Assembly: GCA_963726745.1 (NCBI GenBank)
Contig: CAVSDR010000006.1
Span: 128,001 to 192,000, forward strand
Length of the DNA stretch: 64,000 bases
Source of the DNA: an uncultured Verrucomicrobiae bacterium
GTDB lineage: Bacteria; Verrucomicrobiota; Verrucomicrobiia; Chthoniobacterales; UBA10450
Reading direction: 5' to 3'
In this document: positions 1-64,000 of the stretch, one piece after another
How positions within the stretch are numbered: the stretch's first letter is position 1
How the letters are laid out: every line of letters begins with the position of its first letter
Notes under the pieces: model-generated
Told to the model about the DNA's origin: nothing
The model's input: the letters and a program-made list of their open reading frames with translations, nothing else
Databases searched by the model: none
Program-made: the position numbers and the translations under genes

Positions 1-465
1 CTCGAGGCTCGCATCGAAGCAGCGGTGAAGAACCCGCGCAATCTCGGCGAGATGGAGAATGCCGATGCCGTGGGCACAGTCGGCAGCCCGGACTGCGGCG
101 ACATGCTGCGGATGTGGATCAAATTTAAGGAGGAAGACGGCCGCAAGGTGATCGATCGCGCGAGCTTCCAATCCTTTGGCTGCCAGACGGCGATCGCAGT
201 CGCGAGCGTGGCCACGGAACTTTTAGCCGGCAAGACGATCGAGCAGGCACGCGCGCTCTCGGGCGAAGAATTGGCCGCGCCGCTCGGCGCTCTTCCGCCG
301 GTGCGGATTCATTGCGCGCAACTCGTCGAGGGCGCCCTGCGCAACGCGCTCTCCGGCGAAAAACCGCCGGCAACTTCATCCGCGCCTAACGAGACTGCGC
401 CCACGCTTTTCGCTCAGCTTTCCGCAAGCACCAGCGGCAAAGTGAAAGTGGTTCTGAAACCTTAG
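1..465 (+). CDS. IscU/NifU-type Fe-S cluster scaffold protein (5' end probably outside the window)
   Basis: KNPRNLG..VGSPDCGD..FQSFGC..LPPVRIHC with the three conserved Cys; the frame is open back to base 1. Confidence 0.88.
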   Translation, partial: LEARIEAAVKNPRNLGEMENADAVGTVGSPDCGDMLRMWIKFKEEDGRKVIDRASFQSFGCQTAIAVASVATELLAGKTIEQARALSGEELAAPLGALPPVRIHCAQLVEGALRNALSGEKPPATSSAPNETAPTLFAQLSASTSGKVKVVLKP

Positions 466-469
466 TCCT

Positions 470-1033
470 ATGCACGAAAACACCGAATTCACTCTCAGCC
501 GCGACACCGATGCGATCCAGATCCCGAGCGGGAACAAGACCGTGATCCCTGCCGGCACCACCGGCGTGATCACGCAGACGCTCGGCGGCAGTTACACCAT
601 CGCGACCTACCAGGGCCTCTCGCGCATTGCCGAGAAAGACCTCGACGCGCTCGGCATCGAAAAGCCGCACCTGAACGGCGACCTCGCCTCGACCGCGGCC
701 ACTTCTGGCGGCGGCGGCGAAGTCGACGAGAAAGCCGTCTGGGAGCAGCTCCGCCAGTGCTACGACCCGGAAATCCCGGTCAATATCGTCGACCTCGGCC
801 TGGTTTACGATTGCCAGCTCAAGCAGGGCGACAACGGCGGCACCAAGGTGGAAGTGAAAATGACCCTGACCGCGCCTGGCTGCGGCATGGGCCCCGCCAT
901 TGCCCACGATGCCCAGAGCAAAATCATGAGCATCGAGGGCGTGGACGAAGCGCAAGTGGACTTGGTTTGGGATCCACCGTGGAACCAGAACATGATCAGC
1001 GAAGCCGGCCGAATGAAACTCGGCATGGTCTGA
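470..1033 (+). CDS. sufT: Fe-S cluster assembly protein SufT (DUF59/PaaD-like)
   Basis: YDPEIPVNIVDLGLVY, MTLTAPGCGMG and LVWDPPW motifs, plus the SufT-type N-terminal domain. Confidence 0.88.
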   Translation: MHENTEFTLSRDTDAIQIPSGNKTVIPAGTTGVITQTLGGSYTIATYQGLSRIAEKDLDALGIEKPHLNGDLASTAATSGGGGEVDEKAVWEQLRQCYDPEIPVNIVDLGLVYDCQLKQGDNGGTKVEVKMTLTAPGCGMGPAIAHDAQSKIMSIEGVDEAQVDLVWDPPWNQNMISEAGRMKLGMV

Positions 1034-1064
1034 GCGTCTTCCGGTCCCGGCGCCTCTTGATTGG

Positions 1065-1508
1065 CTAGGGCAGCTCGGGGTCGGTCGAGGTCGCGTCGAA
1101 CCGGTCCTCGATCAGACCCTCGTAGATGTCCTCAGCCGGGGCTTTCATCGCCTCGATCTGCGCGGCGAGATTTTCCGGGCTCCCGTCATCCATGATGATG
1201 AATCCCTGTTGCCGCGCCGTCCGGTAGAGCAGTGCGGAATAGCCTTCCGCCTCGGCGAACTCCGGCTCATTGCGCCAGGTCGCAGCCACCTTTCTCACCA
1301 TTTCGTCCGGGTCGCCCTGGAAGCGGCGGTCGAGCCGCACCTCGAGGTAGATCTGGCCGGCGTGAAAGCCGGCCGCATACGATGAGAGGCCGTGAAACAT
1401 GCGGAAGTATTTGTCCACCCGCGCCACATGTTGCTGGTTAATTTCCTCCAGGCTGCGCGCCTGGATAGTTGCGTCCTGCGGGACGCCAATTGCGATTTTC
1501 TCTTTCAA
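1065..1508 (-). CDS. Hypothetical protein
   Basis: 147-aa ORF with protein-like composition, TTG start preceded by GGAG; no family recognised. Confidence 0.6.
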   Translation of the reverse strand: MKEKIAIGVPQDATIQARSLEEINQQHVARVDKYFRMFHGLSSYAAGFHAGQIYLEVRLDRRFQGDPDEMVRKVAATWRNEPEFAEAEGYSALLYRTARQQGFIIMDDGSPENLAAQIEAMKAPAEDIYEGLIEDRFDATSTDPELP

Positions 1509-1709
1509 CTTTGCTCCTTTTTCCTTCGGGCCACATCTGCTGGTTCTCCAGCCGGGCCACCGCGTCGAACCCCGAAATCGTTCGCTCGGTTGGCGGCGCG
1601 CTGAGATTCAGCGCGCACTCTTGATGCTGCTGCGACCATGCGGGCAGAGCCGTGCGGCGTCAAACGCCCGTCTAATCTCCCAGTCGGCGCGCGGAAATCG
1701 CCGGCTGCG

Positions 1710-1737
1710 TTGACAGGTCGGCGGAGCCTTTTATACT
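1710..1737 (+). promoter_or_regulatory. Sigma70-type promoter for rplI-dnaB
   Basis: TTGACA-16 nt-TATACT, about 60 nt upstream of the rplI ATG. Confidence 0.7.
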
Positions 1738-1794
1738 CCTGTCCCCTCGCCGCGCCCCGGAGCCTTTCGGGTCGCATTCTGGAGACCGACTTTT

Positions 1795-2334
1795 ATGCCT
1801 TCGACTCAAATCATCCTCACCGAAAACATCCCGGGACTTGGCGCCGAAGCCGACATCGTGAAAGTGCGCCGCGGCTTTGCGCGGAACTTCCTCCTGCCCC
1901 AGGGCAAGGCGCATGAAGTCACCAAGTCGAGCATGCGCCAGCTCGATATGCTCAAGGCCAAGCGGGCGGAGCGTGAAGCGAAGGAATTGAACGAGGCCGA
2001 GGAAATCGCCCGCCGCATTGGCAAGTCGAAGATGGTCTTCACCCTCGAGACCGGCGAGAGCGGGAAGGCTTTCGGTTCCGTGACCGCGAACGACATTGCC
2101 ACCCGCCTGAAGAACGAAATCGGCGCCGAGATCGATCGTCATCGCATCGTCCTCGAGCACCCGATCAAGTCCACCGGCGAGCACGAAATCCCGATCAAGC
2201 TGCACGCCGACGTGACTGCGACTTTGAAGTTCAACGTCAAGTCCTCGAGCGAGCCGAAGCCGGAAGTGGAAGAAGCTCCCGAAGCCGGCAGCCGCAGCCG
2301 CACCCCGTCTCGTCCTTCCCGCGATCGAAAGTAA
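1795..2334 (+). CDS. rplI: 50S ribosomal protein L9
   Basis: IILTENIPGLG..VKVRRGFARNFLLP N-terminus; FGSVT; PIKSTGEH. Confidence 0.96.
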   Translation: MPSTQIILTENIPGLGAEADIVKVRRGFARNFLLPQGKAHEVTKSSMRQLDMLKAKRAEREAKELNEAEEIARRIGKSKMVFTLETGESGKAFGSVTANDIATRLKNEIGAEIDRHRIVLEHPIKSTGEHEIPIKLHADVTATLKFNVKSSSEPKPEVEEAPEAGSRSRTPSRPSRDRK

Positions 2335-3831
2335 ATGCCGAGAGATTCTCAAGGACCCGCCCACGGCGGACCTGAGAAACCTCGCAAGCGCCCGGCGAAC
2401 GGAGACGCGCGAGGTTCGGCCCTGAAGAATGGCGAGAGCCGCAATGGCGGCTTATCCCAAGCTTCTTCGCAGGATATTCACCGCACGCTGCCCCACAGCG
2501 TCGAGGCCGAGCAAGGCGTGCTCGGTTCCATGCTCCTGTCGCCGCGCGAGACGATCGCGGAATGCGTCGAGCGCATCACCGAGGAGTATTTCTACATCCC
2601 GGCGCACCAGACGATCTACACGATCCTGGTCGAGCTTTGGAATGCCGGCGCCGGCATCGACCTGATCACCTTCACGCAGACCCTGCGCGACCGGAATCTG
2701 CTCGACCTCGTCGGCGGCGTCCCGTTTGTCACCAGCCTTTTCACCTTCGTCCCGACGGCCGCGAACGTCCTCTACTACATCGAGATCGTCCGCGAGAAGT
2801 ACATCCTCCGGCAGATCATCGCCGCGGCCACCGAAAGCGTGCGCCGCGCCTACGAAGAGCAGGACGAAGTGAACGCGCTCCTCGACGAAGTGGAGCAGAA
2901 AATTTTTGCGGTCGGCGAGGATCGTTTCAAGGGCCAGATGCCTGGGATGAAGGAGCAGGTCATGGGCGCGCTCGAATCGATCGAGCAGCTCTGGGAACGC
3001 CGCGGCGGCATTACCGGCATCTCCACCGGCTTCACCGAGCTCGACCGCATGACCAACGGCCTGCACGACGGCGAAATGGTCATCATTGCCGCTCGTCCCT
3101 CGATGGGCAAAACCGCGTTGGCGATGAACATTGCCGAGCATGTCGCGATCAGCAGCAAGCTCCCGGTGGCCGTCTTCAGCCTCGAGATGAGCAGCCAGCA
3201 ACTCGTGCAGCGTCTCCTCTGCTCCCGCGCGCGGGTCAACCTGCAGAAAGTGCGCGAAGGCTTCCTCGCAGAGCGCGATTTCCCCAGCTTAACCGCGGCC
3301 GCCTCGAAGCTGGCCGAGGCCGAGATTTACATCGATGACGCCGCCGGCCTGAGCATCCTTGAGCTGCGCGCGAAAGCGCGGCGGTTGAAGGCGCAGAAAA
3401 ATATCCGCCTGATTGTGATCGATTACCTCCAGCTCCTGAAGTCGACCACACGGCGCGCGCAGGATAACCGGCAACTTGAGATCTCGGAAATTTCCTCGGG
3501 GATCAAGGCGCTGGCTAAAGAGCTCAAGCTCCCGATCATCGTCCTCGCGCAGCTCAATCGTCAGCCGGAAGCCCGTTCCGGCGGCAAGCCGCGCTTGAGC
3601 GACCTGCGCGAATCCGGCTCGATCGAGCAGGATGCCGACCTCGTGGGATTGCTCGTTCGGCCGGAAGTCTACGAAGAGGACGAGGAAGCGCGCGCGGAGA
3701 AAGCCGGCGAAGCGGAGCTGATTATCGCGAAGCAGCGTAACGGCCCGGTGGGCGAAGTGCCGCTGACTTTCCTGAAGGAGTTCACCCGCTTCGAGGATCG
3801 CGCCCGCGGCGGCGGTCCGCCGCAGGACTAG
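2335..3831 (+). CDS. dnaB: Replicative DNA helicase
   Basis: [13 protein letters not shown], Walker [38 protein letters not shown]. Confidence 0.97.
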
Positions 3832-4664
3832 GCTTTCACGAAAGTGAAAAGGCCGTAGCGCATCGCGTTCACGCGATACGCGATCCAAATGCGCAGGATC
3901 GTGAGCGCGAAGACGCGGTTCCCTTCGTGCGGATTGAAAAGGAAACGCAGGTAGCGTGGCTCGGTGAGAAATTTAGCCAGCAGGATGCGCACGATCGAGG
4001 GCCAGGTGCGCTCCACCTGCCGCGTGATGTCGTCAAAGTTTCGTAGGGAAAAGCCGGCCTTGCCCGCGAGCGTTTCATACTCGCTCGCGCTCCCGAGCTC
4101 CGGCATCCGGCCCTCGCGGCAGATTGGTTCCAGCAACCAGCGCTCCGCGCGCGGCGAAGGATCCTCCGCCGCCAGCCAGGCGCAAATGACCAGCCGTCCG
4201 CCCGGCCGCAGGACGCGCGCAGCTTGCCGAAAAAACTCCGGCTTCGAGGGCATGTGCTCCGAGCTTTCGATCGCAATCGCGGCATCGAACATCTCGTCGG
4301 CTAAATCGTTTTCGAGCCAGTCGCCGAGGAGAAATTGCGGATTCGCCCGGCCTTCGTTGCGCTCCACCGCGATGGCAAATTGCGCCGGCGACAAGGTCAT
4401 CGCCGTGACCTCGGCCCCGCGTTCCGCCAGCCAGCGCGCGGTTGCGCCGTAGCCGCAGCCGATGTCGACCACCGCGCGTGCTTCCCCGGCTTCGCGCGCG
4501 ACGCGTTCCGTGAGATTGATTACCGCCTCGGCGCGCGACTCGTCGCCGCGCAGCCAGAGCCCGTGGTGCACATGCTCGCCCCAGACGTCGCGGTAAAAGC
4601 GATCGAGCTCGTCGTAATGCGCGGCGACCGCGGCCGGCTCGATCGGGACGCGCGAGGCGATCAC
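3828..4664 (-). CDS. Class I SAM-dependent methyltransferase (tocopherol/sterol-methyltransferase-like)
   Basis: [41 protein letters not shown]; its GTG start overlaps the tkt stop (GTGA). Confidence 0.85.
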
Positions 4665-6650
4665 ACGAGCGAGCGCGCGGCGTCGATCACGTGCTGTGCA
4701 TCGATCCCGAGTTCCTTCATGACCACGTCGCCCGGCGCGCTCAGGCCAAAGCGATGCAGGCCGACAACCTTGCCATCGAGCCCGACGTAGCGGAACCAGG
4801 TGTCGGGCACGCCCGCCTCGATCGCGACCCGCTTGCGACAAGTCGCTGGCAAAACTTCCGCGCGATATTCCTCGGGTTGCCGCTCGAAGCGTTCGAAGCA
4901 AGGCATCGAGACCACGCGCGTCCCCTCGCCCAGCTCCTTCGCGGCCGCGAGCGCGTGCTGCAATTCGCTCCCGCAGGAAAGAAGAATGCACTCGAGCTCG
5001 CCGCTTTCGCGCTTCGCGATGTAGCCACCGCGGGCCACGCCTTCGCGGCGCAGGTTGCACGTCGATTTCGTTCAGCATCGGCACGGCCTGGCGAGTGAGC
5101 GCGAGCAGTGTCGGCCCATCGGTGTGCTGCGCTGCGGCCGCGAAGGCGCCGGCGGTTTCCTCCGGATCGGCCGGACGGATGACATCGAGCTGCGGGATCA
5201 CGCGCAAACCGCTGACCGTTTCCACCGGCTGGTGCGTGGGCCCGTCTTCGCCGACGCCGATGGAGTCGTGCGTGAAGATGTAAATGTTCGGCAATTTCGC
5301 GAGTGCGGCGAGGCGGATGGCCGCGCGGCAGTAATCGGCGAAGACCAGGAAGGTCGCGCCGGACGCACGGAAAACGCCGTGGTAGCTGACGCCGTTCATG
5401 ATCGCGCACATGCCGTGTTCGCGGATGCCGAAATGGATGTTTCGCCCGAGCGCGTTCGAGCGGGTAAAATCCTCGCCGCCCTCGATGTAATTCAAAGTCG
5501 AGCCATGGAGGTCAGCGCTCCCGCTGATCAAGAACGGCATCGCCTGCGCGATCGGCTGGAGCGCTTCGCTCCCGGCTTTGCGCGTGGCCAGCTTGGCGTC
5601 GGCCGCGAAGTGCGGGATTTGCTCGAGCAAATTAGCCGGCACTTTCTTGTCGATCGCGTCGTCGAGCTGCTGCGCTTTCTCGGCGTTCTGCGCGCGCCAG
5701 GCCTGGTAGGTTTTTTCCCAGCGTCGATATTGCCGGATAAGCGCTTTCTTGTGCTTCGCGAAATACTCGCGCGTCTCCGGCGAGACGTAGAAGTGCTCCG
5801 CCGGCAGGCCGAGATTGCGCCGCGCTTCGTCGACGAATTTCACGCCTGCTTCCCCGTGCGCCTTGGAGGTTCCGGCCACCTCGGGAATGCCTTTGCCGAT
5901 GAGCGTCCGCGCAATGATCATCTGCGGCTTGCCGTTGTCGCGCTTCTTCGCCTTGTTCAGCGCTTTCAGGATCGCCGGCATGTCGTTGCCATCGATCGTC
6001 TGCACGTCGAAGCCGTAGGCGACGTAGCGCTTCGCGGTGTCTTCGCTTTGGGTGGCCGCGGCCATGGCGTCGAGCGTGACCGCGTTTGAGTCGTAGATCA
6101 GGATAAGGTTATCGAGTCCAAAGTGAGCCGCGAACGCGCTCGCCTCGGCAGAGACGCCTTCCTGAAGGCAGCCGTCGCCCGCGAGGCAGATGACGTGCTG
6201 ATCGAAGATCGGATGCTCCGCGGTGTTGAACCGCGCCGCGGCCATCTTCGCGGCCATGGCCACGCCGACCGCGTTGCCCACGCCCTGCCCCAGCGGGCCA
6301 GTGGTGCACTCGACCCCCGGCGTTTCGAAAAACTCCGGGTGGCCCGGCGTCTTGCTGTGTAATTGCCGGAAAGCTTTCACGTCCTCGAGCGAAAGATCGT
6401 AGCCGCTGAGATGGAGCCAGGCGTAGAGAAGCATGCTCCCGTGGCCGGCGGAGAGAATGAAGTAATCGCGCCCGATCCAGCGCGGCTCGTCAGGGTTGTG
6501 CTGGAGCACCTGGCCGTAGAGGACGGCGGCGATCTCCGCGCACCCGAGCGGGAGGCCGAGGTGGCCGGATTTCGAGGCCTGCACCGCATCCATCGCCAGG
6601 CCGCGGGCTTCGGTCGCGGCGCGCGAAAGCGCTTCAAGATTCAGACTCAT
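4661..6650 (-). CDS. tkt: Transketolase (+1 frameshift near 5053, probably a sequencing error)
   Basis: [41 protein letters not shown]; the C-terminus (VVSMPC, FGLSAPG) continues in ORF 4661..5038. Confidence 0.95.
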
Positions 6651-6759
6651 CTTGCTGTCTATACTGGTGCGAGCCGAGGAGGGGAAATGATTTCGCGCCG
6701 CCCGACAGAAGCGGCCTTGCATTCCCCGGGAAAGGCAGAGACTGGTGCTCCAGCGACCC

Positions 6760-7890
6760 ATGAATCAGCCGCTTTTTCTCCATATCGTCGAGCGCCTGGA
6801 AGGCTTCCTGGGTAAGCTTCCCGCGGGCATCCAAAAGCCGATCCTGCAGGAGCTCACGCCCTTGAAGGAACTCTTCCTGAAACAACGCGCGCCGCGCCTG
6901 GTGCTGACCGGTTCGCACAAAAGCCCAGTGCAGGAAGTGGTGGCGGCGCTTTTCGCGACTGCGCAGCCGGCGGATTTGCGCGACCGGCTGATGGAAGTCT
7001 ACCGCTGGCAGGCGATCGAAGTCGCCGGGCTGGGCTCGATCGAGGTGCTCGATGCGCGCGGCAGCGACGAGGCCGCGCAGCAGCAGATCGAGGAAGAACT
7101 CGCGCGCGCCTCGGCGGACATGTTGCTTCACCTGGTCGATGGCGATAGCGCGCGGCCGGTGCTTACGCGCGATCTCGAGACGCTGGAGAAATTGGCGGCT
7201 ACGGGAACCGCTCGCATCATTGGCATTTCGCTCACCAGCCCCGCCCGGCACGCGAGCGACGACAAGCCAATCGCTGCGACCAAGCTGCAGACGGCACTGC
7301 TCGAGCAACCCGCGCTTAAGACCCGCGTGCTTCAGGTGCTCGAGCTTCCACTGGTGCAAGGCGATGCCGGCAATGGCGCGGCGTTGCGCTTCATGGCCTT
7401 GCTCGCGCGCGAACTGCCCAACGAGGCCCGCGTGGAGATGGTGCGCATCTCACGCGACCGCGAAGCGCAGATCGCGATTGCCAATGTGCTGGTTAAATCC
7501 ACCAGCGCGATCAGCACCGCGATCGGCGCGCAGCCGATCCCGCTGGCGGATTTGCCGATCCTGACCACGCTCCAGCTGGTGATGGTTTCCGGCATCATGT
7601 ATCTCTCCGGCCGCGAGCGAACGCTGCGCGCGGCCACGGAATTTGTCGGCGCCCTCGGGGTGAACGTGGGCGCGGGCATGGTCCTGCGCGAAGGCACGCG
7701 CGCGCTCCTGAAGTTTTTCCCCGGTTGGGGCAATGTCGTCTGCGGGATGGTCGCGGGCGCGGGCACGTATGCGCTCGGCCGCTCGGCGATCGTCTATTTT
7801 CTCGAGGGTGTTTCGCTCAAGGATGCGCGCCGGATTTACCTGCGAAGCCGGAAGAAGGCGCCGCGCCCGGAGGCGCTGCCAGCTCGCTGA
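6760..7890 (+). CDS. YcjF/DUF697-family protein with a degenerate GTPase-like N-terminal domain
   Basis: C-terminal [35 protein letters not shown] is typical of DUF697. Confidence 0.7.
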
Positions 7891-7986
7891 ATAACTTGTG
7901 AATAAGAGTGAACGCTGCGGCGCAGATTGTTCACAGGCTGGTGTGAATAGCAGCCGCCTTTTCTCTGCGCGCCCGCGCTTGATCCA

Positions 7987-9357
7987 TTGAAGCTTTCCGA
8001 GATCGACGCCACCCTGCGCGAGATTCGCGTCTCGCCGGTGAAGACGCTGGGGCAGAATTTTCTGCACGACCGCAACCTCGCGCGCTGGATCGTCGCGCGG
8101 GCCAACCTCACGGCCGACGATTACGTGGTCGAAGTGGGGCCGGGACTCGGCGCGCTCACGGAGCACATCCTCGCCACCGGCGCCCGCGTGCTCGCGATCG
8201 AGAAGGATGCACGACTGGCGAATTTTCTCCGCGAACGCTTCGCGGGCGAGCGACTGGAGATCATCCATGGCGACGCGCTCGACTTCGATGTGCGGCAGCT
8301 TTGGGCGCAGCCGCAGGTGAAGTTCATCGGCAACCTGCCGTATAATATTTCCAGCCAGCTGGTGCTGCAGTTTACGCGGTATCCAAGCCCCATTTCTCTC
8401 TGGTTGTGCATGTTACAGAAGGAAATGGCGAAGCGCCTCGCGGCGATTCCGGGCTCGGCGGACTACGGCGCGCTCAGCCTGCTGGTGCAGGTGCGCTATC
8501 GCGTGGACTACCTGCGCACCGTCCCGGCGAGCGTCTTTCTGCCGCGGCCGGAAGTGGACTCGGCCTTCGTCCAGCTCTCGCCGCGGCCGGCGGGCGAGCT
8601 GCCTTATTTCGATGCGGAATTGTGGACGCGGCTGGTGAAGCGCGGCTTCTCTCAACGGCGCAAGCAGCTGCAGAAATTGCTGCGCGAAGAGGTGACGGAC
8701 TGGGCCGGCGCGGCCGAGGCGGCGGGCTGTGGGCTGCAGGCGCGCGCGGAAGAGTTGGCGCTCGAACAATGGATCGCGCTGGCTAATTTCGTGCGGCCAC
8801 CGCCGACGGCGGCAACCGCGAACGACCTCGCAGGCCGCTTTGCGGTCGTGGACGCCGCAGATCACGTCACCGGCGCCGCGCCCCGCAGCGAAGTGCATGG
8901 GAATAACTTGCTCCATCGCGCGGTCCACCTGCTCCTGCGGAACGATCGCGGCGAGATCTTTCTGCAAAAACGCTCGCCCCTGAAGGACCGGCATCCAGGC
9001 GTGTGGGATTCGAGTGCCGCGGGCCATGTAGACGAGGGCGAAGACTACGACGTGACCGCGCAGCGCGAACTCAAGGAAGAACTCGGCGTCGCCGCCGAAC
9101 TGACGCGCGTGCTCAAGCTCCCGGCCTCAGCCCGCACCGGGCAGGAGTTTATCTGGCTCTATTGCGGCCGGCACAATGGGCCCTTTCGGCTGGCCCACAG
9201 CGAGATCGAGCTGGGGGAGTTTTTCCCACCTGAGGTGATCACCGCATGGCTGCACGCGCGGCCGGACGATTTCGCGCCCGGCTTTGTGGAATGCTGGGAA
9301 GCCTGGCGGAAAACAGACAGCGCTTTCGCTGCCGGGATGCCGCCAAAACCGGCCTAA
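7987..9357 (+). CDS. rsmA: 16S rRNA m6,2A dimethyltransferase RsmA/KsgA fused to a C-terminal Nudix hydrolase
   Basis: LGQNFL, VEVGPGLGALT, GNLPYNISS, FSQRRKQL, then the Nudix box GHVDEGEDYDVTAQRELKEELG in the same frame. Confidence 0.92.
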   Translation: MKLSEIDATLREIRVSPVKTLGQNFLHDRNLARWIVARANLTADDYVVEVGPGLGALTEHILATGARVLAIEKDARLANFLRERFAGERLEIIHGDALDFDVRQLWAQPQVKFIGNLPYNISSQLVLQFTRYPSPISLWLCMLQKEMAKRLAAIPGSADYGALSLLVQVRYRVDYLRTVPASVFLPRPEVDSAFVQLSPRPAGELPYFDAELWTRLVKRGFSQRRKQLQKLLREEVTDWAGAAEAAGCGLQARAEELALEQWIALANFVRPPPTAATANDLAGRFAVVDAADHVTGAAPRSEVHGNNLLHRAVHLLLRNDRGEIFLQKRSPLKDRHPGVWDSSAAGHVDEGEDYDVTAQRELKEELGVAAELTRVLKLPASARTGQEFIWLYCGRHNGPFRLAHSEIELGEFFPPEVITAWLHARPDDFAPGFVECWEAWRKTDSAFAAGMPPKPA

Positions 9358-9719
9358 CGACGGCGCGAGGCAGCAGCGGACTTCTTGCTGCCGCCGCTCT
9401 TCTTCGCGGCCGACTTGCCTTTGGCGGTGGATTTTCCCTTGGCCGCAGATTTCGCTTTCGTCGCCTGCGGCTTCTCCGCCGCCACGGGGCCGCGGAAAAC
9501 CCGGTCCGGCAGATCGGACATGGCGGATTTTTTGAACTTCCGCGCGGCGCGGCGGGCGCCTTCCTTCCCGCCATAGACGGTGTCGCTAAACATCTTCGTG
9601 ACCGCGCGGTCGCCGCGGAGGAAGTGCACCTGGAAGCCATGGGTTTGCTTCTTCGAACGCGGCTTGGAATCAATGCGCCGGATGTTTTCTTCGGAGTCGG
9701 GATTGGCTCGTTTTTTCAT
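9354..9719 (-). CDS. AP2-domain-like basic DNA-binding protein with a Lys/Ala-rich tail
   Basis: IRRID..THGFQVHF..TKMFSDTVYGGKEGARRAA fits the bacterial AP2 pattern; tail AKSAAKGKSTAKGKSAAKK. Confidence 0.65.
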   Translation of the reverse strand: MKKRANPDSEENIRRIDSKPRSKKQTHGFQVHFLRGDRAVTKMFSDTVYGGKEGARRAARKFKKSAMSDLPDRVFRGPVAAEKPQATKAKSAAKGKSTAKGKSAAKKSGGSKKSAAASRRR

Positions 9720-9786
9720 GCGAATATTGCCTAACGAACGCAACCTAAAACAAAAACGGGAGGGCGCAACGGTGAAACCGCGATCT

Positions 9787-10545
9787 TTATTCCGCCCCGC
9801 TCAAAGCCGAGGGCGGCGGCAGATTCCAGCGCTCCCAGCGCGCGGCGTATTCCTTCTGCGGGAGCAGCGCGTAACAAGGAGAAGCTTCCTTTCGCAGCCA
9901 ACGAATCAGCTGCACGAGCTTCGCTTCCGCCATCGTGGTGCAACCAGCAGTCGGGCGCGTGACCCCGCGACGGATGTGGAAAAAGATCGCGCTCCCCTCG
10001 CCCGGCACCGGCGGATCGGAGTTGTGCCGCACCTCGACCAGCCAGCGATAAGCGAAATCGCCCGCGCGCATTTTCTCGTGGCTGTAATTGTCCGGCGGGT
10101 TCGCCGGATCGATCACAATGTGCCGGTTATAATTCGGCGAGCGCGGGTCGTCGCTCCAGAGATCGCCTTCGCCCACCTGGCGAAATGGGTAATCCGAGCC
10201 GGCCGGCAGTTGCTCATCGTAGGTGTAGATTTTCCCGAGCCGGAAGACGCCGGCAGGCGCGCGGCCGTCGCGCTCTTTCTTATGCAATCCGGGCTCCTCC
10301 TGTCCGGCGAGACCGATGCCCCAGGCGAGACCGTTTTTCCCGAAGAGCACCGGGACGGCAGTGCCCTCCGCGTTCCACTTTCCGCCGCGCTCCCGGGTGA
10401 ACTTCCACAGCGTCCCTTGCGAGGAATCCCAATCCGGCGCGACCGCGACGATCAGCTGCCGGCAATCATCCGGCACGCCGGCGGCATGGGCGTTGCTAGC
10501 CAGGAAGAGAAGCGCGAGAAGGTAAAGGCGGGCGGCCGGGAACAT
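9787..10545 (-). CDS. L,D-transpeptidase (YkuD-like) family protein, secreted
   Basis: Signal peptide; KKERDGRAPAG, GSAIFFH..PTAGC catalytic His/Cys. Confidence 0.8.
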   Translation of the reverse strand: MFPAARLYLLALLFLASNAHAAGVPDDCRQLIVAVAPDWDSSQGTLWKFTRERGGKWNAEGTAVPVLFGKNGLAWGIGLAGQEEPGLHKKERDGRAPAGVFRLGKIYTYDEQLPAGSDYPFRQVGEGDLWSDDPRSPNYNRHIVIDPANPPDNYSHEKMRAGDFAYRWLVEVRHNSDPPVPGEGSAIFFHIRRGVTRPTAGCTTMAEAKLVQLIRWLRKEASPCYALLPQKEYAARWERWNLPPPSALSGAE

Positions 10546-10595
10546 GCCGGGAACCTAGCCACGCCTCCGCTGCTTCCTCCACTGCCTTTCGCACT

Positions 10596-12365
10596 TTGAA
10601 AAAATATTTGCTCCTGCTGGCGTTGCTCGTGGCCGCGGTCTACGCGCCCGCGGTGGGAAACGGTTTTGTCTGGGACGACACCGCGCTCATCCTGCGCGAT
10701 CCCTTTATCCGCAGCTGGCGACTGATCCCGGAAGGCTTCGGGCATTTTCTTTTCACCGATGCGACGGCTTCGGATTTTTACCGGCCGATGCAACGGCTGA
10801 GCTACACGCTCGAGTATGCCGCCTTCGGTTTCCGTCCGGCGCCGTATCATGTGATCAATATCCTGCTGCACCTGGCGGCGGCCGGGGCGCTCTTCGCCTT
10901 CGCGCGGGAACTCCTGCGCTCTCTCGGCGCCAGCGAACGCCTCCGCAGCTGGGTGCCGCTGGTCGCGGCCGCGGTCTGGGCCATCCATCCGGTGCAGAGC
11001 GCGGCCGTGGTCTACATCTCTGGGCGGGCCGATGCACTCGCGGCGCTTTTCGGCTTCACCGCGCTCAGCTTTGCACTCGTTAGCCAGCGACTTGAGCGCG
11101 GAAGAAAATGGGGGGCGCTGGCGGGGGCGACGGTGCTTTTTCTGCTCGCGGCCCTGAGCAAGGAAGCCGGGCTGATCTTCCCGGCGCTCTGGCTGATTAT
11201 TCTCGTGGTGGAGCGGAAATGGAGCTGGCCCGTGCTCGCGGTGATTGCCCTGGTCTTCGTCGGTTATCTGAGCCTGCGCGTGCCGGCGGAGCACATCGCG
11301 CCCCCGCCGCGGCCCGCGCTCCCGCTGCTCGTTAGGCCGGTGTTGGCGGCGCGGGCGGTGGCGGAATATGCGGGGCTGCTCGCGTTCCCGCTGCACCTGC
11401 GCATGGAACGCACGGTCGAGACGCAGCCGAGCGGCTTCGGCAACGCAAGCATGACCGGCGCGGCCTGGCGGGAGCTGCAGACGCTCGCCGGGGTGCTCTT
11501 GGTTCTGGCATTTGGCTGGTGGATTTGGCGCGCCCGCACGGGTGATCGCGCTGTCTATTTGTCGCTCCTGCTCACCGTTTGCAGCTATCTCCCGGTCAGC
11601 GGCGTGCTCCCGCTCAACGCCACCGTTGCGGAACATTGGCTTTACCTGCCGAGCGCTTTCCTTTTCCTCGCGATCGGCCTGCGCGTCGCGCGCTTTCGAT
11701 TCGCGGCGCGCTGGCTGGTTCCTGCGCTCGCGCTCTGGATGGCGTTTCTCGGCGGGCGCACTTTCCTGCGCACCTTTGACTGGAAGGACCAGCGCACCTT
11801 CCTCGAGCGCACGCTGGCGCAGGGCGGCGATTCCGCGCGCATGCTGATTAATCTCGCGGGCCTGGAGATGAATGAACACCACTTCGCGGAAGCCAAGGCT
11901 CATCTCCGGCGCGCGCTCGAGAAGGAACCGGAGCAACCGCTCGCGCTGCTCAATCTCGCGGCCGTGGCCTTGAAGGAAAACGATTTCGCCGCGGCTCACC
12001 AATGGCTCGACCGCGCTCTCCCGCTTCCGCAAGTGGAGGCGCAAGCGCAGGAAATGTTGACTGTGCTGGAGCACAAAGAGAACGGGCAGATCGATCTCCG
12101 CCGCCTGCGCCTGGCCGCGCGCACCGGGCCGCCGAACTGGGCGATCGAGCAGCGTTTCGTTAGGTTACTGGCCGAGACCGGCGCGCCGGAGGCCGCGATC
12201 GCCGAGCTCCAGCATTGTCTCGAGAGCCAATGGTATCGCGCAGAAAGCTGGCAATTACTCAGCGAATTGGCGCAGGCCCACGGCCGGGAAGCGCTTGCGG
12301 CCGAAGCCCTGGCCCACGCGCGCGCCTACGATGTCCGCCTCGGCGAAAGCCGCGCGGCCCTCTAA
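10596..12365 (+). CDS. TMTC-like polytopic membrane glycosyltransferase with C-terminal TPRs
   Basis: GFVWDD, FYRP, HPVQSAAV.YISGR, LSKE, AEHWLYLP, then helical TPR-like repeats. Confidence 0.78.
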   Translation: MKKYLLLLALLVAAVYAPAVGNGFVWDDTALILRDPFIRSWRLIPEGFGHFLFTDATASDFYRPMQRLSYTLEYAAFGFRPAPYHVINILLHLAAAGALFAFARELLRSLGASERLRSWVPLVAAAVWAIHPVQSAAVVYISGRADALAALFGFTALSFALVSQRLERGRKWGALAGATVLFLLAALSKEAGLIFPALWLIILVVERKWSWPVLAVIALVFVGYLSLRVPAEHIAPPPRPALPLLVRPVLAARAVAEYAGLLAFPLHLRMERTVETQPSGFGNASMTGAAWRELQTLAGVLLVLAFGWWIWRARTGDRAVYLSLLLTVCSYLPVSGVLPLNATVAEHWLYLPSAFLFLAIGLRVARFRFAARWLVPALALWMAFLGGRTFLRTFDWKDQRTFLERTLAQGGDSARMLINLAGLEMNEHHFAEAKAHLRRALEKEPEQPLALLNLAAVALKENDFAAAHQWLDRALPLPQVEAQAQEMLTVLEHKENGQIDLRRLRLAARTGPPNWAIEQRFVRLLAETGAPEAAIAELQHCLESQWYRAESWQLLSELAQAHGREALAAEALAHARAYDVRLGESRAAL

Positions 12366-12483
12366 ATTTTCGTTCGTTAGGCAAAACCGCGCGCCGATAC
12401 ACGCGCGCTCCTCGCTTTGCCCGAATCAAAAACTGCGGGGACTGAATAAGGTTCCCGGCAATTCGTCAGTTCTTTCCACACTT

Positions 12484-13611
12484 ATGAAAACATCCATCCA
12501 ATTCGGGGCATTCATGGCGGCGGTGGGTCTCGCCTTTGCTTCCGCACACGCACAGACCCAGGCGACCACCAGCACCAGCTCGACCACAGAGTATGTCCAG
12601 AGCAGCAAAATTATCGGCAGCAAGATTCGCGGCTCCGACGGCGCCGAGATCGGCGTGATCAAGGACATCGTCCTCGATCGCCAGACCGGTTGCATGGCGT
12701 ACACCGTCCTCGAAACCGGCGGCGCGGCGAATGTCGCGGCCAGCAGCGGCGGTTCCTCGTCGCGCACTTCCAGCACGACGACCACAACCCGCAAGACCGT
12801 GGCGATGCCTTGGACCGCGGTGACGACCACCAGCGACCCAACGGTCTACACCACCTCGATTCAACGCGAGCGCATCTACAGCGCGCCAGTGGTGGATTAC
12901 AACCACATCGAGCAATACGGCCGCCCGGATTACATCAGCAATGTCTACAGCTACTACGGCGTGCAGCCAGCCGTGGGCGTGAACATCGGCATCTCCGGCA
13001 GCTCCACCCGTGCGAACACGACCACGCAGACCGGCTACGGTGCTTCCACCAACGCGACCGCGCCAGCGACCACCTCGACGCAGACGGGTTACAGCGCCTC
13101 CACGAGCGCGACCGCCAGCCCGGCGGCTTCGATCGCGCCCACCGCTGCACCTTCCGCCACGGCCGCGGCCAGCGCCACGCCGATGACGACCGCAACCCCG
13201 AAGACTGCTGTCACCCCGGCCTCGGCCACGGCGACCCCAGCCGCTTCGGCGCATAGCGCAACGACGCACGCCGCCACCCCGGCCGCGACCGCGACGCCCG
13301 CCACCAGCACCTCGAGCAAGACGAAGACCTCGACCACTGAAAGCGCTGACAAAAAAGCCGACAAGACCAGTGAGACCAAAGCCGCGACCGCGAGCGATGA
13401 ACACGCCACCGGTCACAGCGCGCACAGCAGCAGCGGCAAAGCCGAGAAAGCCACCGAGGACACCGTGAGTGGCACGAAGGCTTCGAAGTCGAGCGACGCG
13501 ACCGAGCCGACGAGCAGCAAGTCCGAGGAAAAGGCGACCAAGAAAGCCAGCAAAGGCAAAACCAGCGACGAACCCGCCAAGCCTGCGACCGACTCCACCC
13601 CGACTCCGTAA
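12484..13611 (+). CDS. Secreted PRC-barrel protein with a long Ser/Thr/Ala-rich low-complexity tail
   Basis: Signal peptide (..SAHA), SKIIGSKIRGSDGAEIGVIKDIVLD..AYTVL..AMPW PRC motif, about 200 aa of S/T/A/P then K/S/T/E. Confidence 0.8.
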   Translation: MKTSIQFGAFMAAVGLAFASAHAQTQATTSTSSTTEYVQSSKIIGSKIRGSDGAEIGVIKDIVLDRQTGCMAYTVLETGGAANVAASSGGSSSRTSSTTTTTRKTVAMPWTAVTTTSDPTVYTTSIQRERIYSAPVVDYNHIEQYGRPDYISNVYSYYGVQPAVGVNIGISGSSTRANTTTQTGYGASTNATAPATTSTQTGYSASTSATASPAASIAPTAAPSATAAASATPMTTATPKTAVTPASATATPAASAHSATTHAATPAATATPATSTSSKTKTSTTESADKKADKTSETKAATASDEHATGHSAHSSSGKAEKATEDTVSGTKASKSSDATEPTSSKSEEKATKKASKGKTSDEPAKPATDSTPTP

Positions 13612-13642
13612 GGAATCGCGGAAGGTCAAAGAAAACTAGTTC

Positions 13643-13682
13643 ACGGCAGGAGTGGCCTCGCGCTGCTCCTGCCGTTTCTTTT
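13643..13682 (+). terminator. Intrinsic terminator after the PRC-barrel gene
   Basis: ACGGCAGGAGTGGC/GCTGCTCCTGCCGT hairpin followed by TTCTTTT. Confidence 0.7.
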
Positions 13683-13689
13683 GCAATCG

Positions 13690-14946
13690 TTAGGCAGCGC
13701 TCTCTGCCTCCACCGCGGCGGTATCCGCCGGGAGGTATTTCACCCCGGCGAGCCAAATCACGCCCGAGAGCAGGAGCATTCCGGAAAGGACCAGGAAGGC
13801 GATGTTCATCGTCGTGTGCCCGCCGATGTAGCCGATCGCGGGAAAGGCGGCCGCGTCGCCTAACAAGTGGATGACTAAAATATTGAAAGCAAAAGCACTC
13901 GCCCGGACGGAGGGGCGGGCCACGTTCGCCAGCGCAGTGTTTGACGGACCGGTGTTCAGAAAAGCGAAGAAGAGGGCGATCGCGATCAAAAACCACGCGA
14001 GCGGAAAGGGCACAAAGAGCGCCGCAACAAAGAACGGGAACGCCAGGATCATTCCCGCACCGGAAACCAAGAAATAGGAGCCGGGATAACGCGCCCGCAT
14101 CCGGTCAGCCAGCCAGCCGCCAAGGAGGGTCGAACCCAGGCCGGCGACCACCAGGATCATCCCGAAGTAGGCCTTCTCGGTATCCGGCCGCCCGCGATAG
14201 CGCAGGTAGGCCGCGAGCCAAAAACCGAGCCCGCCGAGGGCGAAAGTGAACGCCGTCTGGGCGGCGCAATTGATCACATAGGAAGGCGTGCGCAGCAGCT
14301 GGCGGTATTGCGGCCAGCCGGCTCTCGCGCCTGCCGGGCGCGCACCTGCGAGCGTGCGCGGATCGCGCTGCCAAAAACAAATCAGCCCCAGCAAAATTCC
14401 CGGCGGCATGACCAGGTAAAACGCCCAGCGCCAGCCCCAATAGCCGGCGACCAGGCCGCCGATGACGTAGCCCAGCGCGCTTCCCACCGGAATTGCCGCG
14501 CAGAAAATCGCCAGGATGCGGCCGCGTTTCTCGATCGGGAAAAGGTCGGCTAAAATCGTGGGCGCGGCCGGCCCGTAGCCGCCTTCGCCGATGCCGACAA
14601 GCACGCGCGTGAAGAGCAAGATGCCGAAGGTCGCGGCCAGGCCCGACCCGCCGCTGGCCAGGCTCCAGAGAAGGACCGCGAGGCCGATGATGAGCCAGCG
14701 CGAGAAGCGATCCGCGAGCCAGCCGAGGGCCGGCGCGGAGAGCATGTAGGTGACGAGGAATGCGGTGCCGAGAAGGCCGGTGGTGGCCATCGCGTTCGGG
14801 TCGTTAGGCAGGAAAAAAGTATCGCGAATCTCCGGTTCGACCGCGGCCAGGACCTGGCGGTCGATGTAGTTGAAAAGATTGATCGCGAGGAGCAATCCGA
14901 GGGCGACACCCGCGCCCGGTTTGCGCTCTGAGGGTGCGCCCGTCAT
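13690..14946 (-). CDS. MFS transporter, Spinster-like
   Basis: INLFNYIDRQVL, GWLADRFSR, RVLVGIGEGGY..APTILADLFP..RG, IHLLGDA; about 12 TM segments. Confidence 0.85.
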   Translation of the reverse strand: MTGAPSERKPGAGVALGLLLAINLFNYIDRQVLAAVEPEIRDTFFLPNDPNAMATTGLLGTAFLVTYMLSAPALGWLADRFSRWLIIGLAVLLWSLASGGSGLAATFGILLFTRVLVGIGEGGYGPAAPTILADLFPIEKRGRILAIFCAAIPVGSALGYVIGGLVAGYWGWRWAFYLVMPPGILLGLICFWQRDPRTLAGARPAGARAGWPQYRQLLRTPSYVINCAAQTAFTFALGGLGFWLAAYLRYRGRPDTEKAYFGMILVVAGLGSTLLGGWLADRMRARYPGSYFLVSGAGMILAFPFFVAALFVPFPLAWFLIAIALFFAFLNTGPSNTALANVARPSVRASAFAFNILVIHLLGDAAAFPAIGYIGGHTTMNIAFLVLSGMLLLSGVIWLAGVKYLPADTAAVEAESAA

Positions 14947-14995
14947 GGAATTGCCGATTGCAGAGGTCAACGCCGCGAATGTAAACCATAAACCA

Positions 14996-17197
14996 ATGCC
15001 GCAACTTTCCCTGGCCGAACGCGCGCTCCTTTTCGTCGGCACCACCCTGGCGCGGGTGGTCTACCGCGTGCGCAGCCTTGGCCAGGAGAGCTTGCCCGCG
15101 GGCGGTTTTCTCCTGCTGCCGAATCACATCACCTGGGTCGACGCGATCGTGCTCCAGCTCGCGCTCCCGCGCCGCATTCGCTTCATCGTCGACGAAAGCT
15201 TTTATCGAAATCGCTGGCTGCACCCGATCTTGAAAACCGCCGGTTGCATCCCGATCACTGCGCGCCGGGCGAAGGATGCGATGCGGGAAGCGGCGGAAAG
15301 CATTCGCGCGGGCGAGATCGTGTGCGTTTTCCCCGAAGGCCAACTCTCGCGCTCGGGCACGCTCCTGCGCTTGCGGCGCGGCTATGAATTAATCGCGCGC
15401 CAGGCGGAGGCGCCGGTGGTGCCGGTGTGGCTGGACGATCTCTGGGGCTCGATCTTCTCCTTTCAGGGTGGGCGTTATTTTACCAAGTGGCCGCGCCATT
15501 TTCCCTACCGCGTGGTGATTGCGTTCGGCCGCCCACTCAGCCCGGAGGAAGCGGACATCGCGACCGTGCGCGAGGAATTGCTCAAGCTCGGCGAGCTCAG
15601 CTACAGCCGGCGGCCGGTCTTGCAGGAACATCTCGCGCGCGCCGCGCTCCGCGGGCTCAAGCGGCAGCCTTTCCGCACGGCGATCATCGACGGGATGGAT
15701 CACAGCACGATCTCGCGCGGAAAAATCCTCGGCGTGGCCACGGCGCTCTCGCGCCATCTGCGGCGCGACTGCCCGGAGCGACGCGTGGGCGTGGTTTTGC
15801 CGCCGGGAAAAGGCGGCGTGATCGCGAATGTCGCGATCGTGCTCGCGGGGAAGATTCCGGTGAATCTCAACTTCACCGGCAGCCGCGAAGCGATCGTTTC
15901 CGCGCAGGAGCAGGCCGGTTTGCGCACGATCATTTCCGCGCAAGCGGTCGCAAAAAAGCTGCCGGAATTTCCCTGGACGCCGAATGTGATCCAGCTCGAG
16001 CAACTCCTGCCGTCGATGAAGCCGGCGATCATTTGCTGGTGGCTGCTCACGCTGGTTTTGCCGACGAGATTGCTCGCCGCGCTCCTGCATTTGCCGAAGG
16101 TCGGCGACCGCACGGAAGCGCTTTTGCTCTTCACCAGCGGCAGCTCCGGCGCGCCCAAAGGCGTGCCGCTGACGCATCGCAACATCCTTGGGAACGTCTC
16201 GCAATTCACCGTCCTGCTCGACCTCCGGCCGGACGAAGTGGTCCTCGCGTCGCTCCCGTTTTTCCACACCTTCGGCTGCACGGTCACGCTCTGGTTTCCG
16301 GTGATCGAGGGGATCCGCATCGTGACTTATCCGAGCCCGCTGGAAGCGGCGAAAAACGCCGCCTTGATCGAGCGCTACGGCGTCACCGTGATGTTCGCCA
16401 CGCCCACGTTCCTGCGCGCGTATTTGCGCAAGGCCGAGCCGGCTCAACTCCAGAGCCTGCGCCTCGTGATCACCGGCGCGGAGAAGTTGCCGGCTGATTT
16501 GGCCAAGACCTTCGAGGAACGCTTCGGCAAACCCGTCTTCGAAGGCTACGGGCTGACCGAGACCTCGCCGGTAATCAGCGTGAACCTGCCCGACCCGATC
16601 CCGAAAGTCCCGGGCGAATCGGTGCAGCCGTCGCATCGCCTCGGCTCCACCGGAAAGATGGCGCCCGGCATTGCCGCGGAAATCCGCGATCCGGAGACGG
16701 ACGCGAAGCTCGCGCTGCACGAAACCGGCATGCTCTGGGTGCGCGGGCCGAATATTTTCGAAGGTTACCTGGACGCCCCCGAGCGCTCCGCCGAAGTGCT
16801 CCGTGACGGCTGGTTCAAGACCGGCGACCTCGGGCACATCGACGAGGACGGCTTTCTCCACATCAGCGGACGGCTCTCTCGTTTCTCGAAAATAGGCGGC
16901 GAGATGGTGCCGCATGAATTGGTCGAGCAAAAGATCCTGCAGGCGCTGAAAATGGACGACAGCGAGCGCGTGCTCGCGGTCATGGGGGTGCCCGATGAAA
17001 CCAAGGGCGAAGCGCTGGTCCTGCTCACGAGCACGCCGATTGATCCGCAGGAATTACGCAGCGCCTTGCGCGCGGCCGAGGTGCCGAATCTCTGGGTGCC
17101 GCGCACGATCCGGCAGGTCGAGGCCATCCCGGTGCTGGCTTCCGGCAAGCTCGATCTCGGGCAATGCAAAGAACTAGCGGCGACCGCCGTCGCGTAG
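14996..17197 (+). CDS. aas: Bifunctional lysophospholipid acyltransferase / acyl-ACP synthetase (Aas-like)
   Basis: PNHITWVD and FPEG (PlsC domain), then FTSGSSGAPKG, EGYGLTE, WFKTGDLG (adenylation domain). Confidence 0.88.
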   Translation: MPQLSLAERALLFVGTTLARVVYRVRSLGQESLPAGGFLLLPNHITWVDAIVLQLALPRRIRFIVDESFYRNRWLHPILKTAGCIPITARRAKDAMREAAESIRAGEIVCVFPEGQLSRSGTLLRLRRGYELIARQAEAPVVPVWLDDLWGSIFSFQGGRYFTKWPRHFPYRVVIAFGRPLSPEEADIATVREELLKLGELSYSRRPVLQEHLARAALRGLKRQPFRTAIIDGMDHSTISRGKILGVATALSRHLRRDCPERRVGVVLPPGKGGVIANVAIVLAGKIPVNLNFTGSREAIVSAQEQAGLRTIISAQAVAKKLPEFPWTPNVIQLEQLLPSMKPAIICWWLLTLVLPTRLLAALLHLPKVGDRTEALLLFTSGSSGAPKGVPLTHRNILGNVSQFTVLLDLRPDEVVLASLPFFHTFGCTVTLWFPVIEGIRIVTYPSPLEAAKNAALIERYGVTVMFATPTFLRAYLRKAEPAQLQSLRLVITGAEKLPADLAKTFEERFGKPVFEGYGLTETSPVISVNLPDPIPKVPGESVQPSHRLGSTGKMAPGIAAEIRDPETDAKLALHETGMLWVRGPNIFEGYLDAPERSAEVLRDGWFKTGDLGHIDEDGFLHISGRLSRFSKIGGEMVPHELVEQKILQALKMDDSERVLAVMGVPDETKGEALVLLTSTPIDPQELRSALRAAEVPNLWVPRTIRQVEAIPVLASGKLDLGQCKELAATAVA

Positions 17198-17641
17198 CGG
17201 ACGCCGCGGCACGAGCGCATTTGCGGTGTAGCTAAGCACGACTTCGCCGCGCTGGTTCGTGGCCACATTGCGCAGGCGCACAATTCCGTGGCCGGGCTTC
17301 GAACGCGAGGGGCGCAGCTCCAGGATTTCCGTTTCCAAGCGCAAGGTGTCGTTAGGCCGGACTGCGCGTGGCCAGCGCAACTCGTCCACGCCCAAGCCAA
17401 TCGCACCGCCCTCAAACTGGAGCGGGCCGGTGGTGAAAAGTCGCATCGCAATCGCCGCGGTGTGCCAGCCGCTCGCGGCCAGCCCGCCAAAGACGCTCGC
17501 CTCCGCGGCCGCATGCTCGAGATGAAACGCCTGCACATCGAACTCGCGCGCGAAGGCCACGATCGCCTCCTCGGTGACGCAATAGCCAGCGCTTTGGTAG
17601 CGTTGCCCGACAGCGAGGTCATCGAAGTAGAGTGCGCTCAT
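17174..17641 (-). CDS. MaoC family dehydratase
   Basis: [40 protein letters not shown]. Confidence 0.88.
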
Positions 17642-17659
17642 GGGGGGCAACAGAAAAGC

Positions 17660-17734
17660 TGGTGCCAGGGGGGAGAGTTGAACTCCCGACCAAGGGCTTA
17701 TGAGTCCCCTGCTCTACCACTGAGCTACCCTGGC
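17660..17734 (-). tRNA. tRNA with CAT anticodon (elongator Met or lysidine-Ile2), CCA encoded
   Basis: Reverse complement reads GCCAGGG TAGCTCAGTGGTAGAGC..CTCATAA..GTTCAACT..CCCTGGC ACCA; a paired G1-C72 argues against the initiator tRNA. Confidence 0.93.
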
Positions 17735-17771
17735 GGCGCGGCGTGAAAAGTGGACGCCCGCAACCGTCGTG

Positions 17772-18584
17772 TCAACGACCGGCGGCGCTCGCCGCAGGGG
17801 AAGTTTTGGCCGCCGCGAGGTAGGGCGCGAGCTCGCGTTCCGACCCGCGGAGCGCAGCCATGAAACAGACGCCATCCTTTACTCGCACCGCCCCGGTCCA
17901 GCCCTCGTGCTCGACGTAGCGCCAGCCGCTCCATTCGCGCGGCTGCGCCTTTTTCGGATCGCGCTCCGCCGGGAACAGGAAGAACTGCAGACGCTTTTCC
18001 GGGACCGCGATCTGGGCCACGCGATGTCCGTCTTCATCGTCAAACACGCGCGCGGCCGCAGCCCGCAGGCCCGCAAACTCAGGCGGCACATCGTAGTGCT
18101 CCAGCCGGTGCTTCATGAAAAAGAGATCGCCCAATGCGCCCGCTTCCGTGGCCACCGGATCGAGCTGCGCTGTGCGCGTGGCGCTGGCGATCATGAGCAA
18201 CTTGCGCGCGGTCACAGAGCCGGGGAATTCCTGCATTCGCTCCATGACGATGAAGACGACCACGCCCGCGATCACCGCCATCGCGAGGGCGATCGAGATC
18301 ACCGCCGGGTTGCGGACAAACTTCCGCCAGGTGCGTCTGCTTTGCGGGATGAGCTTTTCGTTGCGGAACCATTCCTCGATCTCGCTCGAGACCGGCGTCG
18401 TCTGCACCAGCTGCGCCACCGCCTGGTCGAACTGCTGCTGGCGCGCGAACTCTGCGGAAATTTTCGAGCTCCGCCGCGCGCGCAAGACGGCCACGCGCAT
18501 CCGGCGATCGACGCCCGGCTTTTCCGTGATCGGGGCGAACCGCGCGAGCGCCTTCTCGCGCCCGGAGATGCGAAAAATGCTCAT
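17772..18584 (-). CDS. Single-pass membrane protein, putative anti-sigma factor
   Basis: One TM helix (AVISIALAMAVIAGVVVFIV); ATG overlaps the stop of the upstream sigma-like gene. Confidence 0.6.
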   Translation of the reverse strand: MSIFRISGREKALARFAPITEKPGVDRRMRVAVLRARRSSKISAEFARQQQFDQAVAQLVQTTPVSSEIEEWFRNEKLIPQSRRTWRKFVRNPAVISIALAMAVIAGVVVFIVMERMQEFPGSVTARKLLMIASATRTAQLDPVATEAGALGDLFFMKHRLEHYDVPPEFAGLRAAAARVFDDEDGHRVAQIAVPEKRLQFFLFPAERDPKKAQPREWSGWRYVEHEGWTGAVRVKDGVCFMAALRGSERELAPYLAAAKTSPAASAAGR

Positions 18585-19087
18585 TCCTCGTAGACGTCCA
18601 CCGGCGTGGTCGCATTCAGCCAGGCCTGGAATTGCCGGCGCGCGTGCGCCAGTGCGCGGGAAACTTCCGTCGGCTTCAGGTCGAGGAGCGTGAGCAAATC
18701 CCGCGGGGTAAACTCATCCAGGTAATAGGCCGCAAGCACGCTCCGCTGCGGCTCCGGCGCGGCTGAGATCCAGATGGCTAATTGCTCCGCGGTGAGCTGG
18801 CCGATTTGCGCCGCAGCATGGGTGCCGACGTTCTCTTCCTCGAGGTGACCCTCCTCCGCCTGCAACCCCTGCTCGGCGAGCTCGAGGCAGCGATAGCGCG
18901 CATCGCGAAAGAACCAAAGCCGATCGGCGGGCGGCTCGTTGTGCGCCGCGCGCAGAGCGGCCTCCCGCAAGGTCGCCTGGAAAGCTTCCTGTGCCTTGCT
19001 CGCATCCCCCGTCATGAGAAAACAAAAGCGGTAGAGCTGCGGGAGATTCTGGTTCGTTTCGAGCACGCCGATTTTTTCCGCCCGCAT
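18581..19087 (-). CDS. ECF-type RNA polymerase sigma factor (divergent)
   Basis: LYRFCFLMTGDASKAQEAFQ (region 2-like); PEPQRSVL..VSRALAHARRQ (region 4-like). Confidence 0.7.
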   Translation of the reverse strand: MRAEKIGVLETNQNLPQLYRFCFLMTGDASKAQEAFQATLREAALRAAHNEPPADRLWFFRDARYRCLELAEQGLQAEEGHLEEENVGTHAAAQIGQLTAEQLAIWISAAPEPQRSVLAAYYLDEFTPRDLLTLLDLKPTEVSRALAHARRQFQAWLNATTPVDVYEE

Positions 19088-19223
19088 GTTACGCGCCGCA
19101 TCAGCGCGACAAGGGCAGGATGCAGTTGACGCACAAAGCGCACCCTGCCCCGGGGACAAGGTGCGCTCCGCGAATTCTTTTCCCGCGACAGCCATCGACC
19201 GTGCGCGACGCGTCTCCGGTCGC

Positions 19224-20140
19224 CTATTGCTTGCCGGTGGTGGTCGTGAACGCCCCCGCGAGTGGGATTGCCCATCAAGGAATTTCCCTGGAACGAATCA
19301 ATCGTGCCGCCGTTTTGCGACAACCCGGTGAGGTTTTGCGCGATCACGCTGTCGGAGACGCGCAGCGCGGAACTGGCACTCGCCTGCAGGCCAAAGACGG
19401 AATAGGAGACGAAAACGTGATCGAGATTGAGCAGCGAGTTATTGCCGCTTGTCTTGATGCAGGTGGAGGTGTGAGTGACCACGGAGTTGGTCACGCCACC
19501 GCGCACGTTGGCAACGGCGTCGATCCCATCCTGCCCGCAGTTCATGATGCGGGTCCGATCGATCGTGGCCACCACTTGCCCGGAAGTGGTCGTCATGTGG
19601 ATGCCGTCTTCGGTGATGTCCTCGATCACCGAATCAATCACTTTGAGGTTACCGTTGGCACCGAGGGCCACGTCGATGCCCCGAGATAGCTGGAACCGCT
19701 CTGAAGCTGTGGATCCAGCAGTGCTCGACCATGAGGGTGCCGCCGGCGAGGAAGCGGATTCCGTTGAGTCCCGTGCCGACGCCATTGATCGAAATGTCGC
19801 GCAGGATCACGGTGTCGTTCGGCGCCAGCGTTGACGATCACGCCGTTGGTTCCGGCCGCGAGGATGCCTGAAACCACGCCACTGCCATTAATGGTAATGG
19901 ACTTTGGTGATGGTCACGGCGCCGAACCCGCCCGGATCGAGCACGGAGATTTCTCCCCCGGCGGCCGTCTTGGAGATGGCGCCGGCGAAGGTTTTGCACG
20001 GAGCGGTGCGGCTGCAAGGGTTGGCGTCGTCGCCGACTCCAGAAACCCAGGTGCGCGTAGCCTGGGCGTGAGCCGCCGTAGAGAAAGCGAACGCGAGGGT
20101 CGCGGTCGCGAGGATTTTTTTGAAGGCTGGATGATTTCAT
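19224..20140 (-). CDS. Secreted right-handed parallel beta-helix protein (several frameshifts)
   Basis: Joining frames gives a signal peptide then AQATRTWVSGVGDDANPCSRTAPCKTFAGAISKTAAGGEISVLDPGGFG..GILAAGTNGVIVNAG and PbH-like repeats. Confidence 0.75.
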
Positions 20141-20263
20141 AGATGTTTTTGTTGCGGATTGCTGCTGGGAAACAAGATTACCGCCAATCGATTTTCCGCG
20201 GTATTTAATTCTTCCGGGTCGGCGAGTTGCCGGTGCCTGATCCCGGCGCGCTAAGGAAATTCG

Positions 20264-21362
20264 GTGCGCGTTTCTGGCCTGGTCATCACTCATCAACTCA
20301 GTGCGCACGCCATTGCCTGGATGGCGGAAGTCGCCAAGTTAACCGACGAACTGGTGGTCGTGGTGGCGGAGGAACGTGCGCAACCCGAAGTCATCGCGCG
20401 CTTCGAGACTCTGGGGGCGCGCGTTATCCGTCCGCATTGGTCAGGCTTTTATCCGTCCCAGGAAGAGTCGCGCGAGATGATGGCGGCCTGCCGCGGCGAT
20501 TGGATCCTGAAAGTCGATCACGATGAGGAGCTGAGCCCGGAGTGGCATGATCCTTCCTGGCGCCAAGTTTTGCGCTCGAGTGAGTTCACCCATTTCTGGC
20601 TCCCGCGGCGCTGGGCGCTCGCGTCCGGCGAGTTTCTCGATGACGAACCGTGGCGGCCGGACTGGCAGTTGCGTCTGCTCCGAAATTGCCCGGAAGAAGA
20701 TGTTCTTCGCTCAGCAGTTGCACGAATCGATGACCATGGAGGGGCCCGGTGGATATCTGCGCACGCTCGGTTTGCATCATCACGATCTCTGGCTTTGTTC
20801 GCGGGAGGTTCGCGCGCGGAAAGCACGAATTTACGAAGAACTCCGGCCGGGCAATGGGCTGGGCTATTTCTACCTTTACGAAAACTGGACGGTCAAAACG
20901 GGCTCCGCATTCCGAGGATCAGTCGAGTTAGAACTCGAGCGCGAAGTGCTTGCGCATGGAAGCGCTGACCGCGGCAGCCTGCCACGGGATTTCGCTCGCG
21001 GCTTCAGTCCCACCGCGCTCGCTCGGCGCCGGGGAACTATTCTGGCTCGAGGTGGAAATCACAAATGAGCTCCGGCGAGACACTTCGCTTCGGCACGCCT
21101 CATCCGCTTAATCTGTCCTATCATTGGCTGCATGCCCATCGCGCGCGGCGGCAATTTTCGACGGCTTACGGAGCGCGCTCCTCCCGGAGTTGGCGTCCGG
21201 CGGAGAAGCGATCCTAGCGGATGTTTCTGCGCGCGCCCACCGAGACCGGTGATTACGTGCTGCAATTGACCGTGGTGCAGGAAGGCGTGCGCTGGCTGGA
21301 GGCGGTGAACTCGGATTTGGTCGTGGAATTTGCCGTCACGGTTGCGCCTGCCCAGCGTGTAA
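20264..21362 (+). CDS. GT2-type glycosyltransferase with a C-terminal Ig-like domain (frameshifted, 3' end approximate)
   Basis: ACRGDWILKVDHDE (DxD), PDWQLRL, LHE; later fragment APTETGDYVLQLTVVQEGVRW. Confidence 0.6.
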
Positions 21363-21374
21363 GGGTTGGGTCGC

Positions 21375-22306
21375 GTGAGGACGCTTCGACAGCTCGGCGG
21401 CGGCTATGCGCACCCGGGCTACGCGCGCGCGTTAGCGGAATTTGGCCGCCCGCGGGCGCTGGCCGCCAGCGGCGGCTGGGTGTTGGAGCGGGCCATCCCG
21501 GACGCGGGCGCGCACGACGCGATGGGATGTTATCCGCTCTTTGCCTGCCACCACTGGGCCGGCCTGCGGGAGGATCTGGCGCTCCTCGCCGGTCGACTCG
21601 TTAGTCTAACGCTCGTGACCGATCCTTTCGGGGATTATACCGAACCATTGTTGCACGAAATCTTCCCGGACCTCGTCTCTCGATTTAAGCAGCATTTTGT
21701 CGCACGGCTTGGACCAGCCCGGCGCAGGATTTTGTTTCGTCGCATCACCGTTATTATGCGCAGCGAGCGCTGGCTCGGGTGCAGGTGGAACATTGTCCCG
21801 ATCCTCCATCTCTCTTGCGCGAATGGTGCGTCCTTTATGCAAATCTCGTGAGGCGTCACCGGGATCACGGGATTCAAGCGTTTTCGGAAGACTCATTCGC
21901 CCGGCAACTGGCGCTTCCGGGCGTGATCGCTTTTCGCGCCTCTTCCAGGGTGAAACCGTCGGGGTGCATCTCTGGCTGGTGGACGGGGAGGTGGCCTATT
22001 CCCATCTGGCGGCGACGAGTGATCCGGCTACGAGCTGATGGCGGCCTACGCGCTGCACTGGCAGGCGTTGGATTTTTTTGCCGAGCGCGTTCGTTATCTT
22101 GACTGGGGTGGCGGCGCGGGCCTGCGGGTGGAAGGCGAGGACGATGGCTGGCGCGCTTCAAACGCGGCTGGGCCAACGAAACCCGGATGGCCTTTCTCTG
22201 CGGCCGAATCTTGGACCCGCAAGAATATCGCCGCATCTGCGCAACCCGCGAGCGCTCGGCGACGACGAGCTACTTCCCGGCCTATCGCGCGGGCGAGTTT
22301 CACTAA
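21375..22306 (+). CDS. GNAT/FemAB-like acyltransferase (frameshifted)
   Basis: Fragments DAMGCYPLF, SLTLVTDPF, AYSHLAA, LDWGGGAG, FKRGW, YFPAYR. Confidence 0.62.
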
Positions 22307-22350
22307 CAGTCGATTTGCGCTCCGCGCGATTGCGCTTATCCAACGTAGTC

Positions 22351-23031
22351 GTGGCCAAAGTTATCATCTTCGGTGTCGGTCAATGGGCCGAACTGGCGCA
22401 TTTTTATCTAACGCACGATTCGCCGCATGAAGTCGTCGGCTTCACCCTCGACGCCGCCTATCTTTCCGAGCCGCATTTCCGCGGGCTGCCCGTCGTCCCG
22501 TTCGAGACCGTCACAGAGAAGTTCCCGCCGGATACTTTCGCCATGTTTCTCCCACTCAGTTTCAAGAAGATGAACCACCTGCGCGCGGAGAAATACGAAC
22601 AGGCCAAGGCCAAGGGCTATGGTTTGATCAGCTATGTAAGCTCGAAGGCGACGATCTGGCCGGACTTCGTTTGCGGCGAGAATTGTTTCATTTTCGAAGA
22701 CAATACGATCCAGCCGTTCGTCACTCTCGGGAATAATATCGTCCTCTGGAGCGGGAACCACATCGGGCATCACACCGTCATTCAAGATCACGTAATGGTC
22801 ACTTCACACGTCGTCATCTCCGGTTGCTGCACGATCGAGCCGTTCTGTTTCTTCGGGGTCAACTCGACGGTCCGCGACGAGACGATCGTGGCGCACGACA
22901 CGCTCGTTGGCGCCGGCGCCTTGATCTTGAAAGACACAAAGCCATTCGAGCTTTACAAGGCTGCGGCTTCCACGCCCGCCAAAATCCGCAGCGATCAAAT
23001 TCGCAGCCTGTCGCACAAATCCAAGGGATGA
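22351..23031 (+). CDS. Hexapeptide-repeat sugar acetyltransferase (NeuD/PglD-like)
   Basis: VIIFGVG N-terminal domain; GENCFIFEDNTIQPFVTLGNNIVLWSGNHIGHH left-handed beta-helix repeats. Confidence 0.88.
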   Translation: MAKVIIFGVGQWAELAHFYLTHDSPHEVVGFTLDAAYLSEPHFRGLPVVPFETVTEKFPPDTFAMFLPLSFKKMNHLRAEKYEQAKAKGYGLISYVSSKATIWPDFVCGENCFIFEDNTIQPFVTLGNNIVLWSGNHIGHHTVIQDHVMVTSHVVISGCCTIEPFCFFGVNSTVRDETIVAHDTLVGAGALILKDTKPFELYKAAASTPAKIRSDQIRSLSHKSKG

Positions 23032-23983
23032 CCCAGGCGATGCGCTGGGAAAAGAAAGGACTCCTCTTTCACGTCGACGGGCAATCCGATTGGATGGCGC
23101 ATCACGCCTGCGTGCCGGTGGTGGATAAGATCAGCCCGGAGCGGCTGCGGGTTTACTTCGCTCCGCGCGATCGCCAGGGGCGCAGTCGCGTGGCCTTCAT
23201 CGAGGTCGAAGCGGATGATCCTTCCCGGGTTCTGTATGTGCACGACCGGCCGGCGCTCGACCTCGGATCGGTCGGTTGCTTTGACGACAGCGGCGTCATG
23301 CCTTCGAGCCTGGTGGAATTTGGCGGGCGGAAATTTCTCTTCTACATCGGATGGAATCCGGGCGTGACCGTGCCCTATCGCAACGCCATCGGCCTGGCCG
23401 TCAGCGACGATGGCGGCGTCAGCTTTAAGCGGATGTTCGAAGGCCCGGTAGTCGATCGTAACCGGCTCGAGCCTTACTTCTGCGCCTCCCCGTTCGCCCT
23501 GCTCGATGGCGGCACCTGGAAACTTTGGTATGCCTCCAGCACCGGATTCGTCCGCGTGCAGGACAAGCTGGAGCCGGTCTACCAGATCAAATACGCCGAA
23601 TCAGCCAACGGCTGGGACTGGGTGCGCTCCAATACCGTCTGCATCCCCTACAGTTTCGATGGCGAAGCCAATGCGCGCCCGTGCGTCCTGCGCACACCGG
23701 ATGGTTATCGCATGTGGTATTGCTTCCGCGGAAGTGTCAATTATCGCACCGATAAGAGAACAAAGTTACCGACTCGGCTACGCGGAATCGTCCGACGGGA
23801 TTCAGTGGACGCGGCTGGATGAGCGCGCCGGCCTGGAGCGTTCCGCGGAAGGCTGGGACTCTCAAATGATCGCCTATCCTTATGTCTACGAGCACGCCGG
23901 GCGGCTCTTCATGTTTTATAACGGCAACGGTTTTGGCGCTACCGGCATCGGTTACGCGGTCCTGGGGGATCGCCGCGCCCTGA
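23028..23983 (+). CDS. Beta-propeller glycoside-hydrolase-like protein (GH43/32 clan type, frameshift near 23757, 3' end approximate)
   Basis: WEKKGLL..FDDSGV..GLAVSDDGG..YAESANGWDW..YAESSDGIQW..YNGNGFGATGIGYA. Confidence 0.7.
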
Positions 23984-23986
23984 GCG

Positions 23987-24795
23987 ATGGCCGCCGGTTT
24001 TCGTTCGCCTGCGCAGGTGGCGCGCCGGCTTCGCATCCTCCCGCTGGCTCGCCGGCAGTTGCAAAATTGGGCCTCGTTCGTTTGGCATTACGCGCTTGGA
24101 TTTACACCCGCCGGTCCCTACCGCTTTCGCAATGGCGCCAGCCTGCAAATCGCGCGCGCGCTCGACCACGTCCCGCTGATCGAGATTTTCCTGCGACAGG
24201 ACTACGGCCAGATCGAAGACCGCGCGGTCATTCTCGATCTTGGGGCGAATATTGGCGTCTTCTCCGTTTACGCCGCCAGTCACGCGCGCGGCGTGCAGGT
24301 TTACGCCTATGAACCATGGCCGGCCTTCTTTGAGTTGCTCCAGGCCAACATTCGCCGAAACGGCCAGGAAAAAATCGTGCGCTGCTATAATTTCGCGGTC
24401 GCGGCCAGCCCGGCGAATCGTGATCTGCTGGTGGAGGGATGCGACGTGTTCTTCCCGCGCCTCTTGGGGGTCGCGGAAAGACCCGCCGGGGCGACGCAGG
24501 TGCACTCCGTTCCCTGCACCGACCCTGGCCGAGATCCTGGCGACCAATGCGCTTGAGCGCGTCGACCTGCTGAAGATGGATTGCGAAGGCTCCGAATACG
24601 ACATCCTCTACGCGGCGCCGCCGGAGGTGCTCGCACGAATCAGGGAACTGCGGCTGGAATATCACAACCGCCCGGCTCCGCGGGAAAAGGTGGAGAATCT
24701 GAGGAGATTCCTCGAGGCATCCGGCTACACTGTTGTCCATGAGGAAGCGATCTCACCGAGCCAATGGAAACCTCTGGGCCCGCCGCCTCGGCTAA
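23987..24795 (+). CDS. FkbM family methyltransferase (frameshifts near 24520 and 24760)
   Basis: ILDLGANIG, YAYEP, then DLLKMDCEGSEY in the next frame. Confidence 0.82.
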
Positions 24796-24816
24796 CGAGT
24801 GAAAACCATTCGCGCA

Positions 24817-25639
24817 ATGACTGCAATCGAACAATACCGCGAGCACGGCTTCCTACTCCGGCCGGCCTTCTTCAACCCGGAGGAAATTGCGCGCGTGCAG
24901 ACCGAGGCGAAGGAAATCTTCCTCGCACAAATGCATCGGTACGGGTTCGGCCCACCTTCGCTGGAGGACGAGCGCGGCCTTTGCCGAGGCGATGGCGCGC
25001 CTCTTCCAGGAAGACCTGTCCAGCTTCACCAACTGCGGCAAGCAGGCCCAGCATCTCGTCTCGCTCCACCGCCTCTCGCTCGATCAGCGATTGCTCGCGG
25101 AATTAACCGAACTCGGCCTCGAGCAGCCAAACATCAGCACCCGCCCGCTGCTCTATTTTAACTCGCCGCGCCTGGCCAAAAAGGAAGTCTACTGGCGGCT
25201 TGAGGTGCATCAGGATTGGCGCAGCATGCAGGGCTCACTCGATTCCATGGTCGTCTGGATCCCTTTGATGGACATCGATGTGCAACTCGGCGCGCTCGAA
25301 ATTATCCCGGGGAGCCATTTGCGCGGCTTGCTCGAGGCCGAGATGGTGGACGGCTACGGCCACCTGCGCGCCGAGATCGACCCCGCGAGCTTTCTGCCGG
25401 TGGAAGTGAAACGGGGCGACGCGCTCTTCTTCTCCTCCTTCCTGCTCCATCGCTCCGGGACGAACACGACCGACGCGATCCGGTGGTCGTGTCATTTCCG
25501 CTACAACAATCTCGCGGAAGCGACGTTCATCGAGCGCGGATTTCCCCACCCCTATCTCTACCGCCCGCAGGAAGAATTGATCACACCGGATTTTCCGGCG
25601 CCTGCTCAGGTAAAGCACATTTTCCGTCCGCGCCCATGA
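24817..25639 (+). CDS. Phytanoyl-CoA dioxygenase (Fe/2OG) family protein (frameshift near 24975)
   Basis: YREHGF N-terminus; HQD, WIPL.D, GALEIIPGSH, LHRSG.N..R. Confidence 0.85.
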
Positions 25640-26838
25640 TCGAGCCAAATGCCGCCGCCGCTGGCATTGCCCACCTGCCCGCGCGCCTTCCGGATGCTTT
25701 GCATGTCGGCCGGCCAAACGTGGGCGACCGCGCGCGCTTCCTCGCCCGGGTCAACGACATCCTGGAGAACAACTGGCTAACGAACGCCGGTCCCTACGTC
25801 CAGGAATTCGAGCGGCGGGTGGCGGAGATGCTGGACGTGGAGCATTGCGTTGCCATCTGCAATGCAACCATTGCGCTTAGCCTGGTGACACGCGCGCTTG
25901 ATCTCGAAGGCGAAGTCATCATGCCGTCGTTTACCTTCGTCGCCACCGCCCATGCTCTGCAGTGGCAACGAATCAGGCCGGTTTTTTGCGACGTCGATCC
26001 CGAGACGCACAATATTGATCCCGCCCAAATCGAATCCCTGATCACGCCGCGGACGAGCGGCATCCTCGGGGTGCACTTGTGGGGCCGCGCCTGCGCGATC
26101 GATCAACTCGAAGCCATCGCGCGGAAGCATTCGTTGCAGCTCCTCTTCGATGCCGCGCACGCCTTTGGCTGCACCCATCGCGGGCAGATGATCGGCGGCT
26201 TCGGGCGCGCGGAAGTCTTCAGTTTCCACGCGACTAAATTCATCAACACGCTCGAGGGCGGATTGGTAGCGACGAATGACGCTGAGCTGGCCGCGAAGCT
26301 GCGTTTCATGAAAAATTTCGGTTTCAGCGATTACGACCGGGTCGATTACCTCGGGATCAATGGGAAGATGAACGAAGTCTCAGCCGCCATGGGCCTGACC
26401 AATCTCGACGCCTTCGATGAATTCATGGCCGCGAATCGTCGCAATCACGACTGCTATCGGGCGGGCCTGCAATCCTGCCGGGGCCTGCGCTTGCTTTCCT
26501 TCGGTGACGGGGAGCAGCACAACTATCACTACATCGTGCTCGAGGTGGACGAGCGCGAGAGCGGAATCACCCGAGATCAGATCGTCCGGGAATTGCAGGG
26601 CCACCAGATCATCGCGCGCCGCTATTTCTACCCGGGCTGTCACCGCTTCGAACCCTACCGCAGCCAGGAACCGGATGCCGGCCGCCGATTGCCCCAGACC
26701 GAGCGCCTGGCCGCGCGCCTGATTTGTTTGCCGACGGGCTCGACCATCGGCGCGACTGAAATCGATCGCGTCTGCGGATTGCTCCGACAGATGGTCGGCC
26801 AAACGGCGCGCGAGCCGAGCGCTCCAACGTCTCGTTAG
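25636..26838 (+). CDS. DegT/DnrJ sugar aminotransferase (VioA-like)
   Basis: [34 protein letters not shown] lysine, NGKMNE, RRYFYP. Confidence 0.9.
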
Positions 26839-28074
26839 GCGGACAACCCGGCCAGGCGCCGCCCCACTTCCTCGGCATTGGCCCGGCTGTTAAAGGCGGA
26901 GATGCGAAAATAGCCTTCGCCGCAGGAACCGAAACCGCTTCCCGGAGTGATGACCACGTGGAGATCATGCAGCATGCGGTCGAACATTTCCCAGCTCGTT
27001 AGGCCGCCCGGCGTCTTGACCCAGATGTAGGGCGCGTTCTGGCCGCCGTGGACTTCGAGGCCGGCGCCCTTGGCCGCCGCGGAGAGGATGCGCGCGTTGC
27101 CCATGTAATGCTCCACCAGCTCGCGCACCTGCGCCTTGCCCTCCGGCGCTGTAGAGCGATTCCGCTCCGCGCTGCACTGGATAGCTCACACTGTTCGCCT
27201 TTGTGCTCCAGCGACGATGCCAGAGCGGGTGCAGCGGGAGCCAGCGGCCGTCCGGCGTCTGCAGGTGAAGCTTTTTCGACATGACGGTGAAACCGCAACG
27301 CACCCCGGTAAAGCCGCCGGTCTTGGAAAAGCTGCGGAATTCCACCGCGCATTCCTCCGCGCGGGGAATTTCAAAGATCGAATGCGGGATTTCCGGGTCG
27401 CTGATGTAGGCCTCATAGGCCGCGTCGTAGAGCAGCACTGCCTTGTGCTCGCGGGCCCATTCGACCCAGCGCGTGAGCTGCGCGCGCGTAGCCACGGCGC
27501 CGGTGGGATTATTCGGGAAACAGAGATAGACCAGATCGGCGTGCTCGTTAGGCGGCTCCGGCACGAAGCCGTTTTCGGCCCGGCACGGGAGATAGATGAT
27601 GCCCTCGTAGCGTCCATCTTTACCCGCCGGGCCGGTGTGGCCCGCCATCACATTGGTATCGACGTAGACCGGGTAAACCGGGTCGGTAATCGCGATCCGG
27701 TTCTGGTGGCCAAGGACATCGAGGATGTAACCGCAATCGCTCTTCGAGCCGTCGGAGAGGAAAATCTCGTCGGGCGCGATCTTGATCCCGCGCGCGCGAT
27801 AATCCTGCTGGCTAATTTTCTCGCGCAGGAACTCGTAGCCCTGTTCATGCCCGTAGCCACGGAAGGTTTCGCGGTGGCCCAGCTCCTCGACCGCCGCGTG
27901 CATCGCATCGATCGCCGCGCGCGGGAGCGCCTCGGTCACATCGCCGACGCCGCAGCGGATGATGTCCGCGGTGGCGTCTGGATGTTGCTGGCAAAATTCT
28001 TTTACCCGCCGCCCGATCTCGGGAAAGAGATATCCGGCCTGAAGCTTGAGATAATTGTCGTTGAGATAGGCCAT
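26835..28074 (-). CDS. dapL: LL-diaminopimelate aminotransferase (+1 frameshift near 27147)
   Basis: [49 protein letters not shown]-terminal [23 protein letters not shown]. Confidence 0.93.
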
Positions 28075-28135
28075 AAAGGAAAAATCCCTGCAACTAGCGG
28101 GCACGCCGCAGCTGCAGGGATGAAGAAACTGCCGG

Positions 28136-28747
28136 CTATTTTGCCGACTCGTAGCGCTTCGAAACTTCCGACCAGTTGACCGTATTCCACCAGGCCTTCA
28201 GGTAATCCGGCCGGCGGTTCTGGTAGTTCAGGTAATAAGCGTGTTCCCACACGTCCACGCCGACGATCGGCGTGTGGCCTTCCATCAGGGGGCTGTCCTG
28301 ATTCGGGGTGGAGATGATCTCGAGCTTGCCGCTCTTGTTCTTCACCAGCCAGGCCCAGCCGCTGCCGAAACGTCCGGCGCCGGCGGCGGCGAGCTTCTCC
28401 TTGAACTCATCGAAGCTGCCGAAGGTGGATTTGATGTCGTCGGCTAATTTTCCGGTCGGCTCGCCGCCGCCGTTCGGCCCCATGATCTGCCAGAAGAACG
28501 AGTGGTTCGCGTGGCCGCCGCCGTTGTTGCGCACAACGGTGCGGATGTTTTCCGGGACCGCGTCGAGGTTGCTGATTAAATCTTCCACCGACTTGTTCGC
28601 CAGCTCGGGGTGATCCTTGAGCGCGTTGTTGACGTTGGTGATGTAAGCCTGGTGGTGCTTGGTGTGATGGATTTCCATCGTGCGCGCGTCGATGTGCGGC
28701 TCGAGCGCGTCGTAGGCGTAGGGGAGTTTCGGTAATTCGTAAGCCAT
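28136..28747 (-). CDS. sodA: Fe/Mn superoxide dismutase (Mn-type signature)
   Basis: [40 protein letters not shown]. Confidence 0.95.
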
Positions 28748-28783
28748 AGGCCTAACGATTCGGCACGAAACCGGAGCCGTCAA

Positions 28784-30781
28784 TTAACGGCAGCGATAGA
28801 AGCTCGGATAATGCCCGCGGCCGGTGCGGTAGTTGGCGTAGGTTGCCAGCGCCATCAGCGGGAAATTCTGCCGGTACATGTCGTACTTGAGATAAAACAC
28901 GCGCGGAAAACCGGTCCCGGTGACCTGCGGTTCGTCCCACGCGCCATCTTCTTTCTGCGTATTGATGAGATAACGCAGGCCGCGCTGGACGCTGGCGCGC
29001 TCGAGATCACCGCACGCACAAATGCCCATGAGCGCCCAAGCCGTCTGCGAAGCCGTGCTCTCGCCTTTGCCCTTGAGCGTGAGGTCGTCGTAGCTCGCGC
29101 AAGTTTCGCCCCAGCCGCCATCGGGATTTTGGCAGCTCTCCAGCCAATCGCGCCCGCGCAGGATCCAATCCTGCGACATGTCCTCGCGGATCGCCCGCAG
29201 CCCGCGCAGCACCTGCCACGTCCCGTAAATGTAGTTCACGCCCCAGCGGCCATACCAGGAGCCGTCGTCGTCCTGCGTGTCGATCAGGTATTGCACCGCG
29301 CGCCGCACGCAGGATTGCTGCACGTCGAAGCCGATGTAGCCGAAAAGCTCGAGCGTGCGCGCGGTCAGGTCGCTGCAGGTCGGGTCGAGGATGGCGTTGT
29401 GATCGGCGAACGGCATGTCCTCGAGCCAGCGTTGCGTGACTTCCTTGTCGAACGCGGCCCAGCCGCCGTCGCGGCATTGGAAGCTGAGCTGCCAGCCGAG
29501 CGCGCGCTGGAAGAGCGCGTCGAGCGCCTTCTGGTCGTTAGGCCGGACGAGGCGCAGGCCCATCAAGACCATCGCAGTGTCGTCCGTGTCCGGGTAATAG
29601 ACGTTGTTGTATTCGAAAGCCCAGCCGCTCGCCTTCGGGTAGGAATTGTTCTGCGCCCAGTCACCGCGGATGCGGACCTCTTTGTCCACCAGCCACTCGG
29701 CCGCCTTCCGCATCGCCGGATGGTCCGCCGGCACGCCGGATTCACCCAGCGCAATCAGGTTGATCGCCGTATCCCAGACCGGCGAAAGGCAGGGTTGAAT
29801 GCGGATGTCCTCCGGATCATCGACGAAGAGCTCGTGGAAATCCTTCCACGCTTTCACATAGGCCGGATGCGTCTTCTCGTAGCCGAGCGCGTGCAGGGCG
29901 ATGAGTGCATTGAGCATCGCCGGGAAAACCGCCGCGAGCCCATCGCTCCCTTCGCCGATTCGCTCGAGCATCCAGCGCTCCGCTTCCTCGAGCGCGCGCT
30001 GCCGCATCGGCCGCCAGCCGACGCGCGAGATGATCTTGAAAGCGCGATCCGCGCGCAGGAAAAGATTTCGCCAGGCAAAGAAACGCCGGTGCCGCGGGAG
30101 GGTGAAATCATTTTGCTCCGTGCCCACCGGGTAGAGCTCGTGGAGCTGCTTGTCATCGGAGAGCTCACGGGTGGGCTTGAAGTGATTGATGATCGCGAGC
30201 GGCACCAGCATGGCCCGGCTCCAGGAAGACATCTTGTAGATGTGGAACGGGAACCACTGCGGGAAGAGGATCATCTCCACCGGGATCGACGGCAGGTAAT
30301 GCCACGGAAATTGCCCCAGCAAAGCGAGGTAGAGCTTGCTGAAGGTGTTCATCGCGGGAATGCCGCCAAGGCGCAGGATATTTGCCCGCGCCTCCTGCAT
30401 GAACGGCTGCTCCGGCGCGTGGCCCGCAAGCTTGAGCGCGAAATAAGCTTTAGCCGACGCGTTCACTTCGCTCGGCCCGCCGTAGTAGATGTTCCAACCG
30501 CCATCGGGCAGCTGACGTTTGAGAATATGGAGCACGCAACGTTGCTGCAGCGCCTCGTCCACCTCGCCCAGCCAGTGCATGAAGAGCACGTAGTCGGAGC
30601 AGAGCGTGCTATCGACGATCAGCTCGCCGCACCAATGTCCGTCAGGCTTTTGCTGGCGCAGGAGATTGTCCTGCGCCCGGCGGATTGCATCGCGAATCTC
30701 GGGCAAGGGCGGCGCGTAAGCCGCTGCCGAGGCCGGCGACGCGCTAGGCAGCGGGATGACGTTCGAAGTCGTCGGAGGCAT
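28784..30781 (-). CDS. shc: Squalene-hopene cyclase (HpnF)
   Basis: QW repeats (Q..DGGW), SPVWDT, catalytic YPDTDDTA, GRWGVNYIYG, TGTGFP. Confidence 0.96.
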   Translation of the reverse strand: MPPTTSNVIPLPSASPASAAAYAPPLPEIRDAIRRAQDNLLRQQKPDGHWCGELIVDSTLCSDYVLFMHWLGEVDEALQQRCVLHILKRQLPDGGWNIYYGGPSEVNASAKAYFALKLAGHAPEQPFMQEARANILRLGGIPAMNTFSKLYLALLGQFPWHYLPSIPVEMILFPQWFPFHIYKMSSWSRAMLVPLAIINHFKPTRELSDDKQLHELYPVGTEQNDFTLPRHRRFFAWRNLFLRADRAFKIISRVGWRPMRQRALEEAERWMLERIGEGSDGLAAVFPAMLNALIALHALGYEKTHPAYVKAWKDFHELFVDDPEDIRIQPCLSPVWDTAINLIALGESGVPADHPAMRKAAEWLVDKEVRIRGDWAQNNSYPKASGWAFEYNNVYYPDTDDTAMVLMGLRLVRPNDQKALDALFQRALGWQLSFQCRDGGWAAFDKEVTQRWLEDMPFADHNAILDPTCSDLTARTLELFGYIGFDVQQSCVRRAVQYLIDTQDDDGSWYGRWGVNYIYGTWQVLRGLRAIREDMSQDWILRGRDWLESCQNPDGGWGETCASYDDLTLKGKGESTASQTAWALMGICACGDLERASVQRGLRYLINTQKEDGAWDEPQVTGTGFPRVFYLKYDMYRQNFPLMALATYANYRTGRGHYPSFYRCR

Positions 30782-30784
30782 GCG

Positions 30785-32107
30785 TCACGACGCCACGGCT
30801 TCCACTTCGGCGCGCTTGCCAGTCAGGTGGCCGTTGCCGGAAGTGACGCCATTAAAGGCCGCGACTTCGTTGCCGCGCCCCTTCGACTCCGGCTTCTTCC
30901 CGAAGTTGAATTTGATCGTCTTCCAGGTATCGCCGCTCTGCGCATTCAAGCCCAGGCTCGCGGTCGGCTCGTAGCCGCAATGGGTCATGCAGTTCTCGCA
31001 GCGCGGATCGCGGGCCACGCCGTCGACGACGCCATATTTCTCCCAGTCGACCTTTTCCAGCAGCTCGGCGTAGCTCGCAAAATGGCCGGTGCCGTTCGTC
31101 CCGACCGCATCGGTCATGAAATAGCAGGGTGCTTTCCAGCCGGCCATGTTGCGCGTCGGGATCGCCCAGGCGGAGCAGGTCAGGTCGCGTTTGCCCGCGA
31201 GGAATTCGAAGTAAACCGGCGTGCCGAAGAAGGTGTAGCGGTTCATCCAATCTTCCATCCGCGAGAACTTCTCGACCGTGAGCTTGCGCGTGAGGAAGAA
31301 GTTTTCCGGCTGCAGGTTCAAACGCGAGATCATGTCCTTCTTGGCCGAGTCATACTCGTAGCCGGGGGTGATCGTGTGGCCGTCGACGCCGAGATCGGAG
31401 ATGAAGTCAAAGAGCTGCTCGAGCTCGTCCATGTCGGTCTCCTTGTAGACCGTGGTGTTGGTCGCCACCTGGTAGCCGAGGAGCTTGGCCATCTTGATCG
31501 CGAGCACGCATTCCTTGAAGACGCCTTCGCGTTCCACGATCAAATCATGCGTCCGCTCGAGGCCGTCGAGGTGGACATTCCAATACATCCAGTCGCTCGG
31601 CGCGATCGTGGGCGTTTTCACCTCCGACTTCGGGTCGCGAATCGCTTCCGCGTCCTTGGTCGTGATCAAATTCTGCGCGAGCAGGTCGGTGATCTTGCTG
31701 TCTAACTCCACGCGCCGTCCGCTCGCCGCTTTGCGATATTCCCCTTTCAGCCACTCGCGCATTTTCTTGCGCATGAACATCGCGTTCGTGCAGACATACA
31801 CGATCCGCTTCTGCTCGAGCAGACCTTTAATCAGCGCCTCGATGTGCGGGTAAATCAGCGGTTCGCCGCCGCAAATCGAAACCATCGGCGCCTTGCACTC
31901 GACCGCCGCGCCGAGGCAATCCTCGAGCGTCATCATGTCCTTGAGCGAGGTGGAATATTCACGAATTCGTCCGCAGCCGGTGCAGGTGAGATTGCAGGTA
32001 TGGAGCGGCTCGAGCTGGAGGACGGTGGCAAATTTCTCCGTCTTCCGAAGTTTGTTGCCGATGATGTACGCCGCGATTTTGGCCGTCAGCGCGAGAGGAA
32101 ATCTCAT
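30785..32107 (-). CDS. hpnH: Adenosylhopane radical SAM enzyme HpnH
   Basis: LEPLHTCNLTCTGCGRI (CxxxCxxC), VSICGGEPL, HLDG, DPRCENCMTHCGYEP; directly upstream of shc. Confidence 0.88.
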   Translation of the reverse strand: MRFPLALTAKIAAYIIGNKLRKTEKFATVLQLEPLHTCNLTCTGCGRIREYSTSLKDMMTLEDCLGAAVECKAPMVSICGGEPLIYPHIEALIKGLLEQKRIVYVCTNAMFMRKKMREWLKGEYRKAASGRRVELDSKITDLLAQNLITTKDAEAIRDPKSEVKTPTIAPSDWMYWNVHLDGLERTHDLIVEREGVFKECVLAIKMAKLLGYQVATNTTVYKETDMDELEQLFDFISDLGVDGHTITPGYEYDSAKKDMISRLNLQPENFFLTRKLTVEKFSRMEDWMNRYTFFGTPVYFEFLAGKRDLTCSAWAIPTRNMAGWKAPCYFMTDAVGTNGTGHFASYAELLEKVDWEKYGVVDGVARDPRCENCMTHCGYEPTASLGLNAQSGDTWKTIKFNFGKKPESKGRGNEVAAFNGVTSGNGHLTGKRAEVEAVAS

Positions 32108-32117
32108 AGAGGCGAGG

Positions 32118-32145
32118 ATAGTAACAATCGCACCCCTCGTGTCAA
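32118..32145 (-). promoter_or_regulatory. Sigma70-type promoter for hpnH-shc, near-leaderless
   Basis: Minus strand TTGACA-16 nt-TACTAT, ending 10 nt before the ATG; no Shine-Dalgarno. Confidence 0.55.
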
Positions 32146-32201
32146 CCGGGCCAGCCATCGAGTGAACGACCGTTCACTGCCGCAGCCACGATTTTCCTGC
32201 G

Positions 32202-32572
32202 ATGGAAAATTCCCAAAAAGTCGTCGTCCTCGGCGCTTCGCCAAAGCCGGATCGCTACGCCTATAAAGCGATGAAAATGCTGGCTGACCACGGACATCAG
32301 GCGATCCCGGTGAACCCCGCCTTCGACGAAATCCTCGGGCAACCGTGCCACCGCAGCATTGGCGAAGTCGAGGGCCCGATCGACACGGTCACGATGTATC
32401 TCGGGAAGCAGCGCTCCGATCCATTAGCCGACGAGATCGTGGCGGCAAGCCGCGCCGGATCATCATGAATCCGGGCGCGGAGAACGAGGACCTCGCGACG
32501 AAAGCGCGCGCCGCCGGGATTGAAGTCGAGGAAGCGTGCACCTTGGTGCTTTTGCAGACGGGCCAATTCTGA
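32202..32572 (+). CDS. CoA-binding protein, YccU-like (frameshift near 32449)
   Basis: VVLGASPKPDRYA..PVNP..IDTVTMY, then PRRIIMNPGAEN..EACTLV. Confidence 0.85.
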
Positions 32573-32579
32573 CTTCCGC

Positions 32580-33158
32580 CTAGGCCGTCCATCCGCGCCG
32601 GATCAGGCTCACGGCAATCGCGGCCAGCAAGAGCGCTATTAGTTTCGAAACGCCGTTCAAGCCCTGGCGGCCCATCAGCGCCTCCACGCGGCGCGCATAG
32701 TGGAAACCTATTTTCACCAGCGCCAGGTTCACCACCAGGGAACCGATGGTGTAAATCACCCCCACGGTATCCACCAGGATCAGCAAGGCCGTGAGCAACG
32801 CTGGTCCGGCGATCAGCGGCATCCCCAGCGGCACGATCCCAAACTCCGCGTCCTCGCTTTTTTCTTTCCCCTCACCGCCGATCAATTCACGCGTGGCCAG
32901 CGCCAGCAAAATCAGTCCACCCGCGACTTGAAAATCGGCCACGGAAATCCCGAGCGCCTGAAAGATGAATTTGCCGAGAAAGATGAAGCCGATCGCCACG
33001 CCAAAGCCGGCGAGAATGCCGAGCGTGCCCTGTTTTTGACGAAGCTCGCGCCCCGCGTTCGGCGCCAGTCCCATGAAGATCGCGATCAAGCCGATCGGAT
33101 CGATCGCCACAAACAGCGGGATGAAGGCGAGGAGCGCTTTCTCGAAAAAGGCCTGCAT
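32580..33158 (-). CDS. MarC family membrane protein
   Basis: LFVAIDPIG, FQVAGG, VPLGMPLIAGPA. Confidence 0.9.
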   Translation of the reverse strand: MQAFFEKALLAFIPLFVAIDPIGLIAIFMGLAPNAGRELRQKQGTLGILAGFGVAIGFIFLGKFIFQALGISVADFQVAGGLILLALATRELIGGEGKEKSEDAEFGIVPLGMPLIAGPALLTALLILVDTVGVIYTIGSLVVNLALVKIGFHYARRVEALMGRQGLNGVSKLIALLLAAIAVSLIRRGWTA

Positions 33159-33224
33159 CCCGCAGGTCTAACGCGTGATCGATCCCGCTACAAACAAACG
33201 CGCCGCGAACTCCGATTCCGCAGT

Positions 33225-34904
33225 ATGAGGATCTTTCCTGCGCTTTGTGCCGTCGTCGCCCTTGCCCTGCCGCTCCGCGCCGCCGAGGACGCGGCCAAAG
33301 TGCCGCCTAAAGCGGCGCTCGAATCGATCAACGCCGATGACCTCATGCGGCACATCAAGGTGCTCGCCTCGGATGAATTCGAAGGCCGCGCGCCGGGCTC
33401 GAAAGGCGAGGAACTCTCGATCAAATACATCGCCGAACAGTTCAAGAATCTCGGGCTCGCGCCGGGCAATCCCGACGGCACCTACCTCCAGGAAGTCCCG
33501 CTCGCGGGCATCCAGACCCACCCCGAGGCGCACTTCGCGGTGAAGGGCGAGACGATCGCGCTGCAATATCCCGACGACTACGTCGCCTCCTCCGCGCGCC
33601 TCGTTTCCGACGTGAAAATCCAGGATTCCGAGATCGTCTTCGTCGGCTACGGCATCGTCGCGCCGGAGTTTGGCTGGGACGATTACAAGGGCGTCGATGT
33701 GAAGGGCAAAACCATTCTCATGCTGATCAACGATCCGCCGATCCCGCTGGCTAACGACCCGTCGCAGCTCGACCCGAAGATGTTTGGCGGGCGGGCCATG
33801 ACCTACTACGGCCGCTGGACCTACAAATATGAAATCGCGGCCGAGAAAGGCGCCGCGGCCGCGATCATCATTCACGAAACCGAACCAGCGGCCTATCCCT
33901 ACTCCGTCGTCCGGACCAGCTGGTCGAAGGAGAATTTTGAAATCGATCGGCCGAACAAAAACATGGACCAGGTCGAGGTGCGCTCGTGGATCACGCTCGA
34001 CATTGCCAAGAAATTGCTCGCCGCTGCCGGGCAGGATTTCGACGCGCTCAAGAAGGCGGCCGTGAGCAAGGACTTCAAGCCGGTGACGCTCCCTGCGACC
34101 GCGACCTTTGCGCTCCAACAAGACGTGCGCGCCTTCAAGTCGCACAATGTCGTCGGCAAACTCGAAGGCAGCGACGCGAAGCTGAAAGACGAGTGGATCG
34201 TCTACAGCGCACACTGGGATCACCTCGGAAAACACGCCGACCTCGAGGGCGACCAGATCTTCAACGGCGCGGTCGATAACGCCTCGGGCGTGGCCGCCGT
34301 GATCGAATTAGCCAGCGCTTTCAAGCACCTGCCGCAACCGCCGAAGCGCTCTGTCCTTTTCATGGCCACGACCGCGGAGGAAGCCGGTTTGCTTGGGGCG
34401 AAATTCTACGCCGAGAACCCGCTCTACCCGCTCGCGAAAACGCTCGCCGATATCAACATCGACAGCATGAACGTCTGGGGTAAAGCGAGCGACGTGGAGG
34501 ACACCAGCTTCGGTTTCTCCACCCTCAGCGACCAACTCGCAGCCGCGGCCAAGCGCCAGGGCCGCACCGCCGCGCCTCCCGGCCGTCCCGAGAAAGGGAG
34601 CATCTATCGCGCGGATAATTTCGAGTTTTCGAAGGGCGGCGTGCCCGTGCTTTACACCGGAAAAAACGTTCACCTGCTCTCGCGCGGGAAAAGCGACAAG
34701 CTCCGCTCCGATGAGTTCGACCTGAAGGATTACCACCAGGTGACCGACCAGGTGAATGCCGATTGGGATTTGAGCGGCGCCGCGCAGGACGTGCAGCTTC
34801 TCTTCGAAGTCGGCTACGAAGTGGCTAACGGCGCGCAATGGCCCGAGTGGAAACCAGGCAACGAATTCAAGGCGAAGCGCGACGCCATGCTCGGCAAGAA
34901 ATAG
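33225..34904 (+). CDS. Secreted M28 family metallopeptidase with PA domain
   Basis: Signal peptide; LASDEFEGRAPG, SAHWDHLG, NGAVDNASG, TAEEAGLLG, YHQVTD. Confidence 0.9.
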   Translation: MRIFPALCAVVALALPLRAAEDAAKVPPKAALESINADDLMRHIKVLASDEFEGRAPGSKGEELSIKYIAEQFKNLGLAPGNPDGTYLQEVPLAGIQTHPEAHFAVKGETIALQYPDDYVASSARLVSDVKIQDSEIVFVGYGIVAPEFGWDDYKGVDVKGKTILMLINDPPIPLANDPSQLDPKMFGGRAMTYYGRWTYKYEIAAEKGAAAAIIIHETEPAAYPYSVVRTSWSKENFEIDRPNKNMDQVEVRSWITLDIAKKLLAAAGQDFDALKKAAVSKDFKPVTLPATATFALQQDVRAFKSHNVVGKLEGSDAKLKDEWIVYSAHWDHLGKHADLEGDQIFNGAVDNASGVAAVIELASAFKHLPQPPKRSVLFMATTAEEAGLLGAKFYAENPLYPLAKTLADINIDSMNVWGKASDVEDTSFGFSTLSDQLAAAAKRQGRTAAPPGRPEKGSIYRADNFEFSKGGVPVLYTGKNVHLLSRGKSDKLRSDEFDLKDYHQVTDQVNADWDLSGAAQDVQLLFEVGYEVANGAQWPEWKPGNEFKAKRDAMLGKK

Positions 34905-34917
34905 CCGGCAACTTCAC

Positions 34918-35442
34918 ATGGATGTTTCGCTGCTCATCGGCGCGCTTCTCGGCGCGGTCGTGCTCTTCTTCGGGCGGAAACTTTTTTGGCTCTTCGTGGC
35001 CGCGGTCGGCTTCGCCGTGGGCGTGGAACTCGCGCCGCATCTGCTGCAACAACCGACGCCGCTCCTCCAGCTCACGATCGCGCTCGTGCTCGGTTTTGTC
35101 GGCGCGCTCCTCGCAGTTCTCTTGCAAAAATTAGCCGTCGGCGTGGTCGGCTTTCTCGCGGGCGGACGGCTCGCGCTCGCGCTGGCGGCGACTTTTTTCG
35201 TCCATGCCGCCGGCTATTACTGGCTCATCTTTCTCCTCGGCGGAGTGCTCGGCGCGGTCCTGCTGCTTTTCCTTTTCGATTGGGCGTTGATCGTCTTGAG
35301 CGCTTTCATCGGCGCGCACCTGATCGTGCACGCCATTCCGCTCCCGACCACCGGCGCCGCCATCCTCCTGATCGTGCTGGCTGTTTTTGGCATCGTGGTG
35401 CAAGCCACTTCTTTGCGGCGCGGCCGCGTAGTCGCGGATTGA
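34918..35442 (+). CDS. DUF4203-like membrane protein
   Basis: Highly hydrophobic, FGRKLF..VGFLAGG pattern. Confidence 0.7.
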   Translation: MDVSLLIGALLGAVVLFFGRKLFWLFVAAVGFAVGVELAPHLLQQPTPLLQLTIALVLGFVGALLAVLLQKLAVGVVGFLAGGRLALALAATFFVHAAGYYWLIFLLGGVLGAVLLLFLFDWALIVLSAFIGAHLIVHAIPLPTTGAAILLIVLAVFGIVVQATSLRRGRVVAD

Positions 35443-35476
35443 CCGCCATGGCCCGGCATTAGCTCCCTCCGGGGAC

Positions 35477-35689
35477 ATGCCTGGGTTCAGCAGCGCCAGC
35501 CTGGTCGCGCAATTTCTCTTCGGGTCGATCGGCTTCGTGGCTTTCGTCTATGGGAAACGCCAGAGCGTCTGGCGCCCGATGTTCCTCGGGCTCGCGCTCA
35601 TGGCTTACCCTTATTTCTTCGAATCCGCCGCGCTCCTTTACGGCCTCGGGCTGGCGTTGACCGCGGCGCTCTTTGTCTTCCGCGAGTAA
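35477..35689 (+). CDS. Small membrane protein
   Basis: 70 aa, FGSIG..F.YGK..LMAYPYF; fills the gap between two co-oriented genes. Confidence 0.7.
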   Translation: MPGFSSASLVAQFLFGSIGFVAFVYGKRQSVWRPMFLGLALMAYPYFFESAALLYGLGLALTAALFVFRE

Positions 35690-35707
35690 ACATGCTACTT
35701 CGGCTGC

Positions 35708-36442
35708 ATGGGTCGCCAATGGCTGCATGCAAAACGCGAAGTCGCCGGTCTCAAGAAAGGCCAGGTCACCGGTAAGCTGGTGAAGGAAATTTCTGTGGCC
35801 GCGAAGCTCGGCGGCGCGGACCCAAACTCGAACGCGCGCCTTTTTGCCGCTGTGGAAAAAGCGCGCCGCGCGAGCGTTTCGCGTGATGTCATCGAGCGCG
35901 CGATCAAGAAAGGCGCGGGCATCGGCGGCGAGAAGATGGAGCTGGAGCACGTCGTCTTCGAGGGCTATGCGCCGCACAAGGTGCCGATCGTGGTGGAAGT
36001 TTTAACCGACAACAACAACCGCACCGCGCCCGAGATTCGCGTCCTCTTCAAAAAAGGCGGCCAGCTTGGCACGCCGGGGTCGAACAAGTTCCTCTTCGAT
36101 CACGTGGGCTTGGTGGAAGCCCACCACGCCGATGCCGCGGCCGACATCGAAGGCGCGGCGATCGAGGCCGGCGCGCAAAACGTGGAGCCGCTGGCGCATG
36201 CGCAGAACGACGACATCCCGGAAGGCACCGCGGGCGCACGCTTCATCACCGAGCGCACCGACCTGCACACGGTCTCGCAGTGGCTCGCGGCCAACGGCTG
36301 GACCGTGGTCACGAGCGAGCTCGGCTATACCGCGAAGACTTCGGTCGACTTGAGCGAGACCGAGCGCGAGGAGACCGGGCATTTCCTCCAGACACTGGAG
36401 GACCATGATGACGTCCACCGCGTCTGGGCGGCCTTGAAATAG
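35708..36442 (+). CDS. YebC/PmpR family DNA-binding protein
   Basis: KEISVAAKLGGADP..NARL, IERAIKKG, EGY, LTDNNNRT, LEDHDDV. Confidence 0.92.
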   Translation: MGRQWLHAKREVAGLKKGQVTGKLVKEISVAAKLGGADPNSNARLFAAVEKARRASVSRDVIERAIKKGAGIGGEKMELEHVVFEGYAPHKVPIVVEVLTDNNNRTAPEIRVLFKKGGQLGTPGSNKFLFDHVGLVEAHHADAAADIEGAAIEAGAQNVEPLAHAQNDDIPEGTAGARFITERTDLHTVSQWLAANGWTVVTSELGYTAKTSVDLSETEREETGHFLQTLEDHDDVHRVWAALK

Positions 36443-36453
36443 CCGACCGCCTC

Positions 36454-37602
36454 ATGTCCCCCGAGCCGCTCACGCAGTGCGAGAATTGCGGCGCCCCCCT
36501 CGCCGGGGAATTTTGCGCGCAGTGCGGCCAGCAGGCGATCGATTACCGCCGCTCGCTCGTGCACATCCTCGCGGATGCGGCCGATTCTTTCTTCAATTGG
36601 GACGCGAAGTTCTTCCGCTCGATCGGCGTGCTCCTCGCGAAGCCGTGGCGCCTAACGAATGATTTCAACGCCGGCCGCCGTGCGCGTTACGTCCACCCGC
36701 TGCGGCTTTATCTGCTCGCGAGCATCAGCTTTTTTCTCATCGTCCGCGCCTTCACTTCCAATGGCACCGTCCCGATCGAGATCGGCGCGGGGGACCGCGC
36801 GGAATTAGCCAGCCAGTTGGAAAAATTCACCGGCCCGGAGTCGCCCCTCAACCCAGAAGCCCGCGCGCGCGTCGAAGTGCTTCGCGAGAAAATCAGCCGC
36901 AGCGACGGCCAGGTAACGGTCGATGAACGGCGCGAAATCAAGGCCGCGGTTCGGGAAGTGATGAAGTCGACCATCCGGCAAAGCTGGAGCTCGAATGAGC
37001 GCGCGAAGATCCGGCAAACGGTCGACAACCTCCCGGTTGCGGAAGCGCCGCCCGCGCCCGGCGACCCGGCGACGCCGCCGGGCGAGAAGAAGAAGATTCA
37101 CTTCAGCTGGGGCGGCGGCGGCGGCGAGGCCACGCCATTCCAGAAATGGATGGAGGAGCGGATCAAATCGAAAGTGGGCGAAGACGGCACCAAGGTGACG
37201 CTCTTTCTCGATACCCTCCGCAGCAACATTCCCACGATGATGCTTTTTTGCATCCCGGCCTTCGCCCTCATCCTGAAGGTGCTCTACCTCGGGAGCGGCC
37301 GTTTTTACATCGAGCACCTGGTCTACGCGCTGCACATCCACAGCTTCCTCTTTCTCGGCGTGGGCGTGATCCTGCTCCTGGTCGCGGCCCTCGATCGCCT
37401 GCTCCCGGCGTTCAGTGGTCTCGCTATCGGCCTGCTCACGCTCGCGCTCACGGCGCAGGTCTTCCTTTCCATCGCCCGCGTCTACCGCCAGCGCTGGTTC
37501 GTCAGCCTGTTGAAGTTCAGCTTCGGCGGCGTGGCTTATCTCGTCGTGCTCTCGTTAGCCATCGCGCTCACGGGCTTCGTGACCCTGCTCCTGCCGGCTT
37601 AA
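36454..37602 (+). CDS. DUF3667 membrane protein with an N-terminal zinc ribbon
   Basis: CENCG..FCAQCGQ, GRRARYVHPLRLYL, YIEHLVYALH. Confidence 0.82.
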   Translation: MSPEPLTQCENCGAPLAGEFCAQCGQQAIDYRRSLVHILADAADSFFNWDAKFFRSIGVLLAKPWRLTNDFNAGRRARYVHPLRLYLLASISFFLIVRAFTSNGTVPIEIGAGDRAELASQLEKFTGPESPLNPEARARVEVLREKISRSDGQVTVDERREIKAAVREVMKSTIRQSWSSNERAKIRQTVDNLPVAEAPPAPGDPATPPGEKKKIHFSWGGGGGEATPFQKWMEERIKSKVGEDGTKVTLFLDTLRSNIPTMMLFCIPAFALILKVLYLGSGRFYIEHLVYALHIHSFLFLGVGVILLLVAALDRLLPAFSGLAIGLLTLALTAQVFLSIARVYRQRWFVSLLKFSFGGVAYLVVLSLAIALTGFVTLLLPA

Positions 37603-40332
37603 ATCGCGAGCAGTTCGCGCGCTTTCGCCAGGGCTTCACCCAGGCGCGCGGCCTCTTTGCCCGCGCCGCGCGCCGAGTCCGGGCGCCCACCGCCCTTGCC
37701 GCCGATGAGCGGCGCGATCTGCTGGATGATTTCATTGGCCCGCACCTTCGCGGTCAATTCTTTCGGCACCGTGGCGACCAGGTCCACGCGGCCTTCGCTT
37801 GCGCCCGCGAGCACCACCGGCACGCCCAGTTTCGCCTTCAAAATGTCGGCTACTTGCTGGAGCAAGGCGCCATCCGCCTGCGCGATCTGCGCGACCACGA
37901 AGGCCGCGCCGGCATGCGTCGCGGCCAGCTCGTCGGCTAATTTCGCCGCCTGTCCGCGCATCTCCGCCTCGGCCGCTTTGGCGTGCTGTTTCTCCCATTC
38001 GAGCACTTCCGCCTCCAGCTTCCCGAGCTGCGCCGCGCGCGTCTCGATCGAGGCCACATCGGAAGGCGACGCGAGCGGCGGTAGCTCCGGCTTCTTTTTA
38101 GCCAGCAACTTGAATCGCTCGTCCTGCCGCTGCGCTTCACTTCCGGCCCAGCGCGCCACCTCTTCGCCCGCGACCGCCTCAATTCGCCGGATGCCGGCCG
38201 CGATCGCCGCTTCGCTCACGATCTTGAAGCCGCCGATGTCGCCGGTGTCGCGCACGTGCGTGCCGCCGCAGAGTTCCATCGAGTAACCGTTCAACTCGTT
38301 AGGCGCACCGCCGATTTGGACCACGCGCACGACGTCGCCGTATTTGTCGCCGAAGAATTGCTGGATCTCGGCGCGCCCCTTCGCCTCCGCGTAAGGAATC
38401 TCGGTCCAGGAAACCGGCGCCTTCTCGGCAATGCGCTCGTTCACCAGCTTCTCGACCGCGCGCACCTGCTCTTTCGTGAGCGCTGCGCTCGAGAAATCGA
38501 AGGTCAATTTCTCCGGGCCGACGTAGCTCCCCTTCTGGACCGCCTCGCGGCTCACGATTTCGTGCAGCGCCCAGTGCAAGAGATGCGTCACCGTGTGATG
38601 CCGCTGGATGGCCGCGCGGCGCGCCGCGTCGATTCGCACGGTCACATGCTCGCCTACCGCCGGCGCTTCCTCGCCTTCGAGAAGATGCACAAAGGTGTTC
38701 CCGATCTTGCGCGTGTCGGTGATCTGGAAACGTGCGGCCGCCAGCCTCGAGCATCCCGCGATCGCCCACTTGCCCGCCCATCTCCGCGTAGCAGACAGAG
38801 TTGTTTAAAACCACCGCCGCGCGGCCCTTCACCGTCGTCACTTCCACGACGTCGGCCCCGGTGTGATCGAGTTCGTAGCCGAGGAAATGCGTCGCCCCCC
38901 GCGTGTCGCTCTCCGCGAGTTCGATGGTGGTTTTCTTCTGCGCCTTGCGCGCCCGCGCGCGCTGCTCCTCCATCAATTTTTCGAAACCCTCGGTGTCCAC
39001 CGCGAGCCCGCGCTCACGGGCCATCAACTCCGTGAGGTCGAGTGGAAAACCCTGCTCGTCATAGAGCCGAAACGCGAACTCGCCGCTTATTTTGCCGACG
39101 CTCTTCCCGAGTTCCGATTCAAAGAGCGCGATGCCTTTATCGAGCGTGCGGTTGAAGGCTTCCTCCTCGCGCTTGATCGCCTCCTCGACGACTTGCTGTT
39201 TCGTCTTCAACTCAGGAAACACACCACTCATCGAACGCACCAGGACGTCGACTAACTTCGAGAAAAACGGCTCGTGAAAGCCGAGCGTGCGGCCGTAGCG
39301 GACCGCGCGACGCAGGATGCGGCGGAGGACGTAGCCGCGGCCTTCGTTGCTCGGCTGGATGCCGTCGGCAATCGCGAAACTGAGCGTGCGGATGTGGTCG
39401 GCGATCACGCGGAAAGCGACGTCTATTTTCTCCTGCTCGTTTTCGCCGGTGCTGCCGGCGGGCGGAAGGGTGCTCGCGTATCTTTTGCCGCTGAGCTTCT
39501 CGATCTCATCGAAGATCGGGCGGAAGACATCGGTCTCGTAATTCGAGATCGTGCCGCTGAAGTCGGTGAAATTTTTCGTCCCCTGGATGATCGAGGCTGC
39601 GCGCTCAAAGCCCATCCCGGTATCGACGTGGCGCGCCGGCAGCGGGACGAAAGAGCCGTCTGGGTTCGCGTTGAACTGGATGAAAACGAGATTCCAGATC
39701 TCGATGCAGCGCGGATCACCCGCGTTGACCAGCGTGCCCCGGGTGTCGCCGCGCGGCGTGAGGTCGACGTGTAATTCGGAACACGGACCACATGGGCCGG
39801 TGTCGCCCATCATCCAAAAGTTGTCCTTCTTGTTCCCGTTGACGATTTGGACTGCGGGATCGAGCCCGGCCGCGGTGAAAAGACGCGCCCAATGATCGTG
39901 CGCTTCCTGGTCGAACTCGCTCGGGTCGCCCGGGCCGGGCTGGTAAACCGTGGCGTAGAGCCGCGCGGGCGGCAGACCCCAGCGCTCCACGACCAATTCC
40001 CAAGCCCATTCGATTGCCTCCTTTTTGAAGTAATCACCGAAGCTCCAGTTTCCGAGCATCTCGAAAAAGGTGTGGTGATAAGTGTCGAGCCCGACGTCGT
40101 CGAGGTCGTTATGCTTGCCGCCGGCACGAATGCATTTTTGCGTGTCCGCGGTGCGCGCGGGGCTCCAGGTTGCCGTCTGTTGGCCGAGGAAAATCGGCAC
40201 GAACTGGTTCATCCCCGCGTTGGTAAACAGCAGGTTGGGCGAGTCCGGCAGGAGCGAGGAGGAAGGCACGATGGTGTGCTTTTTCTCGCGGAAGAAATCG
40301 AGGAAGCTCTGGCGAATCTCGGCGCTGGTCAT
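37599..40332 (-). CDS. alaS: Alanine--tRNA ligase (+1 frameshift near 38728)
   Basis: LLFTNAGMNQF, FFEMLGNWSFGDYFK, DTGMGFER, editing motifs HHTVTHLL and ELCGGTH, C-Ala GKGGGRPD. Confidence 0.96.
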
Positions 40333-40344
40333 GACGCGCGCACG

Positions 40345-43237
40345 TTACCGCAGTCGTGCGGCGGGTAAAGCGCGCCCCTGCAGCTCGACGTGGTAAAAGC
40401 GCGACCCGCGCGCCAGCGCGCCCGGATCGACAAAGGAAAGCGTCAGCTCAAAAGCACCCGCGGTGAAGAATCCGCCGGGCGCATCCTGCCACCCGCCGTC
40501 GGGCCGCGCACTGGTGCGGACGGCGTAGCTCTGGCCAGGCACAGCATTCCAAGTGAAGATGAAGTCGCTGCCGGCGCGCGCGCCCTGCGCGGTGAAATCC
40601 AGCGCTGGGTCGAGGCGATCGAAGAGACCGTCGGCGTTGCGGTCGACGATCGCCGGAATCTGCAGGACGAGAAATTCGCCGGGATCAAGGTTGCCATCGC
40701 CATTGCCGGCGGGACACTGCGCCACGAGCGCGCCGCCATCGGCGGTGACATAGGCGGCCGAGGCGAGGTAGATCGTCTGCGGCACGGCGCCGAAAGCGCT
40801 GACTAAATCGAGCACGCCTTCGAGTTGCCCGCCGTTGCTGGCGGCTTTTGCAAGCAGGCTGCCGGCGGGCGCGTTGAACCAGCCGGCATAAGCGTTTGCG
40901 CTCTCACCCGCGAGGAAGGGCTTTCCTGCCGCCACCGCGATGGCGCCCGCCTTGGCCCACGGCGTGGGGTTCGACGCGGTGCTCAGGAGTTGATCGCTCA
41001 CAAAAAGAAAGTGATCGCTCGTTCCGCCGCTGTTCGAGCCGGGCGACCAGGTGGCCACGTAAAGCTGCGTCCCACGCACCGCCGCGTAGATGGTCATGCC
41101 GCTGCTCGCGACCAAATAGCCGGCGGCATCCGCAGCTCCATCCATGACGAATGGAAGCGGCGTGGCGCCGGGTGTCGGGCTCGGCGTCGGCGTCGGGCGT
41201 TGGTGTCGGCGACGGGCCCCCGTTCGGAGCTACGTAGACGTGCTGGATGGGCGAATTGACCGTGTTCCCCTTCGCGTCCGTCGCGCTGACGTAATAGTCG
41301 ACGTAGGTGTCGGAAAGTCCGGTGACCTTGCGGTAATAGTAGTCGGCGACGAATTGTGGCGGATTGCCGTAGGCTTGCACTCCGGCGACCGGCGGAACAA
41401 TCCGCTGCGTCATCGGCAACGTCTGCCAGACGCCGGTCTCCGCACCGCCGGCGTAGGTTTTGAACTGGTCCTCGGACGGCGGCTGGCCCGGGCCGTTGGC
41501 GCGAAATTTAAGCGACACATTCTGCACCCCGCTGGCGTCATAAACGTAGGTCCAAACCCAGAAGTCGGTGTTCGCCGGGGTGGTCTGTTGATAGCTGTAT
41601 TGCGCCCCGTAATTCTTCGCGCCCGGGTTCCACGGATGGCGCTGGGGAATGAAAACGGTCGGCGGCGTTTGATCGTTGGTGAGATTGTTGAGCGTGGCGC
41701 TGAGCAGGCGCTGCGCGTTGTTTTGCGCAATCACCGGGCGCCAGCCTTCGTCATCGTGCACTCCGTAGTAGACGAAACCGCTGTCTAATCCTCCGAGGTA
41801 ATAGTGCCACGCCAGCTCGACGTTGTTCGGCGTCGCGCCGAAGCTGCCAGGATCGCGCACTTGGTCGATTCGCGGAAGCACGCCGGCGATCTGTTGCGCG
41901 GTTTTGACCCGGTTTTCCGTCGCGGTGATGACGCGCCAGACGTCAGCCTTGTCGCTGGTGCCCACGCTCGGGTCGACCAGATTCACGCTCCCCGGCTTGT
42001 GACTCGGCGGCCAGTGCCAGTTGATGAAAATGGGCGACCCCATGTCGCCATCGGCGTAGACCCAGCCGCCATCTTCGACATGCGCGATGTCATTTGGATC
42101 GGGCGGAAACTCGGCCAGGAATTGCTCGATCGTGGTCGGCTCATAGCCGCGGCTGTTCGCCTGGCTCGCAAAATTTCCGACCCATTCCTGGTAGTAGGAA
42201 TAGCCGCCGCTCCAGGCATTGTCGCCATCGTGCGCCAGCAGGACTAACGAGGGCTTGGCCGGTTGATTGCGCGCGTTCAAGGCGTTGAGCAATCCCAGGT
42301 CCCACGAGCTGTAGCTATCCTTCCAACCAAGCGCCTGGTCGCTCGGCACCACGATAATTTTTGATTCCGCGCCGGTCGCGGGATCGACGTACCGCGCCTG
42401 GTGCACCTGGAAGGAATGCGGCATCGCCGCGCTGGGCGAGCAGCCTCGATCGATCGTGAGGCGTTGGTAATTTCCCGCGCCCTGCGCTGGATTGAGCTGG
42501 TCCGCCTTGTTCGGCAAATCACAGTTCTCGCCGCCCGAGCCGATGACCAGCGGGAAGTCGACGCAAGCGCGCGCGAGATGATTGTTCGCGATGATGGCCC
42601 ACTCGATCCCGACTTTTTTCAAAATGGGAATGATCCGCTCGGAGAAGGCCGTCTCGGTGGGGAAGTAGCCGCGCGAAATGGGATCGCCCCAGAGCAATTG
42701 CATCTGCCGCTGGTGGATTCGCAGTTCCATCTCCAGGGTCGCATCACTCAAGAGCGGAGCCAGCGCGTGGTGGTAGGTAAAGTTCGTCAGGTCCATCCGT
42801 GGCTTCCCGCCGGTGGTGGTCCAGGCCTTGGCCTCGCGGTTCGGTTGATACCAGCTGGCCGCGTAGCCGATCTGTCCCGCGGCCCCGAGGCTTTGCACAT
42901 TTTCCATGAGCGCGCCGGAGTAGTTCACCTGCGCGCCGGAGTTGCGAAATTGCCCCAGGCCCGCAAGCGCATCCCGCGGCCGGCCCTGGTAGGCCGCGCG
43001 TCGATCGTCGACGTCGAAGACCTGGCCGCGCACCTGCTCCAGCGGGTGCGCGCGGCCGGCATCCTGCAATCGGATCGTGTCCCAGGCGTTCTCGTAATGC
43101 TCGGAGCCGGCACGCTTCTCCGGCCAATAGATCGGCTGGTGCAAATGCCAGAGCCACGAGGTGTGAATGCCGGTATTCTGCGCCGTGGCGGTCGCCGCGA
43201 AAAGAAGCAGCAAGATGAGCGAGCGCGGCAACGTCAT
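40345..43237 (-). CDS. Secreted GH57-family glycoside hydrolase with Pro/Thr linker and C-terminal domains (frameshift near 41200)
   Basis: Signal peptide; WHLHQP, GYFPTE (nucleophile region), AHDGDN (acid/base region); PTPTP linker; frame resumes at MDGAADAAGY. Confidence 0.72.
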
Positions 43238-43323
43238 AAGCAAGTGCGGCGCAGTCTGCGAGCGCCCGCGCCGGGCCGCGAGCTAAAAGGCGTCCGCCCG
43301 CGCGCTGCCGGCGAAACTTCGGC

Positions 43324-43980
43324 ATGGACAAAGTCTGCGCGATCGTCGGATTCGGGCCGGGCAACGGAATGGCGCTGGCGCGCGCTTTCGGGGCGGAAGG
43401 TCACCGGCTGGCCTTGCTTTCCCGCAGCCGGGCGAAACACGCGGCCAGCCTGCAGGCGCTCGAAGCGGAGAACTTGTCGGCTAATTTTTTCGAGACGAAC
43501 GCGGCCGATCCGGAGTCGTTAGGCAGCGCTTTCGAGGCGGTCCGCGCCGAGGTAGGCGCTCCCTCCGTGCTGATCTACAACGCCTTCGCGATGCGTCTCG
43601 GCCAACCGTCGAAACTGCGGCCGGAAGACCTGATCGAAGACCTGCGCACGAACGTGGGCGGCGCGCTGGCGGCCACGCACGCGGTGCTGCCGGCCATGCG
43701 CGCTGCCGGCAGGGGGAAGATTTTCTTCACCGGCGGGGGCTTTGCGCTCGAGCCGTTGCCGCAAGTTTCGTCGGTCGGGATCGGGAAGGCGGCGCTGCGG
43801 AATCTGGCGCTCGCGCTGGCAAAGGAGCTCGCCCCGGAAGGCATTCACGTGGGAACGGTCACGATCCACGGAATGGTGAAGGCCGGCACGCATTTCGCGC
43901 CGGAGAAAATCGCGCAATCGTTCCTGGAGCTTTACCGCGATGCGCCCGGCGGCTTCCGCCGCGAACTCGATTACAAATAG
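43324..43980 (+). CDS. Short-chain dehydrogenase/reductase
   Basis: VGFGPGNG Rossmann motif, YNA, FTGG, GKAALR. Confidence 0.88.
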   Translation: MDKVCAIVGFGPGNGMALARAFGAEGHRLALLSRSRAKHAASLQALEAENLSANFFETNAADPESLGSAFEAVRAEVGAPSVLIYNAFAMRLGQPSKLRPEDLIEDLRTNVGGALAATHAVLPAMRAAGRGKIFFTGGGFALEPLPQVSSVGIGKAALRNLALALAKELAPEGIHVGTVTIHGMVKAGTHFAPEKIAQSFLELYRDAPGGFRRELDYK

Positions 43981-44003
43981 CCGGCGCTTTCGCCTAACGA
44001 GCG

Positions 44004-45045
44004 CTACGACTTCTTGTCTTCGTCGAGCTTCGCCTTGACCGCGGTCTCGATCTCTTCGTAGAGCGCAGGGTCGTTCTTCAGCACTTCCTTGGCGGCATCG
44101 CGCCCTTGCGCGAGCTGGGCGCCCTTGTAGCTCAGCCAGGAGCCGCGCTTTTCCACGATCTGCTTCTCGAGCGCGAGGTCGAGGAGCGAGCCGGTGGTGG
44201 AGATGCCCTCGTTATACATGATGTCGAACTCGGCCTCGGTGAAAGGCGGCGCAACCTTGTTCTTGACCACTTTCACGCGGGTGCGGTTGCCGGTAACCAC
44301 GCCATCGGTCTGCTTGATCGCGCCGATGCGGCGGATGTCGAGCCGGACGCTGGCGTAAAACTTGAGCGCTTTGCCGCCGGGCGTGGTCTCGGGATTGCCA
44401 AACATGACGCCGATCTTCTCGCGGATTTGGTTGGTGAAAATACAGCAGGTGCGCGCCTTCGAGATGAGCGAGGTGAGCTTGCGCATCGCGGCGCTCATGA
44501 GCCGCGCCTGCGCACCTACAGTGCTGTCGCCGATCTCGCCCTTCGAGTTCCTGCTTCGTGACCAGGGCGGCCACGGAATCGAGCACGATGACGTCGAGCG
44601 CGTTGGAGCGCACGAGCGTTTCCACGATGCGAAGTGCTTCCTCGCCGGAGCTCGGCTGCGAGACCAGCAAGTCATCCATGTCGACGCCTAAACGGCGGGC
44701 GTATTGCGGATCGAGTGCGTGCTCAACATCGATGAAAGCGGCGAGCCCGCCGCGCTTCTGCGCCTGGGCGATGACCGTGAGCGTGAGGGTGGTTTTGCCG
44801 GAGGATTCCGGGCCGTAGACCTCGACCACGCGGCCGCGCGGGAAGCCGCCCACGCCGAGGGCGCGGTCGATCAAAATATTACCCGTCGGGATGACGTCGA
44901 TATCCGCGATTTGCGCATCGCCCAAACGCATAATCGCGCCGTCGCCGTAGTCTTTCGCGATCTGCTGAAGCGCGAGATCGAGGTTCTTATTGCGGGCAGC
45001 GACGATCTTGTCTTCGCTGGTTTTTTCTTCGGTTTTGCTGGCCAT
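44004..45045 (-). CDS. recA: Recombinase RecA (+1 frameshift near 44540)
   Basis: [27 protein letters not shown], then [37 protein letters not shown]. Confidence 0.97.
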
Positions 45046-45101
45046 AAGGGAAGGGCCCTTACCTACGTCAGTTCCACCGCAGCCGCCAAGAATAAAGACG
45101 G

Positions 45102-45130
45102 AAAGAGGCCGCAACCTCGCGGCTGCGGCC
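45102..45130 (-). terminator. Intrinsic terminator after the hsp20 pair
   Basis: Minus strand GGCCGCAGCC-GCGA-GGTTGCGGCC-TCTTT. Confidence 0.7.
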
Positions 45131-45159
45131 CCCCCCTTCCCTCTATCGATCGAAACGCT

Positions 45160-45543
45160 TTACGAGACGGTGATCTTGCGCGGCTTCACCTGCTCCGCTT
45201 TCGGGAGCGAAAGCGTGAGCACGCCCTGTTCGATGCGGGCGCTGATCTTGCTGGAATCGATCGAAGGATCGAGCTCGAAGCTGCGCCGGAAGTTTTCCCG
45301 GCGAGACTCGCGGTGCAGGATCGTCCCCTGCACGCTGGGCAGGGAACGTCGCCCGACAATCGTGAGCTCGTTATTCTCGACCCACATTTCCAGGCCTTCC
45401 TTGCTCACCCCGGGCATCTCCACCTCCAGGGTATAGCCGTCCTCGCTCTCGAGCACGGTTGCCGCGGGCGCGATCCACTGCTCGTTAGACCGCGAGCCGT
45501 TGGCGCGGTTTTCTTTGTTTTCTTCGCGAACCATTGTGTCCAT
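45160..45543 (-). CDS. Hsp20/alpha-crystallin small heat shock protein
   Basis: EMPGVSKE..FRRSF..IEQGVLTLSLPK..PRKI. Confidence 0.92.
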   Translation of the reverse strand: MDTMVREENKENRANGSRSNEQWIAPAATVLESEDGYTLEVEMPGVSKEGLEMWVENNELTIVGRRSLPSVQGTILHRESRRENFRRSFELDPSIDSSKISARIEQGVLTLSLPKAEQVKPRKITVS

Positions 45544-45570
45544 TTTCCTTCTTCCTTTCGTGATTGCTCG

Positions 45571-46038
45571 TTAGTCGACGTTGACCTGAATCTGCTTCGG
45601 CTTCGCTTCCTCGGCCTTGGGCAGCGTGACCGTGAGGATGCCGTCCTTGTAATTCGCCTGCACGCGGTTCGAATCGACGCGCGTGGGGAGCGCGATGCTG
45701 CGGCGGAATTTGCCGACGAAACGTTCGCTGCGGGAGGTTTTGCCGCCTTGCGCCGCGCCGTCGTCTTTCCGCTCGCCGCTGATCACAAGCATACCGTTGT
45801 GCAGCGAGAGTTCGATGTCCTCCTTGCGCAGGCCAGGGAGCTCGACCAAAGCGATGACGTCGTCGTTCGTCTGGTAGAGATCGAGCGCCGGCGTCCAGCC
45901 GTTGAACAGCTGTGCCTGCGGCGTCGGGCCGCTCCAGTTGCCGTCAAAGAGATGGTTGATTTCGTCGCGCAAGGTCGACCAGCGGTCGAGCGAGCGCCAC
46001 GCCGAGAGATCGGGAGTTTGGTAACGAATGATGCTCAT
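45571..46038 (-). CDS. Hsp20/alpha-crystallin small heat shock protein
   Basis: PALDLY..ELPG..ISGER..ERFVGKFRRS..YKDGILTVTLPK. Confidence 0.94.
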   Translation of the reverse strand: MSIIRYQTPDLSAWRSLDRWSTLRDEINHLFDGNWSGPTPQAQLFNGWTPALDLYQTNDDVIALVELPGLRKEDIELSLHNGMLVISGERKDDGAAQGGKTSRSERFVGKFRRSIALPTRVDSNRVQANYKDGILTVTLPKAEEAKPKQIQVNVD

Positions 46039-46075
46039 AGATTTTCCTTTCGTTGGAAGTTTCGAAACCTGATTT

Positions 46076-46091
46076 AGCCAGCAGAATGCCA
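46076..46091 (-). promoter_or_regulatory. Putative sigma54 (-24/-12) promoter for the hsp20 pair
   Basis: Minus strand TGGCATTCTGCTGGCT, with GG and GC exactly 10 nt apart; AAGGAA RBS downstream. Confidence 0.45.
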
Positions 46092-46286
46092 GCGAAAGTG
46101 GCACCCAGAAATCCATCGCTAAGCCGTTGAAATTGAGTCAGCCTATAAGACCTCAGCGATTTGGCTACTGCCGCCTGGACGTGTCGCGATGTCACGCTTC
46201 TCCTGCGCGGAATCCAGCAGACTTGTGCCAGCGTTGCACAGCTGTCGCTTGTTGCGGATCGGCGCAAAAAGAGAAGGGTGCCGGTA

Positions 46287-46976
46287 ATGAAGTTTCTCCT
46301 CACGAACGACGATGGCATCGATGCCGCGGGAATCGAGGCGTTGCATCGCGCAGTCGAGCCGTTTGGTGAAGCGGTCATCGTGGCACCGGCCGGGCCGCAG
46401 TCTGGTGTAAGTCATCGGGTGACCTGGCAGGAAGGGGTAAGGATCGAGCCGCGCGGTCCGCGACGTTTCGCCGTCCATGGAACGCCGGCGGATTGTGTGC
46501 GCCTGGGTTTGCGGCATCTCCTGCCGGACGCGGATTGGATCCTGAGCGGGATCAATCACGGCTCGAACCTTGGCGCGGACATGCACTACTCCGGGACCGT
46601 GGCTGCCGTGCGCGAGGCCGTGCTCCATGGCTGGCCCGGCATTGCTTTCTCACAATATCACGAGCCACAAGGCGACTTCGATTGGGACCGCGCCACCCGC
46701 TGGCTGGGACCGCTCCTCCAGGACTTGTTAGACCGGCCCCGAGAGCGTGGTTCGTTTTACAACGTCAACCTGCCGGCGCGTCCGGCCGACGCCGACGAGC
46801 CGGAGGTGGTCTGGTGTCCGCTCGATCCGGCGCCGCTTCCCCTCAACTATCGTCACGAAGAGGCGAGCGACCTCTATTTTGCCGGCGACTATCACGCGCG
46901 GCCGCGCACGCCCGGCGCTGATGTGGACGTCTGTTTCGGCGGGCGGATTGCACTGACCCAGATCCGACTGCTCTAG
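46287..46976 (+). CDS. surE: 5'/3'-nucleotidase SurE
   Basis: LLTNDDGI, VAP..QSG, GTPADCV, SGINHGSNLG..YSGTVAA. Confidence 0.95.
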   Translation: MKFLLTNDDGIDAAGIEALHRAVEPFGEAVIVAPAGPQSGVSHRVTWQEGVRIEPRGPRRFAVHGTPADCVRLGLRHLLPDADWILSGINHGSNLGADMHYSGTVAAVREAVLHGWPGIAFSQYHEPQGDFDWDRATRWLGPLLQDLLDRPRERGSFYNVNLPARPADADEPEVVWCPLDPAPLPLNYRHEEASDLYFAGDYHARPRTPGADVDVCFGGRIALTQIRLL

Positions 46977-48283
46977 GCGGCCGATATCGGCTGATCGGTC
47001 GGCTCGCTGGCGGCGTCGATAAACGGCGCAAAGACGTCGAGGGAACGCGTGGGAATGGTGGCGGTCACGCAGGTTTCTTCCCCCTCGAACGTGGCCTCGT
47101 GCACCGTTCCCTCACGGTGCAAACGCGCGAGCAAATCAGCGCGTGCCGCCGGCAGGCGCAACCCGAGCGTCATCGTCCCGCGAGCCACGAAATCGGAGAT
47201 GCGGCTGACTAATTCCTCCATCCCCGCATCCGTCTGCACGGAAACGAAAACCGCGTCGCGAAAATGCCGGCGAAGGGCGGCCAATTCCTCCGGCTGGCTG
47301 ACTTTGTCGATCTTGTTGAAAACCACCAGCATCTGCTTGGTATCAGCGCCGAGATTAGCCAGCACCTTCATGGTGGTGTTGTAAAATTCCATCACCTCCG
47401 GCTGCGAAGCATCGAGCACGTGGATCAGGAAATCGGAGAGCGCGGCTTCCTCGAGCGTGGCATTGAAAGCTTCCACCAGTTGATGCGGGAGATTGCGCAC
47501 AAAGCCAACGGTGTCGGTGAGGAGGAGGGGCTGTTTGTTAGGCAGCGCGATCTTGCGCGTGGTCGTGTCGAGGGTGGCGAAAAGTTTGTCCTCCACGAAG
47601 ACCTCCGCGCCAGTGAGGCGGCGCAAGAGGGAGGATTTGCCGACGTTGGTGTAGCCGACGATCGCGGCGTTCGGCACCGGGGCGCGCTTGCGATCCTTTC
47701 GCTGGGTCGCGCGGGCGCTGCGCACAGTCTCGAGCTCGCGCTTTAGGCGGTCGATTTGCAGCCGGATCTTGCGCTTGTCCTGCTCCAGCTGGCTCTCGCC
47801 TTCGCCCTTTGCGCCGATGCCGCCACCCTGCTGCCCGAGGTGGCTCCAGGCTCTCGTTAGGCGCGGAAGCGAATACTGCATGCGCGCGAGGTCCACCTGG
47901 ATGCGCGCTTCCCGCGTTTGCGCGCGGGCGCCGAAAATATCAAGAATGATTTCCTGGCGATCGGCCACGGTCAGGCCGGAGAGCTCTTCCCAATTCCGTT
48001 GCTGCGAGGCGCTGAGTTCATTGTCAAAAACGAGCACGTCGCACTCGAGCTTCCGCGCATGGTCCACGATCTCCTGCGCCTTGCCCGAGCCGATGAGGTA
48101 GCGCGCATGATTTTCCCGGTGCGAAATGAGCAGGCGATCGATGATCGGAATGCCGAGCGTCTCCACCAACTCCGCCAATTCCTCGAGCAAACTCTGCGCT
48201 TCCGCCTTCTTCGCCGGGTCAATGTAGGCGCCGATGAGCAAGGCGCGCTCGGTCATCTTATCCTTCTGCTTGATCTCAAACAT
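46973..48283 (-). CDS. hflX: Ribosome-associated GTPase HflX
   Basis: ILDIF..RA.TRE, GEGESQLE, VGYTNVGKSSL, LFATLD, DTVGF, NKID. Confidence 0.95.
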   Translation of the reverse strand: MFEIKQKDKMTERALLIGAYIDPAKKAEAQSLLEELAELVETLGIPIIDRLLISHRENHARYLIGSGKAQEIVDHARKLECDVLVFDNELSASQQRNWEELSGLTVADRQEIILDIFGARAQTREARIQVDLARMQYSLPRLTRAWSHLGQQGGGIGAKGEGESQLEQDKRKIRLQIDRLKRELETVRSARATQRKDRKRAPVPNAAIVGYTNVGKSSLLRRLTGAEVFVEDKLFATLDTTTRKIALPNKQPLLLTDTVGFVRNLPHQLVEAFNATLEEAALSDFLIHVLDASQPEVMEFYNTTMKVLANLGADTKQMLVVFNKIDKVSQPEELAALRRHFRDAVFVSVQTDAGMEELVSRISDFVARGTMTLGLRLPAARADLLARLHREGTVHEATFEGEETCVTATIPTRSLDVFAPFIDAASEPTDQPISAA

Positions 48284-48404
48284 TCCGCGACGAATATAGC
48301 CGCCGCGCAAGGGTTGGCGCGTCGAAAAACAGACGACAACTTCGCCGTCCCGTTCCGAGAACGGTGGCGGCAAAAAGATTCCGAAAAAAGTTTCGAAATC
48401 TTGT

Positions 48405-48432
48405 TTGACGGATTCGACGGACCTCCTATCTT
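48405..48432 (+). promoter_or_regulatory. rRNA promoter
   Basis: TTGACG-16 nt-TATCTT; a 16-nt spacer is typical of rrn promoters. Confidence 0.6.
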
Positions 48433-48561
48433 GCTCGTCCCGCAACACTGCGGCCTCGGAAGTTCCGAGGTGTTCTTCGCCTCCTGGCTCACTGCGAGCT
48501 GGCTGCTTGATTTCGATCAAATGGCCGCTATGCGGATGAACTGGCGGGTGTGAAGGGCGGT

Positions 48562-48573
48562 TGATCTTTGACA
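48562..48573 (+). promoter_or_regulatory. boxA antitermination element
   Basis: TGATCTTTGACA in the 16S leader (consensus TGCTCTTTAACA). Confidence 0.7.
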
Positions 48574-48844
48574 GTGCAATTCTGGATTTCGTCATCACGA
48601 CGAAAGGAAATCCAGAAGGTAGAAGTCAGCGAAAATTGAATTGTGCGTTATTCGTTAAGTTTTCTTTGAACTAAAATTTCGCCAGTTCGCAAGAACTGGT
48701 GATCTTATTTGAAAAAGATCGGACGAACACCGGCTCTCATCCACGGATGAAAGTCGGTTTAGAATGGTCAGATTCACGTTGGTGCTTTAGCGAGCACCGA
48801 CACAAACTTTGTCCGGGATCAGCAATGATCCTCGGCTCCAAATT

Positions 48845-50414
<1,570 letters not shown>

Positions 50415-50577
50415 ATTCGTCACCACTTCGGTGGTGGTTGAATAGGTCGACGGCTAACCCTTCTTCTCTTCGGAGAGGGAGACATGCCGTTAAGACCTCG
50501 ACAAGGAAACGCGTTGAGGCCAAGGATGACCGACGGATAGCGCACAATTCAGTTTTTGTTTGCCTGCTGATTTAGAG

Positions 50578-50617
50578 AAAATGCCGAGCACGGCGACGTG
50601 TTCGGCATTTTTGTTTT
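50578..50617 (+). terminator. Intrinsic terminator downstream of the 16S gene
   Basis: AAAATGCCGAGCACG-GCGA-CGTGTTCGGCATTTT followed by TGTTTT. Confidence 0.8.
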
Positions 50618-50638
50618 CCAGCGAAGTCTCCCGGCCTC

Positions 50639-50666
50639 TTGCATTCAATCCGGAGACGCCTAGACT
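50639..50666 (+). promoter_or_regulatory. Putative separate promoter for tRNA-Ala
   Basis: TTGCAT-16 nt-TAGACT, 11 nt before the tRNA and downstream of the terminator. Confidence 0.5.
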
Positions 50667-50677
50667 CCGCAGACTTC

Positions 50678-50750
50678 GGGGGCATAGCTCAGTTGGTAGA
50701 GCGCCAGCTTTGCAAGCTGGATGTCAGGGGTTCGAATCCCCTTGCCTCCA
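50678..50750 (+). tRNA. tRNA-Ala(TGC), CCA not encoded
   Basis: GGGGGCA..TAGCTCAGTTGGTAGAGC..TTTGCAA..GGTTCGAATCC..TGCCTCCA with the G3:U70 identity pair. Confidence 0.97.
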
Positions 50751-50782
50751 TTTCCCTCCGCCTGGAGGTAGAATTTAGCCAG

Positions 50783-50953
50783 CTACTTCTGCTCGTCCGG
50801 CCGCACGACGAAGCCTTCCGGCGGGATCGATAGCGGCGGCTCGTTCGAGAAAAGCCCACGGCTTCCACCCTGGCAATCTTTTCGCGGCGCGAGGTCGCGC
50901 AGTTCGATAGGGGCCTGGCCGGCTACTGGCTGCTCATCAGGGAGTTGCTTCAT
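50783..50953 (-). CDS. Small hypothetical peptide (56 aa) with a possible double-glycine leader
   Basis: MKQLPDEQPVAGQAPIELRDLAPRKDCQGG-SRGLFS...; AAGGAG upstream. Confidence 0.4.
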   Translation of the reverse strand: MKQLPDEQPVAGQAPIELRDLAPRKDCQGGSRGLFSNEPPLSIPPEGFVVRPDEQK

Positions 50954-51131
50954 TTTTGAAAACGACGACTCCTTCGACACGGAAACAGTGCTCACGTCAA
51001 CACTTCTTCGGCTTTCCCTCCGGAAACGGATGCAAAATCTGCGCGCGCCGCACGATTTCGCATTGCGCCAGAACGTGCGCGTGCTAAATGCATAATCCCT
51101 CGCCGGTCCTCTCAGAGGGCTGGTAAATTTT

Positions 51132-51205
51132 GGGCCTGTAGCTCAGTTGGTTAGAGCATGCGCTTGATAAGCGCAGGGTCACTGGTTCGAGCCCAGTCAG
51201 GCCCA
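51132..51205 (+). tRNA. tRNA-Ile(GAT), CCA not encoded
   Basis: GGGCCTG TAGCTCAGTTGGTTAGAGC..TTGATAA..GGTTCGAGCC..CAGGCCCA. Confidence 0.97.
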
Positions 51206-51667
51206 CTTCCCGATCGCACTTGTCTCAGCGGCGCGCTGCCGCATGCAGATCCAGTAGGCTAAAATTCCCACCGCCGCACCCGCGCAATCCAGGAGCACAT
51301 CGCGCGGCGAAGCCGTGCGCGAGCTCACAAAACTCTGGTGCCACTCGTCCGACGCCGCATACATCGCCGCGGCCGACCAGGCGCCGATCGCGTGCAACCA
51401 AACGATTCTCCGCTGCCTGCGTAATGCCCGCAGGAGTAAAAGCGCGAGGATGGCATACTCGGTCACGTGCCCGGCCTTGCGCACAAGGAACTGCACCAGC
51501 AGAATCGCCTCCAACGAAATGTGCGGATTGAGCCAATGGAGAAACGGCACGATGAAACGCGACGTCTGCGCAGCCGAGCCGAGATCGGTCGAGGCGCTGA
51601 AAATAAGCAACATCCAGGCAAGCACGGGCATCCATGCATGGACGAGCGGAGGTAGCTTTCTCTTCAC
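51197..51667 (-). CDS. VanZ family membrane protein
   Basis: WMLLIF.AS, VRKAGHVTEYAIL, YAASDEWHQSFV..R..SPRDV.LD. Confidence 0.9.
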   Translation of the reverse strand: MKRKLPPLVHAWMPVLAWMLLIFSASTDLGSAAQTSRFIVPFLHWLNPHISLEAILLVQFLVRKAGHVTEYAILALLLLRALRRQRRIVWLHAIGAWSAAAMYAASDEWHQSFVSSRTASPRDVLLDCAGAAVGILAYWICMRQRAAETSAIGKWA

Positions 51668-51726
51668 GACGCCCGCACTCTAGAAATGCCAGGCTCACTT
51701 CACAATCCGCCGTCCGCCGTTCGCTC

Positions 51727-52683
51727 ATGTCTTTAGCCGACAACCTCACTCAGCCGCTTTCGTTCACGCCGATCTTTCAGGAACGCGTCTGGGGCGGTCG
51801 CCGTCTGGAGAGCCTCTTCGGCAAAGCGCTGCCGCCCGCGGCGAAAATTGGCGAGTCGTGGGAGATCGTGGACCGCGCGGAGGCGCAAAGCGTGGTCGCC
51901 CGTGGCGCGCTGGCCGGGCGGACCCTGCACGAACTGTGGACCGAGCAACGCGCGGAGATTTTCGGCGAGATCGCACCGAGCGATCGCTTCCCGCTCCTGA
52001 TCAAGCTCCTCGACGCTCAGGACGTGCTTTCGCTTCAGGTCCATCCTCCGGCGGACGTCGCCGAAGACCTCGGCGGCGAGCCAAAGACCGAATGCTGGTA
52101 CATCGCCGACGCCGCCCCGGGAGCCGAGCTCTTCGTCGGGCTCCGCCGCGGGGCGACGCGCGCGCGGGTTGAGCAGGCTCTGCATACCGGCGGCTTGGAG
52201 CAGCAGGTCCACCGCGTGGCCGCGCGCGCGGGCGACACCATGTTTCTGCCCAGCGGTCGCATGCACGCGATTGGCGCCGGCTATGTGATTTTCGAGATTC
52301 AACAGAATAGCGACACCACTTACCGCATCTACGATTGGGATCGCGTGGATGAAAACGGCGTCGGCCGGAAATTGCACGTTGAGGAATCCTTGCGCTCGAT
52401 CGACTTCGACGACTTCGAGCCCGGGCTGGCCCAGCCCGCAGGCGAAACTCTCGTGCGCGATCCGCTTTTCCGGATCGATAAGTGGGAACTGACCGCCCCG
52501 CGCGCGGTTTCGCCGCGCGGAACTTTCGCCATTCTCGGCGGCTTAGCCGGCAAGTTCACCTGCGCTGGCGCGGCCGCGGGCCCCGGCGAGTTTCTCCTCG
52601 TGCCCGCCGCGCTTGCCGAGCGTGAGCTTCGCCCCTTGGCAGCGGATACCTCGCTCCTGCGGATCACCCTCGATCCGCCCTAA
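51727..52683 (+). CDS. manA: Type I mannose-6-phosphate isomerase
   Basis: ERVWGG, GESWE, FPLLIKLLDA..LSLQVHP, KTECWY, HAIG, EIQQNSDTTYR. Confidence 0.9.
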   Translation: MSLADNLTQPLSFTPIFQERVWGGRRLESLFGKALPPAAKIGESWEIVDRAEAQSVVARGALAGRTLHELWTEQRAEIFGEIAPSDRFPLLIKLLDAQDVLSLQVHPPADVAEDLGGEPKTECWYIADAAPGAELFVGLRRGATRARVEQALHTGGLEQQVHRVAARAGDTMFLPSGRMHAIGAGYVIFEIQQNSDTTYRIYDWDRVDENGVGRKLHVEESLRSIDFDDFEPGLAQPAGETLVRDPLFRIDKWELTAPRAVSPRGTFAILGGLAGKFTCAGAAAGPGEFLLVPAALAERELRPLAADTSLLRITLDPP

Positions 52684-52693
52684 CGAGTCGTTT

Positions 52694-53155
52694 TCAGGCG
52701 TGCGTCCCGCTCAACTCCGGCCCTGGCCAGCCGCGGCGCAGCTCCTCGACGTCGTCGATTCGCCAGGCGTTCTCCTCATGCGTCAGGCTGTAGAGGAACG
52801 AGCGCGTGGCGCCATTCGCGTGCACGATGAAAACCTGCACGATCGCGTTGCTCCCGCGCACTTTCACTTGGCCAAACTCCACCCGCGAGCCCCGGACTAC
52901 ATCGGGATAACGCTGTCGCACCATCTTTTCGAATTGCACCACAGTGAAGCGCTGCTGGACGCCGGTGGCCGCCTGCTGATACGCCGCCTGGAAATCGGCC
53001 GTGCGAAAAGCTGTGAGCTGCTGATTCACGATCGCGAAGAGCTCGCGCGGCGCGGGCGCGGTCACCTGCTCGCGAACTCGCTGAGTAATCACGAAGCCCG
53101 CCCCGCAGATGAGGAACATAAACAGAAGCACCGCCGCCTTGATCGAGTGTCTCAT
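52694..53155 (-). CDS. DUF4864-like protein
   Basis: VNQQLTAFR..DF..AY..A..F..MV...YP..WRID; N-terminal hydrophobic segment. Confidence 0.75.
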   Translation of the reverse strand: MRHSIKAAVLLFMFLICGAGFVITQRVREQVTAPAPRELFAIVNQQLTAFRTADFQAAYQQAATGVQQRFTVVQFEKMVRQRYPDVVRGSRVEFGQVKVRGSNAIVQVFIVHANGATRSFLYSLTHEENAWRIDDVEELRRGWPGPELSGTHA

Positions 53156-53182
53156 CCGCGAAAGCCGATCCTAGCAGGGACG

Positions 53183-53491
53183 TCAAGCCGCCGCGCCGCC
53201 CAGCCGTCGGAGGTATTGATAGGAATAAATTCCCGTCTCGTGGCCATCGGCCCAGCGCGGCAAGAGCGCATATCCGCCGACAAAATTCCACGCGCGCAAT
53301 TCGAAGCTCCGTGCGTTGTAGGTCACCTCCGGCCGCAGGACATGCCCGAGCACATCCGGCTCGCCGCCACAGGCCGCGCAGGGACAGGCGCGCCGGAGCA
53401 CTTCCAGCGCGATATAAGACTCCGTGCCGTCGCTCCAGCTCAGGGCCATCTCCTGGCCGATTAACTGCACGTCTTTGACCTCGAGACGCAT
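53183..53491 (-). CDS. DUF971 / GBBH N-terminal-like metal-binding protein
   Basis: WSDG..LRRACPCAAC..VGGYAL..WADGHETGIYS. Confidence 0.88.
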   Translation of the reverse strand: MRLEVKDVQLIGQEMALSWSDGTESYIALEVLRRACPCAACGGEPDVLGHVLRPEVTYNARSFELRAWNFVGGYALLPRWADGHETGIYSYQYLRRLGGAAA

Positions 53492-53494
53492 GGC

Positions 53495-54175
53495 CTAACG
53501 ATCTCCGAAAATCGCCGTGCCTACGCGCACCAGCGTGGCCCCTTCCTCGATCGCGACCGCGAAGTCGTTGCTCATCCCCATGGAGAGCTGCGGCAATTTG
53601 ACGGCAAATTCACTTTCCAAGGCGTCGCGCAGCTCCCGGAGCATGATGAAGAAGGAGCGGGAATCCTCCGGCTCGGCCGAGAATGGCGGGATGCACATCA
53701 GCCCCTCGATGTTCAGCCGGCCGAGCGCGAGCAGCGTTTCCATCTCGCGGCGCAGTTGCTCGGGCGCGAACCCGATCTTGCTCCCCTCGCCGGCCACATT
53801 CACCTCCAGGAAAACGCGCGGCCGCAACCCCTCCTCCGCCGCGATCCGGTCGACGTCCTCGGCCAGGCCTAACGAGTCGACGCTGTGGAAAAGCTCGAAG
53901 AGCGGGAGCGCGTGGCGAATCTTGTTCTTTTGCAGGTGCCCGATGAAATGCCAGCGCACCGCGGAGGGAAGCAGCGGGATTTTGCTGCGCGCCTCCTGCA
54001 CCCGGCTCTCGCCAAAAATCGCCTGCCCGGCATCGAAAGCTGCGCGCACTTTCTCGGCCTCCTGCTTTTTCGAGACCGCGACCAGCTCCACTTCCGTAGC
54101 CGCGCGGCCCGCCGTGGCCAAAGCGTCGGCTATTTCCGCGCGCACCTGCTCGAGCTTGTCGGAGATCGAATCCAT
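53495..54175 (-). CDS. yggS: PLP homeostasis protein YggS/PROSC
   Basis: [57 protein letters not shown]. Confidence 0.95.
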
Positions 54176-54272
54176 CGCCCTGAGCTTTTGCCTGCTTGCC
54201 CCCAGACGCAACAATTCCGTCAAGCGGTCACGCGGACCACTGACGGAATTGCGCCGAAAACAGGAGTGAGTC

Positions 54273-54590
54273 CTAAGCTTTTTCGCCCTTGGATTTGCAG
54301 GCCGATTTCCAGGAGCTGAACTGCGCGGGCGAGAGCACGTCCTTCGCGCCGGCTTCCATCTTGGCCATGCTTTCCTTGGTGCAGCCGCTCTTGTCGCACT
54401 CGGCCGCGAGCGTTTCCATCTTCGCCTTTTGCTCGGCGGTCAGGTCCATCTTCGCAAAGGTTTCCAGGCAGGCGCCCTTGGTCATCTTCTTGTCACCCAT
54501 CGAGGCGCAGCAGGCTTTGTCACCAGCGAACGAAGTCGAAGCCGCCATGAGGCCTGCGGCCACGAACGCTAACAGAGAGAATTTCTTCAT
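54273..54590 (-). CDS. Small secreted Cys/Met-rich protein with LTXXQ-like motifs
   Basis: Signal peptide MKKFSLL..SFA; LTAEQKAK and VLSPAQ; six Cys. Confidence 0.7.
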   Translation of the reverse strand: MKKFSLLAFVAAGLMAASTSFAGDKACCASMGDKKMTKGACLETFAKMDLTAEQKAKMETLAAECDKSGCTKESMAKMEAGAKDVLSPAQFSSWKSACKSKGEKA

Positions 54591-54624
54591 AGTCCTCTTC
54601 AGACAGCGATTGCGCCCGGTTTGT

Positions 54625-57204
<2,580 letters not shown>

Positions 57205-57304
57205 ATGAGTTCCTCTTAAAGGACTATCGCACCCGCCCCGGCGTTCAACTGCATCGGCCCCCGCATTGCGGCGCGTAGCCTCCGCGAGTATCAGTCCTGA
57301 CCCC

Positions 57305-58580
57305 GTGGAAAACGCCGAGCTACCCTTCCGCCAACGCGCCCTCGAGCTCCTGCGTCCGGGAGCGTTCCGCCGTTACATCATCGGGTCGGCAATTTCTGAT
57401 ACCGGCACCTGGATGCAGGTGATGGCGCAGGCCTGGGTCATGAGCACGCTGACCGATCGCGCGCTCCTCCTCGGGATGGTCAACTTCGCGGCCGGCATCC
57501 CGACGCTCGCGCTCACGATGGTCGGCGGCTCGGTGGCCGATCGCTACGACAAGCGCAAGATCCTGATCATCGCGCAGGTCGCGCAGATGATCTTTGCCAT
57601 CACTCTCGGCACGCTTGTGCTCTGGAATGTGATCCAAGTCTGGCACGTGGTTGTGCTCGCGGCGCTCCTCGGCGTCTGCATCGCCTTCGAAATGCCGGCT
57701 ATTTCCGCGCTCGTGCCCGAGCTGGTGCAACGCGAGCAGATCGCGACCGCGATCGCGCTCGATCGCTCGGTCTTTCACGGCTCGCGCCTGGTCGGGCCTT
57801 CGGTGGCCGGCATGCTTGTCGGCTGGGTCGGCGCGGCGGTGGCTTTTTTTGCGAACGCGGCCTCGTTCCTCGCGCTCATGATCGCGCTGTTTACTTTGCC
57901 GGCGCGCCGCCTTGGCACCCCGGAGGAGGAAGAGCAGCGCAAGAGCGGCTTCAAGGAAGGGCTCAAGTATGTGCGGCACGATCGCACCATCCTTTGCATG
58001 ATCGGGCTGATCGCCTTGACCACGATCTTCATCTTTCCCTTTCTCTCGGTGATGCTGCCGCTCTACGTGCGCAATATTCTGCATCTTGGGCCCGGACCGG
58101 ATGGGGCTGCTCATGGCCATCTCCGGGAGCGGCTCGCTCGTCGGTTCGCTTGGCCTCCTGAGCGTGGCCCGTTCGCATCGCTTCCGCTTCATGACAGTGG
58201 CCGCGGTCATCGCCGCCTGCGCGCTCTTCGCGATGTCGCAATTGAGTAACTTCGCGCTCACCGCCGCGGCCATGGGCATTCTGGCGGTCGCGCTTTCGCT
58301 CAACTTCGGGCTCGCCGGCACGATCGTGCAGGAACGCGCTCCGAGCCATCTGCGCGGGCGCATCTCCGCGGTCTTCGGCTTGAGCTTCTTTGGCCTGATG
58401 CCGATCGCCGGCCTGCTCACGACCAGCCTGTCGGACGCGGTCGGCATGCGGACCGCGCTGTTCGCTTCCTCGATTTGCTTCGGCCTGGGTGCGCTCGTGG
58501 TGATGAACCTGGCCGGGCGCACGATCGAGGCCCGCCCGGTGGCCCCGGTCGCGGAGCCGGAGCCGGCCACCGTAGCCTAA
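57305..58580 (+). CDS. MFS transporter, DHA3/MFS_3-like (+1 frameshift near 58091)
   Basis: [33 protein letters not shown]. Confidence 0.88.
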
Positions 58581-58586
58581 CGAGCG

Positions 58587-59501
58587 ATGATCTCCTTCTC
58601 GACCTGCTGGAATTCCAGCCGCCACAAAGCAGGCGACGAGATGTTGCGCGAGATCAAGGGCGAGCTCGGCTTCACCCACATCGAGCTCGGCCACGGCACC
58701 CGCATTTCGCTCATGCCCGGTATCCAAAAAATGTTCGAGGCCGGCGAGGTCACCTTCAGCAGCCTGCACAATTTTTGCCCGCTCCCGGTCGAGGTGATGC
58801 ATGCCTCGCCCGATTGCTACAAGTTCTCCGCTCCGCGCCAGGCGGAGCGCGACCGCGCGGTCAAGCAAACGCTGCAGACGATCGATTTCGCCGAGCGCCT
58901 GGGCGCCCCCTTTGTGGTCCTCCATTGCGGCGAGGTGCCGATGAACCCGATCACCGACGAGCTCCTCGCCTTGGCAAAGAAAGGCCAGCTCCTTTCCCGC
59001 GAATACGTGCGCCAGAAGATCGCCGCGGTGAAGAAACGCGAGGAGCGCGCGCCCTGGCATCTCGACCGGGTGCGCGAATGTCTTAAGCCGATCGTGGAAC
59101 ACGCGGCCGCCAAAGGTATCCGCCTCGGAATTGAAGGCCGGCGCGGCTACGAGGAGATGCCTAACGAGCGCGAGCTTCCGCTCTTACTCGACGAACTGAA
59201 CTCACCCGCGGCGGGGTATTGGCATGACTTTGGGCACATTCAGATCAAGGAGAACCTCGGCTTTCTCAATCACGAGGAATGGCTGCGGCTGATCGGCCCG
59301 CGCGCCTTCGGCTGCCACCTCCAGGACGTCGTCTGGCCGGGGCAGGACCATCAACCGCCATTTGCCGGGCACGTCGATCTCCTTAAGCTGGTCCCGCTTC
59401 TGCCGGCGGATTGCCTGTTTGTTTGGGAACTCAGCCCGCGCAAGACCGTCCCCGAGATCCTCCGCTCGGTTGAGATTTGGAAGCAGCATTTTGCCGCATG
59501 A
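58587..59501 (+). CDS. Xylose-isomerase-like TIM-barrel protein (sugar-phosphate isomerase/epimerase family)
   Basis: SLHNFCP, VVLHCG, LGIE, WHDFGH, HLQD, DH.PP..G, WEL. Confidence 0.85.
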   Translation: MISFSTCWNSSRHKAGDEMLREIKGELGFTHIELGHGTRISLMPGIQKMFEAGEVTFSSLHNFCPLPVEVMHASPDCYKFSAPRQAERDRAVKQTLQTIDFAERLGAPFVVLHCGEVPMNPITDELLALAKKGQLLSREYVRQKIAAVKKREERAPWHLDRVRECLKPIVEHAAAKGIRLGIEGRRGYEEMPNERELPLLLDELNSPAAGYWHDFGHIQIKENLGFLNHEEWLRLIGPRAFGCHLQDVVWPGQDHQPPFAGHVDLLKLVPLLPADCLFVWELSPRKTVPEILRSVEIWKQHFAA

Positions 59502-60553
59502 AAAAAGTCCTGCTCACCAGCCTCCAGATCGCGATCACGATTGCGCTGCTCTACTTCGTCTTTCGCGATCCCGAGAAGCGCGCGCAAATGGGGACCGCGC
59601 TCCGGCTGGCAAACTATTGGTGGATCCTGCTCGGCATTGGCTGCTACGCGCTCGTGGAAGTGGCGGCGGCGATTCGCTGGCAGGTGCTCCTGCGCGTGCA
59701 GGGGATTCGCTTGAGCAATCTCCGCGTCGGCGGGCTTTTCCTCATCGGGATGTTTTACAACCAGTTCATGCCCGGCGGCACCGGTGGCGACATCATCAAG
59801 AGCTACCTCCTGCTCAAGGAAACGCCGGATAAAAAAGCCGGCGCGCTCCTCGCGGTGCTTTTCGATCGGCTGATCGGTTTGGTCGCGCTCATCACCATTA
59901 CCGGCGTGCTCATCTCGCTGCGCTACAAGTATCTCGCGCAACTCCCGGACACGCGCCGCCTGCTTTACCTGCTCCTCGCGATTCTCGGCAGCTCCATCCT
60001 CGGCCTCGCGACCACCTTCGTGATCAGCGGCTTCAATCTCTTCCGCTGGCTCCCACAACGCCTGCCAGGACGCGAGAAGTTGATCGAGGTCTCGCAGGCC
60101 TACCATCTCTACGCCCATCATTGGCGCGCGACCCTCGTCGGCTTCAGCATGTCGCTGGTCGCGCACCTGGCGACCTTCGCCACTTTTCTCTGCGTGGCCT
60201 ACGCGCTCCATGCGATGGACCAGCGGACAACTCCCCCCTCGCCCGTGCCGGTGCTCGATTTCTTCGCGATCATGCCGATCGAGCGCACGATCTCTTCGTT
60301 GCCGATCAGCTTTGGCGGCGCTGGCTGGCGCGAGATCGTGCTCCAAATCCTCCTGCATGGTCTCGCCGGGGTGCGCGAAGGCGTGGCCAATCTCATCGGC
60401 TCGCTCAGTTTCCTGATCATCCTCATTTGCTCGCTCCCGGGCGGATTGGTTTACTTCTTCTACCGTCCGAGTGGCGCGGCCGGCCATGTGAAGATGCGCG
60501 AAATGCACGAGGCCGTGGCCACGGTGCAGCATCGGCAATTCGGTGAAGATTGA
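59498..60553 (+). CDS. Lysylphosphatidylglycerol-synthase TM domain / flippase-like protein (UPF0104)
   Basis: IRWQVLL, GMFYNQFMPGGTGGDIIK, FDRLIG, LPISFGGAGWRE. Confidence 0.85.
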   Translation: MKKVLLTSLQIAITIALLYFVFRDPEKRAQMGTALRLANYWWILLGIGCYALVEVAAAIRWQVLLRVQGIRLSNLRVGGLFLIGMFYNQFMPGGTGGDIIKSYLLLKETPDKKAGALLAVLFDRLIGLVALITITGVLISLRYKYLAQLPDTRRLLYLLLAILGSSILGLATTFVISGFNLFRWLPQRLPGREKLIEVSQAYHLYAHHWRATLVGFSMSLVAHLATFATFLCVAYALHAMDQRTTPPSPVPVLDFFAIMPIERTISSLPISFGGAGWREIVLQILLHGLAGVREGVANLIGSLSFLIILICSLPGGLVYFFYRPSGAAGHVKMREMHEAVATVQHRQFGED

Positions 60554-61265
60554 GAGAAAAAGGAGCCGCGCCCGGCGGCCATTTGTCGCGGCCACGTTTG
60601 CCATGACCGCAGACGGCAAGATCACCACCCGCACCTATGCGCCGGTGGATTTCACTTCGCGCGAAGACAAGCAGCATCTTCTCCGGCAGCGCGCCCTGGC
60701 CGACGCGGTCATCGTCGGCCACAGCACGCTCAAGGCGGACAACGTCCGCCTCGGCCTGCCGAAGGGCGAACTGCGCGAGCAGCGGCTGGCTCGTGGGCAA
60801 ACCGAGGCGCCGCTGCGCGTAATCGTTTCCAACGAAGGCCGGATCGATCCCGAACTGAAAATCTTCCAGTCCACCATCTCGCCGATTGTCGTTTTCTCGA
60901 CCACCCGCATGCCGCGGCGCACGCAGAAAATCCTGCGCGAGAAAGCCACCCTGCACCTGAGCGACACCGGCGCGGTCGACCTCGCCTGGATGCTCCAGCA
61001 GCTCCGGCGGGAATACCGGGTGAAGCAGGTCGCCTGCGAAGGCGGCGCGGCGCTCTTCCGCTCCATGCTCGAGCTCGACCTGGTCGATCAGCTCAATCTC
61101 ACCATCGCGCCCATCCTTTTCGGCGGGCAAGGCGCCCCCACCCTCACCGGGACGAGCGCAGCCTTCCTCCCGGCGAGCGTTCGCGCCAAACTCACCGGGA
61201 TGCGCGTGCTCGGCGAAGAATGTTTTCTCACCTATCGGATCAAGCATCCCCAAAGGGCTGCCTAA
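60543..61265 (+). CDS. RibD C-terminal-type reductase (DHFR fold)
   Basis: RPFV..FAMTADGKI, LR..ADAVIVG..T...DN, CEGG, LVD..LTIAP.LFGG. Confidence 0.85.
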   Translation: MKIERKRSRARRPFVAATFAMTADGKITTRTYAPVDFTSREDKQHLLRQRALADAVIVGHSTLKADNVRLGLPKGELREQRLARGQTEAPLRVIVSNEGRIDPELKIFQSTISPIVVFSTTRMPRRTQKILREKATLHLSDTGAVDLAWMLQQLRREYRVKQVACEGGAALFRSMLELDLVDQLNLTIAPILFGGQGAPTLTGTSAAFLPASVRAKLTGMRVLGEECFLTYRIKHPQRAA

Positions 61266-61268
61266 CGA

Positions 61269-61709
61269 ATGCACACCGGCAACTCCATCATCATGCACGC
61301 GCCGCGGATGCGGATCTTCGAGACCGCGGCCAATCTCGAGCTTTGGCCGGAAATCCTGCCGCATTACCGTTACATCACGTATCTCGAGCGTGGCCCGGAG
61401 CGTAACCTTGTCGTGATGGCCGCGACCCGCTCAGGCATTCCGATCAAGTGGACCTCGGAACAGATCATCGACCGCGAGCGGGTCGAGGTGCGCTTCCATC
61501 ATTTGAAAGCCTTCACCAAGGGGATGGATGTCGTCTGGACCTTTAAGGAAACGCCGGCCGGCGTGCTGGTGGAGATTGTGCACGACCTGGAGTTTCGCGT
61601 GCCCGCGCTCGCGCCGGTGGCGGATCAAATCGTCGGCAATTTCTTCATTCATTATGTCGCCAGCCAAACCTTGCGACACATGAAGGCGCACCTGGAGGCA
61701 CAAAACTAG
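61269..61709 (+). CDS. SRPBCC / polyketide cyclase-dehydrase family protein
   Basis: SIIMHAP..IF..AA.LE.WP.ILPHY..M.V.W.F helix-grip pattern. Confidence 0.8.
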   Translation: MHTGNSIIMHAPRMRIFETAANLELWPEILPHYRYITYLERGPERNLVVMAATRSGIPIKWTSEQIIDRERVEVRFHHLKAFTKGMDVVWTFKETPAGVLVEIVHDLEFRVPALAPVADQIVGNFFIHYVASQTLRHMKAHLEAQN

Positions 61710-62948
61710 ATGCGTCGCGCGGTCATCACCGGCCTCGGCCCGATCACCTGCATCGGCACCGGACGGGAAAACTTCTGGCGTGGTCTGCGGGCGCAGCAGA
61801 GCGGGATCACGCGCATCTCCACCTTCGACACGACCGCGTTTCACGCGCATTGCGGCGGTGAGATTCGCGACTGGGTTCCCGAAGACCATTTCCCGCCGCA
61901 TCGCCTGAAGCGGCTCGATCGCTATGCGCAATTCTCCGTCGCTTCCGCGCAGATGGCGCTGGAAGACGCCGGCTATTCCTGGTCGCGCGAGACCCCGCAG
62001 GATCGCGTGGGCGTGAGCTTCGGCACCGCCCTCGGCGGCATCGCGGGCGCGGAGTATCAGCACGCGCATTTCCTCAAGAAAGGGACGCGCGGGGTGAACC
62101 AGACGCTTGCGCTCCAAGTCTTCGGCGGCTCGGCGCACTCGAACATCGCGATCGAGTTCGGCTTCCGCGGCGTCGGCACCACGAACTCGAATAGTTGCGC
62201 CAGCGGCACAGTCGCGGTCGGCGAAGCGCTGCGATACATCCGCGATGATTTTGCCGACGTGATCGTGGCCGGCGGCGCTGAAGCTCCGCTCAGTCCGCTC
62301 ACGTTTGGCGCCTTCGCGATCATCAAAACGATGAGCCAAACGACCGGCGATCCTGCCCTGGCCTGCCGGCCCTTTGATCTCGCGCGCGACGGTTTTGTCA
62401 TGGGCGAAGGCGCAGCCTCGCTCGTGATCGAGGAGCTGGAGCATGCGCGCGCACGCGGCGCGCACATCTACGCGGAAGTGCTCGGCTATAGCTTGAACAA
62501 CGACGCCTTCCACATGACCACGCCCCTGCCCACGGGCGATTCCTGCAAGCGCGCGATGCGCCACGCGCTCGCGGATGCGCGGCTCGCGCCGGAGCAGATC
62601 GATTACGTGAACGCGCACGCCAGTTCCACGCAGATGAACGATGCCACCGAGACGGCGGCCTTGAAGGAAGTCTTCGGCGAGCACGCGCAGCGCTTACTCG
62701 TTAGCGGGACAAAGGCGTATACCGCGCATCCGTTGGGCGCGACCGGCGCGATCGAAGCCGCGCTGTGCGCGCTCGCCCTCGAGCACCAATGGGTCCCGCC
62801 GACTTTGAACCGCACGCAGCCCGACCCCGTCTGCGATCTCGACGTCGTCCCGCACGAAGGTCGCGAGGCGAAATTAGACTACGTCTTGAGCAACTCCTTC
62901 GGCTTCGGTGGAATCAACTCCTGCGTGATTCTCGGTCGGATGAAGTAG
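61710..62948 (+). CDS. Beta-ketoacyl-ACP synthase II-like ketosynthase (divergent FabF / type II PKS-like)
   Basis: VITGLG, NSCASG (Cys), RPFD..RDGFVMGEG, NAHASST (His), TKAYTAHPLGA (His), NSFGFGG. Confidence 0.9.
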   Translation: MRRAVITGLGPITCIGTGRENFWRGLRAQQSGITRISTFDTTAFHAHCGGEIRDWVPEDHFPPHRLKRLDRYAQFSVASAQMALEDAGYSWSRETPQDRVGVSFGTALGGIAGAEYQHAHFLKKGTRGVNQTLALQVFGGSAHSNIAIEFGFRGVGTTNSNSCASGTVAVGEALRYIRDDFADVIVAGGAEAPLSPLTFGAFAIIKTMSQTTGDPALACRPFDLARDGFVMGEGAASLVIEELEHARARGAHIYAEVLGYSLNNDAFHMTTPLPTGDSCKRAMRHALADARLAPEQIDYVNAHASSTQMNDATETAALKEVFGEHAQRLLVSGTKAYTAHPLGATGAIEAALCALALEHQWVPPTLNRTQPDPVCDLDVVPHEGREAKLDYVLSNSFGFGGINSCVILGRMK

Positions 62949-62952
62949 CTGG

Positions 62953-63780
62953 CTAAATTTGCGCCGTGCTGCGCAATTCCTCCGGGGTGCGCCCGGCGGC
63001 GCGCAGCGCCCGCAAGCTCAAGGCAGCATCGCGTTTCGCCAGGCGGCGGCCGTTCGCATCCGTCACCAGCGGAGTGTGGAAGAAGACCGGCGCGGGCAGT
63101 TCCAGGGCGCGATAGAGGAGCAACTGCCGGAAAGTCGAGGTGAGCAAGTCTGCGCCGCGCACCACTTCGGTGATCCGCATCTCCGCATCGTCGACCACGA
63201 CCGCGAGCTGATAGGCAGCGAGATCATCGCGCCGCCAGACCAGGAAATCGCCAAAGTCCCGACCGGCGACCGCGCATTGCAGTCCGAAGTTGCCGTCTAA
63301 AAACTCCGAGGCCATTCCGTCCGGCACCCGAAAGCGCCAATTCACCGGACCTTGAGCCGTCGTTTGCCCGCGACAGGTCCCGGGATAAAGCGGCTCGTCG
63401 TTCTCGTGGTGCGGCGCGCCGATGGCTTGCTCGACATCGCGCCGCGAGCAAGTGCAGGGGTAAACGAAGCCGCCCGCGCGCAGCTTCGCCAGCGCCGCGC
63501 GGTAAAACCCTGCGCGCTCGCTTTGCCGGAACGGCCCCTCGTCCCACCGGAGCCCAAACCAGTGCAAATCCTCCAGGCAAGCCGCGCGAAATTCCTCGCG
63601 GCAACGCGCCGTGTCCAGGTCTTCGATCCGCAAGACCAGCATGCCGCCGGCCGCGCGCGCCCGTTCCTGCGCCCGCCAAAAAGTGAGCGCGTGCCCGAGG
63701 TGCAGGAAACCGGTGGGCGACGGCGCCAGCCGCCCGCGGTAGCCGTTTCCAGAGATTAGCTTTTGGATTTTGGATTCCAT
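62953..63780 (-). CDS. gluQ: tRNA glutamyl-Q(34) synthetase GluQRS
   Basis: GRLAPSPTGFLHLGH, RIEDLD, CTCSR..YPGTC, YQLAVVVDD, RLAKR; no anticodon-binding domain. Confidence 0.9.
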   Translation of the reverse strand: MESKIQKLISGNGYRGRLAPSPTGFLHLGHALTFWRAQERARAAGGMLVLRIEDLDTARCREEFRAACLEDLHWFGLRWDEGPFRQSERAGFYRAALAKLRAGGFVYPCTCSRRDVEQAIGAPHHENDEPLYPGTCRGQTTAQGPVNWRFRVPDGMASEFLDGNFGLQCAVAGRDFGDFLVWRRDDLAAYQLAVVVDDAEMRITEVVRGADLLTSTFRQLLLYRALELPAPVFFHTPLVTDANGRRLAKRDAALSLRALRAAGRTPEELRSTAQI

Positions 63781-63847
63781 CTCGGTAGCGTCCCCGCGTT
63801 CCCGGTCCTTTCTTCAATCCAAAATCGCAATTCGAAAAATCGAAAAT
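63761..63847. repeat. Short AT-rich heptamer repeats (AATCCAA/AATCGAA type) in inverted arrangement
   Basis: TTTTGGATTTTGGATT at 63761 and AATCCAAAATCGCAATTCGAAAATCGAAAAT at about 63816. Confidence 0.5.
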
Positions 63848-64000
63848 GCCTAAGCGCCTCCTTCTTTGGGACATTGATTCCACTCTCATCACCACCGGCG
63901 GCGCCGGCGAAAAAGCGCTCCGGCGCGTCATCCAGAATCTCTTTCGCGTGCCCGATGACCTGCGCGACATCGAGATCGCCGGGCGCACCGACGTCAACAT
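63846..64000 (+). CDS. HAD-superfamily hydrolase (3' end outside the window)
   Basis: MPKRLLLWDIDSTLITTGGAG (DxD motif I) .. AGRTD. Confidence 0.85.
   Translation, partial: MPKRLLLWDIDSTLITTGGAGEKALRRVIQNLFRVPDDLRDIEIAGRTDVN

What the first reader, a model, noticed from the sequence alone, without database searches (positions are those of the whole stretch)
385..61268. Highly iterated non-palindromic 9-mer GCCTAACGA: candidate DNA-uptake-like or chromosome-marking signal
Seen (hand count, may miss a few): 25 copies of CCTAACGA, 12 on + and 13 on -. Of these, 23 extend to GCCTAACGA (exceptions at 12157 and 52679). About 10 more sites match only the CTAACGA core (11077, 21598, 24791, 25776, 33750, 37552, 42243, 45482, 45568, 62698). 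A base-composition estimate at about 64% GC gives roughly 0.5 expected 9-mers over both strands, so enrichment is on the order of 50-fold, one copy per 2.8 kb. Inside genes it occurs in several reading frames and forces codons that are rare here (CTC GTT AGG, TCG TTA GGC, CCT AAC GA), so it is a DNA-level signal rather than a peptide motif. Established: Neisseria DUS and Pasteurellaceae USS are non-palindromic 9-10-mers scattered on both strands. Chi and KOPS are strand-polarised and cyanobacterial HIP1 is palindromic, so neither fits. Inference: a lineage-specific uptake sequence, nucleoid/partition-protein site or modification-linked motif. I know of no description of it in Verrucomicrobiota, but I cannot search.
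Basis: partly seen in the sequence, partly recalled or inferred. Interest (0 to 1): 0.88.

Follow-up and report, generated by a model that had tools for sequence, protein, structure and literature searches.

The report
Hyper-abundant "self-tag" DNA words, Verrucomicrobia
A nine-letter DNA word is written about 1,300 times through this soil bacterium's genes and through its whole family, in the manner of the DNA-uptake tags of Neisseria and Haemophilus, and the family turns out to carry several such unrelated words at once.

Summary
GCCTAACGA (W1) occurs 23 times in the window against 0.4 expected. It occurs 1,312 times in the 3.41-Mb genome, 67 times an order-3 Markov expectation and 38 times a protein-preserving codon shuffle. 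It is strand-symmetric, shows no replichore polarity, uses every stop-free frame and supplies 141 stop codons. It is nearly absent from compositionally foreign DNA. It is enriched in most of the 120 other family genomes scanned, at or near background in a few, and at background in 149 other genomes of the phylum.

New here:
- In this genome copies avoid each other within about 300 bp, in either orientation.
- The family also carries a second, unrelated word, TGTCGATCT, in one clade. It coexists with W1 and shows no cross-avoidance.
- This genome carries a third, near species-specific word, GYYGGCTAA.

ComEC, DprA, secretins and pilins are present. No receptor was found, and Vsr and C5 methylase do not track the words.

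Best reading (0.5): uptake-signal-like tags amplified by transfer-biased drive. Function is untested. The scan noted W1 before in at least six other genomes. I found no published description.

The parts
384..392 (+). W1 GCCTAACGA, inside a called gene, sense
   Evidence: codons GCG-CCT-AAC-GAG (A-P-N-E)
9352..9360 (+). W1; its TAA is the stop codon of called gene 7987-9357(+)
9729..9737 (+). W1, antisense in called gene 9354-9743(-)
   Evidence: TCG-TTA-GGC (S-L-G), rare TTA Leu codon
11329..11337 (-). W1, antisense in gene 10596-12365(+)
   Evidence: CTC-GTT-AGG-CCG (L-V-R-P), rare AGG
12374..12382 (-). W1 between called genes
13687..13695 (-). W1 between called genes; same position holds W1 in relative G013
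14801..14809 (-). W1 between called genes; orthologous position also W1 in G024 and G019, not in G013, G148, G002
   Evidence: column 1207
17349..17357 (-). W1, sense in gene 17174-17650(-); lineage-specific gain that replaced a conserved glycine
   Evidence: window V-R-P-N-D (CCT-AAC-GAC); the 5 same-genus orthologues read V-R-P/A-G-D
26832..26840 (-). W1; its complement TAG is the stop codon of gene 25216-26838(+)
26996..27004 (-). W1, sense in gene 26965-28104(-)
   Evidence: CGG-CCT-AAC-GAG
27545..27553 (-). W1, sense in gene 26965-28104(-)
   Evidence: CCG-CCT-AAC-GAG
28750..28758 (+). W1, antisense in gene 28136-28783(-)
   Evidence: ATC-GTT-AGG-CCT
29535..29543 (-). W1, sense in gene 28784-30781(-)
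   Evidence: CGG-CCT-AAC-GAC
36650..36658 (+). W1, sense in gene 36454-37602(+)
   Evidence: CGC-CTA-ACG-AAT (R-L-T-N), rare CTA
38296..38304 (-). W1; its TAA is the stop codon of gene 38299-40332(-)
43516..43524 (-). W1, antisense in gene 43324-43980(+)
   Evidence: TCG-TTA-GGC-AGC
43992..44000 (+). W1 between called genes
47854..47862 (-). W1, sense in gene 46973-48598(-)
   Evidence: CGC-CTA-ACG-AGA
53493..53501 (+). W1; its complement TAG is the stop codon of gene 53495-54223(-)
53867..53875 (+). W1, antisense in gene 53495-54223(-)
   Evidence: TCG-TTA-GGC-CTG
58575..58583 (+). W1 between called genes
59159..59167 (+). W1, sense in gene 58587-59501(+)
   Evidence: ATG-CCT-AAC-GAG
61260..61268 (+). 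W1; its TAA is the stop codon of gene 60543-61265(+)
12157..12164 (-). Tolerated variant ACCTAACGA (position 1 G>A)
   Evidence: position 1 variants are 2-20x enriched genome-wide
52679..52686 (+). Tolerated variant CCCTAACGA (position 1 G>C)
   Evidence: (134 observed, 6.7 expected)
11077..62704 (.). Ten position-2 variants (GGCTAACGA, GACTAACGA, GTCTAACGA, one CGCTAACGA). CTAACGA cores start at 11077, 21598, 24792, 25777, 33751, 37552, 42244, 45482, 45568 and 62698
   Evidence: position-2 variants are 14-22x enriched genome-wide and avoid W1 at short range as W1 avoids itself

Best explanation
W1 (effective form S-N-CTAAC-R-A, usually GCCTAACGA followed by G) is a lineage 'self' tag on double-stranded DNA. 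It has been amplified across the chromosome by molecular drive, not by selection on each copy.

The most likely drive is the one established for Neisseriaceae DUS and Pasteurellaceae USS. A sequence-specific receptor on a type IV pilus/ComEC competence apparatus takes up tagged fragments of conspecific DNA preferentially. Homologous recombination then spreads any allele that carries the tag.

Shown here:
- extreme enrichment restricted to one family
- symmetry of strand and orientation
- independence from reading frame, with overriding of codon and amino-acid preference
- turnover of positions between species
- absence from foreign DNA
- redundancy of close copies
- presence of import genes

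Inferred, not shown: that the word is bound by a receptor, that it biases uptake or another transfer step, and that these uncultured bacteria are transformable.
For: 1. Scale. 1,312 copies against 15.9-24.3 expected (Markov orders 0-3), the top z-score of all 9-mers. Inside ORFs, 935 against 24.4 under a protein-preserving codon shuffle. This is of the same order as I recall for USS and far above what I recall for Chi.

2. A signal read on duplex DNA. 681 + and 631 - copies, and 656 of 1,305 neighbouring pairs on the same strand. There is no link to the sign of GC skew. All four stop-free frames are used: 420, 220, 202 and 89 copies.

3. A graded specificity profile. Single-mismatch variants at positions 1, 2 and 8 are mostly enriched, six of the nine by 7-23x. 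Fifteen of the 18 variants at positions 3-7 and 9 fall below expectation (0.0-0.8x). That is what conversion of near-matches into matches predicts. The same profile appears in G066.

4. Restricted to one family. Counts range from 13 to 4,336 in 120 other genomes of 36 genera and 138-2,412 in 24 same-genus genomes. Sixteen genomes of 15 sister families hold 0-19, and 149 genomes elsewhere in the phylum hold 0-12.

5. Turnover with overriding of protein sequence. In 5.6 kb aligned across six same-genus genomes, most W1 positions are lineage-specific and a few are shared. At window 17349 a glycine conserved in 5 of 5 orthologues became Asn to spell the word.

6. A mark of native DNA. There are 0.71 copies per 10 kb in the 5% most atypical windows against 3.9-4.6 in the typical 80%. 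The longest W1-free gap, 35 kb, is a polysaccharide/O-antigen cluster.

7. Redundancy. W1-W1 pairs run at 0.23, 0.22, 0.39 and 0.71 of expectation at 0-50, 50-100, 100-200 and 200-300 bp. The depletion is equal for same-strand and opposite-strand pairs and is shared with the tolerated variants, but not with the unrelated word W3.

8. Import genes. ComEC, DprA and 3-4 secretins are found in 5 of 5 genomes tested. ComEC is found in 115 of 121 family genomes. G000 also has a T2SS/T4P-like cluster and several pilin genes.
Against: - No uptake or transformation data exist, and no receptor was found. ComP_DUS (PF16732) gives only sub-threshold hits, at most 25.6 bits against a cut-off of 27.3. Pilin candidates do not track the words.
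- The import genes are equally present in G063, which has lost W1 (13 copies), so they do not discriminate.
- A canonical ComEA is not intact in G000: there is only a 29-bit HhH fragment plus a separate nuclease-domain gene.
- In G066, W1 and W2 are both maintained, yet they show no cross-avoidance: 1.05, 1.21 and 1.10 at 0-200 bp. Two interchangeable uptake signals in one cell should avoid each other.
- The avoidance zone is not constant. It is under 300 bp in G000 and under 100 bp for W1 in G066. In G089 there is an excess of pairs under 25 bp, 38 against 21.7.
- Unlike DUS/USS, about half of which lie in predicted terminators (bioRxiv 10.1101/2025.10.24.684340, passage seen), W1 in G000 rarely forms inverted pairs. 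It is only 1.1-1.7x denser in intergenic spacers than the genome mean.
Confidence: 0.5

Rival explanations
1. The words are targets of a family of sequence-specific DNA-binding proteins that bias recombination or repair inside the cell. One example would be favouring the word-bearing strand when heteroduplex DNA is corrected. The drive then acts after DNA entry, whatever the route of transfer, and each word has its own fast-evolving protein.
For: - Several unrelated words coexist, with independent loads and no cross-avoidance. W1 and W2 coexist in G066, and W1 and W3 in G000.
- W3 is confined to G000, G015 and one other genome, a turnover rate typical of fast-evolving specificity factors.
- W2 forms head-to-tail doublets at 15-16 bp, 37 pairs in 368 kb, which suggests cooperative protein binding.
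- The import genes do not track the words.
Against: - No such word-specific conversion system is known to me (recalled), and no candidate protein was found.
- It explains the orientation-independent avoidance of close copies no better than uptake does.
- It still needs recombination with conspecific DNA.
Confidence: 0.2
2. Modification-linked motif. The word is the site of an orphan DNA methyltransferase, and a Vsr-like or other mismatch nickase restores the word. This is the mechanism proposed for cyanobacterial HIP sequences (recalled).
For: - Several lineage-specific words in one family resemble the turnover of methylase specificities.
- G000 has one C5 methylase gene, at C5:212477-213604.
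Against: - G066, with the highest combined load (1,803 W1 and 4,941 W2), has no Pfam-detectable C5 methylase and no Vsr at 98% completeness. G000 has no Vsr.
- Fifteen of the 18 variants at positions 3-7 and 9 are depleted, transversions included, not only a C-to-T position.
- Contiguous non-palindromic 9-18-bp sites are atypical for methylases (recalled).
- N6/N4 methylases were not tested.
Confidence: 0.1
3. Chi-like regulator of a RecBCD/AddAB-type nuclease, marking self DNA during double-strand-break repair.
For: One copy per 5.2 kb per orientation, derived from the 1,312 copies, is close to the density I recall for E. coli Chi.
Against: - No strand polarity at any scale.
- Close copies are redundant whatever their relative orientation. 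Chi is read from one side only, so opposite copies should not be redundant.
- The 67-fold enrichment against codon preference far exceeds what I recall for known Chi sites.
- RecBCD/AddAB genes were not searched.
Confidence: 0.04
4. Artefact of sequencing, base-calling or assembly, or a consequence of codon or peptide usage.
For: None found.
Against: - The same word is enriched in most of the 144 other family assemblies of varied contiguity.
- The enrichment survives dinucleotide, Markov and codon-aware nulls.
- The word occurs in four frames and both orientations.
Confidence: 0.01

Closest known systems
Uptake signal sequence (USS) of Pasteurellaceae. It has a 9-bp core with weaker flanking preferences and comes in Hin and Apl types. 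The minor pilin ComN is predicted as receptor (bioRxiv 10.1101/2025.06.16.659825, listing and start of abstract seen).
   Same: - Non-palindromic 9-bp core with weak flanks.
- Both orientations equally common.
- Mostly inside genes, in several frames (71%).
- Copy spacing on the kilobase scale.
- Restricted to one family, with different types in sub-clades.
- Near-matches graded by position.
   Different: - A different phylum and an unrelated word.
- Uptake is not shown and no receptor was identified.
- Several unrelated words are maintained in one genome without cross-avoidance.
- Only a modest excess near gene ends.
DNA uptake sequence (DUS) of Neisseriaceae. It is a 10-12-mer with dialects, and its receptor is the minor pilin ComP (Pfam ComP_DUS, PF16732).
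   Same: - A family-wide tag with lineage dialects.
- Strand-symmetric.
- Under-represented in foreign DNA.
- Close pairs, including inverted ones, appear in the densest genome, G089.
   Different: - No protein reaches the ComP_DUS cut-off.
- As I recall them, DUS dialects differ by one or two letters. W1, W2 and W3 are different words.
- In G000, W1 avoids close pairs rather than forming inverted-repeat terminators.
HIP1 and other highly iterated palindromes of cyanobacteria (recalled; function unsettled, linked to methyltransferases).
   Same: - A hyper-abundant short word inside genes, specific to a lineage.
- More than one word across relatives.
   Different: - W1, W2 and W3 are not palindromes.
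- C5 methylase and Vsr do not track them.
Chi and KOPS/AIMS (recalled).
   Same: Over-represented oligomers scattered along the chromosome.
   Different: Those are polar with respect to replication and only mildly enriched. W1 has no polarity and is enriched 67-fold.

Membership tests
DNA uptake enhancing sequences (DUS/USS) | One specific non-palindromic 9-12-mer, vastly over-represented genome-wide | tested here: met
   1,312 copies against 15.9-24.3 expected, the top z-score of all 9-mers. 38x over a protein-preserving codon shuffle.
DNA uptake enhancing sequences (DUS/USS) | Equal use of both strands, with no polarity towards replication or transcription | tested here: met
   681 + and 631 -. 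No link to GC-skew sign. 656 of 1,305 neighbouring pairs on the same strand. 423 sense against 510 antisense copies in genes.
DNA uptake enhancing sequences (DUS/USS) | Restricted to one family, with lineage variants | tested here: met
   Enriched in most of the 120 other family genomes and near background in a few (for example G063 with 13, G079 with 22). Background in 16 sister-family genomes and in 149 other genomes of the phylum. The flank preference differs between genomes. W2 replaces or joins W1 in one clade.
DNA uptake enhancing sequences (DUS/USS) | Under-representation in recently acquired DNA | tested here: met
   0.71 against 3.9-4.6 copies per 10 kb. The 35-kb polysaccharide cluster has no copy.
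DNA uptake enhancing sequences (DUS/USS) | Competence machinery: type IV pilus with secretin, ComEA, ComEC, DprA | tested here: inconclusive
   ComEC, DprA, secretins, a pilin/T2SS-like cluster and an ATPase are present. ComEA-type HhH is only a 29-bit fragment in G000 and is absent from G073. The same genes occur in word-less G063.
DNA uptake enhancing sequences (DUS/USS) | A receptor (ComP or ComN-type minor pilin) that binds the word | tested here: inconclusive
   ComP_DUS reaches at most 25.6 bits, below the 27.3 cut-off, in all 5 genomes. Pilin candidates do not track the words. ComN was not searched.
DNA uptake enhancing sequences (DUS/USS) | Word-dependent DNA uptake or transformation | not testable with these tools
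DNA uptake enhancing sequences (DUS/USS) | Frequent placement in terminators or as inverted pairs | tested here: not met
   In G000 only 11 neighbouring pairs lie within 100 bp, against 49 expected. Density is 0.67 per kb in convergent spacers against a 0.385 mean. Terminators as such were not predicted.
Chi-like recombination hotspot | Orientation-dependent reading and co-orientation with replication | tested here: not met
   No polarity. Redundancy is equal for same-strand and opposite-strand pairs.
Methylase/Vsr-driven iterated motif | A cognate C5 methylase and a Vsr nickase in every genome that carries the word | tested here: not met
   G066 has neither and G000 has no Vsr. N6/N4 methylases and base modification were not tested.

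The most novel reading that the evidence does not exclude
This soil family does not carry one uptake tag. It carries a modular, fast-diversifying set of orthogonal DNA words:
- W1 is ancient and family-wide.
- W2 is confined to one clade plus one outlier genus.
- W3 is almost confined to this genome's own lineage.

Each word is independently amplified to hundreds or thousands of copies, and each has its own spacing rule. Either several sequence-specific import receptors act in parallel and set up recombination barriers that drive speciation in one of the most abundant soil groups, or an unknown word-writing mechanism is at work that is unrelated to uptake and has no described precedent.
Probability: 0.35. 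Interest if true: 0.9.

Novelty: new variant of a known kind. Interest (0 to 1): 0.8.

Why it matters
Sequence-tagged self-DNA recognition has been described in only two proteobacterial families. The 2025 preprint 10.1101/2025.10.24.684340, of which I saw passages, treats only those two, and my four literature searches found nothing on this word or on uptake sequences in Verrucomicrobia.

A third system, in a different phylum and in uncultured soil bacteria that appear to be very abundant, would imply frequent recombination within species in soil through short DNA fragments.

The coexistence of several independent words with lineage-specific gain and loss offers natural experiments for finding the recognising proteins by phylogenetic profiling:
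- G063 lost W1.
- Genus g21 gained W2.
- G000 and G015 gained W3.

It also allows a test of whether such tags act as barriers between species.

In practice, the words are compact markers for assigning metagenomic contigs to these lineages and for spotting foreign DNA within them.

Tried and rejected
**Receptor hunt**
- A minor pilin (C3:1034137-1034820) is too divergent to trace between genera.
- The DUF7305 protein next to pilin-like genes near dprA is found only in word-less G063.
- The short pilin family is 61-80% identical, with 3-5 paralogues in all five genomes, G063 included.
- ComP_DUS is sub-threshold everywhere.
- The nuclease-HhH (ComEA-like) fusion is present in G066, G089 and G063 but not intact in G000 or G073.
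- None of these tracks a word.

**Rival mechanisms**
- Vsr and C5 methylase do not track the words.
- Replichore polarity: none, though GC skew is weak and the genome is in 7 contigs.
- Deletion between direct repeats as the cause of the short-range avoidance is rejected, because opposite-strand pairs are equally depleted.
- W1 as a decaying relic in W2-rich G066 is rejected. Core near-matches are not in excess, and 3 of the 7 W1 sites of G066 in the larger of the two aligned stretches are absent from three same-genus relatives.
- W2 in G000 is at background: 60 observed against 22.4 expected, and 1-126 copies in other families.

**Searches that led nowhere**
- Sequencing runs: only small shares (0.13, 0.07) from one soil study, which may be the source sample. 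I did not lay them.
- A note look-up by sequence failed because the word is too short.

**Limits**
- Gene calls are my own crude GC3-based ORF picks (about 82% coverage). Frame and stop-codon counts inherit that error.
- I did not search viral collections, because the word is shorter than the 14 specified bases required.

Full report
**1. Observation.** The window is G000:C6:128001-192000 of a 3,406,779-bp assembly in 7 contigs.
- GCCTAACGA (W1) occurs 23 times. The expectation is 0.40 from 100 dinucleotide-preserving shuffles, and none of the shuffles exceeds 3.
There are 25 CCTAACGA (12 on +, 13 on -), the two exceptions at 12157 and 52679, and ten further CTAACGA cores at the places listed.
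- Genome-wide there are 1,312 copies (681 +, 631 -) on all contigs, one per 2.6 kb. W1 is the second most frequent 9-mer, after CGCGCGCGC.
- Expected counts are 24.3 (order 0), 15.9-19.7 (Markov orders 1-3) and 84 (order 4). W1 has the highest z-score of all 9-mers.
- Inside 2,658 crudely called ORFs, 935 copies stand against 24.4 +/- 4.1 when synonymous codons are shuffled within each gene, and 5.65 +/- 2.65 when codon order is shuffled.

**2. Anatomy.**
- The nine letters carry almost all the information. The flanks show only weak pyrimidines at -4 to -1, G at +9 (62%), T at +10 (43%) and A/T at +13.
- Single-mismatch variants split the word in two. Positions 1, 2 and 8 tolerate change: six of their nine variants are enriched 7-23x and three are not (1.1-1.9x). 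At positions 3-7 and 9, 15 of the 18 variants fall below expectation (0.0-0.8x) and three do not (1.4-2.1x). The effective word is S-N-CTAAC-R-A.
- By my crude gene calls, 71% of copies lie inside genes, 20% between them and 9% on a boundary. All four stop-free frames are used: TCG-TTA-GGC 420, nGC-CTA-ACG 220, CCT-AAC-GAn 202 and GTT-AGG 89. Rare codons are involved.
- 141 copies supply the stop codon of a called gene, 77 as TAA and 64 as TAG on the other strand. Five of these are in the window, at 9352, 26832, 38296, 53493 and 61260.
- Copies are spread evenly along genes. They are 1.1-1.7x denser in intergenic spacers than the genome mean.
- No polarity is seen. Bins with positive GC skew hold 166 + and 154 - copies; bins with negative skew hold 511 + and 474 -. 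656 of 1,305 neighbouring pairs share a strand.

**3. Distribution among genomes.**
- All 24 same-genus genomes sampled hold 138-2,412 copies. Sixteen genomes of 15 sister families in the order hold 0-19.
- In 120 other family genomes from 36 genera the count runs from 13 to 4,336, one per 740 bp in G089.
- In 149 genomes elsewhere in the phylum it is 0-12, below the reversed-word control.
- These ranges do not depend on the five genomes flagged as unpublished (G001, G008, G042, G046, G053).
- W1 is at or near background only in a few lineages. One is G063 (13 copies), which a ComEC tree places as sister to this genome's own genus. Another is G079 (22 copies).

**4. Turnover and drive.**
- In 5.6 kb aligned across six same-genus genomes at about 72% identity, W1 positions are mostly lineage-specific and a few are shared. 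Window 14801 is shared with G024 and G019, and 13687 with G013.
- At window 17349 the minus-strand frame reads V-R-P-N-D (CCT-AAC-GAC), where all five orthologues read V-R-P/A-G-D. A conserved glycine and two synonymous sites changed to spell the word.
- W1 tracks native composition. The typical 80% of 10-kb windows hold 3.9-4.6 copies. The most atypical 5% (mean GC 60.4%) hold 0.71, and 9 of those 17 windows hold none.
- The longest gap, 35 kb at C7:60030-95400, is a polysaccharide/O-antigen cluster with DegT aminotransferases, a Wzt-type ABC transporter, Wzy, Wzz and glycosyltransferases.

**5. Spacing (new here).**
- In G000, W1 copies avoid one another at short range. Observed over expected pair counts are 0.23, 0.22, 0.39 and 0.71 at 0-50, 50-100, 100-200 and 200-300 bp, and about 1 beyond. 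The null keeps large-scale density.
- Only 11 neighbouring gaps are under 100 bp, against 49.1 +/- 7.2 expected.
- The avoidance is the same for same-strand and opposite-strand pairs. This excludes deletion between direct repeats and argues against a reader that works from one side only, such as Chi.
- The tolerated variants avoid W1 in the same way (0.22, 0.44, 0.64, 0.62). The unrelated word W3 does not (0.87-1.2), which also serves as a control of the method.
- The range varies between genomes. For W1 in G066 it is under 100 bp.
- In the densest genome, G089 (574 copies in 400 kb against 2.3 expected), there is an excess of pairs under 25 bp (38 against 21.7) in every orientation. Depletion there is mild and confined to 100-200 bp.
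- A model in which a second nearby copy adds little, but something, to a fragment's chance of transfer fits this pattern. A fixed steric footprint does not.

**6. More than one word (partly new here).**
- *W2.* An unbiased k-mer scan of 154 kb of W1-poor G073 found a different word, TGTCGATCT; its full form, W-TGTCGATCTT-G, was read from G066.
  - It has 34 to 4,941 copies across the family and 1-126 in 56 genomes of 15 other families.
  - G000 is at background: 60 observed against 22.4 expected.
  - On a ComEC tree of 45 genomes the W2-rich genera form one large clade, with some W2-poor members inside it. One W2-rich outlier, G045 of genus g21, sits among W2-poor genera (single-gene tree, midpoint-rooted).
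- *Both words together.* Genus g42 carries both. In 368 kb of G066 there are 638 W2 (6.0 expected) and 243 W1 (1.9 expected).
  - Both are maintained. Core near-matches of W1 are not in excess.
  - In 4.1 kb aligned across four g42 genomes, 3 of the 7 W1 sites of G066 are specific to G066. Over both aligned stretches (6.5 kb), 8 of 25 W2 positions are shared by all four genomes.
  - Each word avoids itself, but the two do not avoid each other: 1.05, 1.21 and 1.10 at 0-200 bp.
  - W2 also forms 37 head-to-tail doublets spaced 15-16 bp.
- *W3.* G000 itself has a third word, G-Y-Y-G-G-C-T-A-A, with a long degenerate context S-A-W-n-K-Y-G-Y-Y-GGCTAA-W-T-T.
  - There are 1,139 copies, 564 + and 575 -. 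Its two commonest forms are 27-30x enriched. The window holds 25 copies.
  - Among 121 family genomes only three are elevated: G000 (958 for GYYGGCTAAW), same-genus G015 (254) and G046 (190; this genome is unpublished, so that point rests on it). The others hold 7-82.
  - W1 and W3 share Y-Y-G-S-CTAA and differ downstream. The weak upstream preferences of W1 mirror the strong ones of W3.
Coexistence, independence and the species-level third word are additions.

**7. Machinery.**
- ComEC, DprA and 3-4 secretins are found in all five genomes tested: G000, G089, G066, G073 and G063.
- ComEC is found in 115 of 121 family genomes (78 of 81 high-quality ones), mostly as intact frames of about 770 residues.
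- G000 has a T2SS/T4P-like cluster at C2:124-136 kb, three adjacent minor-pilin genes at C3:1032975-1034820, and four short pilin paralogues.
- A ComEA-type HhH domain occurs in G066, G089 and G063, fused to a thermonuclease-like domain. In G000 the nuclease part (C4:17176-17874) and a weak HhH fragment (C2:230178) are separate, and G073 has none.
- None of these genes, nor any pilin tried, tracks the words, and all occur in word-less G063. The necessary import genes are present, but a sufficient, specific factor was not found.
- Vsr is seen only in G089 and G073. C5 methylase is seen in G000, G089 and G073. G066, with the most words, has neither.

**8. Interpretation.** An enrichment this large, written against codon and amino-acid preference, needs a directional drive. 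Selection on 1,300 separate sites would not do it. The closest known case is the uptake-biased drive of DUS and USS, and W1 shares most of their genomic hallmarks (see the membership table). I put this at 0.5.
- The main difficulty is the multi-word picture. Interchangeable uptake signals in one cell should be mutually redundant, and W1 and W2 are not.
- This can be rescued by receptors that work in different cells or conditions.
- It fits equally well with word-specific proteins that bias recombination or repair after DNA entry (0.2).
- A methylation-linked drive (0.1) and a Chi-like role (0.04) are weaker. An artefact is excluded.

**9. Literature and novelty.**
- The string occurs in 75 papers. 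The 20 I saw listed were primer or oligo contexts.
- 'DNA uptake sequence' with 'Verrucomicrobia' gave 3 unrelated papers.
- No paper combined 'uptake sequence' with Chthoniobacterales, Udaeobacter or Verrucomicrobiota among the 15 of 181 listed.
- A 2025 preprint on uptake-enhancing sequences treats only Neisseriaceae and Pasteurellaceae (10.1101/2025.10.24.684340, passages read).
- Within this scan, W1 had already been reported from at least six other genomes and read the same way.
- I class the finding as a new variant of a known kind. It looks like an uptake signal, it lies in a new phylum, and it has an unprecedented multi-word architecture. Function is untested.

Noticed in passing
window 1-64000 (25 copies); genome-wide 1,139 copies: A third over-represented word, GYYGGCTAA, with the long context S-A-W-n-K-Y-G-Y-Y-GGCTAA-W-T-T. 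It is strand-symmetric, lies mostly inside genes and is independent of W1 in spacing. Among 121 family genomes it is elevated only in G000, G015 and G046 (G046 is unpublished).
   Followed up: partly
L037-L055 (G066:C2:1-367827): The second family word, W-TGTCGATCTT-G, occurs once per 577 bp. It forms 37 head-to-tail doublets spaced exactly 15 or 16 bp with variable spacers. Since 16 is not a multiple of 3, this is a DNA-level feature.
   Followed up: partly
L026, L027, L028 (G066:C3, G089:C15, G063:C5); G000:C4:17176-17874 and C2:230178-230267: A protein with a thermonuclease-like domain fused to a C-terminal ComEA-type HhH domain (open frames of 311-375 aa). It may be a surface nuclease of the DNA import route. 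In G000 the two parts lie on different contigs, and the HhH part is only a weak fragment.
   Followed up: partly
G000:C7:60030-95400 (outside the window): A 35-kb polysaccharide/O-antigen gene cluster with lower GC and no W1 copy. It is probably horizontally acquired.
   Followed up: yes
G000 genome-wide (crude gene calls): Stop codon use is TAG 960, TGA 900 and TAA 798 among 2,658 crude ORF calls. The share of TAG is unusually high for a 64% GC genome. This may partly reflect the CTAA/TTAG-bearing words or errors in my gene calls.
   Followed up: no
G000:C5:157722-158118; C4:218716-219186; C6:319803-320228: One of three tandem pilin paralogues matches in two pieces with a TGA between them. 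Two secretin matches sit in short open frames (246 and 386 aa). These may be frameshifts or assembly errors in pilus genes.
   Followed up: no
L077 (G045:C9:458676-460914): ComEC of the W2-rich outlier G045 matches in two overlapping pieces with stops inside, so the frame may be broken. The same genome sits apart from the other W2-rich genera on the ComEC tree.
   Followed up: no
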